Shown piece after piece: positions 1 to 55,032 of a stretch of DNA of 55,032 nucleotides. The stretch covers positions 1 through 55,032 of the forward strand of contig DATHVJ010000187.1 in NCBI GenBank assembly GCA_035461345.1, in the 5' to 3' direction. The translations under genes were made by a program, and so were the position numbers. The DNA is from Solirubrobacterales bacterium. GTDB lineage: Bacteria; Actinomycetota; Thermoleophilia; Solirubrobacterales; 70-9. Below the pieces are notes generated by a model. The model ran no database searches. It saw only the letters and a list, made by a program, of their open reading frames with translations, and was not told where the DNA came from. Within the stretch, counting starts at the first letter, position 1. Each line of letters begins with the position of its first letter.

Positions 1-348
1 GTCGCCGAGCCCGCCGAGGTAGACGACCCGGCCAACCCCCTCGCGCTTCGCCATCTCGGCGAAGTTGAGCGCGCCCCGCCGCTCGCGCTCCTCGAAGTCG
101 CCTCCGCCGCCCCGTCCCATCGCGTGGACGAGGTAGTAGGCAACCTCGACTCCCGCGCCCGCTCCCCGAAGCGAGTCCGCGTCGAGGACGTCGCCCTGGC
201 GAAGCTCGATCCGGCGATCGTGAAGGGCGGCGGCCCGCGAGGTGTCTCTGGCCAGGCAGCGGACCTCCCACCCGCCGGCCGCGAGCTCGCGCGCGAGGCG
301 GCCGCCGATGAACCCGGTCGCCCCGGTTACCAGCGCTCTCCGGGGCAC
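1..348 (-). CDS. NAD-dependent epimerase/dehydratase (SDR/NmrA-like), N-terminal 116 codons; gene runs off the window start
   Basis: My minus-strand translation from GTG 346-348 reads VPRRALVTGATGFIGGRLARELAAGGWEVRCLARD...VVYLGGLGD. It has a Rossmann GxxGxxG loop (TGATGFIGG). It is absent from the ORF track because the window edge truncates it. Confidence 0.75.
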   Translation of the reverse strand, partial: MPRRALVTGATGFIGGRLARELAAGGWEVRCLARDTSRAAALHDRRIELRQGDVLDADSLRGAGAGVEVAYYLVHAMGRGGGGDFEERERRGALNFAEMAKREGVGRVVYLGGLGD

Positions 349-349
349 G

Positions 350-679
350 TCAGCGTTTCCGGGCCGGCCCTCCGCGCGGGAGCGGCAGCCCGAAACTCAC
401 CCGCTCGGGGTCGAAGTCCGACACCAGCGGAACACCGAGATGGCGAGCGAGACGGTAGCTCCAGGCATACGGCCACGGGACGGGGACCTCAGGGGCGAAC
501 CTGGCGACGGTCCCGTCCTTGCGGTCAACCTCGAGGTAGATGGTCGAGGTGGGAAGGACCAACCCGTGCGGCGCACCGATCCCGGTCACGCGCACGGCCT
601 TCGGGCCACCGCCCGACAGCGCGCCGCGGGCGCCGCGGACCGCACGGGTGAGCTGGAACGGGTTCAGGTACCAGGGCAT
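350..679 (-). CDS. hypothetical protein (109 aa)
   Basis: Uses the internal ATG (677-679) of track ORF 350..1255. The tail MPWYLNPFQLTRAV...EVDRKDGTVARFAPEVPVPWPYAW has normal composition. The upstream 190 aa are Arg/Pro-rich and overlap the YeaQ-like gene in another frame. The stop lies 2 nt from the epimerase start. Confidence 0.45.
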   Translation of the reverse strand: MPWYLNPFQLTRAVRGARGALSGGGPKAVRVTGIGAPHGLVLPTSTIYLEVDRKDGTVARFAPEVPVPWPYAWSYRLARHLGVPLVSDFDPERVSFGLPLPRGGPARKR

Positions 680-705
680 CGGCTCGGCTCCCGCCGAGGG
701 GTCGG

Positions 706-987
706 TCAGTAGCCTGCCCTGCCGCCCGCCGTCGAGCCGCGGGTGAACAGGCGGTACACGAGCAGCAGCAGGATCGAGCCGCCGATCGCGATCAGCCACG
801 TCCCGATGTCGAAGAACTCGTCGATCTCGCCGATGTCGAGGGCGCTGGCGATGAAGCCGCCGACGAGGGCGCCCGCGATCCCGATCAGCGTCGTGACGAT
901 GAACCCGCCCGGGTCGTCGCCCGGGAGGATCAGCTTCGCGATCGCGCCGGCGAAGAGGCCGAGGATGATCCAACCGATGATTCCCAC
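706..987 (-). CDS. GlsB/YeaQ/YmgE family stress-response membrane protein (transglycosylase-associated)
   Basis: 93 aa. MGIIGWIILGLFAGAIAKLILPGDDPGGFIVTTLIGIAGALVGGF is the typical N-terminus and Gly-zipper TM pattern of this family. Confidence 0.85.
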   Translation of the reverse strand: MGIIGWIILGLFAGAIAKLILPGDDPGGFIVTTLIGIAGALVGGFIASALDIGEIDEFFDIGTWLIAIGGSILLLLVYRLFTRGSTAGGRAGY

Positions 988-1091
988 GCTTGACTCCTTT
1001 GTAGGGGGCGAGGCACGACCGAGCTACCCCGTCTCGAGCGAGTTCAAACGGCGCACGTCCGGCGCGGATCCGCGCCGCTACGCTGCGCCAC

Positions 1092-2081
1092 GTGCCGGAG
1101 ATCCGAGACCCGATCTTCGTCGGCGGAACGCAGCGCAGCGGCACGCACGCGACCGCGGGCCTGATCGGCGCCCACCGGGCGGTTGCGCACCTGCCGCGGG
1201 AGATGAAGTTCCACGCCCACCAGCTCGGGCTCCCCGGGGTGATCGCCGGCCGCACCTCGCCGCGCGCGTTCGCGCAGCGGATGCGCGACTTCTGGTGGAA
1301 GCGGCCGTACCGCGAGGGGCGAACGCGCGGGCTCTACAAGACGATCCCGCGGGAGCGCTTCGACGCGGCGCTGGCAGAGTTCCTGGACGCCTCGCGCGCC
1401 ACGCCGCTTCGCCACCGGCTGCCGCGGCGCCCCCGTCCCGACCTCGTCGGCCCGTCGCGCGATCTGGTCAAGGCGCTGTTCGACCCGATCGCCGTCGAGG
1501 ACGGCGCGCCGCGGTGGGTGGAGATGAGCCCGCGGAACGCCCAGTTCGCTCCCGATCTGCTGGAGATGTTCCCGGACATGAAGCTCGTGTACTCGATCCG
1601 GGACGGGCGCGACGTCGCCTGCTCGCTCGTCCGGCTCCCGTTCGGCCCCGAGAACGTGCTCGCGGCGCTGGCGCGCTGGAGCCTGCACCTGCGGCGGGCC
1701 GACGCGTCGGTTCGCCGGCTGCCCGGCGACCGGGTGCTGGCGATGCGGCTCGAGCAGCTGCTGCTGACGCGGCGCGAGGAGCGCTTCGCGGCGCTGCTCG
1801 AGTTCCTCGAGCTCGACGAGGACGAGGCGATCCGGGCCACGTTCGAAGGGGAGCTGACGCCCGAGAACGGCCACCTGGGGAGGTGGCGGGTCGAGCTCCC
1901 CGCCCCCGAGCGCGACGAGCTCGACCGCCGCTATCGCGAGGTGCTCGAGCAGATGGCCATCGACGGGATCGCGTCGCGGCCGGACCCCGACCCGCTGCCG
2001 GCCGACTTCGCGGCCGTGCCGGCGGGCGAGCTCGGCTCGGCGATCGATCCGTGGGCGGACGGGCGCGCTGAGCACGCGTAG
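1092..2081 (+). CDS. sulfotransferase family protein (paralog of 28869..30764 and 33547..34482)
   Basis: GTG start. PAPS 5'-phosphosulfate-binding-type loop FVGGTQRSGTH and 3'-phosphate-type motif IRDGRDVACS. Collinear similarity to the other two paralogs (GLYK..PR.RFDAA, FLELEDE, RDRW/GRWR). Confidence 0.8.
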   Translation: MPEIRDPIFVGGTQRSGTHATAGLIGAHRAVAHLPREMKFHAHQLGLPGVIAGRTSPRAFAQRMRDFWWKRPYREGRTRGLYKTIPRERFDAALAEFLDASRATPLRHRLPRRPRPDLVGPSRDLVKALFDPIAVEDGAPRWVEMSPRNAQFAPDLLEMFPDMKLVYSIRDGRDVACSLVRLPFGPENVLAALARWSLHLRRADASVRRLPGDRVLAMRLEQLLLTRREERFAALLEFLELDEDEAIRATFEGELTPENGHLGRWRVELPAPERDELDRRYREVLEQMAIDGIASRPDPDPLPADFAAVPAGELGSAIDPWADGRAEHA

Positions 2082-2122
2082 CATCGCGACCCGAGACGGC
2101 GGCTGAAAGGATCCCCCGCCCG

Positions 2123-3835
2123 ATGTCCGCGGCGCGGCCCCAGATCACGGCCAGGGAGCTGCTCCTCGTCGCGCTCGGAGCCGTCGCGCTGTCGGTGGTC
2201 ATGAACTGGCCGCTGATTCTCAACCTCGGCGACGACATACCCAAGGACCTCGGCGACCCCCTCGTCCAGGCGTGGCAGGTGGCGTGGGGCGGCCACGCCC
2301 TCGCGAACCAACCGCTCGAGTTCTTCCAGTCGAACCAGTTCTGGCCGCTGGACGACACGCTGGCATTCTCGGACGCTCTCCTCGGCTACGCCCCGGCGGG
2401 CCTGATCGGGTCCGGGCCCGAGGCGGCGGTGGTTCGCTACGACCTGCTGTTCCTGTTCGCGTACGCGCTCGCGTTCGGCGGCGCGTACCTGCTCGCGCGC
2501 GAGCTCGGCGCCGGGCCCGCGGGCGCCGTCGTGGCCGGAGCGGCGTTCGCGTTCGCTCCGTTCCGGCTCGAGCAGGACGGACACATGCACGTGATCTCCA
2601 GCGGCGGCGGCCCACTGGCGCTGGCGCTCGGCGTCCGCGGCTACCGGCTGCGCCGGCCGTGGGTGGTGGTGGCGGCGTTCGCAGTCGCGACGTGGCAGCT
2701 CTCGCTCGGGTTCACTCTCGGGCTCCCGCTCGCGTACCTGCTCGGGGCGACCGGGCTCGTCGCCGCGGCAGTGTGGCTGCGTCGCGGGCGGCCGGTTCTG
2801 GACCGGCGGCTGGTCGTCGCCACGATCGCCGGCGTGGTGCTGTTCGGCGGCTGCGCGGCCGTGATCAGCCGCCCCTACCTCCGGGTCGCCGACGAGCATC
2901 CCGAGGCGACCCGAGGGCCGGCGGAGGTCGCGAGCTACTCCGGCCCGGTGTACGCGTTCCTCGTCGCGCCGGACGAGAACCCGATCTGGGGCGGCGCGAC
3001 CGCGAGCCTGCGCGACGACCTCGAGCACTTCCCCGAGAAGACGCTGTTCCCGGGGCTCGTGATCGTCGCGCTGGCGATCGCGGGGCTGTGGTCGTCGACG
3101 TATCCGCGCCGCACGCGGATCGTGCTCGCCGCGGCGGTGGCGGCGATCTCGGTGCTCGCGCTGGGCTTCAAGGAGGAGGGAGGGCTGCTGTGGCCCTACC
3201 GCGTCGTGTACGAGACGCTGCCGGGATGGGAGGGGATCAGGACCCCGGGGAGGCTGATGACGTTCTCGTCGCTGGGCCTGGCGCTGCTCGCAGCCGCCGG
3301 CGCCGAGCTGGCGATGCGCGCGGCCCGCTCGCGCACGGCTGCCCGCGCGGCGCCCGTCGCGGTCGCGACGGTGCTCGCGGCGGCGATCGTCGTCGAGGGC
3401 CGCGGGCTCCCGTTCGACCCCTTCGACGACTTGGCCCAGCCCAGCCCCCCCGATCCTCCCGTCGACGTCGCCGGGATCCCGGCCCCGCAGCTCAACCTCC
3501 CCGCCGAGCGTCCCCACGACAACCGGCGCTACCTGCTGTGGTCGACAAACGGGTTCCCCGACATGGTCAACGGGCGCTCGAGCACGAACCCGGCGTTCAC
3601 CGCGGAGGTGATAGCCCGAGCCCGGAGCTTTCCCGACCGGCGCAGCGCCGCCTACCTGCGCCGGCTCGGGATCCGCACCGTGCTCGTACACCCGCGGCGC
3701 ACCCGGCGGCCGGTATGGGACGACGGCGGCCGGCCGCCGCCGCTGCCCGGCATCGGGGTGACCCGCCGCCGGGAGGGCGACGTGATCGTCTACGAGATCC
3801 GCTCGCCTAGCGGTGCCTCTCGCAACGTCCGCTAG
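2123..3835 (+). CDS. polytopic membrane protein, GT-C-like glycosyltransferase candidate
   Basis: 570 aa. ATG preceded by GAAAGGA. Many hydrophobic helices followed by a soluble C-terminal domain of about 130 aa. Lies 41 nt downstream of the sulfotransferase. The family assignment is inferred from architecture only. Confidence 0.5.
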   Translation: MSAARPQITARELLLVALGAVALSVVMNWPLILNLGDDIPKDLGDPLVQAWQVAWGGHALANQPLEFFQSNQFWPLDDTLAFSDALLGYAPAGLIGSGPEAAVVRYDLLFLFAYALAFGGAYLLARELGAGPAGAVVAGAAFAFAPFRLEQDGHMHVISSGGGPLALALGVRGYRLRRPWVVVAAFAVATWQLSLGFTLGLPLAYLLGATGLVAAAVWLRRGRPVLDRRLVVATIAGVVLFGGCAAVISRPYLRVADEHPEATRGPAEVASYSGPVYAFLVAPDENPIWGGATASLRDDLEHFPEKTLFPGLVIVALAIAGLWSSTYPRRTRIVLAAAVAAISVLALGFKEEGGLLWPYRVVYETLPGWEGIRTPGRLMTFSSLGLALLAAAGAELAMRAARSRTAARAAPVAVATVLAAAIVVEGRGLPFDPFDDLAQPSPPDPPVDVAGIPAPQLNLPAERPHDNRRYLLWSTNGFPDMVNGRSSTNPAFTAEVIARARSFPDRRSAAYLRRLGIRTVLVHPRRTRRPVWDDGGRPPPLPGIGVTRRREGDVIVYEIRSPSGASRNVR

Positions 3836-3876
3836 GAAGTGACGAGATCCGGGCGCCGCCAGGCAAGGACGCCGGG

Positions 3877-3903
3877 CGCCCGAACAGCAGCACTATTCGG
3901 GCG
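3877..3903. terminator. stem-loop between convergent genes (8-bp stem cgcccgaa/ttcgggcg, 11-nt loop)
   Basis: Inverted repeat read directly from the sequence. It sits between the stops of 2123..3835 (+) and 3940..5676 (-). There is no T-tract, as is usual in high-GC genomes. Confidence 0.35.
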
Positions 3904-3939
3904 ACTGAGGACGAAGCGTGGGGGCGGCGATCTGGGCCG

Positions 3940-5676
3940 TCATTTCCGGCGAGACGGCGTGTGAGGTACCGCAAGCAAGGGCTCGCGCGCCGGCACCTGA
4001 GCGCCTGCCCGCTCCGCTCGCCGCTCCCGCAGCCGCAGCGCGGCCAGGGTGACCACCGATCCGCCGAAAGCGAGCCCGATCAGCTGCACCGTCTCGCGAC
4101 CGCCGCTCAGCGGGGTGATCGGGTCCCCCGCCGCGCTCGGCCCGACGATCGCGATCACGGCCCAGCCCAGGACGCCCGCCAGGGCCGGACGGATGTCGCC
4201 GATCCGCGGCGCAGGCGTCGCCAGCGCCGCGAACGCGACAGCGACAGCGAGCGCCGCCAGCACCGGCGCCATGGCGAGCCACGCGTCGGTCACCCCGAGC
4301 GCGGTCAGCACGGTGTGCTCGAGGCTTGCGTCGCGCAGCCGCACGACCCAGATCGCGGTCCCGTTATCGCCGATCAGCGGGAAGGTGATCGCGCCCGCGA
4401 CCATGAACACCACGGACGGGATCGCGAGGCCGAGCGTCAGCGCCGGGAGCCGGCGGTAGGCGACGGCGAGCCCAAGGGCGAGGAACGGGAGCGTGGGTAT
4501 CAGGAAGCGCGGTCCCGGCGTGCCACCCCCGAACGGCAGCCAGTAGCCGGCGTTGTAGACGAAGTACGCCGCGGCAATCGCGAGGATCACGCGCGCCTCG
4601 GCGCTGCGCCGGGTGCGGCGCATCAGCCACGCCCCGACCACGGCCATCGCGATGACCGGCGTCAGGACCAGGAGGCCGCGGCTGGCGACGAGGAGGTCGA
4701 AGGCGGCGGCGGGGTCGGGGAGCGTGACCCCGAACAGCCCGCCGTCGTTGAGCCCCACCTCGGCGTGGCCGCTGGTTCCCGCGCGCACGATCGCGTCCCC
4801 GTACGCGAACCGCAGCGGGGAGCCGAGCGACCACCAGTTGTAGAGCAGGGCCGGGAGCGCCCCGGCGACCGCCCCGGCGGCGTACCAGGCGCCGCGCGCG
4901 AAGCGGAACGGCCCACCGAGGGCGTAGAAGAACAGCACCGCCCCGACCAGAGCCAGCGGGTACTCGATTGTGACCGCCGCTCCGGCGACGAGCCCGGCGG
5001 CGGCGACGAGCCCGAGCCTCGCCGGGCCGCGGCGCTCGCGGAACAGCAGCGCGAACGCCCCGAATCCGAGCGCCGCGGCGAGCACGTGCGACATGTACTC
5101 GGAGGCGAACGTCATCACGATCGTGCCGAGCCCGAGCGTGACCGCCGCGGCGGTCCCGTACCCGGGCTCGATCCGGTCGGCGACCCAGCGGACCCCGAGC
5201 AGCAGCAGGACCGCCGGGATCACCGCTCCGACCAGGGTCAGCGCCCACACCATCGGCGCCTCGACCTCGATCCGGTCCCACACCCGACGGGCACGGTCGA
5301 CGCTGAACCCGAACTCGGCGAACGGGGGCGCCGTGCTGGCGGCGAACGTCCACCGCGGGTGGTCGGTCCGGTGGGCGTTGCGGGCCGCGTCTCGCGCCCA
5401 CCCGGGCGCTCCGATCGCGTCGAGACCGAGATACGCGGGCACCGTGATCGCCGACAGCCCCGGCGCCTTGACTGAGTAGTAGTGACGGTCGATCCATGCC
5501 TTGTCCTGGGTCTGCCAGTGCCAGCGGTCGATCTCCGCCGTGCCGTCGGCGAGCGCCCGCGTCTGGGCGTAGAAGGCCGTCTGCGCCCACCCCATCGCGT
5601 GCATGAGCAGCCCCCACGCGATGCCGAGGGAGACGACCGCGGCGATCCCGGCGCGACCGCGAAACCCGAGTGCCAT
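3940..5676 (-). CDS. polytopic membrane protein, GT-C-like (PMT/ArnT-type) glycosyltransferase candidate
   Basis: Uses the internal ATG 5674-5676 of track ORF 3940..6147 (MALGFRGRAGIAAVVSLGIAWGLL...). The part upstream of it is Ser/Arg/Pro-rich and antisense to the Ppx gene. An acidic first loop follows TM1 (DRWHWQTQDKAWIDRHYYSVKAPG), then more than 10 TM helices. Confidence 0.5.
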   Translation of the reverse strand: MALGFRGRAGIAAVVSLGIAWGLLMHAMGWAQTAFYAQTRALADGTAEIDRWHWQTQDKAWIDRHYYSVKAPGLSAITVPAYLGLDAIGAPGWARDAARNAHRTDHPRWTFAASTAPPFAEFGFSVDRARRVWDRIEVEAPMVWALTLVGAVIPAVLLLLGVRWVADRIEPGYGTAAAVTLGLGTIVMTFASEYMSHVLAAALGFGAFALLFRERRGPARLGLVAAAGLVAGAAVTIEYPLALVGAVLFFYALGGPFRFARGAWYAAGAVAGALPALLYNWWSLGSPLRFAYGDAIVRAGTSGHAEVGLNDGGLFGVTLPDPAAAFDLLVASRGLLVLTPVIAMAVVGAWLMRRTRRSAEARVILAIAAAYFVYNAGYWLPFGGGTPGPRFLIPTLPFLALGLAVAYRRLPALTLGLAIPSVVFMVAGAITFPLIGDNGTAIWVVRLRDASLEHTVLTALGVTDAWLAMAPVLAALAVAVAFAALATPAPRIGDIRPALAGVLGWAVIAIVGPSAAGDPITPLSGGRETVQLIGLAFGGSVVTLAALRLRERRAERAGAQVPAREPLLAVPHTPSRRK

Positions 5677-5803
5677 CCGTCTCACCGCGCGCGAGTGTAG
5701 AGATCGCACGTTCGGCGGTCGCCCACCCGGCCTGGGTCCCGATGCTCCGCCGCGGTGACTAGGATTGCGCCGTGGGCCGGCTCCGCAACGCTTGGACGGC
5801 GCA

Positions 5804-6727
5804 ATGAGGGTTGCGGTCGTAGACATGGGCACGAACTCGACCCGGCTGCTGGTCGGCGAGATCGAGGGCGGCCGCGTGCCCGAGCTCGAGCGACGCAGCC
5901 GCGTGACGAGGCTCGGTCGCGGCGTCGACCTCTCGGCCCAGCTGTGCACCGACGCGATCGACGAGGTGTGCCTGGTGGTCGGGGAGTACATCGAGGCGTA
6001 CGAGGAGCTGGGCGCCGAGCAGGTGATCGCGATAGCCACCTCGGCCGTCCGCGACGCCGCCAACGCCGACGCCTTCGTCGCCGAGCTGCGCGAGCGCTTC
6101 GCGCTCCACGCGCGGATCCTCGACGGCGGCGAGGAGGCCCACCTCACCTACCTCGGGGCGACCTGGGACCGCCCCCCCGAGATCGACACGCTTGTGGTCG
6201 ACATCGGCGGCGGCAGCACGGAGCTGATCGTGGGCACGGGTGGCGAGGTCGGCTCGTTCGCGTCGCTGCAGTGCGGCACCGTCCGCCACACGGAGCGCTA
6301 CCTGGCCGCCGATCCGCCCGAGGCCTCCGGGCTCGAGGACCTCGCGGCCGACGTCCGGGGGCTGATCGAGGCCGAGCTGCCGGCCGACTCGCGGCCCGTC
6401 GCGTCCGCCGGGATCGCCGTCGCCGGCACGCCGACGTCGCTGGCCGCAATCGACCTCCGACTCGACCCGTACGATCGTGATGCCGTGCACGGTCACAGGC
6501 TGTCGCTGAACTCGATCCAGCGCATGTGCTCGGAGCTGTCGGCGCTGACGCTCGGCGAGCGGCGCAAGGTCACCGGGCTGCATCCGGATCGCGCCCCGAC
6601 GATCGTCGCCGGCGTAGTGATCCTGATCCAGGTCATGCGCGCGTTCTCGCTGTCCGAGATCGAGGTCTCCGAGCACGACATCCTCCACGGCGCCGCGCTC
6701 GAGGCGGCGAAGGCGGCGGTGCCGTGA
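5804..6727 (+). CDS. Ppx/GppA family phosphatase (exopolyphosphatase-like)
   Basis: MRVAVVDMGTNSTRLLV ... AIATSAVRDAAN ... LVVDIGGGSTELIV are ASKHA-fold phosphate-binding motifs typical of Ppx/GppA. The ATG at 5804 is preferred over the track start at 5765. Confidence 0.85.
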   Translation: MRVAVVDMGTNSTRLLVGEIEGGRVPELERRSRVTRLGRGVDLSAQLCTDAIDEVCLVVGEYIEAYEELGAEQVIAIATSAVRDAANADAFVAELRERFALHARILDGGEEAHLTYLGATWDRPPEIDTLVVDIGGGSTELIVGTGGEVGSFASLQCGTVRHTERYLAADPPEASGLEDLAADVRGLIEAELPADSRPVASAGIAVAGTPTSLAAIDLRLDPYDRDAVHGHRLSLNSIQRMCSELSALTLGERRKVTGLHPDRAPTIVAGVVILIQVMRAFSLSEIEVSEHDILHGAALEAAKAAVP

Positions 6728-6957
6728 GCCCAGAGAAGCGCGGCAAGGGGCAGAAGAAGGGCCAGGGCTCCGGCTCGGGCCGCAAGAAGGGCCCGCCGAA
6801 GGGGACGAGCCCGACCGCGAAGCGCCAGCAGAAGCGGCGCGAGGAGAAGCTCGCGCTCGTGCGCGAGCAGATCGAGGACGGGTCGCTGACGATCAGGCAG
6901 ATGACGCCCGAGGAACGAAAGAAGTACCCCCCTCGGACGAAGAAAGAAGACAACTAA
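6724..6957 (+). CDS. small Lys/Arg-rich hypothetical protein (77 aa)
   Basis: GTG 6724-6726 overlaps the ppx stop (GTGA), which suggests translational coupling. Sequence is VSPEKRGKGQKKGQGSGSGRKKGPPKG...IRQMTPEERKKYPPRTKKEDN. No family recognised. Confidence 0.45.
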   Translation: MSPEKRGKGQKKGQGSGSGRKKGPPKGTSPTAKRQQKRREEKLALVREQIEDGSLTIRQMTPEERKKYPPRTKKEDN

Positions 6958-6958
6958 C

Positions 6959-6982
6959 GCGAGATGTGCGAGCACATCTCGC
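6959..6982. terminator. perfect 10-bp stem / 4-nt loop hairpin (gcgagatgtg-cgag-cacatctcgc) between convergent genes
   Basis: Read directly from the sequence. It lies 2 nt after the stop of 6724..6957 (+) and 25 nt from the stop of 7007..8677 (-). Confidence 0.55.
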
Positions 6983-7006
6983 GGGCGCCGGCGGGATGGA
7001 GCCTTC

Positions 7007-8677
7007 CTAGGCGAGCACGGCTTTTCGGGGATACACGACGCTCGGATCTGTCAGCACGTTGACGAGCGCCGGCTTGCCCGACTCGAACGCGCGCTCCAGC
7101 GCCGGGCGCAGCTCAGCCGGCTCGCGCACGAGCTCGCCGCGCCCCCCGAGCGCCTCGACCACCTGGTCGTAGCGGGCGTCCTGGCGCAGCTCCGCGGCGA
7201 TCGAGTACCCGTACAGGAACTCCATCGGGTGCTTCTCCAACGCCCAGATGCCGTTGTTCCCCATCACCCCTACGACCGGGAGGCCGTGGCGGACCATCGT
7301 GTCGAACTCGAGCCCCGAGAACCCGAATGCCCCGTCCCCAAGCAGCACGCAGACCTGACGCTTCGGGTGCGCTACCTTGGCGCCGATCGCCTGGCCGGGC
7401 CCGGCGCCGAGGCAGCCGTACGGACCGGGGTCCATCCAGCATCCGGGCTCGTAGGTCTCGATCACGCGGCCGGCGTAGGAAACGAAGTCGCCCCCGTCCC
7501 CGATCACGATCGCATCCCGGTCGAGCACCTCGCGCAGCTCCCTGTACACGCGCAGCGGGTGCAGCGGCGCGCGCTCGTCGTCGAACTCACCCTGCTCGCC
7601 GGCACGCTTCTCGTTCTCGGTCGCGCGCAGATCGGCGACCCAGCCCTTGGTGCGGTCGGCGCTCGCCCCGGAACCCGCCGCCCCGTCGCGCACCGCGGTG
7701 AGCGTCGCCGCGATGTCGCCGACGAGCGCCACCTCGGGCTGACGGGTCGCCTCGAGCCGGCTGGGCGCAGAATCGAGCTGGATCAGGCGGGTGTCGGCGC
7801 CGAACGAGCCGCCGAATCCCAGCCTGAAGTCGAGCGGGACCCCGACGACAAGCGCCACGTCGGCCTCCTTGAGGCCCTTCCCCCGGGCGCGGCTGAACGC
7901 GAGCTCGTGGTCGGCGGGCAGGCAGCCGCGTCCCATCCCGTTCAGGAAAACCGGGACGCCGATCGCCTCGGCGAGCTCGCGCAGCGCGTCCTCGCCGTGC
8001 GCCCAGTACAGGTTCGTTCCCGCCATGATCACCGGCCGCTCCGCAGCCGCGAGGATCTCCGCCGCCTCTTCGACGCCGCCTGCGGCCGCGCCGCCGGCGG
8101 GCTTCGGCCGCGAGGGGACCTTGGCGTCGGCCTCCTGGAACACGACGTCGAGCGGGTAGTCGACGAACGTCGGCCCGCTCGGGAGCTCGATCGCAGCGTC
8201 GAGCGCGCGGGCGGTGGCGTCGGGGATCGCCGCCGTCTCCTTGACCGTCTCGGCGGACTTCGTCAACGGGGCGACGAACGGGACGTGGTCGACCTCCTGC
8301 AGGCTGCCCGACCCCCATCGCATCTCCGGGGCACGCCCTCCGAGCACGACCAGAGGCGAGCCGTTCTGCTGCGCGCCGGCGATCGCGCTCATCCCGTTCG
8401 TGACGCCGGGGCCGGCGGTCAGACCGCATACACCCACCGTCCGGGTCGCCTTCGCCCACCCCTCGGCCGCCCACGCCGCCGCCTGCTCGTGGCGAGTGTC
8501 GACGACGTCGATGCCCTCGTCCTTGCACCCGTCGTAGATAGAGAACAGGTGGCCGCCGGAGAGCGTGAACAGCTTGCGGACGCCGCGCGACGCGAGCGCG
8601 CGGGCGACGAGCCGCCCGCCGTGGACGGCGCCCGTGCCCTCGCGGGCGTCGGCGCCGGTGGCCTGCTCGGTAGCCAT
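7007..8677 (-). CDS. thiamine-pyrophosphate enzyme, acetolactate synthase large subunit-like / 2-hydroxyacyl-CoA lyase family
   Basis: 556 aa. The N-terminal Pyr domain has [44 protein letters not shown]. The C-terminal TPP-binding motif is [32 protein letters not shown]. Confidence 0.85.
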
Positions 8678-8754
8678 GAATCAGTACACCTACCTGTCCC
8701 TCGCCTCACACTCGCGGGCTTCGCCCGCTCCCGTTCGGCGCCAGCATAAAGCGC

Positions 8755-10374
8755 TTACATCCCGGGCAGCGTGCTGGTGCGGCCGGGTCGCGCCCCGAGG
8801 TCGCCGCCCGGGAACCGGGCGCCGATCGTCTCCGCGTGACCGTCGCCGGGGGCTATCGCGGCGGCGTCCGGGACCTTCGGCGCGTAAAGCGTGACCAGCT
8901 CGTCGAACCCCTTCAGCGAGATCCTGGGCCGCCGCGCGAGCGGGATCGCGTGCTGCAGCCCCTCCGCGGTCGCCGCTGTGATCAGCACGTCGTCGCCCGT
9001 GCTGCGGGTCGCCGCCTCGGTGCGCGAGGCGACGTTGACGGGATCGCCGATGACACTGAAGTTCAGCCGGCCCGCCCCGCCGATGCTGCCCGCGACGACG
9101 CGGCCGGTGTTGACCCCGACCCCGATCCGGAACCCCTGCCCGTCGCCTGTGTTGACCCGTACGGCCATCTCGACCGCGGCGCGGACCGCGCGGTCGGCGT
9201 GATCGGGATACGGCTCCGGCGCCCCGAAGACGGCAAGCAACCCGTCGCCCTCGAACTTGTCCACGTGTCCGCCGTGCCGGGCCACGACCGGGACCACGGT
9301 CTCGAAGAGCTCATTCAAGCGCGCCACCACCTCGGTGGCGTTCGCCTGAGCGGCGAAGCGGGTGAAGTTCTCGACGTCGCAGAAGAGGATCGACACCTCG
9401 CGCTCGATCCCCTCCTCGACGAACCGCTCGCTGAGGATGTACTCGGCGACCTCCTTGTCGAGATAGGTCCCGAACGCCTCCCGCAGGCGCTCGCGCTCCC
9501 GCAGCCCGGCGACCATCTGGTTGAACGACGCCGCAAGCTCGCCGAGCTCGTCGCCCGAGATCACCGGCACGGTGACGTCGTAGCGACCCTCCCGGACCGC
9601 CTCCGTTGCCCGCTGGAGGTCGGCGATCGGGCGCAGGATCGACTTCGAGAGCAGGATCGTGAGCTCGAGCGAGATCGCGGTCGCAACCGCGACCGCGATC
9701 AGCACGTCGACGCCGATCTGCGCGGCCTCCCCTCCCTCGGAGGTGAGCGCGACGACGACGAGGCCGGTGATGATGTTGATCAGCGGCAGCGCCGCCATCA
9801 ACCGCATCCGCAGCGGCAGCGTCTCCGGCTCCGAGCGCAGCCGCGGGGAGACCTCGCGGTTGATGTCGAGCAGCACCGGGCGCATTCCCGCCTCGATCGC
9901 GAGGTAGTGCAGGATCGTCGCGTAGCCCACCGCGACTGCGGCGCCGATCAGGAACGGGAAGAAGCTGGTCCACGGGAGCGCGAGCAGCGCCACGGCCGCG
10001 GCGCAGGACGGGATCACGGTGAGCACCAGCGGCCACGGGAGATCGCGTCGCAACAGATCGAGCGGCAACCCGACGGCGGCGCTCCACGCGCGCGCGGTAT
10101 CTTCGGGGCCGCGAGCGCCGGCGATCCATCGCTGGATCGGTCGCAGGCGGCGGTAGGTGCGCATCATCGCGTAGCCGACGGCGAGCGCCGTCAGGGCCAG
10201 GACGACGACGAGGGCCTGAAGGAACTCGTCGGTGCTGGCGTCGTAGTAGAGGCTGATGAGGGCGACGGTCGCGGCGGTGACGACGAAGGCGGACTGAAGC
10301 TCGACCGTCATGAACGCCGCCGGATAGAAGCTCCCCAGCTTTCGATACAACCAGGTGAGTATCCGCAGCGACAT
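8755..10374 (-). CDS. membrane adenylate/guanylate cyclase with HAMP domain (class III)
   Basis: Multi-TM N-terminus. HAMP segment (ILRPIADLQRATEAVREGRYDVTVPVISGDELGELAASFNQMVAGL). Cyclase core (VSILFCDVENFTRF...HGGHVDKFEGDGLLAVFGAP...GVNTGRVVAGSIGG..NFSVIGDPVNVASR). Start is either ATG 10374 or upstream ATG 10416. Confidence 0.85.
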   Translation of the reverse strand: MSLRILTWLYRKLGSFYPAAFMTVELQSAFVVTAATVALISLYYDASTDEFLQALVVVLALTALAVGYAMMRTYRRLRPIQRWIAGARGPEDTARAWSAAVGLPLDLLRRDLPWPLVLTVIPSCAAAVALLALPWTSFFPFLIGAAVAVGYATILHYLAIEAGMRPVLLDINREVSPRLRSEPETLPLRMRLMAALPLINIITGLVVVALTSEGGEAAQIGVDVLIAVAVATAISLELTILLSKSILRPIADLQRATEAVREGRYDVTVPVISGDELGELAASFNQMVAGLRERERLREAFGTYLDKEVAEYILSERFVEEGIEREVSILFCDVENFTRFAAQANATEVVARLNELFETVVPVVARHGGHVDKFEGDGLLAVFGAPEPYPDHADRAVRAAVEMAVRVNTGDGQGFRIGVGVNTGRVVAGSIGGAGRLNFSVIGDPVNVASRTEAATRSTGDDVLITAATAEGLQHAIPLARRPRISLKGFDELVTLYAPKVPDAAAIAPGDGHAETIGARFPGGDLGARPGRTSTLPGM

Positions 10375-10569
10375 CGCACAGATTGTCCCGCACCGGGCGG
10401 TCCTCGCCGCCGCCATCTGCGCGATCGATCGCGATTCCAGCGGGCACCGTGTCCGGGGGCAGCATCTCCGTCGACGACTCGGTCGGCGGCTGCGAGCGAA
10501 GCGGCGGCGGTGCAGCGTGTGGGCCGGTACGGGGGAACGGCGTCTACACGGTGACGATCACGGCGTGGA

Positions 10570-11412
10570 GTGACGGCAAGCGGGTCAAGCGGGGTGCCGC
10601 CGGCGCCGGCGGGTAACGGGGGCTTTCCGGAGCCCCCCGCCGGCGAGCGGGCGCGCGAGGTCCTGTCCGCGCACCCGGCGTGCGGCGCCGAGACACGGGT
10701 TCGGCTCCCCGAGCGGCTCCCCGCGAGGGTGGTGCGGCGCGTGGTATGCGCCGGGTGCGGACAGACCTACGAAGCCGACCGGGTGCGGGCCGCCGGCCCG
10801 GCGGCGCCCGGCCCGGCGGCCCCACGGCCGCCCGGCTGGCTGGCGCGCCCGCCGGGGCGGCTGTGGCGCGTGATCGCGATCCCGATCGCGGCCGCCGCCG
10901 TGATCGCGACCCTGGTTCTCGCTCGCGACGTGACCGACGATGCCGCCACGACGCGGCCGGTGACGCCGGCCGAACCGACCGCGCGCGACGAGGCCCGGGT
11001 CGTGAGCGAGCCGACGTACACGCTCGCCCTTCCCCCCGGATGGAGGCAGGTCAACCCGCCCGCCGCAGCGAGCTTCGCGGCCGAGTCCTCGGACGGCACA
11101 GGGGAGGCGACGCTGTGGATCGAGGAAGACGCCGGGCTCGGCTTCGGCGCCTTCGAGCGTCGCTCTCTCGTGCGGCTCCGGGACCTGGCCGGCAGCGGCG
11201 AGGTCGCCGAGCGCTCCCCCGGTCCCGCCGCCGAGCAAACCGTGGTGCGGCTGACCGCCGGCGCACCCGGCGAGCGTCAGTACGAGGTCACGCTGCGGGC
11301 CGCAGGGCCGCACCGCTACTTCCTCTCCACCTCCCTCGAGCCCGCGGCATCGCCGCTCGCACGCGACGGTGTCGCCCTGATTCAGGGTTCCTTCCTCCCC
11401 GGCCGAGAATAG
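10570..11412 (+). CDS. hypothetical single-pass membrane protein with N-terminal HxxC...CxxC zinc-ribbon-like segment
   Basis: 280 aa. HPACGAETRV...VVCAGCGQTY, then a Pro-rich linker, a TM (LWRVIAIPIAAAAVIATLVLA) and an extracytoplasmic domain of about 170 aa. The start is uncertain. Confidence 0.5.
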   Translation: MTASGSSGVPPAPAGNGGFPEPPAGERAREVLSAHPACGAETRVRLPERLPARVVRRVVCAGCGQTYEADRVRAAGPAAPGPAAPRPPGWLARPPGRLWRVIAIPIAAAAVIATLVLARDVTDDAATTRPVTPAEPTARDEARVVSEPTYTLALPPGWRQVNPPAAASFAAESSDGTGEATLWIEEDAGLGFGAFERRSLVRLRDLAGSGEVAERSPGPAAEQTVVRLTAGAPGERQYEVTLRAAGPHRYFLSTSLEPAASPLARDGVALIQGSFLPGRE

Positions 11413-11553
11413 TGTCGGGACGGTGAATCGAACGCGCCCGCGCCGGCCGGCGAGCCGGAGCCGGATGCGAAGGGGAGCCCGCCGCGACGACCGACTCGGA
11501 GTGCGAGCCGCCGCAGCAGCCCGTACCCGAGCCCGTCCCGTAGGATCCGGGCG

Positions 11554-13047
11554 ATGGCAACCGCGACGGCAAAGTCGCTGTCCGAGCCGGCCCAGGAGTT
11601 CGTCGCCGCCGCGCCGCACGGTCACTGGATCGGCGGCGAGCAGGTCGCCTCGGCCGACGGGCACAGCTTCGAGACGATCGACCCGGCGACGGGGGAGCCG
11701 ATATGCGAGGTCGCACAGGGAGGGCCCGAGGACGTCGATCGGGCGGTGCGAGCGGCGCGCGAGGCGGCCGAGCCGTGGGCGCGGCTGAGCCCCTCGAAGC
11801 GCGCGGGCATGATGTATTCGCTCGCGGAGCTGATCAAGGCGAGTCTGCCCGAGCTCGCCGAGCTGGAGTCGCTCGACAACGGCAAGCCGCTCCCGTACGC
11901 GAAGGGGGACGTGGCCGCCGCGGTCAACCACATGCGCTACTACGCGGGCTGGCCGACGAAGATCGAGGGCGAGACGATCCCGGTCTCGACCCCGGACGTC
12001 CTCTGTTACACGCGCAAGGAGCCGGTCGGCGTGTGTGGCCAGATGATCCCGTGGAACTTCCCGCTGCTGATGGCGACGTGGAAGCTGGCGCCCGCGCTCG
12101 CCGCCGGGTGCACGGTGGTGCTGAAGCCGGCCGAGCAGACCCCGTTGACGGCGCTGCGCCTCGGCGCCCTCGTCAACGACGCCGGGATTCCCACGGGGGT
12201 CGTCAACATCCTCGCCGGCGACGGCGAGACCGGCGCCGCGATAGTCGACCACCCCGGCGTCGACAAGATCGCGTTCACCGGCTCGACCGAGGTCGGGCGC
12301 GAGATCGGCGCCAAGTGCGGGCGGACGCTGAAGCGGGCGACGCTCGAGCTTGGCGGGAAGTCGCCGAACATCATCCTTCCCGACGCCGACCTCGAGCGCG
12401 CGATCGCCGGCTCCTACGAGGCGATCTACTTCAACACCGGCCAGGCGTGCAACGCGGGCTCGCGGCTGTTCGTCCACAGCGACCAGTTCGACGAGGTCGT
12501 ATCGGGTCTCGCCGACGCCGCGAAACGGGCGAAGGTCGGGCCGGGTCTGGCCGAGGGAACCGAGCTCGGCCCGGTGATCTCGGCGGAGCAGCTCGACCGC
12601 GTGCTCGGCTACATCGACTCCGGCCGCGAGGCGGGCGCCGAGGTGGTCACGGGCGGCGGGCGCCTGGACGGCGCCGGCGCCGATGGCGGCGGCTACTTCG
12701 TCGAGCCCACCCTGTTCGCCGGCGTCTCCGACGAGATGGCGATCGCGCGCGAGGAGATCTTCGGCCCCGTCCTGGTGGCGATGCCCTACGACGACCTCGA
12801 GGAGGTCGCCCGGCGGGCGAACGACACCGACTACGGGCTCGCCGCCGGCGTGTGGACGCGCGACATCTCGAAGGCACACCGCCTGGCCGCGATGCTCGAG
12901 GCGGGGAACGTCTACATCAACGCCTGGGGCGGCGGCGACCCGGCCGCCCCGTTCGGCGGCTTCAAGTCGTCGGGGATCGGGCGCGAGAAGGGCCACGCCA
13001 ATCTCGACGCCTACCTCGAGCTGAAGACTGTCTGGACGAAGCTGTAG
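11554..13047 (+). CDS. NAD(P)-dependent aldehyde dehydrogenase
   Basis: 497 aa. Motifs VVLKPAEQTPLTAL, FTGSTEVGREI, ELGGKSPNII and catalytic-Cys region FNTGQACNAGSR. Confidence 0.9.
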   Translation: MATATAKSLSEPAQEFVAAAPHGHWIGGEQVASADGHSFETIDPATGEPICEVAQGGPEDVDRAVRAAREAAEPWARLSPSKRAGMMYSLAELIKASLPELAELESLDNGKPLPYAKGDVAAAVNHMRYYAGWPTKIEGETIPVSTPDVLCYTRKEPVGVCGQMIPWNFPLLMATWKLAPALAAGCTVVLKPAEQTPLTALRLGALVNDAGIPTGVVNILAGDGETGAAIVDHPGVDKIAFTGSTEVGREIGAKCGRTLKRATLELGGKSPNIILPDADLERAIAGSYEAIYFNTGQACNAGSRLFVHSDQFDEVVSGLADAAKRAKVGPGLAEGTELGPVISAEQLDRVLGYIDSGREAGAEVVTGGGRLDGAGADGGGYFVEPTLFAGVSDEMAIAREEIFGPVLVAMPYDDLEEVARRANDTDYGLAAGVWTRDISKAHRLAAMLEAGNVYINAWGGGDPAAPFGGFKSSGIGREKGHANLDAYLELKTVWTKL

Positions 13048-13057
13048 GCGCAAACGA

Positions 13058-13083
13058 AGGCCGCCGCCCGGGGGCCGGCGGCC
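13058..13083 (+). terminator. GC-rich stem-loop after the aldehyde dehydrogenase gene (aggccgccg ... cggcggcct)
   Basis: 9-bp inverted repeat read directly from the sequence, starting 11 nt after the stop codon. Confidence 0.45.
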
Positions 13084-13224
13084 TCGAGGAGGGCATTGCG
13101 CCCTTCCAGGCGTGGGATCGGCCGCAGCGGGGGACCTCGCCACCAACAGGCCGCTTTCGGACACCTGTTGGAAATCGGCCGCGATAATCACGCCCAGCAC
13201 ATCGATGCCAGGGCACAGCCCGAT

Positions 13225-13309
13225 GCCGGGGTGGTGGAACTGGTAGACACTCGCCGGCTTAAACCCGGTGGCCCGCAAGGGCGTGAGGGTTCGAATCCCT
13301 CCCCCGGTA
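13225..13309 (+). tRNA. tRNA-Leu (anticodon UAA), type II with long variable arm
   Basis: Hand-folded. Acceptor GCCGGGG/CCCCGGT (G1-U72 wobble). Anticodon loop CTTAAAC. Variable arm GGCCCGCAAGGGCGT. T-arm GAGGG-TTCGAAT-CCCTC. Discriminator A. CCA is not encoded. Confidence 0.85.
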
Positions 13310-13320
13310 CTTCTCATAAG

Positions 13321-13354
13321 GCGCCAGGTTCGCAAGCGAAACTTGGCGGTGGTC
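13321..13354 (+). repeat. REP-like palindromic repeat, copy A (core only, imperfect)
   Basis: gcgccaggttcgcaagcgaaacttggcggtggtc, 11 nt after the tRNA-Leu 3' end. It matches the cores at 28831, 38997 and 51563. Confidence 0.7.
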
Positions 13355-13485
13355 GTCACTCCGCATCTCCAGCGGCCTAGATGGTCTGCCGATATGAGAA
13401 TGGTGCCGAAACACCGGCGCTGTTACGGTGTTTCAACGGCGGGGGAGGCGCGCAGGAAGCGCATCCCTAAAGGCGCACTGCATCT

Positions 13486-14940
13486 TTGGAAGCCTCGGCA
13501 CTCACACACGCAAGCAGACGCGGCCTACTCGCGAGGCCGGCGCGGCTCCTGCGCCCGCAGAAGGACGAGCGGCTGATCGCGCTGATGCGGAACGGGCACG
13601 CGCGGGCGTTCGAGGTCCTGTTCGAGCGCTACAACGCGCGCCTGCTCGCGTTCTGCCAGCACATGGTCGGGTCGAGGGAGGACGCCGAGGACGTGCTCCA
13701 GGAGGTCTTCGTCGCCGCCCACAATGCGATCCTCGCCGACGAGCGGACGCTGAACGTCCGCCCGTGGCTGTACCGGATCGCGCGCAATCGCTGCCTCAAT
13801 CACCTGCGCAAGCCGGCGCCCGAGGGCCAGGACACGATGGACGTCCACCCGCACGAGAACGGCACCACCACCGCGGAGCGGGTCCAGAATCGTGAGGAGT
13901 TCCGACGCCTGCTGTCAGACGTGCAGACGTTGCCCGAGACGCAGCGCACCGCGCTGTTGCTGCGCGAGGTTGACGCGATGTCCTACGAGGAGATCGCGCA
14001 GGCGATGGACACCACCGTGCCGAGCGTCAAGTCGCTGCTCGTCCGCGCTCGGATCACGCTCGCGGAGTCTAGCCAGGCGCGACTTCTGACCTGCGGCGAG
14101 GTCCAGCTCGAGCTCGCCGAGGCCGCCGAGGGGCTGCGCAAGGTCTCCGGCCCCGTGCGCCAGCACGCGCGGTCGTGCGAGGGCTGCGCGGACTTTCGCT
14201 CCCAGCTTCGATCCGACAGCCGCGCGCTCGCGGCGGTGTTCCCGGTCGGGCCGCTGGTCGCGCTCAAGGAGCTCTTCGGCGCCAAGCTCGCGACGCTGCT
14301 CGGAGGCGGGTCCTCCGGCGGGGCCGCGGCGGGAGGCGGCGCGGCCGCAGGCGGTGCCACCGCCGGCGCCGGAGCGGCCACCGCCGGCGCCGGAGCGGCC
14401 ACCGCCGGCGCAGCCGCCAGTGGCGCGAGCGGGATCGGCGGCGCACTCGTCGGCGGCGTGGGCGCGAAGGCCGCCGCTGGCGTGGCCACGGCCGCCCTGC
14501 TGACGGCGGGCGCGGTCGAGGTCAAACAACAGTACGGCGGTGAGCGTTCCAGCCAGCGTGGCGTGGAGGTGCGCTCGGCGACCAGCCACGCCGGACCGTC
14601 GCACAGCGCTGCGTCGCGCGAAGCTGCGCGGGCGAAGCCGGCGGCCGAGGAGCCGGCGGTTCCCGAGCCGGCGCCGGCACCCCCAGCCGCGACCGACCAG
14701 GTCGAGCAGCCCGCGCCCGCCCCCGAGGCTCCCGTTGCCGATCCCGTTGCCGAGCAAGAGCCGGCGCCCCCGCCGGCGGACCCGGAGGCCGACGAGAGCA
14801 GCGCCGAGGCGGAGGCCGCGCCGCCCGCCGAGGTCGGCACCACGGACTCGATCGGCGTCACGGTGCCCGAGCCGACCGCCCCTCCCACGCTCACCCCCCC
14901 GGCAGACGAGCCGAAGCCGCCCGCGTCCCCGGAGTACTAG
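13486..14940 (+). CDS. ECF-type RNA polymerase sigma factor fused to a zinc-binding anti-sigma-like (HxxxCxxC) segment, Gly/Ala-rich TM region and Pro-rich C-terminal tail
   Basis: TTG start per the track. Region 2 (AEDVLQEVFVAAH...WLYRIARNRCLNHLRK). Region 4 (LPETQRTALLLREVDAMSYEEIAQAMDTTVPSVKSLLVRAR). Then HARSCEGC, a hydrophobic GIGGALVGGVGAKAAAGVATAALLTAGAV segment, and a PAPE-rich tail of about 130 aa. Confidence 0.8.
   Translation: MEASALTHASRRGLLARPARLLRPQKDERLIALMRNGHARAFEVLFERYNARLLAFCQHMVGSREDAEDVLQEVFVAAHNAILADERTLNVRPWLYRIARNRCLNHLRKPAPEGQDTMDVHPHENGTTTAERVQNREEFRRLLSDVQTLPETQRTALLLREVDAMSYEEIAQAMDTTVPSVKSLLVRARITLAESSQARLLTCGEVQLELAEAAEGLRKVSGPVRQHARSCEGCADFRSQLRSDSRALAAVFPVGPLVALKELFGAKLATLLGGGSSGGAAAGGGAAAGGATAGAGAATAGAGAATAGAAASGASGIGGALVGGVGAKAAAGVATAALLTAGAVEVKQQYGGERSSQRGVEVRSATSHAGPSHSAASREAARAKPAAEEPAVPEPAPAPPAATDQVEQPAPAPEAPVADPVAEQEPAPPPADPEADESSAEAEAAPPAEVGTTDSIGVTVPEPTAPPTLTPPADEPKPPASPEY
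14356..14411 (+). repeat. in-frame 21-nt tandem repeat (2.7 copies of gccaccgccggcgccggagcg) inside the sigma-factor gene
   Basis: Read directly from the sequence. It encodes the ATAGAGA repeats. Confidence 0.8.
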
Positions 14941-14941
14941 C

Positions 14942-15817
14942 CTACGCGGCGAGCCCGATCACCTTCAGCCGGCGCGACAGCGCCTGCGCCGCAAACGCGT
15001 GCGTCTCCTCCTTGGTGACCCCGAACAGGTCCCAGTTCTCGTCGTCGTCGGCCCACGGCGGGTCGAGCACCCCGTCGGCCACCGGGAGCGCCTCCTCGAG
15101 CATCCGCTGGATCGCGGCCCGGTACCTCTCGTCCTCGCGGGCCATGTCGGTCAAGAAGCGCGTGCCGAAGGCAATGTGGCGGTGCTCGTCGCGGGCCACC
15201 TTGGTGAATCCCTCCACGAACGCGGGCAGCGTCCCCTCACGCTCGTTGTAGTCGATGATGAAGTGCTGGCCGGTGAGGGCCAGCACTCCCTCGATGATCA
15301 TGTGGTACAGCGTGATCGCCTCGACGAGCTGCTCGGTGTCCTCGGGCTCGTCGGCGAGGCGGTCGACGCGCTGCTTGAGCATCTCGTCGAACAACCGCGT
15401 GAACGACTCGTTGACGTGCTCCTCCGTCCGCCGCAGCCGTTCGGCGACCCCGTCGGTTCCCTCGTACACGCCGACCTCCGAGTAGAAGCGATCGAAGAAG
15501 CGGACGTGACGGGCCTCGTCGGCGATCTGCGTCGACAGGAAGATCCGCTGCTCCTCGGTCGGCGCCGCACGCATGATCGGGCCGAGCTCGTCGGTGACCC
15601 GCTGCTCGCCGATGAAGAAGGCCGACAGCCCGTACATCCGCTGGAACCGCTCCTCTGGGTCGATCCGCTCGTGCCAGTCGACGCGATCCTGGCTGAAGTC
15701 GAGCTCCTGGGTGAGCCACTGCTGGCGCTCCCACAGGGAGTACAGCTCGCCGTAGTCGAGGAGCTGGGCGACACCGCGCCCCGAGTCCTCCTGAAGCGCG
15801 GGGTCTGACGTCGCCAT
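14942..15817 (-). CDS. ferritin-like di-metal carboxylate protein, ribonucleotide reductase R2 family; R2-like ligand-binding oxidase (R2lox)-type
   Basis: Metal-ligand helices FFIGEQRVTDE, ADEARHVRFF, MIIEGVLALTG and ARDEHRHIAFG. Phe occupies the position of the radical Tyr (H+4 in EARHVRFF). The ATG at 15817 has an AGGA 4 nt upstream. The alternative GTG is at 15868. Confidence 0.75.
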   Translation of the reverse strand: MATSDPALQEDSGRGVAQLLDYGELYSLWERQQWLTQELDFSQDRVDWHERIDPEERFQRMYGLSAFFIGEQRVTDELGPIMRAAPTEEQRIFLSTQIADEARHVRFFDRFYSEVGVYEGTDGVAERLRRTEEHVNESFTRLFDEMLKQRVDRLADEPEDTEQLVEAITLYHMIIEGVLALTGQHFIIDYNEREGTLPAFVEGFTKVARDEHRHIAFGTRFLTDMAREDERYRAAIQRMLEEALPVADGVLDPPWADDDENWDLFGVTKEETHAFAAQALSRRLKVIGLAA

Positions 15818-15906
15818 GAAGTCCTCGCGCGCCAGCCGCGACAGCGTCGCTGGGCTCTTCGCCTCCACTGCGGTAACCCTATCAATCGACTGGCTGACCA
15901 GCCAGC

Positions 15907-16501
15907 CTATGGAGCATACGTCTCCCCCGGCTTCAGGATCACGACCTCGGAGCTCGTCCGCGGGCTCGCCTCGACCTCTCGCTTGAACCGCTCGGGATCC
16001 GCCTCGATTGGCGGGAACGTGCCGTAGTGCATCGGGATCACGGTGTCGGCGTCGATCAGCTCGGCCGCGGTGACGGCGTCCTCCTGGTCCATCGTGTAGT
16101 GGCCGCCGATCGGGACGAGCGCGACGGTGATGGGCGTCCGCTCGGCGATCAGGCCGAGGTGCCGAACAGCGCCGTGTCGCCGAGGTGGTAGACGGTGGTG
16201 GGCCCGACGCCGATCACGAGCCCGGCCGAGATCCCGATCGCGCGGCCGTCCGGCAGCGTGTTGGTGTGGAACGCAGGCACGAGCTTGACCCACCCCCACT
16301 CGAGCTCGACCGTCCCGCCCAGGTTCGGGTCGGCCACATCCTCGACCCCCTGCTCCAACAGCCACCGCGCCAGCTCACAACGCGACGCACCTGGCGCCGG
16401 TCCGCTTCGCCACCTCGATCGTGTGACCGAGGTGATCGCCGGATCCGGGCGTCGCCGTCGACGATCTCGAAGCTGGCGTGGCCCAGGTACCGGACCTCCA
16501 C
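15907..16501 (-). pseudogene. decayed metal-dependent hydrolase gene (UPF0173 / metallo-beta-lactamase fold)
   Basis: Homology-like sequence is split over three frames. MEVRYLGHASFEIVDGDARI is in track ORF 16214..16501. GDHLGHTIEVAKRTGARCVA is seen only in my own translation of a shifted frame (not in the ORF track). ELARWLLEQGVEDVADPNLGGTVELEWGWVKLVPAFH...VYHLGDTALFG is in 16149..16358. LGLIAERTPITVALVPIGGHYTMDQEDAVTAAELIDADTVIPMHYGTFPPI is in the tail of 15907..16365. The LIDP...HGH segment expected between ARI and GDH is missing. Confidence 0.6.
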
Positions 16502-16510
16502 GGCGCCTGC

Positions 16511-17215
16511 CTACTCCACCCGCTCGATCTCCGGGTCACCGCCGTTGAGATGGCGCTTGAAGAAGTCCACGGTCCGGTTCCAGGCGCTCTCCGCGTGCTC
16601 CGGGTGGTGGGTTCCCAGCCGGTTGAGATCGTTGAAGAAGGCGTGTCCCGCGCCCTCGTAGAAGTGAAAGATCGCCTCCGCCCCGGCCTGGTTCAGCTCC
16701 TCCTGCAGCGCCTTCGCCTCGTCGGTGGAGATGAAGTCGTCGTTGTCGCCGAAGTGCCCCAGCACCGGCGTGCCCTCGAGCTTGGCGAACTCCGGCTTGC
16801 CGTGCGGCATCACGTAGTAGAACGTCACCGCCGCGCCGACCTTGTCGTTGACGGTCGCCGTCCAGATCGACAGCCCGCCGCCGAGGCAGAAGCCGACCGT
16901 GCCGACCTGGCCGGTGCACTTGGGATGGCTGGCGACGTAGTCGACGGCGCCGCGCATCTCCTTCTCCGCCTCATCCATGTTCATCGCCATCATCTTCTGC
17001 TGCGCCTCGTCGGGCTGATCCGTCGTCTCGCCGTGGAACAGATCGGGGGCCATCGCCACGAACCCCTCGGCGGCGAAGCGGTCGCAGACGTCGCGGATGT
17101 GCTTGTCGACGCCCCACCACTCCTGCAGCACGACGAGACCCGGCCCCTCGCCCTCCGGCTCGGCGAGATAGCCGCTAGCCGTTCCCCCGTTCGCCTCGAA
17201 CTGCACCTCAGGCAT
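16511..17215 (-). CDS. dienelactone hydrolase family protein
   Basis: 234 aa. Strong RBS (GAAGGAGGAATGA before the ATG). PGLVVLQEWWGVDKHIRDVCDRFAAEGFVAMAPDLF and nucleophile elbow GFCLGGG. Confidence 0.85.
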   Translation of the reverse strand: MPEVQFEANGGTASGYLAEPEGEGPGLVVLQEWWGVDKHIRDVCDRFAAEGFVAMAPDLFHGETTDQPDEAQQKMMAMNMDEAEKEMRGAVDYVASHPKCTGQVGTVGFCLGGGLSIWTATVNDKVGAAVTFYYVMPHGKPEFAKLEGTPVLGHFGDNDDFISTDEAKALQEELNQAGAEAIFHFYEGAGHAFFNDLNRLGTHHPEHAESAWNRTVDFFKRHLNGGDPEIERVE

Positions 17216-17229
17216 TCATTCCTCCTTCG

Positions 17230-17610
17230 TCAATCCCGCGAAATGCTCCGCTTCGCGTCCGCTTTCGCGGCGTTCCCCGCTGGGTCATCGTCTTCCTTAT
17301 CCGACAACTCTTCTGCCAACGCCCACCCGACGGCGACGCCAACGAGCATGCCCATTCGCGCCTCTTCGGCGAGCAGCGTGCGGACGGCGGTGATGCGGCG
17401 ATCGGGCTCGGGCTGGGTCGCCGCCTTCAGCACCTCGGCCTCGTGGGCCTCGCCGAACCATCCGCCCGCCTGCATCGCCTCCGTCAGCACGCGCTGCAGC
17501 TTCGGGGCCGCGCTCGTCACCATCGACTCCGCCTCGCGGAACCGGCCCGGCTCCGTCAGCGCATCGATCGCCGCCTCCAGCCGCTCGTCCGAATAGGTGT
17601 GCCGTGGCAC
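17230..17610 (-). CDS. hypothetical protein (126 aa)
   Basis: GTG start. Normal composition (MPRHTYSDERLEAAIDALTEPGRFREAESMV...) with one hydrophobic segment, MGMLVGVAVGWALA. Lies 14 nt upstream of the DLH gene. Confidence 0.55.
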   Translation of the reverse strand: MPRHTYSDERLEAAIDALTEPGRFREAESMVTSAAPKLQRVLTEAMQAGGWFGEAHEAEVLKAATQPEPDRRITAVRTLLAEEARMGMLVGVAVGWALAEELSDKEDDDPAGNAAKADAKRSISRD

Positions 17611-17652
17611 ACCTGCAACATACCCGGACCCAGGCCGGGTCCAAGCGGCGTG

Positions 17653-18039
17653 TCAGCGCCGCGCCGAGGACCGTGAGGTCGGACGCCTGCGGGACGCGGT
17701 GGAGCGCTTCTTCGCCGACGATGTGGAGCGCTTGCGCGTGGTCGTCGATTTGCGCCCCGAGGACGACTTCCGAGCGGCCGGCTTCGCTCGTCCGCGCCCC
17801 GTGACCGACTTCTGAAGCTGCGCGATGTCCTTGCGAACCGTCTGCTCCAGGCGCGTCAGGTCCTTGCGCGCATTGGCGATCATCCGCTCGAGGTCGCGCT
17901 GGGCGTCCTTCCCGCGGACACTGACGTCCTTCTGCAACGACTTCGCGCGCTTCTCCGCAGCGCTGAGCGAGTCCTTGGTGCGCTTCATCGCCGCCTCGCG
18001 CGCGCGGCCGACGCCGGACCTTGATCCTTGAGTAGCCAT
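17653..18039 (-). CDS. basic coiled-coil protein with Lys/Arg/Ser/Thr-rich tail (possible nucleoid- or granule-associated protein)
   Basis: 128 aa. Strong RBS (GGAGGGAGACGGG before the ATG). Helical N-terminal half (KSLQKDVSVRGKDAQRDLERMIANARKDLTRLEQTVRKDIAQLQK). Tail is GRGRAKPAARKSSSGRKSTTTRKRSTSSAKKRSTASRRRPTSRSSARR. Confidence 0.6.
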   Translation of the reverse strand: MATQGSRSGVGRAREAAMKRTKDSLSAAEKRAKSLQKDVSVRGKDAQRDLERMIANARKDLTRLEQTVRKDIAQLQKSVTGRGRAKPAARKSSSGRKSTTTRKRSTSSAKKRSTASRRRPTSRSSARR

Positions 18040-18084
18040 CCCGTCTCCCTCCGTTGGTGTTCGGTGAACGCTAAGACCCTACCG

Positions 18085-18864
18085 TTACTGGCGCCGCAAT
18101 TCCCACATCTGGAGCTCGCCGATGTCGCGGTACCCGATCCGCTCGTAGACCGGAAAGCCCATCTTGGTCGCCTGCAACGTCGAGGTCCGCATCCCGCGCG
18201 GGCGCGCCTCGTCCAGAGCCATCCGCACCAGGTCCCGTGACAGCCCGCGGCCGCGCGCCTCGGGGACGGTGGCCACCCACCACACCCCGCAGTCCCCGTC
18301 GGTGTCGGTGGTTGCGAGGACGGACGCCACGCGGCCGTCGAGCCGCGCCTCGTAGATCCGCCACGCGCCGGCGGGCGGGTCGCCGATCCCGAGCGCGAAT
18401 GTCCCGGGCGCGTCGCCGTAGGCGAGGTCGTTGACCCGCGTCAGCTCGGCGACCGTACCGTGCCGCGACCAGTCGAGGGCGCCGGGGTCGTGCCGCGGCA
18501 GCTCGTCGAGGTCGAGGACCATCGCCCGCGGGGTGGCGTCGAGCCTGTGACCCGCGGACGCAAGCAGCTCTGCGGATGCCGCGTCGGTCGCCGGGACCCA
18601 AACCGTCCACGCGTTGACGCCCGCGTCGGCGTACGCGCGCGCGAGCTCGTCGCGCGCCGCGGCGAGGTGCTCCGGCGTGTCGTACAGGACCGAGTTGAAG
18701 ACAGACCGCTCGGGGACCGCGGGCACGACGGCGGCGAGCACTCCGTCGCGCTCGATCATCCGCGCGCCCTCCGAGCCGGCACCGAGCGCCCGCCACGCCG
18801 ACTCCATGCTGCGGTGCATCCGCCGCAGCCATGCGGTCCCCATCCAGCCGATGGTCGAGGTCAT
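18085..18864 (-). CDS. GNAT family N-acetyltransferase
   Basis: Internal ATG 18862-18864 overlaps the stop of the upstream methyltransferase (ATGA). The C-terminal acetyl-CoA pocket-like motif is VATVPEARGRGLSRDLVRMAL ... GFPVYERIGYR. Confidence 0.75.
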   Translation of the reverse strand: MTSTIGWMGTAWLRRMHRSMESAWRALGAGSEGARMIERDGVLAAVVPAVPERSVFNSVLYDTPEHLAAARDELARAYADAGVNAWTVWVPATDAASAELLASAGHRLDATPRAMVLDLDELPRHDPGALDWSRHGTVAELTRVNDLAYGDAPGTFALGIGDPPAGAWRIYEARLDGRVASVLATTDTDGDCGVWWVATVPEARGRGLSRDLVRMALDEARPRGMRTSTLQATKMGFPVYERIGYRDIGELQMWELRRQ

Positions 18865-19517
18865 CGCTTCAGCGCCAGGGTGATCCCGTCCGCGACGCCC
18901 AGCATCGCGACGTCGACCCGCTCGTCGGCGGCCACGCGCTCGTTCAGCGCCCTGACCGTGGCGTTGGCGGGAGAGTCGTCGTCCGCGTCGAGCACGGCGC
19001 CGCCGCGCAGGACGTTGTCGACCATCATTAGGCCGCCGGCGCGCAGGCGGGCGAGCACCTCCTCGTAGTAGTCGAGGTACTCCTCCTTGTCGGCGTCGAT
19101 GAACGCGAGGTCGAAGCTCTCGTCGGCGGGGAGCGCCCGCAGCGTCTCGAGCGCGGAGCCGAGACGGAGCTCGATCCGGTCCGCGACGCCGGCGTCGCGG
19201 AAGTAGCGCCGCGCAATCTCGGTCCACTGCTCGTTGAGCTCGCAGGTCACGAGCCGGCCGTCGTCGCGGAGCCCTCGCGCGATGCAGATCGCGGAGTAGC
19301 CGGTGAAGGTGCCGAGCTCGAGCGCGCTGCGGGCGCCGATCGCGCGGGCCATGAGGGTCAGGAACGCCCCCTGGTCGGGCGCGATCTGCATCACCGCGAC
19401 GTCGCCCAGCGCCTCGGTCTCGGCTTGAAGCCGTCGCAGGACGTCGTCCTGGCGCGCCCCGTGGTCGACCAGATAGCCGTGGAGCTCGTCGGTGAGCGCC
19501 GTGTACTTCGGGGTCAC
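18861..19517 (-). CDS. class I SAM-dependent O-methyltransferase (caffeoyl-CoA OMT-like)
   Basis: GTG 19515-19517 overlaps the rhomboid-like stop (GTGA). SALELGTFTGYSAICIARGL (SAM motif I), FDLAFIDADKEEYLDYYE and GGLMMVDNVL. Confidence 0.85.
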   Translation of the reverse strand: MTPKYTALTDELHGYLVDHGARQDDVLRRLQAETEALGDVAVMQIAPDQGAFLTLMARAIGARSALELGTFTGYSAICIARGLRDDGRLVTCELNEQWTEIARRYFRDAGVADRIELRLGSALETLRALPADESFDLAFIDADKEEYLDYYEEVLARLRAGGLMMVDNVLRGGAVLDADDDSPANATVRALNERVAADERVDVAMLGVADGITLALKR

Positions 19518-20281
19518 CGGTCGCCGCGCGCTTCGCCCGGCCGAGACGCGAACCCGGCGAGCAGGCCGACGACTCCCCCGGCGATCCCGGCCCATACGTT
19601 GGCGAAGTCCTCGACGAGCGGCAGCGCGAGCAGCACAGCGGCGCACACCGTGACCCCGATCAGATCGAAGTCCTCGTCCGGAGACGCGCGGCTCTCCGTG
19701 TAGCGGATCGCGAACCACGCGCCGACCGCGCCCAGCGCCAGCCCGTTGCCGCCGGCCGCCAGTAGCGTCCCCGAGTCGAGCCCGATCGAGTGCATCGCGC
19801 TCGCTCCCAGCATCCCCAGCGCGCCGCACGCCAGCATCAGCAGCACCGCCGCGACCGTCCCGAGACGACGCTCGAGCGACGGGACGAAGACGGCGACCGC
19901 CACCGCGACCACGAACAGATAACCGAGGTCGTCGTAGGTGAACGGCGCCGCCAGGTAGCGCCACCACTCCGAGTCGACCGGCCCGACGATCGCCCCGACC
20001 TCGCTCGGGGACAGGTCGGCGGCGCGCTGGACCAGCAGCAGCATCGCGGGCGCCAGGACCGCGGCGATCGTCGCGTACGGTCGCTCGGCGACGGCGACCC
20101 TCGGGATCCTGGGCCTGCGCAGCCGCCGGCGCGGCTCGCGCGGGGCGATCTCGTCGCCGCGTCGCTCGAGTTTCGGGGCCCGCTTGCGCAGGCGCGTCCC
20201 GCAATACGGGCATTCGGTGACATAGGGGCTGACCTCGGACCCGCAGCTCTTGCAGACGACGCTCAACTCCGGCGATGCCAC
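19514..20281 (-). CDS. rhomboid-fold membrane protein with N-terminal zinc ribbon; catalytic Ser/His apparently replaced
   Basis: GTG 20279-20281. CKSCGSEVSPYVTECPYCG (CxxC-x12-CxxC). Rhomboid-like WWRYLAAPFTY. GGNG sits where GxSG is expected, and NVWAGIAGGVVG where AHxGG is expected. Confidence 0.6.
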   Translation of the reverse strand: MASPELSVVCKSCGSEVSPYVTECPYCGTRLRKRAPKLERRGDEIAPREPRRRLRRPRIPRVAVAERPYATIAAVLAPAMLLLVQRAADLSPSEVGAIVGPVDSEWWRYLAAPFTYDDLGYLFVVAVAVAVFVPSLERRLGTVAAVLLMLACGALGMLGASAMHSIGLDSGTLLAAGGNGLALGAVGAWFAIRYTESRASPDEDFDLIGVTVCAAVLLALPLVEDFANVWAGIAGGVVGLLAGFASRPGEARGDR

Positions 20282-20322
20282 AGCCCCGAGAATACTTGGG
20301 CCTATCCGGAGGCCCCGACCCG

Positions 20323-21510
20323 CTACGGGCGGGTGTGGTCGGCGATCTCCCGCGCCAGCTGGCGCAGGTCGCCGTTGCGGGCGTACATGCCGAGCTGGCG
20401 GCGGGCGCCGGTCCCGTTCTCGATCAGGTCCTCGACGCCGGCCAGCTCCGCCTCGCACCCCAGCTCCTGGGCGTGCTCGGCGAGCTCGTCAAGCATCCGC
20501 CGCACCATCTCCCGTGCCGACACCTGCCGCACCTCCCGGAAGTCGATCAGCTGCCCCTCGATCCCGTGGATCGCGGCGCGGACTTTGTTGTCGTCGATCA
20601 GCTCGCTCGGGTACTCGACCATCGGCTCCTCGCGGTCGAACAGGGAGGACAGCCTGTGGGCGAGCGCCGCGGTCAACGCGGTCAGCGCCAGCGTTGCGTC
20701 GAGCCGCGTCTGCTGGTCGAACACCCGCGTCTCGACGGTGCCCAGCCGGGGATGGGGGCGCACGTCCCACCACAGGTAGGTGTAGTCGTCGATGGCCCCG
20801 CTCTCCATCATCAACTCGACGCGGCGCGAGTAGATCTCCCAGCTCCCGTAGTGCGGCGGCACGCCGACGCGCGGGAAGGCGCGAAAGACCGGGGTACGCG
20901 CCGACATCATCCCAGTAGCCTCGCCACGCCAGAAGGGCGAGTTCGACGACAGCCCGAGCAGAACCGGGATGTAGCGCCGGATCCCGTCGGCGACGTAGAT
21001 CGCCTTGTTCGGCCCCGTGATCCCGACGTGAACGTGGGTCCCGAAGATCAGCTCCTGGCGCGCGACGTAGCCGAGCTCGGAGACGAGCTCCTGGTAGCGC
21101 TCCCGCTCGACGATCTCCTGCTGCTCCCAGTTCGCGAACGGATGCGTGCCCGAGGCGCCGATCACGAGCCCGAGCCGCTCGGCGACGTCGGCGACGGCTG
21201 TTCTGAGGGCGGCGAGCTGGCGGCCCGCAGCGCCGACGTCCGGGCACGGCTCAGTCGCCACCTCGAGCACCGACTGCATCAGCTCGGGCTTCACCTGGCC
21301 CGTGAGACCGTCGGGCAACGCGGACAGCACGTCCTCGATCCTCTGTGCGAGGTCGAGGCCGCGCGAGTCCATGATCATCAGCTCCTCCTCCACTCCGATC
21401 GTGAAGGAGGGCCCGTTGAATTGGTGGTCGAGCACCGGGGGTCTCGCACCTCGCTTGAGTGCCGAGCGGGGCCGCATGGTACCCGTGGACCCGGGCCTAT
21501 ACTCCGGCAC
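20323..21510 (-). CDS. carboxylate-amine ligase, YbdK / glutamate-cysteine ligase family 2
   Basis: FTIGVEEELMIMD ... GTHPF ... IFGTHVHVGI ... LLGLSSNSPFWRGEATG ... WWDVRPHPRLGTVETRVFD. Alternative start is ATG 21477. Confidence 0.85.
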   Translation of the reverse strand: MPEYRPGSTGTMRPRSALKRGARPPVLDHQFNGPSFTIGVEEELMIMDSRGLDLAQRIEDVLSALPDGLTGQVKPELMQSVLEVATEPCPDVGAAGRQLAALRTAVADVAERLGLVIGASGTHPFANWEQQEIVERERYQELVSELGYVARQELIFGTHVHVGITGPNKAIYVADGIRRYIPVLLGLSSNSPFWRGEATGMMSARTPVFRAFPRVGVPPHYGSWEIYSRRVELMMESGAIDDYTYLWWDVRPHPRLGTVETRVFDQQTRLDATLALTALTAALAHRLSSLFDREEPMVEYPSELIDDNKVRAAIHGIEGQLIDFREVRQVSAREMVRRMLDELAEHAQELGCEAELAGVEDLIENGTGARRQLGMYARNGDLRQLAREIADHTRP

Positions 21511-21543
21511 GGGTCACCGAAACCGAGGAGGAGCGCCACAGCG

Positions 21544-22464
21544 ATGGAAGTCAAGGCCGCAACCGAGCAGAAGTCCCTTCTGGCCACGATCTCGCCCGGG
21601 AAGCGGACCAGGCTTCGCCGGCTGCTGTTCGAGTTCGGGCCCGGAAACGGGACACTGCTGCTGCTCCCGATCGACCAGGGCATCGAGCACGGTCCCCGCG
21701 ACTTCTTCCCCAATCCGGCCTCGAAGGACCCCGGGTACCAGTTCCGGCTCGCGGCCGAGGCCGGCTACTCGGCGATCGCGTGCCAGATCGGGCTGGCGAC
21801 CAAGTACTACCCCGACTACGCGGGACAGGTGCCGCTGATTCTCAAGGTCAACGGCAGGACCGACATCCCTCCCTCCGACGACGCGCTGTCGACCACGAAC
21901 GCGTCGGTGGAGGACGCGGTACGGCTCGGCGCCGACGCCGTGGGCTACACGCTGTACGTCGGCTCCCCGCGTCAGGACGCCGACCTGCACCAGCTCCAGG
22001 GCGTCCGCGAGGACTGCGACCGCTACGGGATGCCGCTCGTGATCTGGGCGTACCCGCGCGGCTCCGCGATCGACAAGAAGGGAGGCCGCGACTCCTTCTA
22101 CGCGATCGACTACGCGGCGCGGATGGCGATGGAGATGGGCGCCGACGTCGTGAAGCTGAACATGCCGAAGATCGACCCGGAGAAGGACAAGGACTCCCCA
22201 GCCCCCTACAACGAGGGCGGGTTCAGCCAGGAGGAGGCGATCCAGCACTGCGTCGCCTCCGCCGGCCGCGCGCTGGTCGTGCTCTCGGGAGGCTCGAAGG
22301 TGGACGACGACACCCTGCTCGACCACGTGCGCCTGATCATGGGCGCGGGCGGCTCGGGCGTGATCTTCGGCCGCAACGTGTGGCAGCGCGAGTGGTCCGA
22401 GGCGGTCGATATCGTCGGCCGGATCAAGGAGTACATGCTCGAGCATGTCTCGCGCATCCCGTAG
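21544..22464 (+). CDS. class I fructose-bisphosphate aldolase (DhnA/FbaB, DeoC/LacD family)
   Basis: ATG after a GAGGAGGAG RBS. LLLLPIDQGIEHGP, PLILKVNG (Schiff-base Lys region), ADAVGYTLYVGS, DVVKLNMP and GGSGVIFGRNVWQ. Confidence 0.8.
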   Translation: MEVKAATEQKSLLATISPGKRTRLRRLLFEFGPGNGTLLLLPIDQGIEHGPRDFFPNPASKDPGYQFRLAAEAGYSAIACQIGLATKYYPDYAGQVPLILKVNGRTDIPPSDDALSTTNASVEDAVRLGADAVGYTLYVGSPRQDADLHQLQGVREDCDRYGMPLVIWAYPRGSAIDKKGGRDSFYAIDYAARMAMEMGADVVKLNMPKIDPEKDKDSPAPYNEGGFSQEEAIQHCVASAGRALVVLSGGSKVDDDTLLDHVRLIMGAGGSGVIFGRNVWQREWSEAVDIVGRIKEYMLEHVSRIP

Positions 22465-22498
22465 GGCCTAGCCGGGCCGCGCAGGCACTAATACGGCC

Positions 22499-23032
22499 GT
22501 GAGGCCCCGTCATACCCCCGGGCTCGGGGCAATCCTGCTGCTGGTCGCGGTCGTCGCGCTGCTCGTCTCCGGAGAGGACGGGTGCGGCGGCGCCGAGGAG
22601 GCCGTCGATCGGGCGGAGGGGCCGCGCAGCGTCACCGCCGAGGTGCTGCGGGTTGTGGACGGCGACACGATCGAGGTCTCGATCGAGGGCGCGACCGAGG
22701 ACGTGCGCTACATCGGCGTCGACACACCCGAGTCGGCGATCCCGGGCGAGGCGGTCGAGTGCTTCGGGCGCCGTGCCAGCGCCCTCAACGAGCGGCTCGT
22801 GTCGGGGCGGACGGTACGGCTGCGGTTCGACAGCGAGCGCCGCGACCGCTACGGCCGCCTGCTCGCCTACGTCCACGCCCGGGGACGGTTCGTCAACGCC
22901 GAGCTCGTGCGGCGCGGCTTCGCCCGCACGCTGACGATCCCGCCCAACGACGCCCACGCACCGCTGTTCGCGCGCCTCGAGCGCGCGGCCGGGCGCGCGG
23001 GTCGCGGATTGTGGGATGTGTGCGTCTCTTAA
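22499..23032 (+). CDS. secreted thermonuclease (staphylococcal nuclease-like)
   Basis: Signal/TM segment GLGAILLLVAVVALLVSG. SNase motifs VVDGDTIEV...VRYIGVDTPE...DRYGRLLAYV...NAELVRRGFA. Confidence 0.8.
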   Translation: MRPRHTPGLGAILLLVAVVALLVSGEDGCGGAEEAVDRAEGPRSVTAEVLRVVDGDTIEVSIEGATEDVRYIGVDTPESAIPGEAVECFGRRASALNERLVSGRTVRLRFDSERRDRYGRLLAYVHARGRFVNAELVRRGFARTLTIPPNDAHAPLFARLERAAGRAGRGLWDVCVS

Positions 23033-23116
23033 CGCTTGGCTAACGCCGACCGAGTCTGGTAGCTTGATGCGCGCGCTCGGCGGCTTCCGCGGCCCGCGGG
23101 CGCAAGGAAATTCCCA

Positions 23117-23377
23117 GTGGAATCCGGTCAGACAGCCCCGAGACTAAACCAGAGCCTGGAGCAGTTCGAGGTCGCGTTCGAGCAGGAGATGGCGGCGGAG
23201 CGCCGCCGTCGCAAGCAGCTGCGTCAGCGCGCCGCGAACCGCTCACGCGCGCGACGCATCGCGCGCACGGAGTCGCACGGGAAGATCAGGTTCAGCGTCC
23301 TGTTCGTCGCGCTCGCGCTCACCGTGATCACGGTGGTCGTGGTCATGTTCGAGACGCTCGCCTGGCTGATGAGCTGA
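23117..23377 (+). CDS. hypothetical tail-anchored membrane protein (86 aa)
   Basis: GTG start with AAGGAA upstream. Charged helical N-terminus (EQEMAAERRRRKQLRQRAANRSRARR) and C-terminal TM (FSVLFVALALTVITVVVVMF). Confidence 0.45.
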   Translation: MESGQTAPRLNQSLEQFEVAFEQEMAAERRRRKQLRQRAANRSRARRIARTESHGKIRFSVLFVALALTVITVVVVMFETLAWLMS

Positions 23378-23402
23378 CGCGCCAGGCGAGCGCCGCCGCC
23401 CC

Positions 23403-23642
23403 TCAGCCGCTGCTGCCCTCAGAGAGGTCCTCCAGCCCCCGGTCCACTGCTGCGCGCTGACCTGCCTCCGCACCAAGCCGCTCGGCCTGGATGCTGAGGT
23501 AGACCTCCTTGCGGAACACCGGCACGTCTCGTGGGGCTGAGATGCCGATCCGAACCTTGTCCCCCGAAACCGCAAGGACCGAGATCTCGACGTCATCCCC
23601 GATCATGATGCTCTGGTTTGTCTTCCTCGTCAGGACCAGCAT
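23403..23642 (-). CDS. csrA: carbon storage regulator CsrA (RNA-binding translational regulator)
   Basis: [52 protein letters not shown] matches the CsrA signature almost position for position. 79 aa, with a C-terminal extension. Confidence 0.9.
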
Positions 23643-23808
23643 CCGTGGTGGTACCCCTAGTCGAGGTTTACGACGGTCTACGGCGCGCCGTGCTTGGCGA
23701 CCGTACGACCACTGATTCAGCGTACCCGACCGCGCTCGACTTGGCTAGCCTGAACCGTCGCTCCGCTAGTGCACACGGGTTTGCGGCCGGGTGTACTAGG
23801 CTCGACGC

Positions 23809-24315
23809 ATGGCCAGGAAATCACTCCGCCCACAGCTGAACCAGGTCCGCGCCTGGGTGCGCGAGGGTCGCACCGACGCGTGGATCGCCCACCAGCTCGA
23901 CATCCCAGCCGCCGAGCTGCGCGAGTTTCGCCGCCGCCACGGGCTGACGGCCGACGGCGGCGAGGACGTCGACGCCGACCTTCGCGACGAGATCGAGGCC
24001 GAGATCGAGGCCGCGGCGCTCGAGGAGGTGGCCGAGGAAGCCGAGGTGGCCGAGGCGAGCGAGGAGGCCGCAGAGCGCGAGGAGCCCGCCGAGCGGCCGA
24101 AGCGCCGGCGGCGCCGCCGGCGGCGCCGCGGCGGCGGCGGGAGCAAGGCCGCCGCGCTTCAGGCCACGTTCGACCACGGCGACACCGACGGCTTCGGGCT
24201 GTGGCTGGATCCCGCGATCCAGGACGATCAGGTCTACTCCGAGCACTGGGCCGGCCACCGCGCGGTCGAGGTCGAGGTGGAGCCGGACCGGATCGTGATC
24301 AAGCGGGCGGGGTAG
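23809..24315 (+). CDS. hypothetical protein: HTH-like N-terminus, acidic linker, Arg8 tract, small C-terminal domain
   Basis: 168 aa. LNQVRAWVREGRTDAWIAHQLDIPAAELREFRRRHGL, then an E/A-rich stretch, then [14 protein letters not shown], then ATFDHGDTDGFGLWLDPAIQDDQVYSEHW. Confidence 0.55.
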   Translation: MARKSLRPQLNQVRAWVREGRTDAWIAHQLDIPAAELREFRRRHGLTADGGEDVDADLRDEIEAEIEAAALEEVAEEAEVAEASEEAAEREEPAERPKRRRRRRRRRGGGGSKAAALQATFDHGDTDGFGLWLDPAIQDDQVYSEHWAGHRAVEVEVEPDRIVIKRAG

Positions 24316-24359
24316 TGCCGCCTCGCCCGGGTACGGCCCGGGCCTGACGAGAGGCGCCG

Positions 24360-26324
24360 TCAGGAAGGGGCGTATCTGGGTGAGTCGGCACTAGCCGCCA
24401 GCTCCTCGGGCGGCCACTCCTCCTTCGGGACGCCCGCCAGGTCGTCCCGCACGGACTCGAGCTCCCGCAGGTCGCCGGGGCTCACACCCTCGTCGCGGGT
24501 CAGCCGCTTGGCCATCTGGTCCCGGGTGGCGATCGTCTGGGTCGAGAACAGGTACTCGGCGATCGCCGCGTCGTGCTCGCTGCCCCCGCTCGCGAACGCG
24601 CCCCCCTCCTCGGCCGCCCGCCGCAGCGCCCGCGCCACCCGCTCGGCGCCGTCGTCCGCGCCGACGATCGAGCCTACCTCCTGCAGCGGCAGGCGCTCGA
24701 CGAGCGCCAGCCGCAGCGTCTCGCGGTCGCCGGGCTCGAGGCCCCGCAGTGCGCGCTCGGGGTCGAACTTCGCGGGGCCCCGCCCGATCGCCGTGCGCGC
24801 CATGTGGATCAGCGGCCCTCGGTGGTAGCTCGGGATCACCCCGGTGACGAGCGCCAGCGCCGCCCACGCCGCCAGCAGCGCGAGCCCGAGCGCGATCTGG
24901 GCGACGATCCCCGCGGGATTGATCGCGTAGTAGCCGACCGCGCACGCAGCGGCGAGGATCGCCGCCAGCGCCAGCGACCGGTACGGCATCACGATCGGCT
25001 CCTTGCCGGTCTGAGAGAGGTAGAAGATGTAGGCGCCCGGAGCGGCGAAGGCGAGCATCATCGCCGCGGGCGCGCCCTCGAGCCCGAGCCATGGGATCAG
25101 CGTGAGGCAGCCGATCACGAACAGGACCCCGGCCGCGACCGCCGAGACGACGAAGATCGGCCGCTTGCGCCGGTACTTGGCGGCCTTGTTGACCATCCGG
25201 AAGACGACCGGCGCGATCATCGCCGCCGACATCAGCGGGATCAGCGGCGCGGCGTCCGCGTACGCGGGCGGGGCGAGGCTGACCAGCGGATCGGCGAACA
25301 GGGTGACCGCCAGCAGCGACGCGAGCGTGACCAGCAGGAAGTAGCCGAGCTGCTGGCCGCGGGTGACGTCGGACCCGTACTCCTCCTCCATCGACGCGTA
25401 CGCCATCGTGCGCTTGAGCGGCTTCAGCGCCCTGCGGAAGCCATGCGGCAGCAGCGAGACCACGATCCCGACCCGCTGCGCGAGCGCGAACAGACCCAGG
25501 TCGGCATGGGAGACGTAGCGCGACAGGAAGAAGATCTGGGCCGAGTTGATCGTCCAGAACGACGTGTGGACCGGGATCCGTGGCGAGCCCAGCCGCATGA
25601 TCGTGAGCGCCTCGCGGGGCTCGAAGCGGAGCTCGAAGCTGCCCCGCAGGGCGATCACGGCGAGCACGGTCGAGGCGGCGGTCCCGATCGCTGTGCCTGC
25701 GATTGCGCCCTCCAGGCCGGCGCCGGTGGCGACGAGCGGCACGACAACGGCCAGCACCAGCAGCGGCTGGGCGGACTCCAGGATCACGTACGCGATCGGG
25801 CGCCGCTCCATCCACACGACCCGCGACGCGAGCCGGTAGACCGCGCCCGTGGCGCCCGCGAGCCCGGCCCACAGGACGAGCTCGCGGTCCGCGCCCCCGC
25901 CGAGCAACAGGTCCGCGACCTCGGTCGCGAACACGACGACGAGCCCGGCGCCCAGCAGCGACAGCAGCGTCGTCAGCACGATCCCGGTCCCGAGGCTGCG
26001 CTGGCTCGCCTCGGAAAGCCCGCCGTCATCGTCCTCGTCGTCATCGTCCTCGTCGTCATCGGCCCCGAACACGCGCCTGATCGTGCCCTGCTTGGAGCCG
26101 AGGTTGAAGATCAGCGTCAGCAGCCCGGCGAGGAACAGAAGCAACGCGAGCTGGCCGAACTCGGCGGGGCTGAGCAGGTTCGCAAGCACGATCGTGCTCG
26201 CGAACGCGATCAAGTTGGTGACGACCAGCCCCCCGGTGAAGATCGACGAGTAGCGGATGACCCGGGCGCCGAGGACGGCTCCGCTGCCCCCCGGCCGGGT
26301 TCGATTCCGGCCGCCGTCGCTCAA
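24360..26324 (-). CDS. MOP-superfamily (Wzx-type) polysaccharide flippase-like membrane protein with C-terminal sigma-70 region-4-like tail
   Basis: 654 aa. The Polysacc_synt-like N-terminus is IRYSSIFTGGLVVTNLIAFASTIVLANLLSPAEFGQLALLLFLAGLLTLIFNLGSKQG, followed by about 12-14 TM helices. The tail is LRGLEPGDRETLRLALVERLPLQEVGSIVGADDGAERVARALRRA. A TTG start overlaps the upstream stop (TTGA), but the true start may lie further downstream. Confidence 0.65.
   Translation of the reverse strand: MSDGGRNRTRPGGSGAVLGARVIRYSSIFTGGLVVTNLIAFASTIVLANLLSPAEFGQLALLLFLAGLLTLIFNLGSKQGTIRRVFGADDDEDDDDEDDDGGLSEASQRSLGTGIVLTTLLSLLGAGLVVVFATEVADLLLGGGADRELVLWAGLAGATGAVYRLASRVVWMERRPIAYVILESAQPLLVLAVVVPLVATGAGLEGAIAGTAIGTAASTVLAVIALRGSFELRFEPREALTIMRLGSPRIPVHTSFWTINSAQIFFLSRYVSHADLGLFALAQRVGIVVSLLPHGFRRALKPLKRTMAYASMEEEYGSDVTRGQQLGYFLLVTLASLLAVTLFADPLVSLAPPAYADAAPLIPLMSAAMIAPVVFRMVNKAAKYRRKRPIFVVSAVAAGVLFVIGCLTLIPWLGLEGAPAAMMLAFAAPGAYIFYLSQTGKEPIVMPYRSLALAAILAAACAVGYYAINPAGIVAQIALGLALLAAWAALALVTGVIPSYHRGPLIHMARTAIGRGPAKFDPERALRGLEPGDRETLRLALVERLPLQEVGSIVGADDGAERVARALRRAAEEGGAFASGGSEHDAAIAEYLFSTQTIATRDQMAKRLTRDEGVSPGDLRELESVRDDLAGVPKEEWPPEELAASADSPRYAPS
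26025..26061 (-). repeat. in-frame 15-nt tandem repeat (gtcatcgtcctcgtc x2.5) encoding a poly-Asp/Glu loop in the flippase
   Basis: Read directly from the sequence. It encodes DDDEDDDDEDDD. Confidence 0.8.
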
Positions 26325-27262
26325 ACCGACCAGTGGTCGAAGCTGCGTCCGGTGAACTCCCGCAGCCGGTCGGCGTCCTCGCGAAGCACGGTGATCACCT
26401 CCGGGCTGAGTGCCTCGCGGACGTCGGCCGCGTCGGGGACCTCGATCGGTCGTCGCATGAACATCAGCCGCTGCGCGAACCAGAATCCGCGCGGAAGCTT
26501 GCCGCCGAACACGCGCAGGCCGAGCCTCTCGAGGCGGCGACCGAGCTTGGTCGAGCGGTGCTTGCGGCCGGTGCGGTGGCGCTCCCGGGTGAACCCGGGA
26601 TGCTCGAAGTCGGAATCGACGCCCGCGAAGGAGAGGATCTCCCTCAGGGTCTCGAGCCGGCGCCGGCGAAGGTCCGCCTGATCGACGATCAGGATCTGCT
26701 CGGCGGGAAACCGGTTGAGGAACTGCGTCACCTGCATGAAGTACTGGCTGCGCAGCACGTAGGTGGTGTTGGGGTGCATCACGGTCGCCGCCATGTCGCC
26801 CTTCTCGCGCCGCTTGGCGTAGTTGTGCACCCAGTGCGCCGCGATCCGCGCGACCGGGTCGCGGACGAGGTAGATCATGCGCACGTCGGGCACGAGCGAG
26901 CGCATCCGCTCGGGGACGCCGGCGTGGTGCGGATACGCGGTGTAGTTCGGCGACGCCTCGCCGCGGACGTCAGCGCTGGGGTCGAAGTGGCGCGCGTACC
27001 ACTCGACCCCGCGGTCCCAGTTGCGCTCCTTGATGAAGAAGTTGAGCTCCTTCGGCGTCGACATCGAGATCTGCGGGTGCAGCCCGAGGTAGTAGTGGAG
27101 CCCGCTCGTGCCGCACTTTTGGGCGCCGATGACGATGAGGTTCGGGAGGGACGAAGCGTCGGCAAAGGGCTGGGAATCATTTCCCGCCAAATCCTCCGCT
27201 GCGCGTCCGGTTTGGCGGGGTTTCGGCCGGGACTGTGTTTCTGGTCCCACGGAGGCTTCCAC
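26321..27262 (-). CDS. sulfotransferase (Sulfotransfer_1/heparan-sulfate ST-like family)
   Basis: 5'-PSB loop NLIVIGAQKCGTSGLHYYL. 3'-PB-like IYLVRDPVARIAAHW. Belongs to a different family from the other three sulfotransferase genes. GTG start. Confidence 0.8.
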   Translation of the reverse strand: MEASVGPETQSRPKPRQTGRAAEDLAGNDSQPFADASSLPNLIVIGAQKCGTSGLHYYLGLHPQISMSTPKELNFFIKERNWDRGVEWYARHFDPSADVRGEASPNYTAYPHHAGVPERMRSLVPDVRMIYLVRDPVARIAAHWVHNYAKRREKGDMAATVMHPNTTYVLRSQYFMQVTQFLNRFPAEQILIVDQADLRRRRLETLREILSFAGVDSDFEHPGFTRERHRTGRKHRSTKLGRRLERLGLRVFGGKLPRGFWFAQRLMFMRRPIEVPDAADVREALSPEVITVLREDADRLREFTGRSFDHWSV

Positions 27263-27283
27263 GCGGGCGAGGTTACAAGAGCG

Positions 27284-28810
27284 CTAGACGCGATCCGGCA
27301 GCGCCGGAATCCAGCGCGCGAGATCGCCGCCGGATGCCCCGATCGCCTCGAAACTGCGCGGTGAGCGGCCGGCGAGCGCCTCGCCGAGGCGCCGGCGGAC
27401 GAGCGCGTCGTAGTCGAGACCCGGGAGATGCGCGAGAACGTCCGCACGCGGCGGCACGTACTCGACTACGACCCCGGCGTCGCGCAGGAGCCCGAACGCG
27501 GGCGAGTCGGTCATCACCAGCAGCTGCGCGGGATCGACCCCGTCGGCGAGGAGCGCCTCTAGGCCCGCTCGCAGCTCGTCGACCGAGGCGCCGAGAGCCA
27601 CGCAGGCGATCTCGACCGGCGCGGAGCGGCGGCGCTCGCCGGGGTGGCGAAGCAGCGCGCTGGCTCGGGCGCGGGACTTCGTCGCCCACATCGCCGCGCG
27701 GCCCGGTCGCGGGCTGGGAAGCCCCGCTCGCCCGCCGCCGTCGGAGTCCGCCGCGAGCCCGGACAGCAGCCGCGCGGCCTCGACGGCGCCGTTCCACTCA
27801 CCGAGCTCCCGCGCGCGGGCGGAGAGCCGGGCGCGGAGGCTGGTGTCGAGCATCTCCTCGAGCCGCGCCTCGATCCGCTCCGAGGATGGCCCCTCGCATG
27901 CGAGCGCGAGCCCGGTGCGGTCGGCGTATCGCGCCCGCGCGGCCTGGTCGTCGAGCTCCCGCGGCATCGGCACGAACAGAGTTGGCACCGCGAACCGGAT
28001 CAGCTCGTGGTAGGCGTTGTAGCCGGCGGCGCTGACCGCGAAGTCGAACGCGCGGAAGTAGCGGCTGACCGGGTAGGTGTCGCGCACCAGCGTGACCGTG
28101 TCGGGCACGTCGAGACGGGACGAGATGCTCGACTCGAGCGCCGCGACCTGGACCCCGGGCTCGGCGGCGAGCCGCGCCAGGCAGCGCTGCACCGCGTGGT
28201 CGACGCCCGGTCCCTGGCCCAGCGCCACGAGCACATTGAGCCGACCGGGCTCGAGCCCCAGCGCTCGCTCGGCCTCGTCGCGGGCGAGCAGCTCGGCCTC
28301 GTCGCAGAGCACGATCGGGGCGACGCGCACCGCTTCGGACCGCCTCGCGACCGTGAGTCCGGCGTCGTCGTCCGCGGCGATCTCCCCGGGCTCGAGCACG
28401 AGGTCGAACGCGGCGGCGAGAGCGAGGATCGGACGCCCGCGCCGCGCCCGCCACAGCGGCCGCCGGGACCACACCTTGGTCAGCCCGGGGACGGCGCTCA
28501 TCGCCTCGAGCGCCGCCGGGTACGGGTGTGCTCCGTCGAACACGGCCACGGAAGGGCCGGCGTCGGCGAGCACGCCCGCCAGTCGCGTTCGCAGGCGCCG
28601 GCCCCACTCCAGGTGCGACCCGGCCCCCGGGGTGTCGTAGGAGCCGATGTACTCGACCAGGAACCCCTGCTCGCGAACGACGGGCGCCGCCGCCGACAGG
28701 GTCAGGAACAGCGGCTCGACGCCCGGCTCGAGCCGCCGCGCGATCGCCATGCTGCGGGTCAGGTGACCGAGCCCGGTCCCATTACTAGTCATGAACAGAA
28801 CCCTGTGCAT
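27284..28810 (-). CDS. GT-B fold glycosyltransferase (GT1/GT28, MurG-like) with C-terminal extension of about 170 aa
   Basis: MHRVLFMTSNGTGLGHLTRSMAIARRL is a typical N-terminal Gly-rich loop. C-terminal Rossmann half is VLVALGQGPG ... AAGYNAYHELIRFAVPTLFVPMPRELDDQAARA. Confidence 0.65.
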   Translation of the reverse strand: MHRVLFMTSNGTGLGHLTRSMAIARRLEPGVEPLFLTLSAAAPVVREQGFLVEYIGSYDTPGAGSHLEWGRRLRTRLAGVLADAGPSVAVFDGAHPYPAALEAMSAVPGLTKVWSRRPLWRARRGRPILALAAAFDLVLEPGEIAADDDAGLTVARRSEAVRVAPIVLCDEAELLARDEAERALGLEPGRLNVLVALGQGPGVDHAVQRCLARLAAEPGVQVAALESSISSRLDVPDTVTLVRDTYPVSRYFRAFDFAVSAAGYNAYHELIRFAVPTLFVPMPRELDDQAARARYADRTGLALACEGPSSERIEARLEEMLDTSLRARLSARARELGEWNGAVEAARLLSGLAADSDGGGRAGLPSPRPGRAAMWATKSRARASALLRHPGERRRSAPVEIACVALGASVDELRAGLEALLADGVDPAQLLVMTDSPAFGLLRDAGVVVEYVPPRADVLAHLPGLDYDALVRRRLGEALAGRSPRSFEAIGASGGDLARWIPALPDRV

Positions 28811-28830
28811 CAGATACGGCCGTTCCCGGC

Positions 28831-28864
28831 GGTGACCGCCAAGTTCGCTTGCGAACTTGGCGCC
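28831..28864 (-). repeat. REP-like palindromic repeat, copy B (core only)
   Basis: The reverse complement ggcgccaagttcgcaagcgaacttggcggtcacc matches the cores at 13321, 38997 and 51563. Lies in the 58-nt gap between the glycosyltransferase start and the double-sulfotransferase stop. Confidence 0.75.
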
Positions 28865-28868
28865 TGAT

Positions 28869-30764
28869 TCAACTGCGCTCGTAGGCCGCTATCAGCTGCG
28901 GGGCGCAGTGGACGCCCTCGTCGCGCAGCGCGTCCAGGGTGCGCTCGTACTTGCGCCGCAGCCGCAGTCGCTGCCACCGCGACAGCCCGTTGGGTGAGGC
29001 CGCCCGCTCGCGGTCCGCCGGGCCGAGCCACCGCTCGAGGAACTCGCGCATCGGAGGCTCGTCGTCGATCTCGAGGAAGTCCAGCAGCGCCGCGTACGGA
29101 GGCTCGCGGTCTCCGCTCAGCATCTCGTCCAGCACGAGCACGTGGAGCCGCCGCGTCCCGAGCGAGTAGCTGACGCCGTCCTCCTCGCCCCGGACGGCGC
29201 CGTCGACCGCCCGCAGGCGCTCGGCCCACCAGTCGATCCCGGCGACCGGATCGCCGGGCCCCCAATCGGTTTCCGCGAGCCGGAAGGCCGCGACCCGACC
29301 GTCGCGCACGACGTGCACGAAGCGGGCCTCCTCGAACAGCCGCGCCAGGACCGGCGCGTGGTGGAGGTTGCGGGCGCTCGTCTCGACCAGCCCCGGCTTG
29401 CCGTCGGCCGCCGCGAGGGGCAACAGGAGGTCGTAGAACAGTCCCCTCGACGCCGCCAGGGGATCGTCGAGGTAGGACGAGGAGAAGCGCTCCACCGCGG
29501 CCTCGAAGCGGTCCGCGGGGACGACCTGGTCGAGCCGGCCGCGTCCCGACCCCTCGCCGCCTCCCCACCAGATCTCGCGCAGCTTGAGCAGGAACCGCTT
29601 CAGGCTCACACGGCCCTCGATCAGGTCGCCGATCCCGTCGGTGTCGCAGTGGAAGCGGGCGTCGATCGGCACGACCGCGTAGCGCGACCCGCTGCCGAGC
29701 AGCTGGGCGACCATCTGCGCCCCGCGCCGGGCGCGGCCGGGGCCGGCGAGGAATACGAGGTCGCGCGACTCCGGCATCCCGGCGGCCGGCTGCGCGGAGG
29801 CCGGCTCCGCGGCGAGCTCGGCGTCGGCCCGGGACGCCGACGGCGTCGCCGCGGCGTCGCGGGTCGGCGCCGCGCGCTCCAGCGTGTGGCGAAGCAGCCC
29901 GGCGCAGTGCACCCGGTTGCGCTCGAGACGCTCGAGCGCGTCCACGTACCGGGTCATGTACGTCTCCTGATCTTCCTCCGACAGCCCCTTCCGCCACCGC
30001 TCGCGGTGGGCGCGCTCGGGGCTCATCTTGGTCTCGAAGTAGGAGCGCATCTCGAGCTCGTCCTCGAAGCCGACGCCGTCGAGCAGCTCGCGGTAGGTGC
30101 GCTCGCGGTCCCCGTACACGAGCTCGTCGAGGCTGATCACCGTCAACCGGTCCGCCGGGATGTGCTTCACCGCCCGGTCGATCCGGCGCAGCCGGCCCTC
30201 CCACCACTCGATCCCCTGCTCGGGGTTGCGCGGATAGACGACGCCGCGTCCCTTCGCCACCCGCGAGGACGCGGCGTCGCGGCCGTCGCGAACCGTGTGC
30301 ACGAAGCGGGCGTCGGGGAACACCCGCAGCAGCGCGGGGCCCTGGGCGACGGTGTCGCAGCTCATCTCGACGAGGCCGGGCTTGCCGGCCTCGGTGGCGA
30401 TCGGGCCCAGGAGATCGAAGAACAGGCCGCGGCAGGCTGCCTCGGGGTCGTCCTCGTAGGCGGACTCGAACGCGGCGATCGCGCCCTCGAAGCGCTTGCG
30501 AGGCACGTTGCGATGCAGCCCACGCACGCGGCGACGGTGGACGCTGCGCCACCACCCGGGCACGCGCCGCCACCACGTCGAGCGCAGCGTGGCGACGAAC
30601 TCGTCGACGCTCACGGTCCCGTCGAGCAGGTCGGGGAATCCGCCCGGGTCGCTGTGGAATCGGACCTCGTTGCTGACGTTCTCGAAGCCCGAGTTCCGGC
30701 CCAGCAGCTTGGCGAGGACGTGGGTGCCGCTGCGGCCCGTGCCGCCTACGAAGATCGTCTTCAT
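28869..30764 (-). CDS. tandem double sulfotransferase (intact N-terminal domain + degenerate C-terminal domain)
   Basis: 631 aa. Domain 1 has FVGGTGRSGTHVL and VRDGRDAASS. Domain 2 is collinear, but its loops read FLAGPGRARRGAQMV and VRDGRVAAFR. An Ala/Pro-rich linker of about 40 aa joins them. Confidence 0.8.
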   Translation of the reverse strand: MKTIFVGGTGRSGTHVLAKLLGRNSGFENVSNEVRFHSDPGGFPDLLDGTVSVDEFVATLRSTWWRRVPGWWRSVHRRRVRGLHRNVPRKRFEGAIAAFESAYEDDPEAACRGLFFDLLGPIATEAGKPGLVEMSCDTVAQGPALLRVFPDARFVHTVRDGRDAASSRVAKGRGVVYPRNPEQGIEWWEGRLRRIDRAVKHIPADRLTVISLDELVYGDRERTYRELLDGVGFEDELEMRSYFETKMSPERAHRERWRKGLSEEDQETYMTRYVDALERLERNRVHCAGLLRHTLERAAPTRDAAATPSASRADAELAAEPASAQPAAGMPESRDLVFLAGPGRARRGAQMVAQLLGSGSRYAVVPIDARFHCDTDGIGDLIEGRVSLKRFLLKLREIWWGGGEGSGRGRLDQVVPADRFEAAVERFSSSYLDDPLAASRGLFYDLLLPLAAADGKPGLVETSARNLHHAPVLARLFEEARFVHVVRDGRVAAFRLAETDWGPGDPVAGIDWWAERLRAVDGAVRGEEDGVSYSLGTRRLHVLVLDEMLSGDREPPYAALLDFLEIDDEPPMREFLERWLGPADRERAASPNGLSRWQRLRLRRKYERTLDALRDEGVHCAPQLIAAYERS

Positions 30765-30862
30765 CGCCGAGGAAGGATAGGCGTCACGCTCTCGTGGTCG
30801 TCGGGCTGCAGCCGGCGCTCGGCGCGCAGCTAACGGGCGAACACCGTGTTGTAATCACGACG

Positions 30863-32080
30863 ATGGGGGACGGACGTCGAACCAGGGCCGGCAGGATCGG
30901 CCGCGGCACCGCGGCGCTCGCGATCGGCGTGTGCGGGCTCGCGACGGGCTCCGCGGTCGCCGTCGAGCGCGCCACGGCGCAGAGCGGGTCCGATCACGTG
31001 CTCGTCGCCACGACCGGCAACGCCTCGGAGCTGCGCGAGTCGATCCCGATCACCCGCACCGAAGCGAAGAAGCCGCGGGTTGTGATGTCCCTGCGCCCAG
31101 ACCAACTCCCCAGCCTCGGCTCGGGCGACAGGCTGAAGGCGACGGCGGAGGTCGAGGTGACCACGGACTGCTACGAGCGGATGCCGCGCTGCGTCGGCAA
31201 CCCCTACACCTACGCACCGATCGCCAACGCCCGGATCGTGCTCGCCAACGGGCCGTTCGTGACCGGGCCCGAGAACGCGGTCGAGCTCGGCGCGAAGCGG
31301 GTCAAGTGCCGGCAGAAGCCGCCGGACCGCGTCCACCACTGCATGTTCGTATTCAGGGACGACGAAGCGGCGCTCGACATCGCCAGCCGCGGCGAGCTCC
31401 CGTGCGCGGCTTCGAACTGCCACCTGAACCTCGTCGTCGACTCGTTCAGCACGCGCAAGAAGAAGGGCAAGGAGGGCAGGCGCAACAGGCTGCTGATCGG
31501 CGAGGACGAGCCCGACGGGAGCGTCGGCCACGACAAGGGGCGGCTGAACGCGATCCGGTTCTCGCCCGGGAACCAGCCGCCGGTGGGGCCGGTCCGTACG
31601 CTCACGCCCCTGGTGACCGAGACCCCGATCGACAAGGGCCGGCGGGCGGTGGTCTACTCCCAGGAGCTGACCGGGCTGAAGGAAGGCGACCAGCTGGTCG
31701 CCAACGCCCTGCTCAGCACGAGCATCGCCCACCTCGACTACGTCGTGCAGATGGGCTCGCGGCTGATCATCGCCGACAGCCCGACGGCGACCGGTCCCGG
31801 CAAGCCGGGCAAGAAGTACACCGATCCGCCGGGCGAGATCACAGAGTCGAACGGGTACAACTGCACGCAGCGCAGCCCGGCATGCACCACGTACAAGACC
31901 GGGGTGATCACGATCAGCAGCGACGCCGAGACCGGGAAGGGCGACCCGGTCCCGCTGTACGCCAACTACGTGTTCAAGAGCGCGAAGCCCGGCTCCCAGG
32001 CGCCGTCGGGGGACAGGGTCCTGATCGTCCCGGGCGGGGGCCTCGAGATCACGCGCTACCCCGCGAGCATGAGGGGCTAG
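30863..32080 (+). CDS. secreted Cys-rich protein of unknown function
   Basis: Internal ATG 30863 of track ORF 30794..32080. Signal-like GRGTAALAIGVCGLATGSAVAVERATAQ. Eight Cys in the mature part. Basic patch STRKKKGKEGRRNR. No family recognised. It is the only plus-strand gene of the locus. Confidence 0.55.
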   Translation: MGDGRRTRAGRIGRGTAALAIGVCGLATGSAVAVERATAQSGSDHVLVATTGNASELRESIPITRTEAKKPRVVMSLRPDQLPSLGSGDRLKATAEVEVTTDCYERMPRCVGNPYTYAPIANARIVLANGPFVTGPENAVELGAKRVKCRQKPPDRVHHCMFVFRDDEAALDIASRGELPCAASNCHLNLVVDSFSTRKKKGKEGRRNRLLIGEDEPDGSVGHDKGRLNAIRFSPGNQPPVGPVRTLTPLVTETPIDKGRRAVVYSQELTGLKEGDQLVANALLSTSIAHLDYVVQMGSRLIIADSPTATGPGKPGKKYTDPPGEITESNGYNCTQRSPACTTYKTGVITISSDAETGKGDPVPLYANYVFKSAKPGSQAPSGDRVLIVPGGGLEITRYPASMRG

Positions 32081-33534
32081 CCGGCTCCCGGCCGGCAAGC
32101 GACTCCCGCGCAGTCCCTCAGCGCCTCGAGCCGCTCGGCGAGCCGCGCCCGGACGCGTGAGTAGCGCCGATCGTCGGCGACGTTGCGGAGTTGGTGGGGA
32201 TCGCGGTGGAGGTCGTATAGCTCGACGGGCCCGTTCTCGTGCTCGACGTAGACGAAGCGGTCTGTGTGGACGCCCACGAACTTATGCTTTGTGAGCATCT
32301 CCAGGAGCAGCGTGCGTTTCGATCCCGTGGCAGAGTCATTGGCAACAGGGACAAGCGACGCCCCGTCGAGCTCCTCGGACGCTCGCACGCCCGTCACCTC
32401 CAGGATCGTGGGGGCGAGGTCGACATTGGCCGATGGCTGATGGCGCTTCGCACCCGCCGGGAACCCGGGCCCGGCGATCACCAGCGGCGCTCGGATCGCC
32501 TCCTCGTACTGGCTCGCCTTGCCCCGGACCCGATGCTGTCCGAGCAGGTAGCCGTTGTCGGACGTGAACAGGAATAGGGTGTCCTCGAGCTCGCCCGCGC
32601 GTCGCAGCGCGCCCACGAGGTCGGCGACCATCTCGTCTACGGCCAGCAGGCTCTCCAACCGACTGCGGTATGCCCGCTCCATCTGCTCGATCGCCGTCGG
32701 ACTCAACCGAGGCACATTTCGCACCCGAGGTGGCTTGTCTTCAATCGCCGCTTCGTCGAAGGACGCTGGTCGCGGCAGCGGCTGATCCGAGAACGTACCG
32801 CGGTGACGCGGAGCGGGACGCGGGTTTCGTGCCGCGTCAACGCCCTCGAGCACCCCCTCGTCATGCGGGGCCAGCGTGGCCACGCTGAGGAAGAAGGGCC
32901 GTCCCCTACCGGCCTCCTCTTCGACGAACCCCACGGCCTTTCGCGCGAGGACGTCCGTCTGGTAGTCGCGCGGGCGGGAACCGTAATCCCGTAGGTCCCC
33001 GTTCTCGTTCAGGGTGTAATTGAACATCTGGAACTCCGTGTCCAGGACTGGCACCTCCCACACGTCCCACCCAGGCGGGACCTCCTTCGGATCTCCCGGA
33101 TGGTTCGGCGCCCCGTAGTTGTTCAGGTAGCGACCGATGTGAGCCGTTCGGTAGCCGGCTTGGCGCATCCACACCGCCAGGGTGTCGGAGCCGTCGAACG
33201 CCTGAAAGCCTCCGTCGGGCAACCTGTTGCCGAGGACCTCGTGGTTGTGCGAGTACTTCCCGGTCAGGAAGCTGGCGCGGGACGGACAGCACAGAGGCGT
33301 GGTCGCGAAGAACTCCCTGAAGGTGGTTCCCCTTCTCGCCATCCGCGCGACATGTGGCAGGAAGCGCACAGATTCCGCCTCTTGGTCATCGGTCATCACG
33401 ACGACCACGTTCCGCGAGCGAGGGGGCGCCGAGCTCTCCTCTGACTCGCCGCATCCGGCCGCGTTCAAGCCGGCGAGAGCGATCAGCGCGACTGCGGCTA
33501 CGATCACCGCAAGAGGCCAGGACGAGCGACGCAT
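32077..33534 (-). CDS. exported Cys-type sulfatase (arylsulfatase / N-acetylglucosamine-6-sulfatase-like), probable lipoprotein
   Basis: Signal plus lipobox-like LNAAGC. VVVVMTDDQ metal site. Formylglycine motif TTPLCCPSRASFLTGKY. Also FTSDNGYLLGQHR. Confidence 0.85.
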   Translation of the reverse strand: MRRSSWPLAVIVAAVALIALAGLNAAGCGESEESSAPPRSRNVVVVMTDDQEAESVRFLPHVARMARRGTTFREFFATTPLCCPSRASFLTGKYSHNHEVLGNRLPDGGFQAFDGSDTLAVWMRQAGYRTAHIGRYLNNYGAPNHPGDPKEVPPGWDVWEVPVLDTEFQMFNYTLNENGDLRDYGSRPRDYQTDVLARKAVGFVEEEAGRGRPFFLSVATLAPHDEGVLEGVDAARNPRPAPRHRGTFSDQPLPRPASFDEAAIEDKPPRVRNVPRLSPTAIEQMERAYRSRLESLLAVDEMVADLVGALRRAGELEDTLFLFTSDNGYLLGQHRVRGKASQYEEAIRAPLVIAGPGFPAGAKRHQPSANVDLAPTILEVTGVRASEELDGASLVPVANDSATGSKRTLLLEMLTKHKFVGVHTDRFVYVEHENGPVELYDLHRDPHQLRNVADDRRYSRVRARLAERLEALRDCAGVACRPGAG

Positions 33535-33546
33535 CGCGGCGCGACG

Positions 33547-34482
33547 CTAGGCCGGCGCCCGCTCGTAGGTGCGGCGCAGCTCGGCGGCGCCCTCGACCCC
33601 GTCGGCGGCGAGGCGGTCGAGCGCGTCCTCGTACCGGCGCCGCAGCTCCTCCTGGGCCTCGTCGGAGAGCCCTGTGCGCCAGCGATCGCGATGCGCGTTC
33701 TCCGCGATGACGTGGCGGTCGAAACAGGCGCGGATCTCCGGCTCGTCCTCGAGCTCGAGGAACTGGAGCAGGCGACGGTAGGTGTCCTCGCGGTCGCCGT
33801 ACGCGAGCTCGTCGAGGCTGATCGTGAGCAGCCGATCCGGTGGGATCTCGCGTGCCGCGGCGTCGATCCGCCGCAGCCGCCGCTCCCACCACCTCAGGCC
33901 CTCGAAGCCGTCGCGCGGGTGCTCGCGCTTCTGCCGCTTGCCGACCTTGGAGGCGCCCGCGTCGCGGCCGTCGCGCACGGTGTGGATCAGCCGCGCGTCG
34001 GGGAACACCTCGAGCAGGGTCGGCCCCTCGGCGACGTTGTCGGAGCTCATCTCGACGAGTCCCGGCTTGCCCGCCTCGGCCGCCAGCGGCCCCAGGAGGT
34101 CGTCGAACAGCGCCCGGCACGTGCGACGGGGATCGGAGCCGTACGCGGCCTCGAACTTCCCCACCGCCGCGTCGAACCGATTCCGCGGGACGACCTTGTA
34201 CAGGCCGCGCTCCTCACGGCCCAGCGGCAGCCTCGGCAGCAGCGCCGGGAAGGGCTCCCCAGCCTTGATCCGGTGCCACCAAAACCGGCGCAGCTTGCGC
34301 ACGAACTGGGCGAGCGTGACGCGGCCCCCGAGCAGGTCCGGGAACCCGCGCGGGTTGCAGTGGAAGCGTGCCTCGATCTCGACGTCGCGATACCGCGAGT
34401 GGTGGCCGAGCAGCCTCGCGAGCACGTGCGTGCCGCTGCGCCCGGTGCCGCCGACGAACACGTGGTCGAGCTCCCTTGTCAC
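33547..34482 (-). CDS. sulfotransferase family protein (paralog of 1092..2081 and 28869..30764)
   Basis: FVGGTGRSGTHVLARLL and VRDGRDAGAS. A GTG at 34480-34482 gives a 10-nt gap to the upstream gene. The track ATG at 34566 would overlap that gene by 74 nt. Confidence 0.8.
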   Translation of the reverse strand: MTRELDHVFVGGTGRSGTHVLARLLGHHSRYRDVEIEARFHCNPRGFPDLLGGRVTLAQFVRKLRRFWWHRIKAGEPFPALLPRLPLGREERGLYKVVPRNRFDAAVGKFEAAYGSDPRRTCRALFDDLLGPLAAEAGKPGLVEMSSDNVAEGPTLLEVFPDARLIHTVRDGRDAGASKVGKRQKREHPRDGFEGLRWWERRLRRIDAAAREIPPDRLLTISLDELAYGDREDTYRRLLQFLELEDEPEIRACFDRHVIAENAHRDRWRTGLSDEAQEELRRRYEDALDRLAADGVEGAAELRRTYERAPA

Positions 34483-34492
34483 GAGGACAAGG

Positions 34493-36841
34493 CTAGCCCT
34501 CGACCCGGTAGCGGTCGACGTAGCGACCGCAGGCGTCGCCGAGCGCCTCCGTCCTCGTTTTCGCAACCGGCGTGAGCGCGATCGCGCCGAGCCATGTGCG
34601 CCGCTCTACCCGCAGCAGGCGCTGGAGCCAGCTCCGCTCGGGCTGGCGGATCGAAACCCGCGCCCGCTCCCCGCGCTCGACGTCGATCGTCCCCGCGGGC
34701 CAGAACTGCCCCTCTCCGGGGGCGAAGCCGAACATCCCGTCGAGCGACGCGGGGAGCGCGACGTCCGTCACCCCCGGCGCCTCGACCTCGAGCGCGACGG
34801 GGCTGTGGTACTGGAGCGAGACCGCCCACTCGCCTCGCTCGAGATCGAACGACTGCGCGGCGGATCCCCCGGTGGTGAACGAGCTCGACGGCCGCCAGCG
34901 ACGCTTCGGCCCGACGACCGGCTCGGGCGCCACCGTGGCGAGACCGGACCGCCGCGCGGTGCCCCTCCCCGCCCGGCGGGCGCAGTCGAGGACCGCGCCC
35001 GGCGCATCCGGGGGCTCGATCACCTCCTGCGGCGCAACCTCGCCCTGCCGCCTCCACAGCGTGTAGGACGGCGTCGACGCCATACGCTCGAACTCGGGCG
35101 GCGGAGCGCTCGCGTACGCGGCGTTGGTCGTGATCACGTAGCGGAACCGGTTGAGCGTGTCGTGTGTGACGGAGTCGAAGTCCAGCGCCCGGCCCTGGTC
35201 CCACCGCTTGCCGTCGCGGGGCTTGACGTCGCGGCTCGGCACGTAGCCTCCCGGGCTGCCGACCAGCGCCCCGCGCAGCCGGTACGGCGCGAAGCGGTCG
35301 GCCGCCAGCACGAGCACGCGCTCGCCCTCGACCACGTCGCGCAGGCTCTCGAGCTCGCCGGCCCGCTGCTCGGTCCCCACCGGCGCGGCGCGCAGCGCCA
35401 GCAGAGTCGAACCGGCGGCGCCGAGGGTGAAGACGACGGCGAGCGCGGCGACCTGGGCACGCCACGGCGTCCGCCAGTCGGTCGCCAGCAAGGGGCGTAG
35501 CAGAAACAGCATCGCGACCGGCGCCATCACCGCCAGCGCCTTCGCCTCGACGTGGATCCCGCCGCGCCACCGGGCTCCCGCGTACACGAGCACCGCGGCG
35601 ACGAGGGCAGCGGGCACCGCGTAGTCGCGGCGGCGCGTCCACCACCACGCGGCCACCGCCGCGGCGGCGAGCGCGACAAGGGTCGCCACCAGGGCGTCCA
35701 CCTCGCCGGCGACGTCGGCCCTGAAGTCGCCCGCCGGCCAGATCCCGAGCGCCTCACGCGGCGAGACGGAGCTGATCAGCCGTCCCGTCGAGGCCTGGAT
35801 GTCGCCGAAGCGATCGATGAAGCCCGACAGGCTCCCGGCCTGGGCGATCGCGACCACCGCGAGCACCGCGGCCGCGGCGGCGAGCGCGGGCCACGCGGGC
35901 CGAACGGCGGCGGCCAGCTCGCCGGCGGAGGTCCTGAGGCGCCCGGCGGCGAGCTCGAGGCCGAGCCAGATCGTCGCCGCCGCGAGCGGCCACACCAGCG
36001 CGGCGAGGCTGAACGTGAGCACTGCGGCCAGCGCGAGCACCCCGAGCGCGAACAGGCTCGCGGCGAGGGGACGCCGATTCCCCGAGCCTTCCCCGACCGC
36101 GCGATCTGCTTGCAGATCGCGCGCCTCGTGAAGCGCCACCGCCGTCCCGACCAGGAACAGCGCCATCGCCGTCTCCTTGAACGCGCTCTGTGCCAGGAAC
36201 GAGGCGGCGAGGTACGGCAGTCCGACGAGCGCCGCCGCGATCGCGCGGCGGATCGGCGGCAGGTCGCGCAGCACGGCGAGCGCCGCAAGAGCGGTCAGCA
36301 CCGGGATCGCGAGCAGGATCCCGTTGAAGGCCGTCTCCACCGACGCCCCCGTCCCCTCGGCGAGCGCCGCCGCCAGCGATTGCAGGCCGAGCGGGTACCC
36401 GAGCTCGATCCCGCGTGGCTCGGGCCCGAACCCCGTCGCGAGCCACTCGCTCCAGAACAGCTGCGCCGCGTGATCGTTGGTGTAGATCCCCTCGCCCAGG
36501 ACCCCGACCCGTCCGCTGATCGCGAACGGGATCGAGGCCGCGACCAGCACGATCAGCGCCGCCGGCAACGCCTCGCGAGCAAGGCCCGCCGCATCGACCC
36601 CCCGCGGCCGCCTCGACGCGAACACGAGCGCGCCGAGGAGCAGCACCCCGATCGCGATCGCGGCAGTGAGCCCCCTTCCCGGGAGCCGCACCACCGGCTG
36701 CGCCACCACGACGAGGGCGGCGAGGCCGACGGGGGCCGCGAGCCAGCTCCACTCGCGGCCTCCGAGCGCGGCCAGCAGCGCGCGGCCGGCGACCAGGGAC
36801 GCGGCGCATACCAGCGCCGCCAGCGCCCAAACGGCGATCAC
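34493..36841 (-). CDS. very large polytopic membrane protein with extracytoplasmic C-terminal domain of about 300 aa (GT-C-like candidate)
   Basis: 782 aa. GTG start. More than 12 hydrophobic helices. Soluble tail from about FDSVTHDTLNRFRYVITTN onward. Lies 9 nt from the next GT-C-like gene. Function is inferred from architecture and context only. Confidence 0.45.
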   Translation of the reverse strand: MIAVWALAALVCAASLVAGRALLAALGGREWSWLAAPVGLAALVVVAQPVVRLPGRGLTAAIAIGVLLLGALVFASRRPRGVDAAGLAREALPAALIVLVAASIPFAISGRVGVLGEGIYTNDHAAQLFWSEWLATGFGPEPRGIELGYPLGLQSLAAALAEGTGASVETAFNGILLAIPVLTALAALAVLRDLPPIRRAIAAALVGLPYLAASFLAQSAFKETAMALFLVGTAVALHEARDLQADRAVGEGSGNRRPLAASLFALGVLALAAVLTFSLAALVWPLAAATIWLGLELAAGRLRTSAGELAAAVRPAWPALAAAAAVLAVVAIAQAGSLSGFIDRFGDIQASTGRLISSVSPREALGIWPAGDFRADVAGEVDALVATLVALAAAAVAAWWWTRRRDYAVPAALVAAVLVYAGARWRGGIHVEAKALAVMAPVAMLFLLRPLLATDWRTPWRAQVAALAVVFTLGAAGSTLLALRAAPVGTEQRAGELESLRDVVEGERVLVLAADRFAPYRLRGALVGSPGGYVPSRDVKPRDGKRWDQGRALDFDSVTHDTLNRFRYVITTNAAYASAPPPEFERMASTPSYTLWRRQGEVAPQEVIEPPDAPGAVLDCARRAGRGTARRSGLATVAPEPVVGPKRRWRPSSSFTTGGSAAQSFDLERGEWAVSLQYHSPVALEVEAPGVTDVALPASLDGMFGFAPGEGQFWPAGTIDVERGERARVSIRQPERSWLQRLLRVERRTWLGAIALTPVAKTRTEALGDACGRYVDRYRVEG

Positions 36842-36850
36842 GCGCGCACC

Positions 36851-38944
36851 CTATTCACGCCCCCGCTCGCAGCTCGCCGGGTCGAGATCGCCGTCGATCG
36901 CGAACACCGACACGTCCTCGTCGCGAACGATCTCCTCGGCCTCGGGGGCGGCGCGCGTCCACCCCGCCTCGGGTGGCTCGTCCGGGCGCGTCCCCACTCC
37001 CTCGGTCGGCTCGCGGAAGCCGGTGACCACGTATCCGTAGTCGCCGTCGTCGAGCGCCTGAAGCCATTGCTCGCAGCTCGTGACGGGCTCGAACGAGCCG
37101 TCCGGCCCTCGGACGCCGATGAACTCGACCCGGTTCGACAGATCGGTCCCGTACAGCGGGTGCTGGCGCGCGATCACGGTCGCAATGCGGGCGTCCTCGA
37201 CCCCGCGTGCCCACATGAACGCCGAGTCCTCCGGATTCCCGCCGGCGCGGGTCTCGTAGCGGCCCTCGAGGTACGTGCGCTGGGCGTGATAGCCGAGGCC
37301 GACCCCGATCCCGACGATCAGGGCGAGCGCCGGGCCGATCGCCCGCCGAGGCAGGCGCCCAGCCCGCGCTGCCCAGGCGAGGGCCCCCGCTGCGGCGGCC
37401 GCGGCGCCGCCGGCTAGAGCGGCGCGGGCGGACACCACCCCAACCACCTCGTCGGAGCCGAGCGCCGCGACCGCGCCGGCGACCACGAGCCCCCCGAGGC
37501 CGAGCGCGCGCCACCGCGGCCCCCACCTGGTCGCGAGGATCGGCACCAGCGCGACCGCGAGCGCGAGGACGGGAGCGAGGTAGCGCAGGTTGGACGCGAA
37601 GCCGACCGGCATCCCGTCGGGCCCGGACGCCGACAGGGGCGTGAACGGGTACACGGCGGCCGAGGCGACCGCGGTCCACCCGAGTACCCGCTCGACGGCC
37701 GAGCGTCCTCGCGCCAGGCAGCCCACGGCGCCGACCACGGCCAGCGCGAGCACGAGCGGCCACAGCGCGCCGAAGCGCTCGTCGAGCGCCGGAAACAGCC
37801 ACTCGCTCCACACGCCGGTGTCGGTCGCGTAGCCGATCAGGGCATGGGGCTCGCGGGTCCCGGAGAGATAGTCCTCGGGGCCGGGCAGCGCCACCGGGCC
37901 GAGCGAGGACGCCCACGGGAGCGGGTTGCCGACGTGGGCGAGGTTGCGCGCGAACCAGAACCCGCCCCCGGCGAGGAGCGCGCCCACCCACGCGCCGCTC
38001 GCCGCGACACGGCGCCCCGCCGGAGCGGCGACGATCACGCCCACGGTCAGGGCGAGCGCCGGCGCCGCCAGATTGAGCTTCGTCCCGACCGCGAGGCCCG
38101 CGGCGAGGCCGGCGAGCGCGACCGGGGCGGCCGCCGAGCTCAGATACGGCTGCGCACGGGAGCGAGCGGCGTTGGCGAGCAGCGCCGCGGCAGCGAGCAG
38201 GAAGAAGGTGGCGACGATGTCGTTGCGGGCCTCGCCGGGCTGGTCCGCGTACACACCCGAGGCGAGCACGACGCCGACCGCGACGACCGTCCACGGGGCC
38301 GTTCCCCACGGGCGCCCAAGGCACCACGCCGCGAGAAGCGTCGCCGCGAGCCACCCGAGGTTGAGGAACGGGGACAGGATGTCGCGCTCGGTGAGCAGGA
38401 TCCCCGCCGTGTGGAAGAGCTCCGAGTTCGCCGGGTAGAACCACGTCAGCAGCGCCGGGGAGGTGAAGTGGAGCGCGGTGAGCGAGCCCTCCTGCGCGAA
38501 CCGCGCCGCGAACGGCATGTGGTACCAGAGGCTGTCGAAGCCGTACATGCCGTACAGCAGCGTCGGGTAGGCGCGTCCCGACCACTCGGCGAACAGCGCC
38601 ACCGTGACGAGCGCCGCGACCGCCACCCCCCCGCGGCCGGGCGGGAGCGCGGGCGGCGCCTGGGCGTCGGATGGCATTGGCCGCGGGGACGCCGCCAGGC
38701 CCAACCCGAGGCCCACCGCGACGCACAGTCCCACGAGCGGCACCTCCTCGAGCCACCCGACCGTGCCCAGCGCCTCCATCGACCACACAAGCAACACGAG
38801 CGCGACGACCAGCTCCGCGAGCCGCGCCGGCGCGCCGGACCATCCCGGCAGCAGCCGCGCCCGGACGCGGTACGCTCCCCAACCGAGCGCGGCCGCGATC
38901 ACGGCGAGCTCGATGACGCCGACGGCGTAGCTCGCTAGCGACAT
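36851..38944 (-). CDS. polytopic membrane protein, GT-C-like (PMT/ArnT-type) glycosyltransferase candidate
   Basis: 697 aa. ATG start. Many TM helices plus a C-terminal soluble domain (YLEGRYETRAGGNPEDSAFMWARGVEDARIATV...). Loop after the early TMs reads YGMYGFDSLWYHMPFAARF. Confidence 0.5.
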   Translation of the reverse strand: MSLASYAVGVIELAVIAAALGWGAYRVRARLLPGWSGAPARLAELVVALVLLVWSMEALGTVGWLEEVPLVGLCVAVGLGLGLAASPRPMPSDAQAPPALPPGRGGVAVAALVTVALFAEWSGRAYPTLLYGMYGFDSLWYHMPFAARFAQEGSLTALHFTSPALLTWFYPANSELFHTAGILLTERDILSPFLNLGWLAATLLAAWCLGRPWGTAPWTVVAVGVVLASGVYADQPGEARNDIVATFFLLAAAALLANAARSRAQPYLSSAAAPVALAGLAAGLAVGTKLNLAAPALALTVGVIVAAPAGRRVAASGAWVGALLAGGGFWFARNLAHVGNPLPWASSLGPVALPGPEDYLSGTREPHALIGYATDTGVWSEWLFPALDERFGALWPLVLALAVVGAVGCLARGRSAVERVLGWTAVASAAVYPFTPLSASGPDGMPVGFASNLRYLAPVLALAVALVPILATRWGPRWRALGLGGLVVAGAVAALGSDEVVGVVSARAALAGGAAAAAAGALAWAARAGRLPRRAIGPALALIVGIGVGLGYHAQRTYLEGRYETRAGGNPEDSAFMWARGVEDARIATVIARQHPLYGTDLSNRVEFIGVRGPDGSFEPVTSCEQWLQALDDGDYGYVVTGFREPTEGVGTRPDEPPEAGWTRAAPEAEEIVRDEDVSVFAIDGDLDPASCERGRE

Positions 38945-38965
38945 CTCAAGACCACCCCGCGAGCG

Positions 38966-39058
38966 CGGACGCGAGAGCGAGCGAGTAAGGAACGACGCGC
39001 CAGGTTCGCAAGCGAACCTGGCGGTGGTCAGCGGGCAGTGAGCGAGCGGGAGCGGAGC
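38966..39058 (+). repeat. REP-like repeat, copy C (long form, about 93 nt; palindromic core 38997-39029)
   Basis: Consists of cggacgcgagagcgag, about 15 nt of spacer, gcgccaggttcgcaagcgaacctggcggtggtc, about 10 nt of spacer, then gagcgagcgggagcggagc. It is collinear with the reverse complement of 51533-51625, including an identical 16-mer. Confidence 0.75.
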
Positions 39059-39070
39059 ACGTCGCGGGTG

Positions 39071-39403
39071 TTATTCCGGCAGGTTCCGGATCACGTAGGC
39101 GCGCTCGCCGGGCTCGATCATGCCCAGGCGCCGGGCCTCGCGCTCGATCGTCTCGGGATCGCTCAGCGCGGCCTTGCGCTCCTCGAGCTCGCGGTTCTCG
39201 CGCGCGAGCTGGACGAAGTTGTCGCGCTCCGCGCGCGAGTCGCGCCACGAGTCGACGAGGTTGACGACCGGGTTCAGGTACGAGAGCAGAACGGCGAACA
39301 GCACGAGCACCAGCGCGATGCGTCCGACGCGGTCCCAGTCGATGCGACTGCGCCGCCGCCGCGCGGGGCGCGCACGGTACAGCCGGTAGTCGTGGGTGCT
39401 CAC
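39071..39403 (-). CDS. ftsB: septum formation initiator FtsB/DivIC family protein
   Basis: GTG 39401-39403. TM IALVLVLFAVLLSYL plus coiled coil DNFVQLARENRELEERKAALSDPETIEREARRLGMIEPGERAYV. Sits in the conserved position downstream of eno. Confidence 0.8.
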   Translation of the reverse strand: MSTHDYRLYRARPARRRRSRIDWDRVGRIALVLVLFAVLLSYLNPVVNLVDSWRDSRAERDNFVQLARENRELEERKAALSDPETIEREARRLGMIEPGERAYVIRNLPE

Positions 39404-39476
39404 GCACGAGCCTTCGCTCCGCGCCGCGTCGCGCCTGCCCTCGTCGCCCGCCCTGCAACCACGATTGCAGGAGCGG

Positions 39477-40834
<1,358 letters not shown>

Positions 40835-40884
40835 ATCAGGCGCGCGATTCCGAACGAGCAGATCGCGGATCGCGGGTAATCCGG

Positions 40885-41329
40885 CTAGCCCGCGATCAGG
40901 CAGTAGGCGTAGACGGTGAACTCGCGGGTCTGGTTGTTCCTGTTGTGGCCGCCCGCGCGCCAGCCCTCGCCGTCACGGTGGTCGATCTGACCCTCGACGC
41001 TCAGATTGGTCGGCGCGTCGTTCCAGCGCCAGCCACCGCTGAGCACGCGCTGGTTGGCGTCACAGCTCGCGGTCCTGGCCTCGTTCGAGTTGCCGGGGAT
41101 CGTGAACGTCTCCCTCTTCTGCTCGATCGCCGCGAGCTCATCCCCGCCGATCGGGAGCGTCTTGTTTGATCTGCTTGCGCGCCTGCCTCTTGGCGATCGT
41201 CTTGGTCTTCTTCTTGCTGATGCTTGTGGTCGCGCTCGGACCGGCGATCGCCGTGCCCGCTAGCGCCGCGATCAGCGCCATCACGGCCCCGACGAGCGCC
41301 TGGGACGACCCCTGCGTGATGCGTCTCAT
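40885..41329 (-). pseudogene. small secreted Cys-containing protein gene interrupted by a single +1 frameshift (or a 1-nt sequencing indel)
   Basis: ATG 41327-41329 has an AGGGAG RBS. Signal peptide MRRITQGSSQALVGAVMALIAALAGTAIAG...KQIK runs into a TGA at 41138. The +1 frame continues as KTLPIGGDELAAIEQKRETFTIPGNSNEARTASCDANQRVLSGGWRWND...REFTVYAYCLIAG to the TAG at 40885. Total length is 445 nt (3n+1). The switch occurs at atcaaacaag (41161-41170). Confidence 0.6.
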
Positions 41330-41456
41330 ACCACTCCCTTCCTGTACACGAACCGCCCTCGCATCCCACGAGGTGAAGCCCGCCCTTCGCCAGCAGGGGC
41401 GCACACTTTCTCACCCTGTCGCGGCTTGTCAAGACCGGCGGCCGGCCATGGACCGG

Positions 41457-41897
41457 CTAGCCCGGGACGGGGCTCGAGCTGACCTGCTGCTCGCGCTTGA
41501 AGCAGAACTGCCACAGCGTGTCGCCCTGGTCGCGGACGGAGTAGAAGACGCATGTCGTCTCCGGCCCCTCCGGCGCTATCTCCTGCGCGGGCTCTCCAAG
41601 ACGCTCCTCGACCTCGGCGCGAGTGAGGTTCGGCGCGATCGCCTGCGCCTCCTCGAGCGTGATCACGCCGCCATCGGCGTCGTCGCCGTCGACGAGCCGG
41701 CTGATGCCGAAGTAGCCGACCAGGAATGCCGCGGCGACGATCGGGATCGCGAACCACCAGCTCCATTGCAGCCGGGGCATGCGGCGCCCGCGTGCGTAGG
41801 GCCCATGGCAGTTGGGGCAGACCTCGGCGTCGGTTCGCGTGGCGACCGAGCAGTGGGGACAGACCTTGAGCAGCGCCTCGTCGCGGTGGGCCTCCAT
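41457..41897 (-). CDS. zinc-ribbon membrane protein (146 aa)
   Basis: Internal ATG of track ORF 41457..43472. CPHCSVATRTDAEVCPNC, TM WWFAIPIVAAAFLVGYFGI, and a small extracytoplasmic domain. The upstream 525 codons of the track ORF are antisense to the GH26-like gene. Confidence 0.6.
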   Translation of the reverse strand: MEAHRDEALLKVCPHCSVATRTDAEVCPNCHGPYARGRRMPRLQWSWWFAIPIVAAAFLVGYFGISRLVDGDDADGGVITLEEAQAIAPNLTRAEVEERLGEPAQEIAPEGPETTCVFYSVRDQGDTLWQFCFKREQQVSSSPVPG

Positions 41898-41999
41898 CGG
41901 CTGCAGGCTATCCGTGAAGGGCGCCTTGCAGCGCCCCGTTGGTGCGTGCACGTGCCGGGGGTGCGAGTGGATCCTGAATTCCGCGTGTTGCAGGGAAAG

Positions 42000-43115
42000 G
42001 TGCGTTTCGAGCATGGAGCCCTGGCAGCGACCGCGGCGCGCCGCGCGGTCGTCGCGGTGGTCCTCGCCGCATCCGTCGCCGCGTCGGCGACTCTCCCCGC
42101 CGGCGCCGGCGGGCGCGCCTACACGCCGCCGAAGAAGAAGACCTACCACGGCGTGCGCGAGACCGGCGAGCTCAAGCACTGGTTCCGGTTCGCGACGGCG
42201 GTTCGCGCCCACCCGGCCGTGATGCAGACGTTCCACACCTGGGGCACCCGCCCGACGATGGCGATGGAGCGATGGACCGCGGCGAGGGCCCGCGGGATGC
42301 TGAGCGTCTCGACCGCGACCGGGGGCGAGCCCGAGGAGATCGACCCGTACGGAATCGCGCACGGCCAGGGCGACGGGTATCCGCTGTGGCTGAACCATGA
42401 CATCGCCGCCTGGGGCCACCCGACCTACATCCGGCTGATGCCGGAGATGAACGGGCACTGGAACCCCTATTCCGCGTTCAACTCGAACGGAAGCTCGCGA
42501 GGCAAGCGCCACTCGACGCACTGGTTTCGCCACGCGTGGAGGCGATTCGCGCTGATCGTACGCGGCGGCACGACCGCGAAGATCAACCGGCGGCTCGAGG
42601 CGCTGGACATGAAGCCGATCCAGGCCCGGGGCCCGTACGAGCGCAGCGAGGTCCCGGCGCATCTGCCGCGTCCGAAGGTGGCGCTGATGTGGGTTCCACA
42701 AACCGAGGGGTCGCCGAACCTGTTGTCGAACGGACCGGACGACTACTGGCCGGGAGGCAGGTACACGGACTGGGTCGGGCTCGACATGTACTCGATCTAT
42801 CCCAACTTCGACGGCTTCAACCGCTTCTATCGCGCGTACCGCGGGAAGCCGTTCGTCGTCGGCGAGTACGGGCTGTGGGGCGAGGACAACCCGAGCTGGG
42901 TGAAGCGGATGTTCCGTTGGGCGCGCAACCACCGGCGCGCGCGACTGCTCGTCTACTACACGACCGTCGCCGACTCCGACCCGTTCAAGATCTGGGATCA
43001 CCCACGCAGCCGGCGCATGATGCGCAAGATCCTCAACCGCAAGCGGTATCCGGCCTTCGCGCCCGAGGCCAACGACTACGCCGGGCCGACCGGCGGAGTG
43101 GGCGCCGGCGGTTAG
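42000..43115 (+). CDS. secreted glycoside hydrolase, GH26 (beta-mannanase)-like
   Basis: Signal-like RRAVVAVVLAASVAASATLPAGAGG. IRLMPEMNGHWNPY resembles the GH26 acid/base region. DWVGLDMY and PFVVGEYGLWG resemble the nucleophile region. The start is uncertain (GTG 42000, TTG 41988 or GTG 41985). Confidence 0.6.
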   Translation: MRFEHGALAATAARRAVVAVVLAASVAASATLPAGAGGRAYTPPKKKTYHGVRETGELKHWFRFATAVRAHPAVMQTFHTWGTRPTMAMERWTAARARGMLSVSTATGGEPEEIDPYGIAHGQGDGYPLWLNHDIAAWGHPTYIRLMPEMNGHWNPYSAFNSNGSSRGKRHSTHWFRHAWRRFALIVRGGTTAKINRRLEALDMKPIQARGPYERSEVPAHLPRPKVALMWVPQTEGSPNLLSNGPDDYWPGGRYTDWVGLDMYSIYPNFDGFNRFYRAYRGKPFVVGEYGLWGEDNPSWVKRMFRWARNHRRARLLVYYTTVADSDPFKIWDHPRSRRMMRKILNRKRYPAFAPEANDYAGPTGGVGAGG

Positions 43116-44434
43116 GGAGCGGTGGGGGCGCCCGTCTGCGGCGGAGCGCCCGTCGGAGGCGCGGCCCCCGTCGGAGGCGCGGCCCCCGTCGGCGGCGCGG
43201 CCCCGGTCGGAGGCGCGCCGGGCTGCGGCGCGCCACCGGGGCCGACCGGCGCGACACCCGGCGGGAGACCCTCGCCCTGCTCGGCCGCCGGCGCCAGCGG
43301 GCCCTGCGCCAGCCCCGGCGTGATGACTCCCGGGGTCACCGACCCCGCGCTGCCGGGTGCGGCCGGACGGCTTGACTGCACGGGCGGCGCGCCCTCCGGC
43401 GTCGGTGGAGGCGGGGCGTTGGCGCACCGCTCGATCACGTAGTCGGGAGCGCAGAACGTCCGCTCGGTCCACTTGTCGACGAAATCGCTCTCGAACTCGG
43501 TCGCCGCGAGCTGCTGCTGGGCGCCGGTGATCTGCTGCGTGATCTGCTCCCGGGCCTCGTCCAGGGGCGTCGTCTTCGCCTCCGTCACCTTTGCGACCTG
43601 GATCAGGTAGAAGCCCTCCTCGGTCTCGAACGGCCCCACCAGCTCGCCCTCTTCGGCGCCGAACGCCTCCTCGTCGAAGGTCGCGTCGCTCTGACCCTCG
43701 ACGAGGCCAACCCTGAGGCCGCCGCGGCTCTGCGCCGACTGGTCGGTGGAGAACCGCTTCACGGCCTGCTTCCAGGCGTCGACCGAGTCGTCCTGGTCGA
43801 GCAGCTGGCGCGCCTGCTCGACCTTGTCCTGGTCCTCGTTCAAGACCACGCGCACGTCGCGCGACTCGGGCTGCTCGAACTGGCTCGAGTTCTCCTCGTA
43901 GAACGCCTCGACGGTCCCGGACGGAACGTCCTCGGCCTGCCCCGACAGGGCCTCCTCCTGTACGCGCTCGCTGAGAAGGGTCAGGCGCACTCGCTGCGTG
44001 GCGTCCTCCTCGCTGAAGCCCGACTGATCGAGGAAGCGGCGGAACTCCTTCTCGTCCTCGAAGTTCTGCTTCTTGATCTGCTCCAGTCGCTGCTCGACCT
44101 CGCTGTCGGTGACCGTTATCCCCTCCTCCTCGGCCTCGCCCTCGACCCAGCGGCCCAGAAGGAGGTCGGACATCGCCTGCTCCTTGAGCGCCTCGTACTG
44201 GGGATCTTCCTCGTTCGGCACGCGGCCGCCCTGCGACGCGGCGGCCTGCTCGAGCGACGAGTCGAGCTCCTCCTGCGTGATCGGGCCGCCCGGCGCGTCG
44301 TCGACCACCGCGACGTCCCCGGACGGGACCTCGGGGTTCGTCAGACCTTGGGCGACGGCCCAGATCGCGAAGAACGCGACCAGGAACACCGCCAGGGCGA
44401 TGACAACGATCCGCTTCAGGCTTGCAGCCGCCAC
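43112..44434 (-). CDS. membrane-anchored peptidyl-prolyl isomerase (SurA-N + parvulin/PpiC domain) with Pro-rich repeat tail
   Basis: GTG start. N-terminal TM IVVIALAVFLVAFFAIWAV. Parvulin-like VRVVLNEDQDKVEQARQLL...RGGLRVGLVEGQSDATFDEEAF...GPFETEEGFYLIQV. Tail is (PPTGAA)x4. Confidence 0.75.
   Translation of the reverse strand: MAAASLKRIVVIALAVFLVAFFAIWAVAQGLTNPEVPSGDVAVVDDAPGGPITQEELDSSLEQAAASQGGRVPNEEDPQYEALKEQAMSDLLLGRWVEGEAEEEGITVTDSEVEQRLEQIKKQNFEDEKEFRRFLDQSGFSEEDATQRVRLTLLSERVQEEALSGQAEDVPSGTVEAFYEENSSQFEQPESRDVRVVLNEDQDKVEQARQLLDQDDSVDAWKQAVKRFSTDQSAQSRGGLRVGLVEGQSDATFDEEAFGAEEGELVGPFETEEGFYLIQVAKVTEAKTTPLDEAREQITQQITGAQQQLAATEFESDFVDKWTERTFCAPDYVIERCANAPPPPTPEGAPPVQSSRPAAPGSAGSVTPGVITPGLAQGPLAPAAEQGEGLPPGVAPVGPGGAPQPGAPPTGAAPPTGAAPPTGAAPPTGAPPQTGAPTAP
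43143..43214 (-). repeat. in-frame 18-nt tandem repeat x4 (gcggcccccgtcggaggc) encoding PPTGAA repeats
   Basis: Read directly from the sequence. Confidence 0.8.
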
Positions 44435-44540
44435 GAGGGCGGGAGCATAACGAGCGGGGTTAAGAAAGCATCAATCCCGCGAAATCCTCCCTGATCACAG
44501 GCCATCAGCCTGTCGCGGTGACGTGCGTCGCCGCGCCCCG

Positions 44541-47500
44541 TCACCTGTCCGCTTTAGCGGGGTCACCTGCAGCACGAGCTTGGGTAACCCCTTCGGCCAC
44601 GGCGAGAGCCGCAGCGAGGCGCGCGGCGGGCTCGGGGGGGACGCGGGTCGAGACGGTCTTCGTGCGGAAGTCATAGTCGGCCCGCGGGAGCCGCTCGCGC
44701 AGGGCGTCCGCCTGATCTCCCTCGAGCTCGATCGGCGCGGCGGACAGCCGCCCGCCGCGAACCTCGACCGTCCGCGCGCCGGCGCGGCCGAGCTCGATCC
44801 GCGCGCGCTGCTGCTCCAGCAGGCTCTCCACGGGCTCCGGGAGGGGCCCGAAGCGGTCCGCGAGCTCGTCGCGCAGCGCCCGGAGCTCGCTGGTCTCGCG
44901 CGCGCCCGCTATCCGCCGGTGGACGTCGATCTTCGCAGCCTCGAACGGGACGTAGTCGCCGGGGACGTAGGCGTCGACGTCGAGGTCCAGCCTGACCGCG
45001 GCCTCGTACGACGGGGCGCCGCCGTCGCCGTCCGCGGCCCGCTCCGCCTCCACCGCCTCGTCCAGCAGCGCGCAGTAGAGCTCGAACCCGACCGCCGCCA
45101 CGTGGCCCGACTGCTCGTCCCCGAGCAGGTTGCCCGCGCCGCGGATCTCGAGGTCGCGCATCGCGATCGCGAACCCCGAGCCGAGCTCCGTGTGGTCCGA
45201 CAACGTCGCGAGTCGCGCGGCGGCGTCCGCCGTCAGCGCGCCGGCGGACGGATACAGCAGGTACGCGTAGGCCCGCTCCCGGGAGCGCCCGACACGGCCG
45301 CGGATCTGGTACGCCTGCGCGAGGCCGAGCTCGTCGGCCCGCTCGACGATCAAAGTGTTGGCGGTCGGGATGTCGAGCCCGGACTCGATGATCGTCGTCG
45401 CGACGAGGCAGTCGGCCCCGCCGCGCAGGAAGTCGAGCATCGTCTCCTCGAGCTCGCGCTCGTCCATCTGCCCGTGCGCCTCGGCGAACTGCACCCCGGG
45501 GCAGAGCGCGCGCAGGCGGTCGGCGGTCTCGGACAAGGTCTCGACGCGGTTGTGAAGGAAGAACGCCTGTCCCCCCCGCTCCACCTCGCGCTCGATCGCG
45601 CGCTTGACGAGCGCGTCGTCGTACGGGCCGACGAAGGTGCGGATCGGCCGCCGCCCCTCGGGCGGCGTCTCGATCACGGAGATGTCGCGCAGCCCCGCGA
45701 GGCTCATCTGCAGGGTGCGCGGGATCGGCGTCGCCGACAGCGAGATCACGTCGACCCTCAGCTTGAGCTGGCGCAGGAGATCCTTCTGGCGCACCCCGAA
45801 GCGCTGCTCCTCGTCGACGATCAGCAGGCCCAGCTCCTCGGCGCGAACGTCGCGGGATAGCAGCCGGTGGGTGCCGATCAGGATGTCCACCTTCCCGGCG
45901 GCGAAGTCCGCCAGCACCTCGCGGTTCTCCGCCGGCCGGCGCAGCCGGGAGACCATCTCGATCCGGAACGGCAGCTCCGCCAGGCGCTCGCGGAACGTCC
46001 CCAGGTGCTGCTGGGCGAGGATCGTCGTCGGGACGAGCATCATCACCTGGGTGCCGTCGGCGGCGGCCTTGTGCGCGGCGCGCAGCGCGACCTCGGTCTT
46101 GCCGTAGCCGACGTCCCCGCAGATCAGCCGGTCCATCGGCTGCACCGCCTCCATGTCGCCCTTGACCGCGTCCACCGCGGCGAGCTGGTCGGCCGTCTCG
46201 CGGTACGGGAACGCGCGCTCGAGCGTTAGCTGCCACTCCCCGTCCGGCGGGAAGGCGCGGCCGCGGCGCGCGCGGCGCTCGGCGTACAGGTTGAGCAGAT
46301 CGCCGGCGAGGTCGCGGGCCGCCCGCCGCGCGCGGGCCTTCATCCCCTCCCAGCGCTGGCTGCCGAGCGCCGAGAGCTGCGGCGCGGCGCCGCCGGTCCC
46401 GACGTAGCGGGTGATCTTGGCCAGCTGCTCAGCGGGGACGAAGACGCGGTCCTCGCCGCGGTACTCGAGCTGCAGGTAGTCGCGCGTCACCCCGGCCACC
46501 GAGCGGGTCTCGAACCCGGCGAAGCGCGCGATCCCGTGGTCCTCGTGGACGACGTAGTCCCCGACGCGCAGCTCAGTGAACGACGTCAGCCGCCCGCGGG
46601 CGGTAGGCGGCGCATCCGGGCGCCGGCGGTGGACGAGCCGGCGCTGAGGGATGACCGCGAGCCGCAGCTGCGGGGAGACGAAGCCGTCGGCGAGCGCAGC
46701 CTCGCCGAACAGCAGCACCCCGTCTCCGCGGGCGTGGGCTCGTCGCGCTTCCGCCGGCAGGGTCCCGCCGTCGAGCAGCGTCGCGTCGAGACGGCTCAGG
46801 TTGTAGCGCGCCCGCTCGGCCTCGCCGCGGTGCTCGAACGTCACCGTCGCCAGGTATCCGGAGCGAAGCTCGCGCTCCAGCTCGCCCTCGGCCTCGGACA
46901 TGCTGCGCGCCGCGAACGCAGGCCGCTGGGCTCGGAAGGAGCGCTCGTGGCCAGACTCGACGCCGGAGATCGACAGCGCGGCTCGCCCCCGCAGCGGCTC
47001 GGCGACCTCGACGTACAGATGGCGGGCGTCGTCGGCGTGCATGGCGATCGTGACGTCGTCCCAGTGGTCGGACAGCGCCGAGTCGATCTCCTCCTCCGCG
47101 GCGACGATCACCGCCGTCGACTCGCCGATCAGATCGAGCGGCGCCTGGAACCGGTCCGTGGGCAGCAGCTCGGCGACGTCGGGGCGCTCCCCGCCGCCGT
47201 TCCCGCTCGACTGCTCGCGCGCCTCGGAGAGGGCGAGCTCCGCGAGCTCGCGGTGCTCGGCGGCGAGCTCGGCCGCCGGCGCCAGCTCGACTCGCTCGGC
47301 GTCTCCCAGCGAGCGCTGGGTGAAGGTCGAGAACCAGCGCAGGGACTCGATCTCGTCGCCGAACAGCTCCACGCGCACGGCGCGGTCCTCGGTCGCCCCG
47401 AAGACGTCGAGGATGCCGCCCCGGGCGGCGAACTGGCCGCGGTCCTCGACCTGGTCGACGCGCTCGTACCCGGCTTCGACGAGCCGCATCGCGACCGCGT

Positions 47501-47963
47501 CGAGGTCGATCTCGTCACCGGCGGCGAGGGCGAACCCGGCGGGGCGGAGCGAGGCCTCGGGGACCGCCTCGGCGAGGGCGACGGCGCTGGCGACGACGAC
47601 GGGCTCCGGCGCGGCTCCCGTCAGCGCGTCGAGGGCCGCGATCCGCAGCCCCACCAGGTGGGGGGGCGGGGCGACGTGAGACTCGTATCCGGTCCCGCGG
47701 GACGGGTAGTAGCGAACCGGCCGCGGGCTCAGGTAAGCGTTCAGATCGCGCGCGAGGTCGCGCGCCGAGCGGTCGTCGGCGGTTACGACGAGCGCCGGCC
47801 GGCCGGCCAGCCCGTACTCCGCCTCGACGAGCGCCGCGAGCAGGTACGGGCGCACCGCGGGCGACATGTGGGCGCCGAGCCCCTCGTTCGCGCACACGGC
47901 GGTCGCCAGCGACCGGAAGTCGCCGTCCTCGGTTGCGATCTCGAGCAGGGGGCGAAGCGCCAT
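44541..47963 (-). CDS. mfd: transcription-repair coupling factor
   Basis: 1140 aa. UvrB-homology N-terminus, CarD-like RVGDYVVHEDHGIARF, helicase motifs GDVGYGKTEVA, DEEQRFG, SATPIPRT and QAYQIRGRVGRS, plus the TRG/C-terminal domain. Confidence 0.95.
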   Translation of the reverse strand: MALRPLLEIATEDGDFRSLATAVCANEGLGAHMSPAVRPYLLAALVEAEYGLAGRPALVVTADDRSARDLARDLNAYLSPRPVRYYPSRGTGYESHVAPPPHLVGLRIAALDALTGAAPEPVVVASAVALAEAVPEASLRPAGFALAAGDEIDLDAVAMRLVEAGYERVDQVEDRGQFAARGGILDVFGATEDRAVRVELFGDEIESLRWFSTFTQRSLGDAERVELAPAAELAAEHRELAELALSEAREQSSGNGGGERPDVAELLPTDRFQAPLDLIGESTAVIVAAEEEIDSALSDHWDDVTIAMHADDARHLYVEVAEPLRGRAALSISGVESGHERSFRAQRPAFAARSMSEAEGELERELRSGYLATVTFEHRGEAERARYNLSRLDATLLDGGTLPAEARRAHARGDGVLLFGEAALADGFVSPQLRLAVIPQRRLVHRRRPDAPPTARGRLTSFTELRVGDYVVHEDHGIARFAGFETRSVAGVTRDYLQLEYRGEDRVFVPAEQLAKITRYVGTGGAAPQLSALGSQRWEGMKARARRAARDLAGDLLNLYAERRARRGRAFPPDGEWQLTLERAFPYRETADQLAAVDAVKGDMEAVQPMDRLICGDVGYGKTEVALRAAHKAAADGTQVMMLVPTTILAQQHLGTFRERLAELPFRIEMVSRLRRPAENREVLADFAAGKVDILIGTHRLLSRDVRAEELGLLIVDEEQRFGVRQKDLLRQLKLRVDVISLSATPIPRTLQMSLAGLRDISVIETPPEGRRPIRTFVGPYDDALVKRAIEREVERGGQAFFLHNRVETLSETADRLRALCPGVQFAEAHGQMDERELEETMLDFLRGGADCLVATTIIESGLDIPTANTLIVERADELGLAQAYQIRGRVGRSRERAYAYLLYPSAGALTADAAARLATLSDHTELGSGFAIAMRDLEIRGAGNLLGDEQSGHVAAVGFELYCALLDEAVEAERAADGDGGAPSYEAAVRLDLDVDAYVPGDYVPFEAAKIDVHRRIAGARETSELRALRDELADRFGPLPEPVESLLEQQRARIELGRAGARTVEVRGGRLSAAPIELEGDQADALRERLPRADYDFRTKTVSTRVPPEPAARLAAALAVAEGVTQARAAGDPAKADR

Positions 47964-47984
47964 GCCTCCAAATCTAGGCGGACG

Positions 47985-48707
47985 TCACTCGCTGTAGGGG
48001 AGCCCCCGCCCGGAGAGCTGCCACTCGACCTGGCCGCGGCCCTCCGCGCGCGAGCGCTCCTCGACCCCGTCCCACCCGTGCAGCATCGACTTCAGGCGGG
48101 CGACCATCTCGGGGTCGTTCGCGGCGACCCCGGCGGCGAGATCGAGCGCCCCCTGCTCGGTGCGGGCGGCCGGGACGACCTTGTGGACGAGGCCCCAGCG
48201 CAGCGCTTCGTCGGCGCCGACGTCGCGCGACGTGAGCAGCAGGTACTTGGCGACCGACAGCCCGCATAGGGTGACGAGGCGCGCGGGGCCCACGGGCATG
48301 CCGAGCGCGGCGCCGGGGAACCGCATCCGCAGGTTCGAGCCGCCGACCCTGAGATCGCAGGCGACGGCGATCTCGGCTCCGCCGCCGACGCACGACCCGT
48401 GACAGGCCGCCACCGTCGGCTTGGGGAAGCCGGTGATCTCGTCGTAGAGCTCGGAGAACAACTCGATGCGGCGCACCGATCCGTCGGCGTCGAGCTTCTC
48501 GCGGACATCGGCGCCCGCCGACAAGCCCATGTGGTCGGTGGACGAGATCGCCAGCACGCGCGCGGCGTCGTCGTCGCGTGCGGCAGCGAGGTGCTCGAGC
48601 AGCTCGTCAAGCATCTGCGTGTTGATCGCGTTGCGGGCCTCGGGCCGGTCGAGGCGCAGCAGAGCGACTCCGTCGTCGACGTCGTATGTAGTCACCTGGT
48701 CGCTCAT
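47985..48707 (-). CDS. enoyl-CoA hydratase/isomerase (crotonase) family protein
   Basis: 240 aa. LLRLDRPEARNAI, SAGADV, PKPTVAACHGSCVGGGAEIAVACDLR. The start overlaps the pth stop (ATGA). Confidence 0.85.
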   Translation of the reverse strand: MSDQVTTYDVDDGVALLRLDRPEARNAINTQMLDELLEHLAAARDDDAARVLAISSTDHMGLSAGADVREKLDADGSVRRIELFSELYDEITGFPKPTVAACHGSCVGGGAEIAVACDLRVGGSNLRMRFPGAALGMPVGPARLVTLCGLSVAKYLLLTSRDVGADEALRWGLVHKVVPAARTEQGALDLAAGVAANDPEMVARLKSMLHGWDGVEERSRAEGRGQVEWQLSGRGLPYSE

Positions 48708-49300
48708 TCGGCGCTTCGGCTCGCCTCCCCGACCACGCGCTCGACTTCGTCGGCGGCGCGCTCGATCAGCTCTCGCACCTCGGACTCATCCTCCTCGAAG
48801 CGGCCCAGCACGTGCCGCGAGACCAGCTCCGGGTCGGTGGTGTCGGGGCGCCCGACCCCGACGCGGACGCGGCGGAACCCCGGCCCCCCGAGATGCTGGG
48901 CGAGGCTCTTGAGCCCGTTGTGCCCCGCGAGGCCGCCGCCGAGCCTGCTGCGGACCTCCCCGAACGGGAGGTCGATCTCGTCGTGCACCGCGACGACCCG
49001 GTCGAGCGGCACCTTGAGCGCGCCCCGCGCGGGCCCCGCCGACGCCCCCGACTCGTTCATGTACGTCTGCGGCATCAGCACCGCGACCCGCGGGCCGCCG
49101 GCACCGGCTCGCCCCTCGGCGATCAGGCCTCGGTACCGCTTCCGGGGTCGGGGGAGCTGCCACCGGTCGGCGACCACCCGCGCGACCTCGAACCCGACGT
49201 TGTGGCGGGTGCCGGCGTAGCGGCGCTCGGGGTTGCCGAGCCCGACGACAAGAACACTTCCGGAGTCCCCGCGCCTTCCGCGGCGCCGGAAGAGCGACAG
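48704..49300 (-). CDS. pth: peptidyl-tRNA hydrolase; 5' end uncertain (only a CTG is available upstream of the conserved N-terminus)
   Basis: My translation upstream of the track ORF reads LSLFRRRGRRGDSGSVLVVGLGNPERRYAGTRHNVGFEVARVVADRW. This is the conserved Pth N-terminus, including the catalytic His in TRHNVGF. It continues with MNESG, HDEIDLPFG and GHNGLKS. No ATG, GTG or TTG lies between the in-frame TAG at 49304-49306 and the GTG at 49175-49177. Confidence 0.75.
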   Translation of the reverse strand: MSLFRRRGRRGDSGSVLVVGLGNPERRYAGTRHNVGFEVARVVADRWQLPRPRKRYRGLIAEGRAGAGGPRVAVLMPQTYMNESGASAGPARGALKVPLDRVVAVHDEIDLPFGEVRSRLGGGLAGHNGLKSLAQHLGGPGFRRVRVGVGRPDTTDPELVSRHVLGRFEEDESEVRELIERAADEVERVVGEASRSAE

Positions 49301-49303
49301 CGC

Positions 49304-50029
49304 CTACTCCTCTCCACCGTCGCCGCCCTCGCCCTCGGCAGCGGGCGCCTCGCCCTCGGCAGCGGGCGCCTCGCCCTCGGGGGCCTCCTCGCCCTCGGGC
49401 ACCTCGCCCTCCTCGCCGACGAGCTCGGCCTCCTCCTCGAGCTCGGGCTCGGGCTCCTCCTCGATCCGGGGCGGCGACAGCGTCGCGACGGTGACCTCCT
49501 CCGGGTCGTCGGCCATGAACTCGACGCCGCTCGGCGGTCTCAGCGAGGCGAGCTGGAGGGTGTCGCCGATCACCATCTCGGACACGTCCGCGTGGATCAC
49601 CTCGGGGATGTCGGCAGGGAGCGCCTCGACCGTGATCTCGCGGGTGACGTGCTCGAGCACGCCGCCCTCCTTGACCCCGGGCGCCTCCTCGGCGCCCTCG
49701 AGCTCGAGCGCGACCTCGGCCTGGATCGCCTCGTCGAGCTTCACCTCGAGGCAGTCGATGTGGAGCAGGTCGCCGCGCACCGGATGGTGCTGCTGCTCCT
49801 TGACGACGACGGGGACGGCCGCAGAGCCCTCGATCTCGAGGTCGAACAGGGTGTGGCCGTTGGTGAGGAAGGTGCGGATCTCGCGCGCGCCGACCTGGAA
49901 CGGCCGCGCATCGGCGCCGCCCGCGTACAGCACGCCGGGCACGAATCCCGCACGGCGAAGCCGCCGGCTCTCGCGGGAGCCGAAGTCCTCGCGCTCCGCG
50001 ACCTTGAGCGTCTCGCGACCCTGCGCCAT
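49304..50029 (-). CDS. rplY: 50S ribosomal protein L25 / general stress protein Ctc with acidic repeat tail
   Basis: MAQGRETLKVAEREDFGSRESRRLRRAGFVPGVLYAGG...HPVRGDLLHIDCLEV. The C-terminal tail is Glu/Pro/Ala-rich. The ATG at 50027-50029 is preferred over the track start at 50095. Confidence 0.85.
   Translation of the reverse strand: MAQGRETLKVAEREDFGSRESRRLRRAGFVPGVLYAGGADARPFQVGAREIRTFLTNGHTLFDLEIEGSAAVPVVVKEQQHHPVRGDLLHIDCLEVKLDEAIQAEVALELEGAEEAPGVKEGGVLEHVTREITVEALPADIPEVIHADVSEMVIGDTLQLASLRPPSGVEFMADDPEEVTVATLSPPRIEEEPEPELEEEAELVGEEGEVPEGEEAPEGEAPAAEGEAPAAEGEGGDGGEE
49328..49382 (-). repeat. in-frame 21-nt tandem repeat x2.6 (ctcgccctcggcagcgggcgc) encoding EGEAPAA repeats in Ctc
   Basis: Read directly from the sequence. 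Confidence 0.8.
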
Positions 50030-50109
50030 CGCGAGGAGGATAGAGAACGCCGACAGTGGCTTTCCGAGGACCCGCGGGGGTTCTCCGATGGTCACTTAGG
50101 CTTCGTCCG

Positions 50110-51522
50110 ATGGCGCGCGACAACGAGATCCCGAAGGGACGGGTACGGCGCTCCGCGAAGCTCGGCTCGACGCTGGGCGTGCAGGCCACCCGCTACGCGG
50201 GCACGAAGACCGCCAACGTGGCGCGGTCCCGGGAGACCGCCGAGGAGCGGCTCGAGGGCCGCCACCTGGAGACGGCGCTGAAGATCGCCTCGACCCTCGG
50301 CGAGATGAAGGGCGCGGCGATGAAACTCGGCCAGCTCGCCTCGTTCGTCGACACCGACTTCCTACCCGACGAGTACCGCGAGCTGTACCAGGAGCAGCTG
50401 GCGAAGCTGCGCACCTCCGCCCCGGCGATGCCGTGGGAGAAGGTGGTCAAGGTGCTCGAGGCCGAGTACCGCGACGAGCGGCTCGACGAGCTGTTCTCCG
50501 ACATCGAGCCCCAGGCGTTCGCGGCCGCCTCGATCGGCCAGGTTCACCGCGCCACGCTTCACGACGGTCGCACCGTCGCGGTCAAGGTCCAGTACCCGGG
50601 GGTCGCCGATGCGCTCGAGGCCGACCTCCAGAACATGGGGATGATCGTTCGCCTCGGGAAGGCGCTCGCCCCCGGGCTCGACCCGAAGGCGATCGCCGAG
50701 GAGGTCCGCGAGCGGGTGATGGAGGAGCTCGACTACGAGTACGAGGCGCAGAACCAGCGCTCGTTCTCGCGCGCCTACCGCCGCCACCCGTTCGTCTACG
50801 TCCCGGACGTGCTGACCCGGCTGTCTCGGCGGCGGGTGCTGGTGACCGAGTACGTCGAGGGCCTGGGTTTCGAGGAGGTGAAGCGGCTGGAGAAGCCCGA
50901 GCGCGATCGGTTCGGCGAGATCGTCTTCCGGTTCAGCTTCGGCTCGATCTACCACCTGCAGCACTTCAACGCCGACCCCCACCCGGGCAACTACATCCTG
51001 ATGGAGGACGGACGCGTCGCCTTCCTCGACTTCGGTATGACGAAGCGGCTCGACCCCGAGCAGATCGAGCTCGAGCAGCGGGCGGTCGACGCCGCGGCCC
51101 GGCGCGATCCCGAGGCGCTACGCGCCGCGCTTCACGACCTCGGCTTCGTCAAGAACCCGTCGAAGCTGGACGCCGAGCGGCTGATGGAGCACGTGATGGT
51201 CGTCGGCGGCTGGTACATGGAGGACCGCGAGATCGAGGTGTCGCCGCGGCGGGTGATGAAGGTGATCGAGTCGACCTCGGATCCGCGCTCCGAGTACTAC
51301 GGCCTGATGCGCCGGGAGAGCGTCCCCGCCGAGGAGCTGATGGGGCGGCGGATGGAGACCGGGGTGCTGGCGGTGCTCGCTCAGCTGCGCGCGAAGCGCA
51401 ACTGGTACCGGATCATGCGGGAGTGGGTGTACGCAGACCCGCCGGCGACGGAACTCGGCGCGCAGGAGTGGGAATACTTCGAGTCGCGCGGCGTCGTCAG
51501 GACGCCGGGTCTTGCGGGGTGA
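50110..51522 (+). CDS. ABC1/UbiB family atypical protein kinase
   Basis: ATG 50110 (MARDNEIPKGRVRR). GAAMKLGQLASF, AASIGQVHRATLHDGRTVAVKVQYPG, HFNADPHPGNYIL and LDFGM. Confidence 0.85.
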   Translation: MARDNEIPKGRVRRSAKLGSTLGVQATRYAGTKTANVARSRETAEERLEGRHLETALKIASTLGEMKGAAMKLGQLASFVDTDFLPDEYRELYQEQLAKLRTSAPAMPWEKVVKVLEAEYRDERLDELFSDIEPQAFAAASIGQVHRATLHDGRTVAVKVQYPGVADALEADLQNMGMIVRLGKALAPGLDPKAIAEEVRERVMEELDYEYEAQNQRSFSRAYRRHPFVYVPDVLTRLSRRRVLVTEYVEGLGFEEVKRLEKPERDRFGEIVFRFSFGSIYHLQHFNADPHPGNYILMEDGRVAFLDFGMTKRLDPEQIELEQRAVDAAARRDPEALRAALHDLGFVKNPSKLDAERLMEHVMVVGGWYMEDREIEVSPRRVMKVIESTSDPRSEYYGLMRRESVPAEELMGRRMETGVLAVLAQLRAKRNWYRIMREWVYADPPATELGAQEWEYFESRGVVRTPGLAG

Positions 51523-51532
51523 ATCAAGTTCT

Positions 51533-51625
51533 GCTCGCGTACTCGCTCCGCTCGCTCGCGAAGAACCACAAGCGGCAAGTTCGCTTGCGAACTTGCTGCT
51601 TAGAGGTGACTCGCTCTCGCGTCCG
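51533..51625 (-). repeat. REP-like repeat, copy D (long form, about 93 nt; palindromic core about 51563-51600)
   Basis: The reverse complement is collinear with 38966-39058. It shares the exact 16-mer cggacgcgagagcgag, the core agcaagttcgcaagcgaacttgc and the flank gcgagcgagcggagcgag. It lies between the convergent stops of the ABC1 kinase and MFS genes. Confidence 0.7.
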
Positions 51626-51639
51626 CCGCGAGCAGGTCT

Positions 51640-53166
51640 TTAGCCAGCCCGAGGGCCGAACAGCCGCCCGCCGACGAACAGCAGCGCGATGATCAGGCCC
51701 AGCACCGCGACCGCGGCGACGACGCGGAAGCTGACCTGGAGCCCGTACACGAACGAGTCGCGGACGATTTCGACGATCCGATCCATAGCCGACGCCGGCA
51801 GCTCGCGCAGCGCCGCCTCGGCGGCGTCGGTGCCCGCCAGGTCGCCGTGCAGGACCGCCTCCTGGTGGGGGGTCAGCTCGTTCCCCGCCGCGGCGGCCTT
51901 GTCGCCGAGCTCGCTCTCGGAGGCGGAGGTGAAGATGGTCGTCGTCGTCCCGAGCCCGATCGCCCCGCCGGCGATCTGGGCCATGTACAGGAGGCCGCCC
52001 GCGAGGCTGGATCGCGACGGATCCAGGGCCGTCACGCCGGCCGTCGTCACCGAGGGGTAGAAGAGGCCCACTCCAACGCCGGTAATGATCAGGCCCGGCA
52101 GCAGCGCGCCGTAGCCGCTGTCGGAGTCGATCCGGGACAGCAGGAACGGCCCCACGGCGAGGCACAGCGCACCGGTGCCGATGATCGGCTTCGCGCCGAT
52201 GCGGCCGTACAGGGGCCCGGCGACGAACGACATCAGCGCGAACGGCACCAGCATCGCCAGCATCCCCGCGCCCGCGCCCAACGCCGAGTAGTCGAGGATC
52301 TTCTGCATGAACTGGGGCGCGTACAGCACGGTCGCGAAGAACACGGCCGACATCAGCAGCATCGCGAGGCAGGCGCTGCGGAACTCGACGTTGCGGATCA
52401 CGTCGCCGGGGATCAGGGCCGCGTGCCCCATCCGGGGCTCGATGAACCCGAAGCCGACGATCAGCACCGCGGACACGGCGAGCATCGCGATGATGCGCAC
52501 GTCGCCCCACCCCCAGTCGGCCGCCTGGTCGAGCGCGACCAGCAGCAGGAGCAGCCCGAGCGAGAGCGCGGCGATGCCGGGGTAGTCGATCCTCTCGCGC
52601 TCCTCCTCCTCCGCCTGGTGGACGTAGCGCCACGTGACCAGCATCGCGAACAGGCCGATCGGGATGTTGAGGACGAATATCAGCCGCCAGCTGTCGAGCT
52701 CGACGAGGGCGCCCCCGAGCAGCGGGCCCATGGCGTTGCCGACACCCGCCGCGCCGAGGATCAGCCCGCCGGCGAGGCCGGCGCGGGAGGCGGGCAGCGC
52801 GGCGTAGGTCATGCCGAGGATCGCCGGCCACATCAGCGCCCCGCCGACCCCCATCCCGACGCGGCTGCCGATAAGCCACCCGATGTCCTGGGCCGCGGCG
52901 CCGAAGGCCGAGAAGCCGATGAACAGGAGGGTGCCGATGAAGAAGATGCGGCGGCGGCCGAACATGTCGGCGAACCGGCCGCCGGTGACGATCGCCATCC
53001 CGAAGGTGAGCGCATAGGCGTTGATCACCCACTGGGAGGTCCCGACGTCGACGTCGAAGTCCTGCTCGATGTCGGGGAGGGCGACGTTGAGCGCCGTGAA
53101 GTCGTTGGCGATCACGAGCACGCCAAGCCCCATCGCCACCAGCGCCATCACGGTCCCGGGCTGCAT
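51640..53166 (-). CDS. MFS transporter, DHA2 (EmrB/QacA, 14-TMS) drug-efflux type
   Basis: Internal ATG 53164-53166 (MQPGTVMALVAMGLGVLVIANDFTALNVALPDI). QWVINAYALTFGMAIVTGGRFADMFGRRRIF, and 14 hydrophobic segments. The upstream 123 codons of the track ORF are Arg/Pro-rich. Confidence 0.85.
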   Translation of the reverse strand: MQPGTVMALVAMGLGVLVIANDFTALNVALPDIEQDFDVDVGTSQWVINAYALTFGMAIVTGGRFADMFGRRRIFFIGTLLFIGFSAFGAAAQDIGWLIGSRVGMGVGGALMWPAILGMTYAALPASRAGLAGGLILGAAGVGNAMGPLLGGALVELDSWRLIFVLNIPIGLFAMLVTWRYVHQAEEEERERIDYPGIAALSLGLLLLLVALDQAADWGWGDVRIIAMLAVSAVLIVGFGFIEPRMGHAALIPGDVIRNVEFRSACLAMLLMSAVFFATVLYAPQFMQKILDYSALGAGAGMLAMLVPFALMSFVAGPLYGRIGAKPIIGTGALCLAVGPFLLSRIDSDSGYGALLPGLIITGVGVGLFYPSVTTAGVTALDPSRSSLAGGLLYMAQIAGGAIGLGTTTTIFTSASESELGDKAAAAGNELTPHQEAVLHGDLAGTDAAEAALRELPASAMDRIVEIVRDSFVYGLQVSFRVVAAVAVLGLIIALLFVGGRLFGPRAG

Positions 53167-53350
53167 TCGATCCGCTTCCCGAGCGCCTGCTGCGGTCCCC
53201 TCCGCCACGGCGGCGGACTCTATCCAGGCTCGCCGCGGGGACGGCGGCCGACGAACAGGTGCCCGACGGCGATCCCGAGGACGCCGGCGATCGCCACCCT
53301 GAAGCGGTCGGCTTCGAACCCTCCGAGCTCGAGTCGGCTGTGCGCCGGCT

Positions 53351-54043
53351 CTAGGCCGGCGCCGAGAACAGGCGTGGGTCGTTGGTGCAGATCCCGTCGA
53401 CCCCGAGGCGGTCGAGCGCGCGGAGGCGGTCGGCGTCGTCGACCGTCCACGCGTTGACCGATACGCCGGCCGACCGGGCCACCTCGAGCAGTCGGCGGCC
53501 GATGAGCGGCCAGTAGACCCACATCGCCTGGACATCGAGCCTGGGCAGCGCGCGAGCCGCGGTCCGAGGCAGGCGGGCGCGCATGACGCGCAGTGCGGCG
53601 ACCACGCCCGGCCGCGCCCAGCGGCGTCCCGTCCAGCCCCGCTTCACCTTGGGGTAGGTCCAGCCGAGCCGCAGCGTGGGCTCGATCCGGCGCAGGGCGC
53701 CCAGGCTCGAGACCTCCATCGTCGACACCATCGCCCGAGCGAGCAGACCGCGCTCGCGCAGCGCGGCCGCGAGCTCCTGCTCCCCGCCGGGCTTCTTGAG
53801 GTCGCAGTCGAGCTCGACACGGTCGAGCGGCGGCGCGACGAAGGCGTCCAGGCACTCGGCGAGCGGAATCGGCTCGCGGCGCTGGGCGTCAATGTGGTCA
53901 TGGGCGATCACGAGGCTTCCGTCGTGGAGCCTCAGGACATCGAACTCGATCATGTCGACGCCGAGCTCGACCGCGGCGCGGAAGCTGTCGAGCGTGTTGC
54001 CCCGCACGACGGCATCCGCGCCCTTGTGCCCGATCCGCTTCAC
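53351..54043 (-). CDS. glycerophosphodiester phosphodiesterase family protein
   Basis: GTG 54041-54043. IGHKGADAVVRGNTLDSFRAAVELGVDMIEFDVLRLHDGSLVIAHD ... VNAWTVDD ... GVDGICTNDP. The start is uncertain. Confidence 0.75.
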   Translation of the reverse strand: MKRIGHKGADAVVRGNTLDSFRAAVELGVDMIEFDVLRLHDGSLVIAHDHIDAQRREPIPLAECLDAFVAPPLDRVELDCDLKKPGGEQELAAALRERGLLARAMVSTMEVSSLGALRRIEPTLRLGWTYPKVKRGWTGRRWARPGVVAALRVMRARLPRTAARALPRLDVQAMWVYWPLIGRRLLEVARSAGVSVNAWTVDDADRLRALDRLGVDGICTNDPRLFSAPA

Positions 54044-54106
54044 GGTCGCGGGCAGCCTAGTGCGGTGACCGGCGCCGCCCGCGCGCGTCGTGGCGAGAAT
54101 GCAGGC

Positions 54107-54559
54107 GTGCCGACGGACACCGAGATCCGCAACCGGCGCATCACCGCCGTCGTCCTGCTCGTCGGGGCGGCGGTGGCCGCCCTCGCGCTGACGGACACGG
54201 GCCCGTTCGCCGAAGAGAGTGAGGGCGATAGGGTGCGCGAGGCGGTGGAGCGGTTCGTCGCCGCGCGGGATGGACACGACTTCAGCCCCGTGTGCGGGCT
54301 TCTCGTCCCTGAGCTGAGGCGCCAGGTTCAGGCGACCAGCGGCGCGCAGCAGGGCACGCAACCGCCCACCTGCGCCCAGGTTCTCGAGACGCGCGAGCAG
54401 GCGCAGCCCGGGCCGGGAGAGCGCGCGGTCGAGATCGTCGAGGTCAGCGTCAGCGGGAACCGCGCCCGCGCCGCTGTCGAGGAGGAGGTGGGGGTGTCGC
54501 GCTCGATCACGCTCGAGAAGCTCGGCGGCGAGTGGCTGGTCGCGACGTTCGAGCGCTGA
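54107..54559 (+). CDS. hypothetical membrane-anchored protein (150 aa)
   Basis: GTG 54107. TM ITAVVLLVGAAVAALAL followed by a small domain (VREAVERFVAARDGHDFSPVCGLL...ITLEKLGGEWLVATFE). The upstream part of the track ORF is antisense to the GDPD gene. Confidence 0.5.
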   Translation: MPTDTEIRNRRITAVVLLVGAAVAALALTDTGPFAEESEGDRVREAVERFVAARDGHDFSPVCGLLVPELRRQVQATSGAQQGTQPPTCAQVLETREQAQPGPGERAVEIVEVSVSGNRARAAVEEEVGVSRSITLEKLGGEWLVATFER

Positions 54560-54573
54560 CGTCGCCCGGCCGC

Positions 54574-55032
54574 TCAGAACAGCTGATTCTCCCCGGCGAA
54601 GATCTCGCTCACGGAGTCGTCGGTGAAGATGCGGCGGATCGAGTCGGCGAGCGTCTGGGCGGCCGACAGGACGGTGATGTTGTCGGGCGCGCCGCGGCGC
54701 TGCGGGATCGTGTCGGTGACGACGATCCGCTCGATGCCCGAGCTCTCATAGGCGAGCCGCTCGTACGCGGGACCGGAGAAGACGCCGTGGGTGGCGGACG
54801 CGATCACGCGGGCGGCGCCCTCCTCGCGGAGCGTCTGAGTCGCGGCGCACAGCGTGCCGGCGGTGTCGATCATGTCGTCGACGAGGATGCACGTCTTGCC
54901 GCGAACCTCGCCGACCACGTAGCCGATCTCGGCGACCTGCTGCGCCGGGCGCTCCTTCTCCAGCACCGCCCAGTGGCAGCCGAGCTTGCGGGCGAAGTTG
55001 CGGGCCAGCTTCACGCGCCCGGCGTCGGGGGA
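54574..55032 (-). CDS. prs: ribose-phosphate pyrophosphokinase, C-terminal 152 codons; gene runs off the window end
   Basis: SPDAGRVKLARNFARKLG...GKTCILVDDMIDTAGTLCAA (PRPP-binding loop)...VVTDTIP...SVSEIF. The frame stays open to the window edge. Confidence 0.9.
   Translation of the reverse strand, partial: SPDAGRVKLARNFARKLGCHWAVLEKERPAQQVAEIGYVVGEVRGKTCILVDDMIDTAGTLCAATQTLREEGAARVIASATHGVFSGPAYERLAYESSGIERIVVTDTIPQRRGAPDNITVLSAAQTLADSIRRIFTDDSVSEIFAGENQLF

Follow-up and report, generated by a model that had tools for sequence, protein, structure and literature searches.

Sulfated envelope glycans are a rare chemistry in bacteria and are undescribed for the lineage considered here. In Halobacterium salinarum, sulfation on the lipid carrier precedes GT-C transfer (PMC8674786). 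In cyanobacteria, Sulfotransfer_3 genes are located within polysaccharide clusters, and the xss cluster has eight glycosyltransferases (PMC8205485). The window analyzed here is a 55,032-nt stretch of DNA from a soil actinobacterium (order Solirubrobacterales), in which a cluster of sulfotransferase (ST), glycosyltransferase and flippase genes adjoins core cell-division genes. According to the original prediction, no characterized system is known to have this gene combination, and our literature search found no paper that describes one. From its gene content, we lean towards reading the locus as a predicted route to a lipid-anchored saccharide that carries several sulfates and is meant for the cell envelope.

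To compare gene neighborhoods, as suggested with the original prediction, we used 51 complete related loci from Thermoleophilia MAGs, each spanning eno to the flippase. Each of the 51 has the core at one shared chromosomal site, eno/ftsB…csrA/SNase; this core consists of a MOP flippase, a GT-B glycosyltransferase, a heparan-type ST and two to three TPST-like Sulfotransfer_3 units. The GT-B gene, the heparan-type ST (ST1), the flippase and at least two units of the ST3 type occur together in every locus, co-directional and with overlaps or short gaps, and the core is thus strictly co-conserved. The cluster is vertically inherited and lineage-wide in Thermoleophilia/Solirubrobacterales. Its kept upstream boundary is an FtsB/DivIC homolog (39074..39403, minus strand; 67% identity over 108 aa to DivIC of L002 in tblastn; the matching L002 and L003 genes carry a PF04977 annotation), giving the order eno - ftsB - cluster.

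All listed genes are backed by third-codon-position GC content (GC3); they are genuine and mostly as first described. The short overlaps and gaps reported earlier were also reproduced, with computed junctions of -4, 21, 58, 12, 10 and 9 nt. The proposed arrangement as one or two operons gives way to at least three transcription units, because the ORF at 30794/30863-32080 is on the plus strand, converging on the sulfatase gene and diverging from the tandem ST gene. Likewise, "island" is a misnomer for these 14.6 kb, since the GC content matches the flanks and synteny is conserved; the segment is not self-contained.

The ST assignments of four genes (26321-27262, 28869-30764, 33547-34566 and 1092-2081) are confirmed by Pfam matches above the gathering score. 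The cluster holds four ST domains in three genes and the window five, one fewer in each case than first counted. ST3 (33547..34566, minus strand; PF13469, 5.8e-21; likely start GTG at 34482) is a single-domain, TPST-like Sulfotransfer_3 protein with intact PAPS motifs (FVGGTGRSGTH, VRDGRDAGAS). ST2x is a 631-aa protein (28869-30764) with two Sulfotransfer_3 stretches in Pfam; its second domain is without PAPS-binding motifs. Its N-terminal domain (29865..30764, minus strand; PF13469, 6.2e-24, two stretches) carries FVGGTGRSGTH and VRDGRDAASS, both invariant in alignment A1. Its ST-like C-terminal domain (28869..29762, minus strand) has a degenerate 5'-phosphosulfate-binding (PSB) loop, with LAGPGRARRGAQ in place of VGGTGRSGTH, and a degenerate 3'-phosphate-binding (3'PB) motif, with VRDGRVAAFR in place of VRDGRDAASS. 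This state is confined to the window clade (L004-L009), while the orthologous unit elsewhere retains both motifs. Pairwise identity is 80% for the C-terminal domain versus 79% for the N-terminal one. By its motifs, the C-terminal domain is a predicted conserved pseudo-sulfotransferase, catalytically degenerate, and probably serves for binding or as a scaffold, without catalysis.

ST1 (26321..27262, minus strand; Pfam Sulfotransfer_1, 2.6e-15) is a carbohydrate-type ST found in 51/51 loci. The original prediction placed it in a different ST family; it has Sulfotransfer_1/_3 matches in Pfam and heparan-type PDB matches (3rnl, HS 3-OST-1/5 and NDST, 1e-15 to 1e-12). In addition to this resemblance to heparan-sulfate 3-OST/NDST, it has the motifs GAQKCGTS, EASPNY and RDPVAR, of which EASPNY aligns with the 3-OST catalytic-Glu motif EKTPAY. 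ST3, the ST2x N-terminal domain, ST1 and the distal ST0 all have intact PAPS-binding motifs, and so do 182 ST3-type domains across related loci, indicating selection for PAPS use.

The main ST family is nearer to protein-tyrosine STs than to glycan STs, which counts against the preferred pathway. The best solved match of the ST3-type family profile is TPST1/2 (E about 1e-14, far ahead of other solved STs), and conservation extends to the PSB loop, to the 3'PB motif and to an E-x-R region that aligns with the catalytic Glu of TPST. These enzymes could thus sulfate Tyr of an envelope or secreted protein, with the glycan genes modifying the same target or being functionally separate neighbors. 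A candidate target is an always-adjacent 168-aa conserved protein (23809..24315, plus strand), a divergent neighbor of the flippase that is associated by synteny only. Related loci have it at the same position, as does L083 (the cultured strain SCSIO 60948), and alignment A8 (mean column identity 56%) shows an HTH-like N-terminus, a poly-Arg tract and an acidic stretch (DDPVYxEHW) whose Tyr is invariant. However, this protein has no signal peptide and no match in a Pfam search, and its poly-Arg tract and HTH-like region make it look nucleic-acid-binding. Moreover, the ST genes sit among GT-C, GT-B and flippase genes with tiny gaps, the MOP flippase of SCSIO 60948 carries a fused ST-like domain, and Pfam annotation revealed neither a peptide precursor nor a PCAT or ABC exporter. 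PF13469 genes are also common in polysaccharide clusters (PMC8205485). Since the PDB holds few Sulfotransfer_3 structures, TPST as the nearest solved relative says little about the substrate, and we consider tyrosine sulfation quite improbable.

The sole cytoplasmic glycosyltransferase of the invariant core is a 508-aa GT-B enzyme of GT28/MurG type (27284..28810, minus strand), present in 51/51 loci. A GT28/MurG-type part (residues about 3-353) is followed by a conserved C-terminal domain of ~150 aa, and SNGTGxGHLxR, AAGYNxxHEL and DDQxARA are invariant. The GT-B assignment of the original prediction stands after additional work: the single sequence is sub-threshold for Glyco_tran_28_C (20.6 bits, Pfam cut-off 22), but it matches NCBIfam murG (8.7e-8), its profile has MurG as the best PDB match (2.5e-5) with GT1 enzymes next, and its relatives exceed the Pfam threshold. 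The family comprises 741 representative clusters at E<1e-30. That a single cytoplasmic glycosyltransferase is present, and that its similarity to MurG is remote (E=2.5e-5), both count against the preferred pathway.

GT28_C-type enzymes such as MurG and Alg13/14 act on membrane lipid-linked acceptors, which speaks for the preferred pathway, as do the GT4-like domains fused to relatives of this GT-B enzyme. GT28 also takes in glycolipid synthases, and the product could instead be a sulfated glycolipid or lipoglycan. The GT-B enzyme would then glycosylate a glycerolipid (diacylglycerol or phosphatidylinositol-like) in the manner of MGDG synthases and UgtP; once its head group had been sulfated by the STs, the resulting sulfoglycolipid would be flipped by the MOP protein. 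Where present, the GT-C genes would extend it into a lipoglycan, as mycobacterial PimE/Mpt/Emb do from PIMs to LM/LAM. Such a scheme needs just one glycosyltransferase, accounts for the lack of a priming transferase, Wzy and PCP in any of the 51 loci and for a GT-C pair that is dispensable in 21 of them, and fits the actinobacterial cell-envelope enzymes (AftA, AftB, AftD, Emb) among the best GT-C matches. Nevertheless, the best solved match of the GT-B enzyme is MurG, whose substrate is polyprenyl-PP-linked, its relatives carry fused GT4-like glycosyltransferase domains, an arrangement seen in the assembly of oligo- or polysaccharides, and a Pfam search gave it no MGDG_synth N-terminal match. 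MOP/Wzx-type transporters are known for polyprenyl-linked substrates, and known glycolipid flippases come from other families. We therefore regard a glycolipid product as unlikely, yet conceivable.

The flippase (24360..26324, minus strand) belongs to the MOP superfamily, as proposed, with a Pfam Polysacc_synt score of 38 bits above the gathering score of 28.2 and a further match to Polysacc_synt_3. It has about 12-14 hydrophobic segments and a conserved cytoplasmic tail of ~160 aa (weak Sigma70_r4 match, E=0.019), and it is present in 51/51 loci. In SCSIO 60948, flippase and ST-like domain form a single 1040-aa ORF, which ties the STs to the membrane substrate of the flippase. The flippase of this strain also has a weak MatE match, and the GT-B enzyme matches the GT1 natural-product glycosyltransferases OleD and SsfS6 (E about 0.005-0.08), as would suit a small molecule that carries sulfate and sugar and leaves the cell through a MATE-like MOP transporter. 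Given the above-threshold Polysacc_synt match, the GT-C partners, the order-wide vertical conservation at a housekeeping locus, unlike natural-product clusters, and the failure to find scaffold-biosynthesis genes, we judge a natural product highly improbable.

Both xss and Actinoplanes wps-1 likewise combine a Wzx-type flippase with STs from two families. The locus might then serve an ordinary Wzx/Wzy-dependent, synechan-like secreted sulfated exopolysaccharide, with primer, polymerase and co-polymerase encoded elsewhere. O-antigen clusters commonly depend on a distal WecA. Yet Wzy, PCP and further glycosyltransferases occur in 0/51 loci, whereas typical exopolysaccharide clusters carry many glycosyltransferases (eight in xss, compared with one cytoplasmic enzyme in the core here). 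Wzy-dependent systems do not include GT-C enzymes, and variable exopolysaccharide islands differ from a fixed core-genome site beside ftsB across the order. An exopolysaccharide is thus an improbable product.

The locus also encodes two large membrane proteins without significant matches in sequence or profile searches. GTC2 (697 aa, polytopic; 36851..38944, minus strand; GC3 0.93) has a sub-threshold PMT match in Pfam, and PF02366 is found on some close homologs. Its AlphaFold model (pLDDT 85, pTM 0.90) combines a GT-C fold with a small C-terminal alpha/beta domain, and AglB, STT3, AftB, ALG9, Pmt4, AftD, EmbB/C and PglB are the top Foldseek matches; the WWDxG motif was looked for and not found. 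GTC1 (782 aa; 34493..36841, minus strand) has no match in Pfam, NCBIfam or PDB sequence searches. Its model (pLDDT 83.9) shows a GT-C fold, with AftA (3.8e-7), PglB, EmbB and OST as top matches, and a C-terminal beta-sandwich domain resembling carbohydrate-binding modules (CBM6/35/61). Both proteins are thus predicted to have the GT-C fold, bearing out the earlier suggestion, as their models match almost only GT-C enzymes. The two show no relationship detectable by hhalign. The original prediction counted them among the glycan machinery; the pair is present in 30/51 related loci and missing from 21, and GTC1 and GTC2 are accessory to the conserved core.

We then propose a model for the sulfated, lipid-anchored saccharide, all steps of which we infer from gene content; what the analysis establishes is which families and folds the proteins belong to, which motifs are intact, that the core is strictly co-conserved at a fixed place in the chromosome, and that an insertion occurred. 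The GT-B enzyme would glycosylate a lipid-linked acceptor at the cytoplasmic face; this acceptor is most likely a polyprenyl-(P)P-sugar whose priming enzyme has its gene elsewhere. Three predicted competent PAPS-dependent STs (ST3, the ST2x N-terminal domain and ST1), and perhaps ST0, would sulfate different positions. The dedicated MOP flippase would move the sulfated unit to the outer face, where GTC1, with its CBM-like domain, and GTC2 may use or extend it on an acceptor in the envelope, for instance a protein, a lipoglycan or a wall polysaccharide. Such a reaction would be akin to the transfers that enzymes of the ArnT or oligosaccharyltransferase (OST) type carry out with lipid-linked donors. 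The best matches of GTC1 (AftA) and GTC2 (AglB, STT3) support this step, which is not universal, or is encoded elsewhere, given the 21 clusters lacking GT-C genes. Lipid-carrier sulfation in Halobacterium salinarum is a precedent for the proposed order (PMC8674786). A point against the model is that neither the window nor 1.6 Mb of related loci yielded PAPS-synthesis genes, a Wzy, PCP/Wzz or LCP ligase, a polyprenyl-phosphate sugar synthase or a priming phosphoglycosyl transferase; a formylglycine-generating enzyme was not found there either. Overall, cytoplasmic sulfation, flipping and outside processing, as first envisaged, gain support from the 51/51 co-conservation and the flippase-ST-like fusion, but the sulfatase is not conserved.

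This sulfatase (32077..33534, minus strand) is exported and, as predicted, of the formylglycine and lipoprotein type (Pfam Sulfatase, 1.9e-48, plus SGSH_C; CCPSR at residue 82; lipobox-like LNAAGC). It is of the carbohydrate-sulfatase type, with GlcNAc-6-sulfatase 5g2v as the best PDB match (9.6e-41), and its GC3 is 0.82 versus 0.92-0.95 in its neighbors. The adjacent gene (30794..32080, plus strand; GC3 0.95 in this frame; likely start ATG 30863) encodes an exported protein of no known family, without match in Pfam and NCBIfam searches. It has one N-terminal hydrophobic segment; "Cys-rich" amounts to 9 Cys in 428 aa, eight of them in four close pairs. Its homologs are limited to L001 (the same organism) and L004. 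A sulfatase gene at this position is likewise restricted to the window and its closest relative, L004, and 51/51 loci lack it there. The two genes form a 2.8-kb insertion, recent and lineage-specific, outside the conserved system. As a late sub-lineage add-on, the GlcNAc-6-sulfatase-like enzyme may trim or recycle sulfate esters. Carbohydrate-type sulfatases have joined the cluster twice independently, in window/L004 and in L060/L083, the cultured strain having a variant of the cluster; this recurrence speaks for the proposed sulfated saccharide.

The fifth ST domain of the window, ST0 (1092..2081, plus strand; PF13469, 1.6e-17; FVGGTQRSGTH and IRDGRDVACS intact), lies 22 kb from the cluster. 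Beside it are two polytopic membrane proteins (2123-3835, plus strand; 3940-5676, minus strand) with no Pfam match and no kinship to GTC1/GTC2 in hhalign, whose link to the sulfation cluster is putative. The pair is kept in L078, where a GT2 gene and a methyltransferase gene are its neighbors.

Since the G+C content of the window is 72%, genes were called by the GC content at third codon positions (GC3). The minus strand carries two large membrane proteins called in this way, GTC2 (36851-38944; 697 aa) and GTC1 (34493-36841; 782 aa), the sulfotransferase ST3 (33547-34566, likely start 34482; GC3 and Pfam Sulfotransfer_3), a sulfatase (32077-33534; Pfam Sulfatase and SGSH_C), the sulfotransferase ST2x (28869-30764; two Pfam Sulfotransfer_3 stretches), a GT-B protein (27284-28810; a sub-threshold Glyco_tran_28_C match), the sulfotransferase ST1 (26321-27262; Pfam Sulfotransfer_1/_3) and a flippase (24360-26324; Pfam Polysacc_synt). 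The plus strand carries one ORF with no family given (30794-32080, likely start 30863; GC3 of 0.95 in this frame), which overlaps the sulfatase tail-to-tail by 4 nt and faces ST2x head-to-head across a 98-nt gap. Lying between the sulfatase and ST2x, this ORF splits the region into at least three transcription units, and not the one or two operons of the original prediction. In a consensus scan around the sulfatase and this ORF, promoter-like sites were absent and terminator-like sites were no more frequent than expected by chance. The cluster is flanked by mfd, a SurA-like PPIase gene, eno and ftsB/divIC on one side, and by genes for a conserved small protein, csrA, SNase, GCS2 and rhomboid on the other. 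The longest ORF between GTC2 and eno (38946-39458, minus strand) was discarded as a wrong-frame, Arg-rich artefact. The true FtsB/DivIC gene lies at about 39074-39403 (minus strand) in another frame, and its product is 67% identical to the DivIC of a related locus (L002).

Pfam family PF13469 (cut-off 27 bits) matches ST3 at 76 bits, ST2x at 86 bits over two stretches, and ST0, a sulfotransferase distant from the cluster (1092-2081), at 65 bits. The sulfotransferase families are as originally proposed, and the domain number had to be lowered: there are four domains in the locus instead of five, and five in the whole window. ST3, the N-terminal domain of ST2x and ST0 carry the 5'-phosphosulfate-binding (PSB) loop (F/I)VGGT(G/Q)RSGTH and the 3'-phosphate-binding (3'PB) motif (V/I)RDGRDxxxS. 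With membership defined by the patterns GxxRSGT and RDGRDxxxS, a census of related loci found both PAPS-binding motifs intact in 182 ST3-type domains. A profile of 30 ST3-type sequences has its nearest solved structures, by a wide margin, in TPST1/2 (E about 1e-14; next the CurM sulfotransferase, 0.006), and the PSB loop, 3'PB motif and catalytic-Glu region are common to both. This kinship raises the possibility that the cluster encodes tyrosine sulfation by TPST-like enzymes. However, TPST1/2 are eukaryotic Golgi enzymes acting on proteins, whereas the cluster enzymes are cytoplasmic and stand in a glycan and flippase context, and we regard tyrosine sulfation as decidedly improbable.

ST1 belongs to a different family from the ST3 type (PF00685, 57 bits; cut-off 22). 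Its closest solved structures are heparan-sulfate 3-OST-1/5 and NDST (1e-15 to 1e-12), and its EASPNY aligns with the catalytic-Glu motif EKTPAY of 3-OST. It also carries the other marks of the heparan type, namely the PSB pattern GxxKxGT[ST], E-x-[ST]-P-x-Y and RDPxxR. From their profiles and motifs, ST3, the ST2x N-terminal domain, ST0 and ST1 are predicted PAPS-dependent sulfotransferases.

The C-terminal domain of ST2x has LAGPGRARRGAQ (GPGRARRGAQ at the PSB loop) and VRDGRVAAFR in place of the PSB and 3'PB motifs, and fails the motif patterns. In the census of related loci, this degenerate state was confined to the clade of the window (L004-L009), and a distant two-domain homolog (P0044) has intact motifs in both domains. 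Within the clade, pairwise identity is 80% for the degenerate domain versus 79% for the active N-terminal domain. Because it is conserved as strongly as the active domain, the ST2x C-terminal domain is a predicted pseudo-enzyme that is maintained and not decaying.

As a single sequence, the GT-B protein falls just below the Glyco_tran_28_C cut-off (20.6 versus 22 bits) and matches the NCBIfam murG model weakly (31.5 bits versus a cut-off of 250). Among solved structures, a profile of 32 orthologs matches MurG best (2.5e-5) and GT1 enzymes next. The motifs SNGTGxGHLxR (SNGTGLGHLTR in the window), AAGYNxxHEL and DDQxARA are invariant in the 32 orthologs and align to MurG, giving an N-terminal G-rich GxGxGH loop and a C-terminal nucleotide-sugar motif with conserved Glu and Gln. 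We rejected MurG proper, the enzyme converting lipid I to lipid II: the score is far under the equivalog cut-off, there is an extra 150-aa C-terminal domain, and the gene context is one of sulfotransferases and a flippase. This conserved domain of about 150 aa gave no match. A search through all of 1.84 billion representative proteins returned 741 clusters of GT-B relatives at E<1e-30, many of them proteins of 700-1100 aa with the GT-B domain at the C-terminus; sampled relatives score above the Glyco_tran_28_C threshold (27-34 bits) and have N-terminal GT4-like domains.

The flippase matches PF01943 at 38 bits (cut-off 28.2) and PF13440 at 35 bits (cut-off 23), and hydropathy indicates about 12-14 transmembrane segments, as in MOP/Wzx-type transporters. 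At its C-terminus, residues 495-654 or so (24360-24840) form a cytoplasmic tail that is conserved over about 160 aa and is also present in the cultured strain described below. The tail has a sub-threshold Sigma70_r4 match (E=0.019), a hint that this MOP transporter bears an HTH-like module; with this match as its sole support, an assignment as sigma-factor region-4 HTH was rejected.

To analyze the distribution of the cluster, we mapped related loci by tblastn among 80 of 366 relatives, scanning one genome per species (79 loci). All ST2x homologs came from Solirubrobacterales/Thermoleophilia MAGs and soil metagenomes. The counts below rest on the 51 loci spanning eno to the flippase. GT-B, ST1, the flippase and at least two ST3-type units are present in all 51 loci. 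In relatives resembling L002 the order is DivIC, GTC2, GTC1, ST, double ST, GT-B, ST1 and flippase, with the genes overlapping or adjacent. The core occupies the same site, between eno/ftsB and csrA/SNase/GCS2, in 51/51 loci; its GC content (0.69-0.75) is like that of the flanks, and mobility genes are absent. On these results we rejected a horizontally acquired 14.6-kb island, and the word "island" in the original prediction does not fit. The cluster is a vertically inherited, order-level feature.

Only the 2.8-kb segment of the sulfatase and the plus-strand gene behaves as an insertion. The sulfatase matches PF00884 at 166 bits, carries CCPSR at residue 82 within the C-x-P-x-R pattern and has a lipobox-like signal for export, and its nearest match is GlcNAc-6-sulfatase; its type as a formylglycine sulfatase thus stood. 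Its place as a conserved part of the system did not: neither the sulfatase nor the adjoining gene lies inside the cluster in any of the 51 loci. Among the related loci mapped, the pair occurs at the same spot only in the closest relative (L004; 89% ST2x identity), where the sulfatase and its partner show 68% and 76% identity to those of the window, versus 83-90% for the neighbouring genes. The GC3 of the sulfatase is also lower (0.82). The restricted sharing, lower identity and lower GC3 point to a recent insertion of 2.8 kb by which an ancestral operon was split.

GTC1 and GTC2 gave no significant match in single-sequence and profile searches, including against PDB sequences, and hhalign detected no kinship between the two families (probability 11%). 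As sequence and profile searches gave nothing, their fold was taken from confident AlphaFold models (GTC2, pLDDT 85 and pTM 0.90; GTC1, pLDDT 83.9 and pTM 0.86). Foldseek matched the GTC2 model to AglB, STT3, AftB, ALG9, Pmt4, AftD, Emb and PglB, and the GTC1 model to AftA, PglB, EmbB and OST; a C-terminal beta-sandwich of GTC1 resembles CBM6/35/61 modules. The top matches of both are GT-C enzymes (probability about 1.0, TM-score 0.31-0.46), so that, as modelled, both transmembrane modules have the GT-C fold. Alignments and models place the invariant D137 of GTC2 and E117/D123 of GTC1 in loops following early helices, as candidates for the catalytic acidic residue. An oligosaccharyltransferase of the STT3/AglB/PglB type was rejected, since W[WYF][DE]xG and WW[DE] are both absent in GTC1 and GTC2.

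Both GT-C genes are present in 30 of the 51 loci and neither in the other 21. Four loci (L010, L014, L034, L073) have two GTC2 paralogs each. The extra genes in L073, L068, L069 and L074 are mostly unrelated inserts (antiporter, ABC-2 transporter and purine genes), with the exception of a further PMT_2-type GT-C in L069. This gene (L069:8501-9958, minus strand; Pfam PMT_2/PMT family, 2.2e-14) lies between GTC2 and the sulfotransferase genes, and GTC1 has moved past ST1; thus, the GT-C content of the locus is plastic.

A variant of the cluster lies in the complete genome of the cultured Thermoleophilia bacterium SCSIO 60948 (CP053031.1), which makes the hypothesis directly testable. Its order is ST, GT-B, ST1, flippase, small protein, CsrA, SNase and GCS2, and a divergent arm contains three more Sulfotransfer_3 genes, two sulfatases, a second ST1-type gene and a GT2. 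L058 and L060 have similar arrangements. The two sulfatases are 43-45% identical to that of the window, and we conclude that carbohydrate-type sulfatases joined the cluster at least twice independently. In this strain a single 1040-aa ORF (L083:13694-16816) joins the MOP flippase to an ST3-like domain, whose PSB loop is degenerate (LTGADTTGPA) and whose 3'PB motif is kept (VLRDGRDLAAS). The fusion physically ties this sulfotransferase family to the flippase, and hence to a membrane-bound substrate. That the product is a sulfated small glycoside we consider extremely improbable. Beyond the fusion, the locus contains six further sulfotransferase genes and the two sulfatases.

Genes for a primer, Wzy, PCP, LCP or a polyprenyl-phosphate sugar synthase are absent from the window and the related loci, as are genes for PAPS synthesis and FGE/anSME. 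When E. coli CysC, CysD and WecA and an FGE core peptide served as tblastn queries, the window and 82 loci likewise gave no match. An ordinary Wzy-dependent exopolysaccharide would have its partners encoded distally. We rejected a Wzx/Wzy-dependent pathway at this locus on the absence of primer, Wzy and PCP/Wzz from the window and from the 51 loci, whose gene content is fully accounted for; the distal version is improbable. A sulfated glycolipid or lipoglycan would neatly account for the universal absence of primer, Wzy and PCP and for the optional GT-C pair. We rate this product as rather unlikely, and favour by a modest degree a lipid-linked glycan that is multiply sulfated inside the cell, flipped and used by the GT-C enzymes.

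From the folds and families, motif integrity, co-conservation, fusion and insertion described here, we infer each biochemical step of this favoured model. The GT28-type GT-B would glycosylate a lipid-linked acceptor made elsewhere. ST3, the ST2x N-terminal domain and ST1 would then sulfate several positions, and the MOP transporter would flip the sulfated lipid-linked unit. Outside, the GT-C enzymes may use the flipped unit on an envelope acceptor, and in this sub-lineage the exported sulfatase may trim or recycle the product. Sulfation on a lipid carrier precedes GT-C transfer in Halobacterium salinarum, which provides a precedent (PMC8674786). In cyanobacteria, PF13469 sulfotransferases are located in polysaccharide clusters (PMC8205485).

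A bolder proposal, possible in our view and still doubtful, is that Thermoleophilia/Solirubrobacterales, actinobacteria abundant in soil, universally build a sulfate-ester anionic envelope glycoconjugate by a pathway unlike the characterised ones, as a functional counterpart of the phosphate-based teichoic acids. In such a pathway, TPST-like sulfotransferases would have been repurposed onto three to four positions of a lipid-linked saccharide. The MurG-like transferase and the MOP flippase, whose genes adjoin ftsB, would parallel the lipid II route, the pseudo-sulfotransferase domains fused to a sulfotransferase or to the flippase would be recognition or "gatekeeper" modules, and the GT-C enzymes would transfer the sulfated donor outside the membrane.

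The closest characterised system is the synechan xss cluster of Synechocystis PCC 6803, in which PAPS-type sulfotransferases of two subfamilies are clustered with Wzx and glycosyltransferases (PMC8205485). The two share sulfotransferases of two subfamilies, a Wzx-type flippase, glycosyltransferases and a presumed sulfation of the cytoplasmic lipid-linked unit. However, xss is plasmid-borne with two sulfotransferases, eight glycosyltransferases including the primer, and Wzy and PCP (PMC8205485), whereas the present cluster has one GT-B, three to four sulfotransferase domains, no Wzy, PCP or primer, an optional GT-C and an order-wide chromosomal site. Within the phylum, the closest system is wps-1 of the actinomycete Actinoplanes missouriensis, whose sulfated glycan is itself a prediction (PMC13390465, 2026). 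It resembles the cluster in its Wzx and two sulfotransferase families, one of the heparan-sulfate type like ST1. It differs as a canonical Wzx/Wzy/Wzz system with a glycoside hydrolase, a methyltransferase and a kinase (PMC13390465), and has no TPST-like sulfotransferases, GT-C pair or pseudo-sulfotransferase domain.

For the transfer step, H. salinarum places a sulfated oligosaccharide on a lipid carrier before transfer by AglB (PMC8674786), the top structural match of GTC2. Unlike the present system, it is archaeal and uses a dolichol carrier, its sulfotransferases have not been identified, and GTC1 and GTC2 lack WWDxG. In three-component or ArnT-type glycosylation, too, the cell makes a modified lipid-linked sugar inside and flips it for transfer by a GT-C enzyme outside. 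There the synthase is a GT2 and the flippases are small ones of the GtrA or ArnE/F type, in contrast to the GT28-type GT-B and MOP flippase here, and we know of no such system with a sulfated donor. Mycobacterial AftA/Emb enzymes are likewise actinobacterial; AftA is the best structural match of GTC1, and the CBM-type domain is Emb-like, with no sequence-level homology detected between GTC1/GTC2 and AftA or Emb. The phylum does have sulfated envelope glycolipids, as in mycobacterial sulfolipid-1 (Stf0). The Pfam family of Stf0 is not that of the cluster sulfotransferases, and the cluster has none of the MmpL, PKS and acyltransferase genes of the mycobacterial envelope systems.

The cluster adds to the pairing of sulfotransferases with Wzx a set of TPST-like sulfotransferases, a maintained pseudo-sulfotransferase, a MurG-like sole glycosyltransferase, GT-C partners and a fixed core-genome position. 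Its architecture, with pseudo-enzymes among the sulfotransferase domains, departs from the Wzx/Wzy, ABC and synthase routes. To our knowledge, good documentation of sulfation in bacterial glycoconjugates is confined to a small number of groups, with cyanobacterial and some marine capsular polysaccharides, rhizobial Nod factors and mycobacterial sulfolipids as the cases. For actinomycetes, a sulfated polysaccharide is known only as a prediction (PMC13390465, 2026). Our literature searches found no paper linking sulfotransferases to Solirubrobacterales or Thermoleophilia, and nothing relevant on how this lineage activates sulfate or on its wall polymers. The core chromosomal site, kept across a whole and largely uncultured order of soil Actinomycetota, implies that sulfation would be a basic envelope trait there and not an accessory one. 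If true, our proposal would introduce a new type of Gram-positive anionic wall polymer and extend TPST-like enzymes to further substrates. The polymer could serve as a microbial source of ester-sulfate in soil, and would bear on how this ester-sulfate arises and turns over.

Several neighbouring genes are also of interest. A divergent gene beside the flippase (23809-24315, plus strand), shared by the cultured strain and those related loci that were examined, encodes a 168-aa protein with an N-terminus resembling an HTH, the invariant DLRDEIEAEIEA, a variable acidic linker and a run of 7-9 Arg. Its C-terminus reads FDHG...GLWLDPA...VYxEHW with the Tyr invariant, and it has no Pfam match. A CsrA homolog follows (23403-23642, minus strand; Pfam 3.9e-26), at the same position in the relatives with genes listed (L002, L003, L083); few Actinomycetota have CsrA. 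Adjoining ST0 are two polytopic membrane proteins, each about 570 aa long (2123-3835, plus strand; 3940-5676, minus strand). They have no Pfam match and no detectable kinship to GTC1 or GTC2, and sequence comparison gave no link to GT-C. L078 keeps the pair, there adjoined by a GT2 and a methyltransferase, and this arrangement suggests a further module for membrane glycosylation. For the second gene, the longest ORF runs to 6147, into ppx, and is probably overextended. The interval from the SurA-like gene to eno contains a 649-aa ORF (41166-43115, plus strand; GC3 0.83) with no Pfam match, and a long antisense ORF (41457-43472) overlaps it; in relatives, MazG and RibD_C genes occupy the interval. 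Finally, an ECF-type sigma factor (13486-14940, plus strand) has regions 2 and 4 inside its first 190 aa, and its extension of about 290 aa, which matches nothing, may be a fused anti-sigma or sensor domain.
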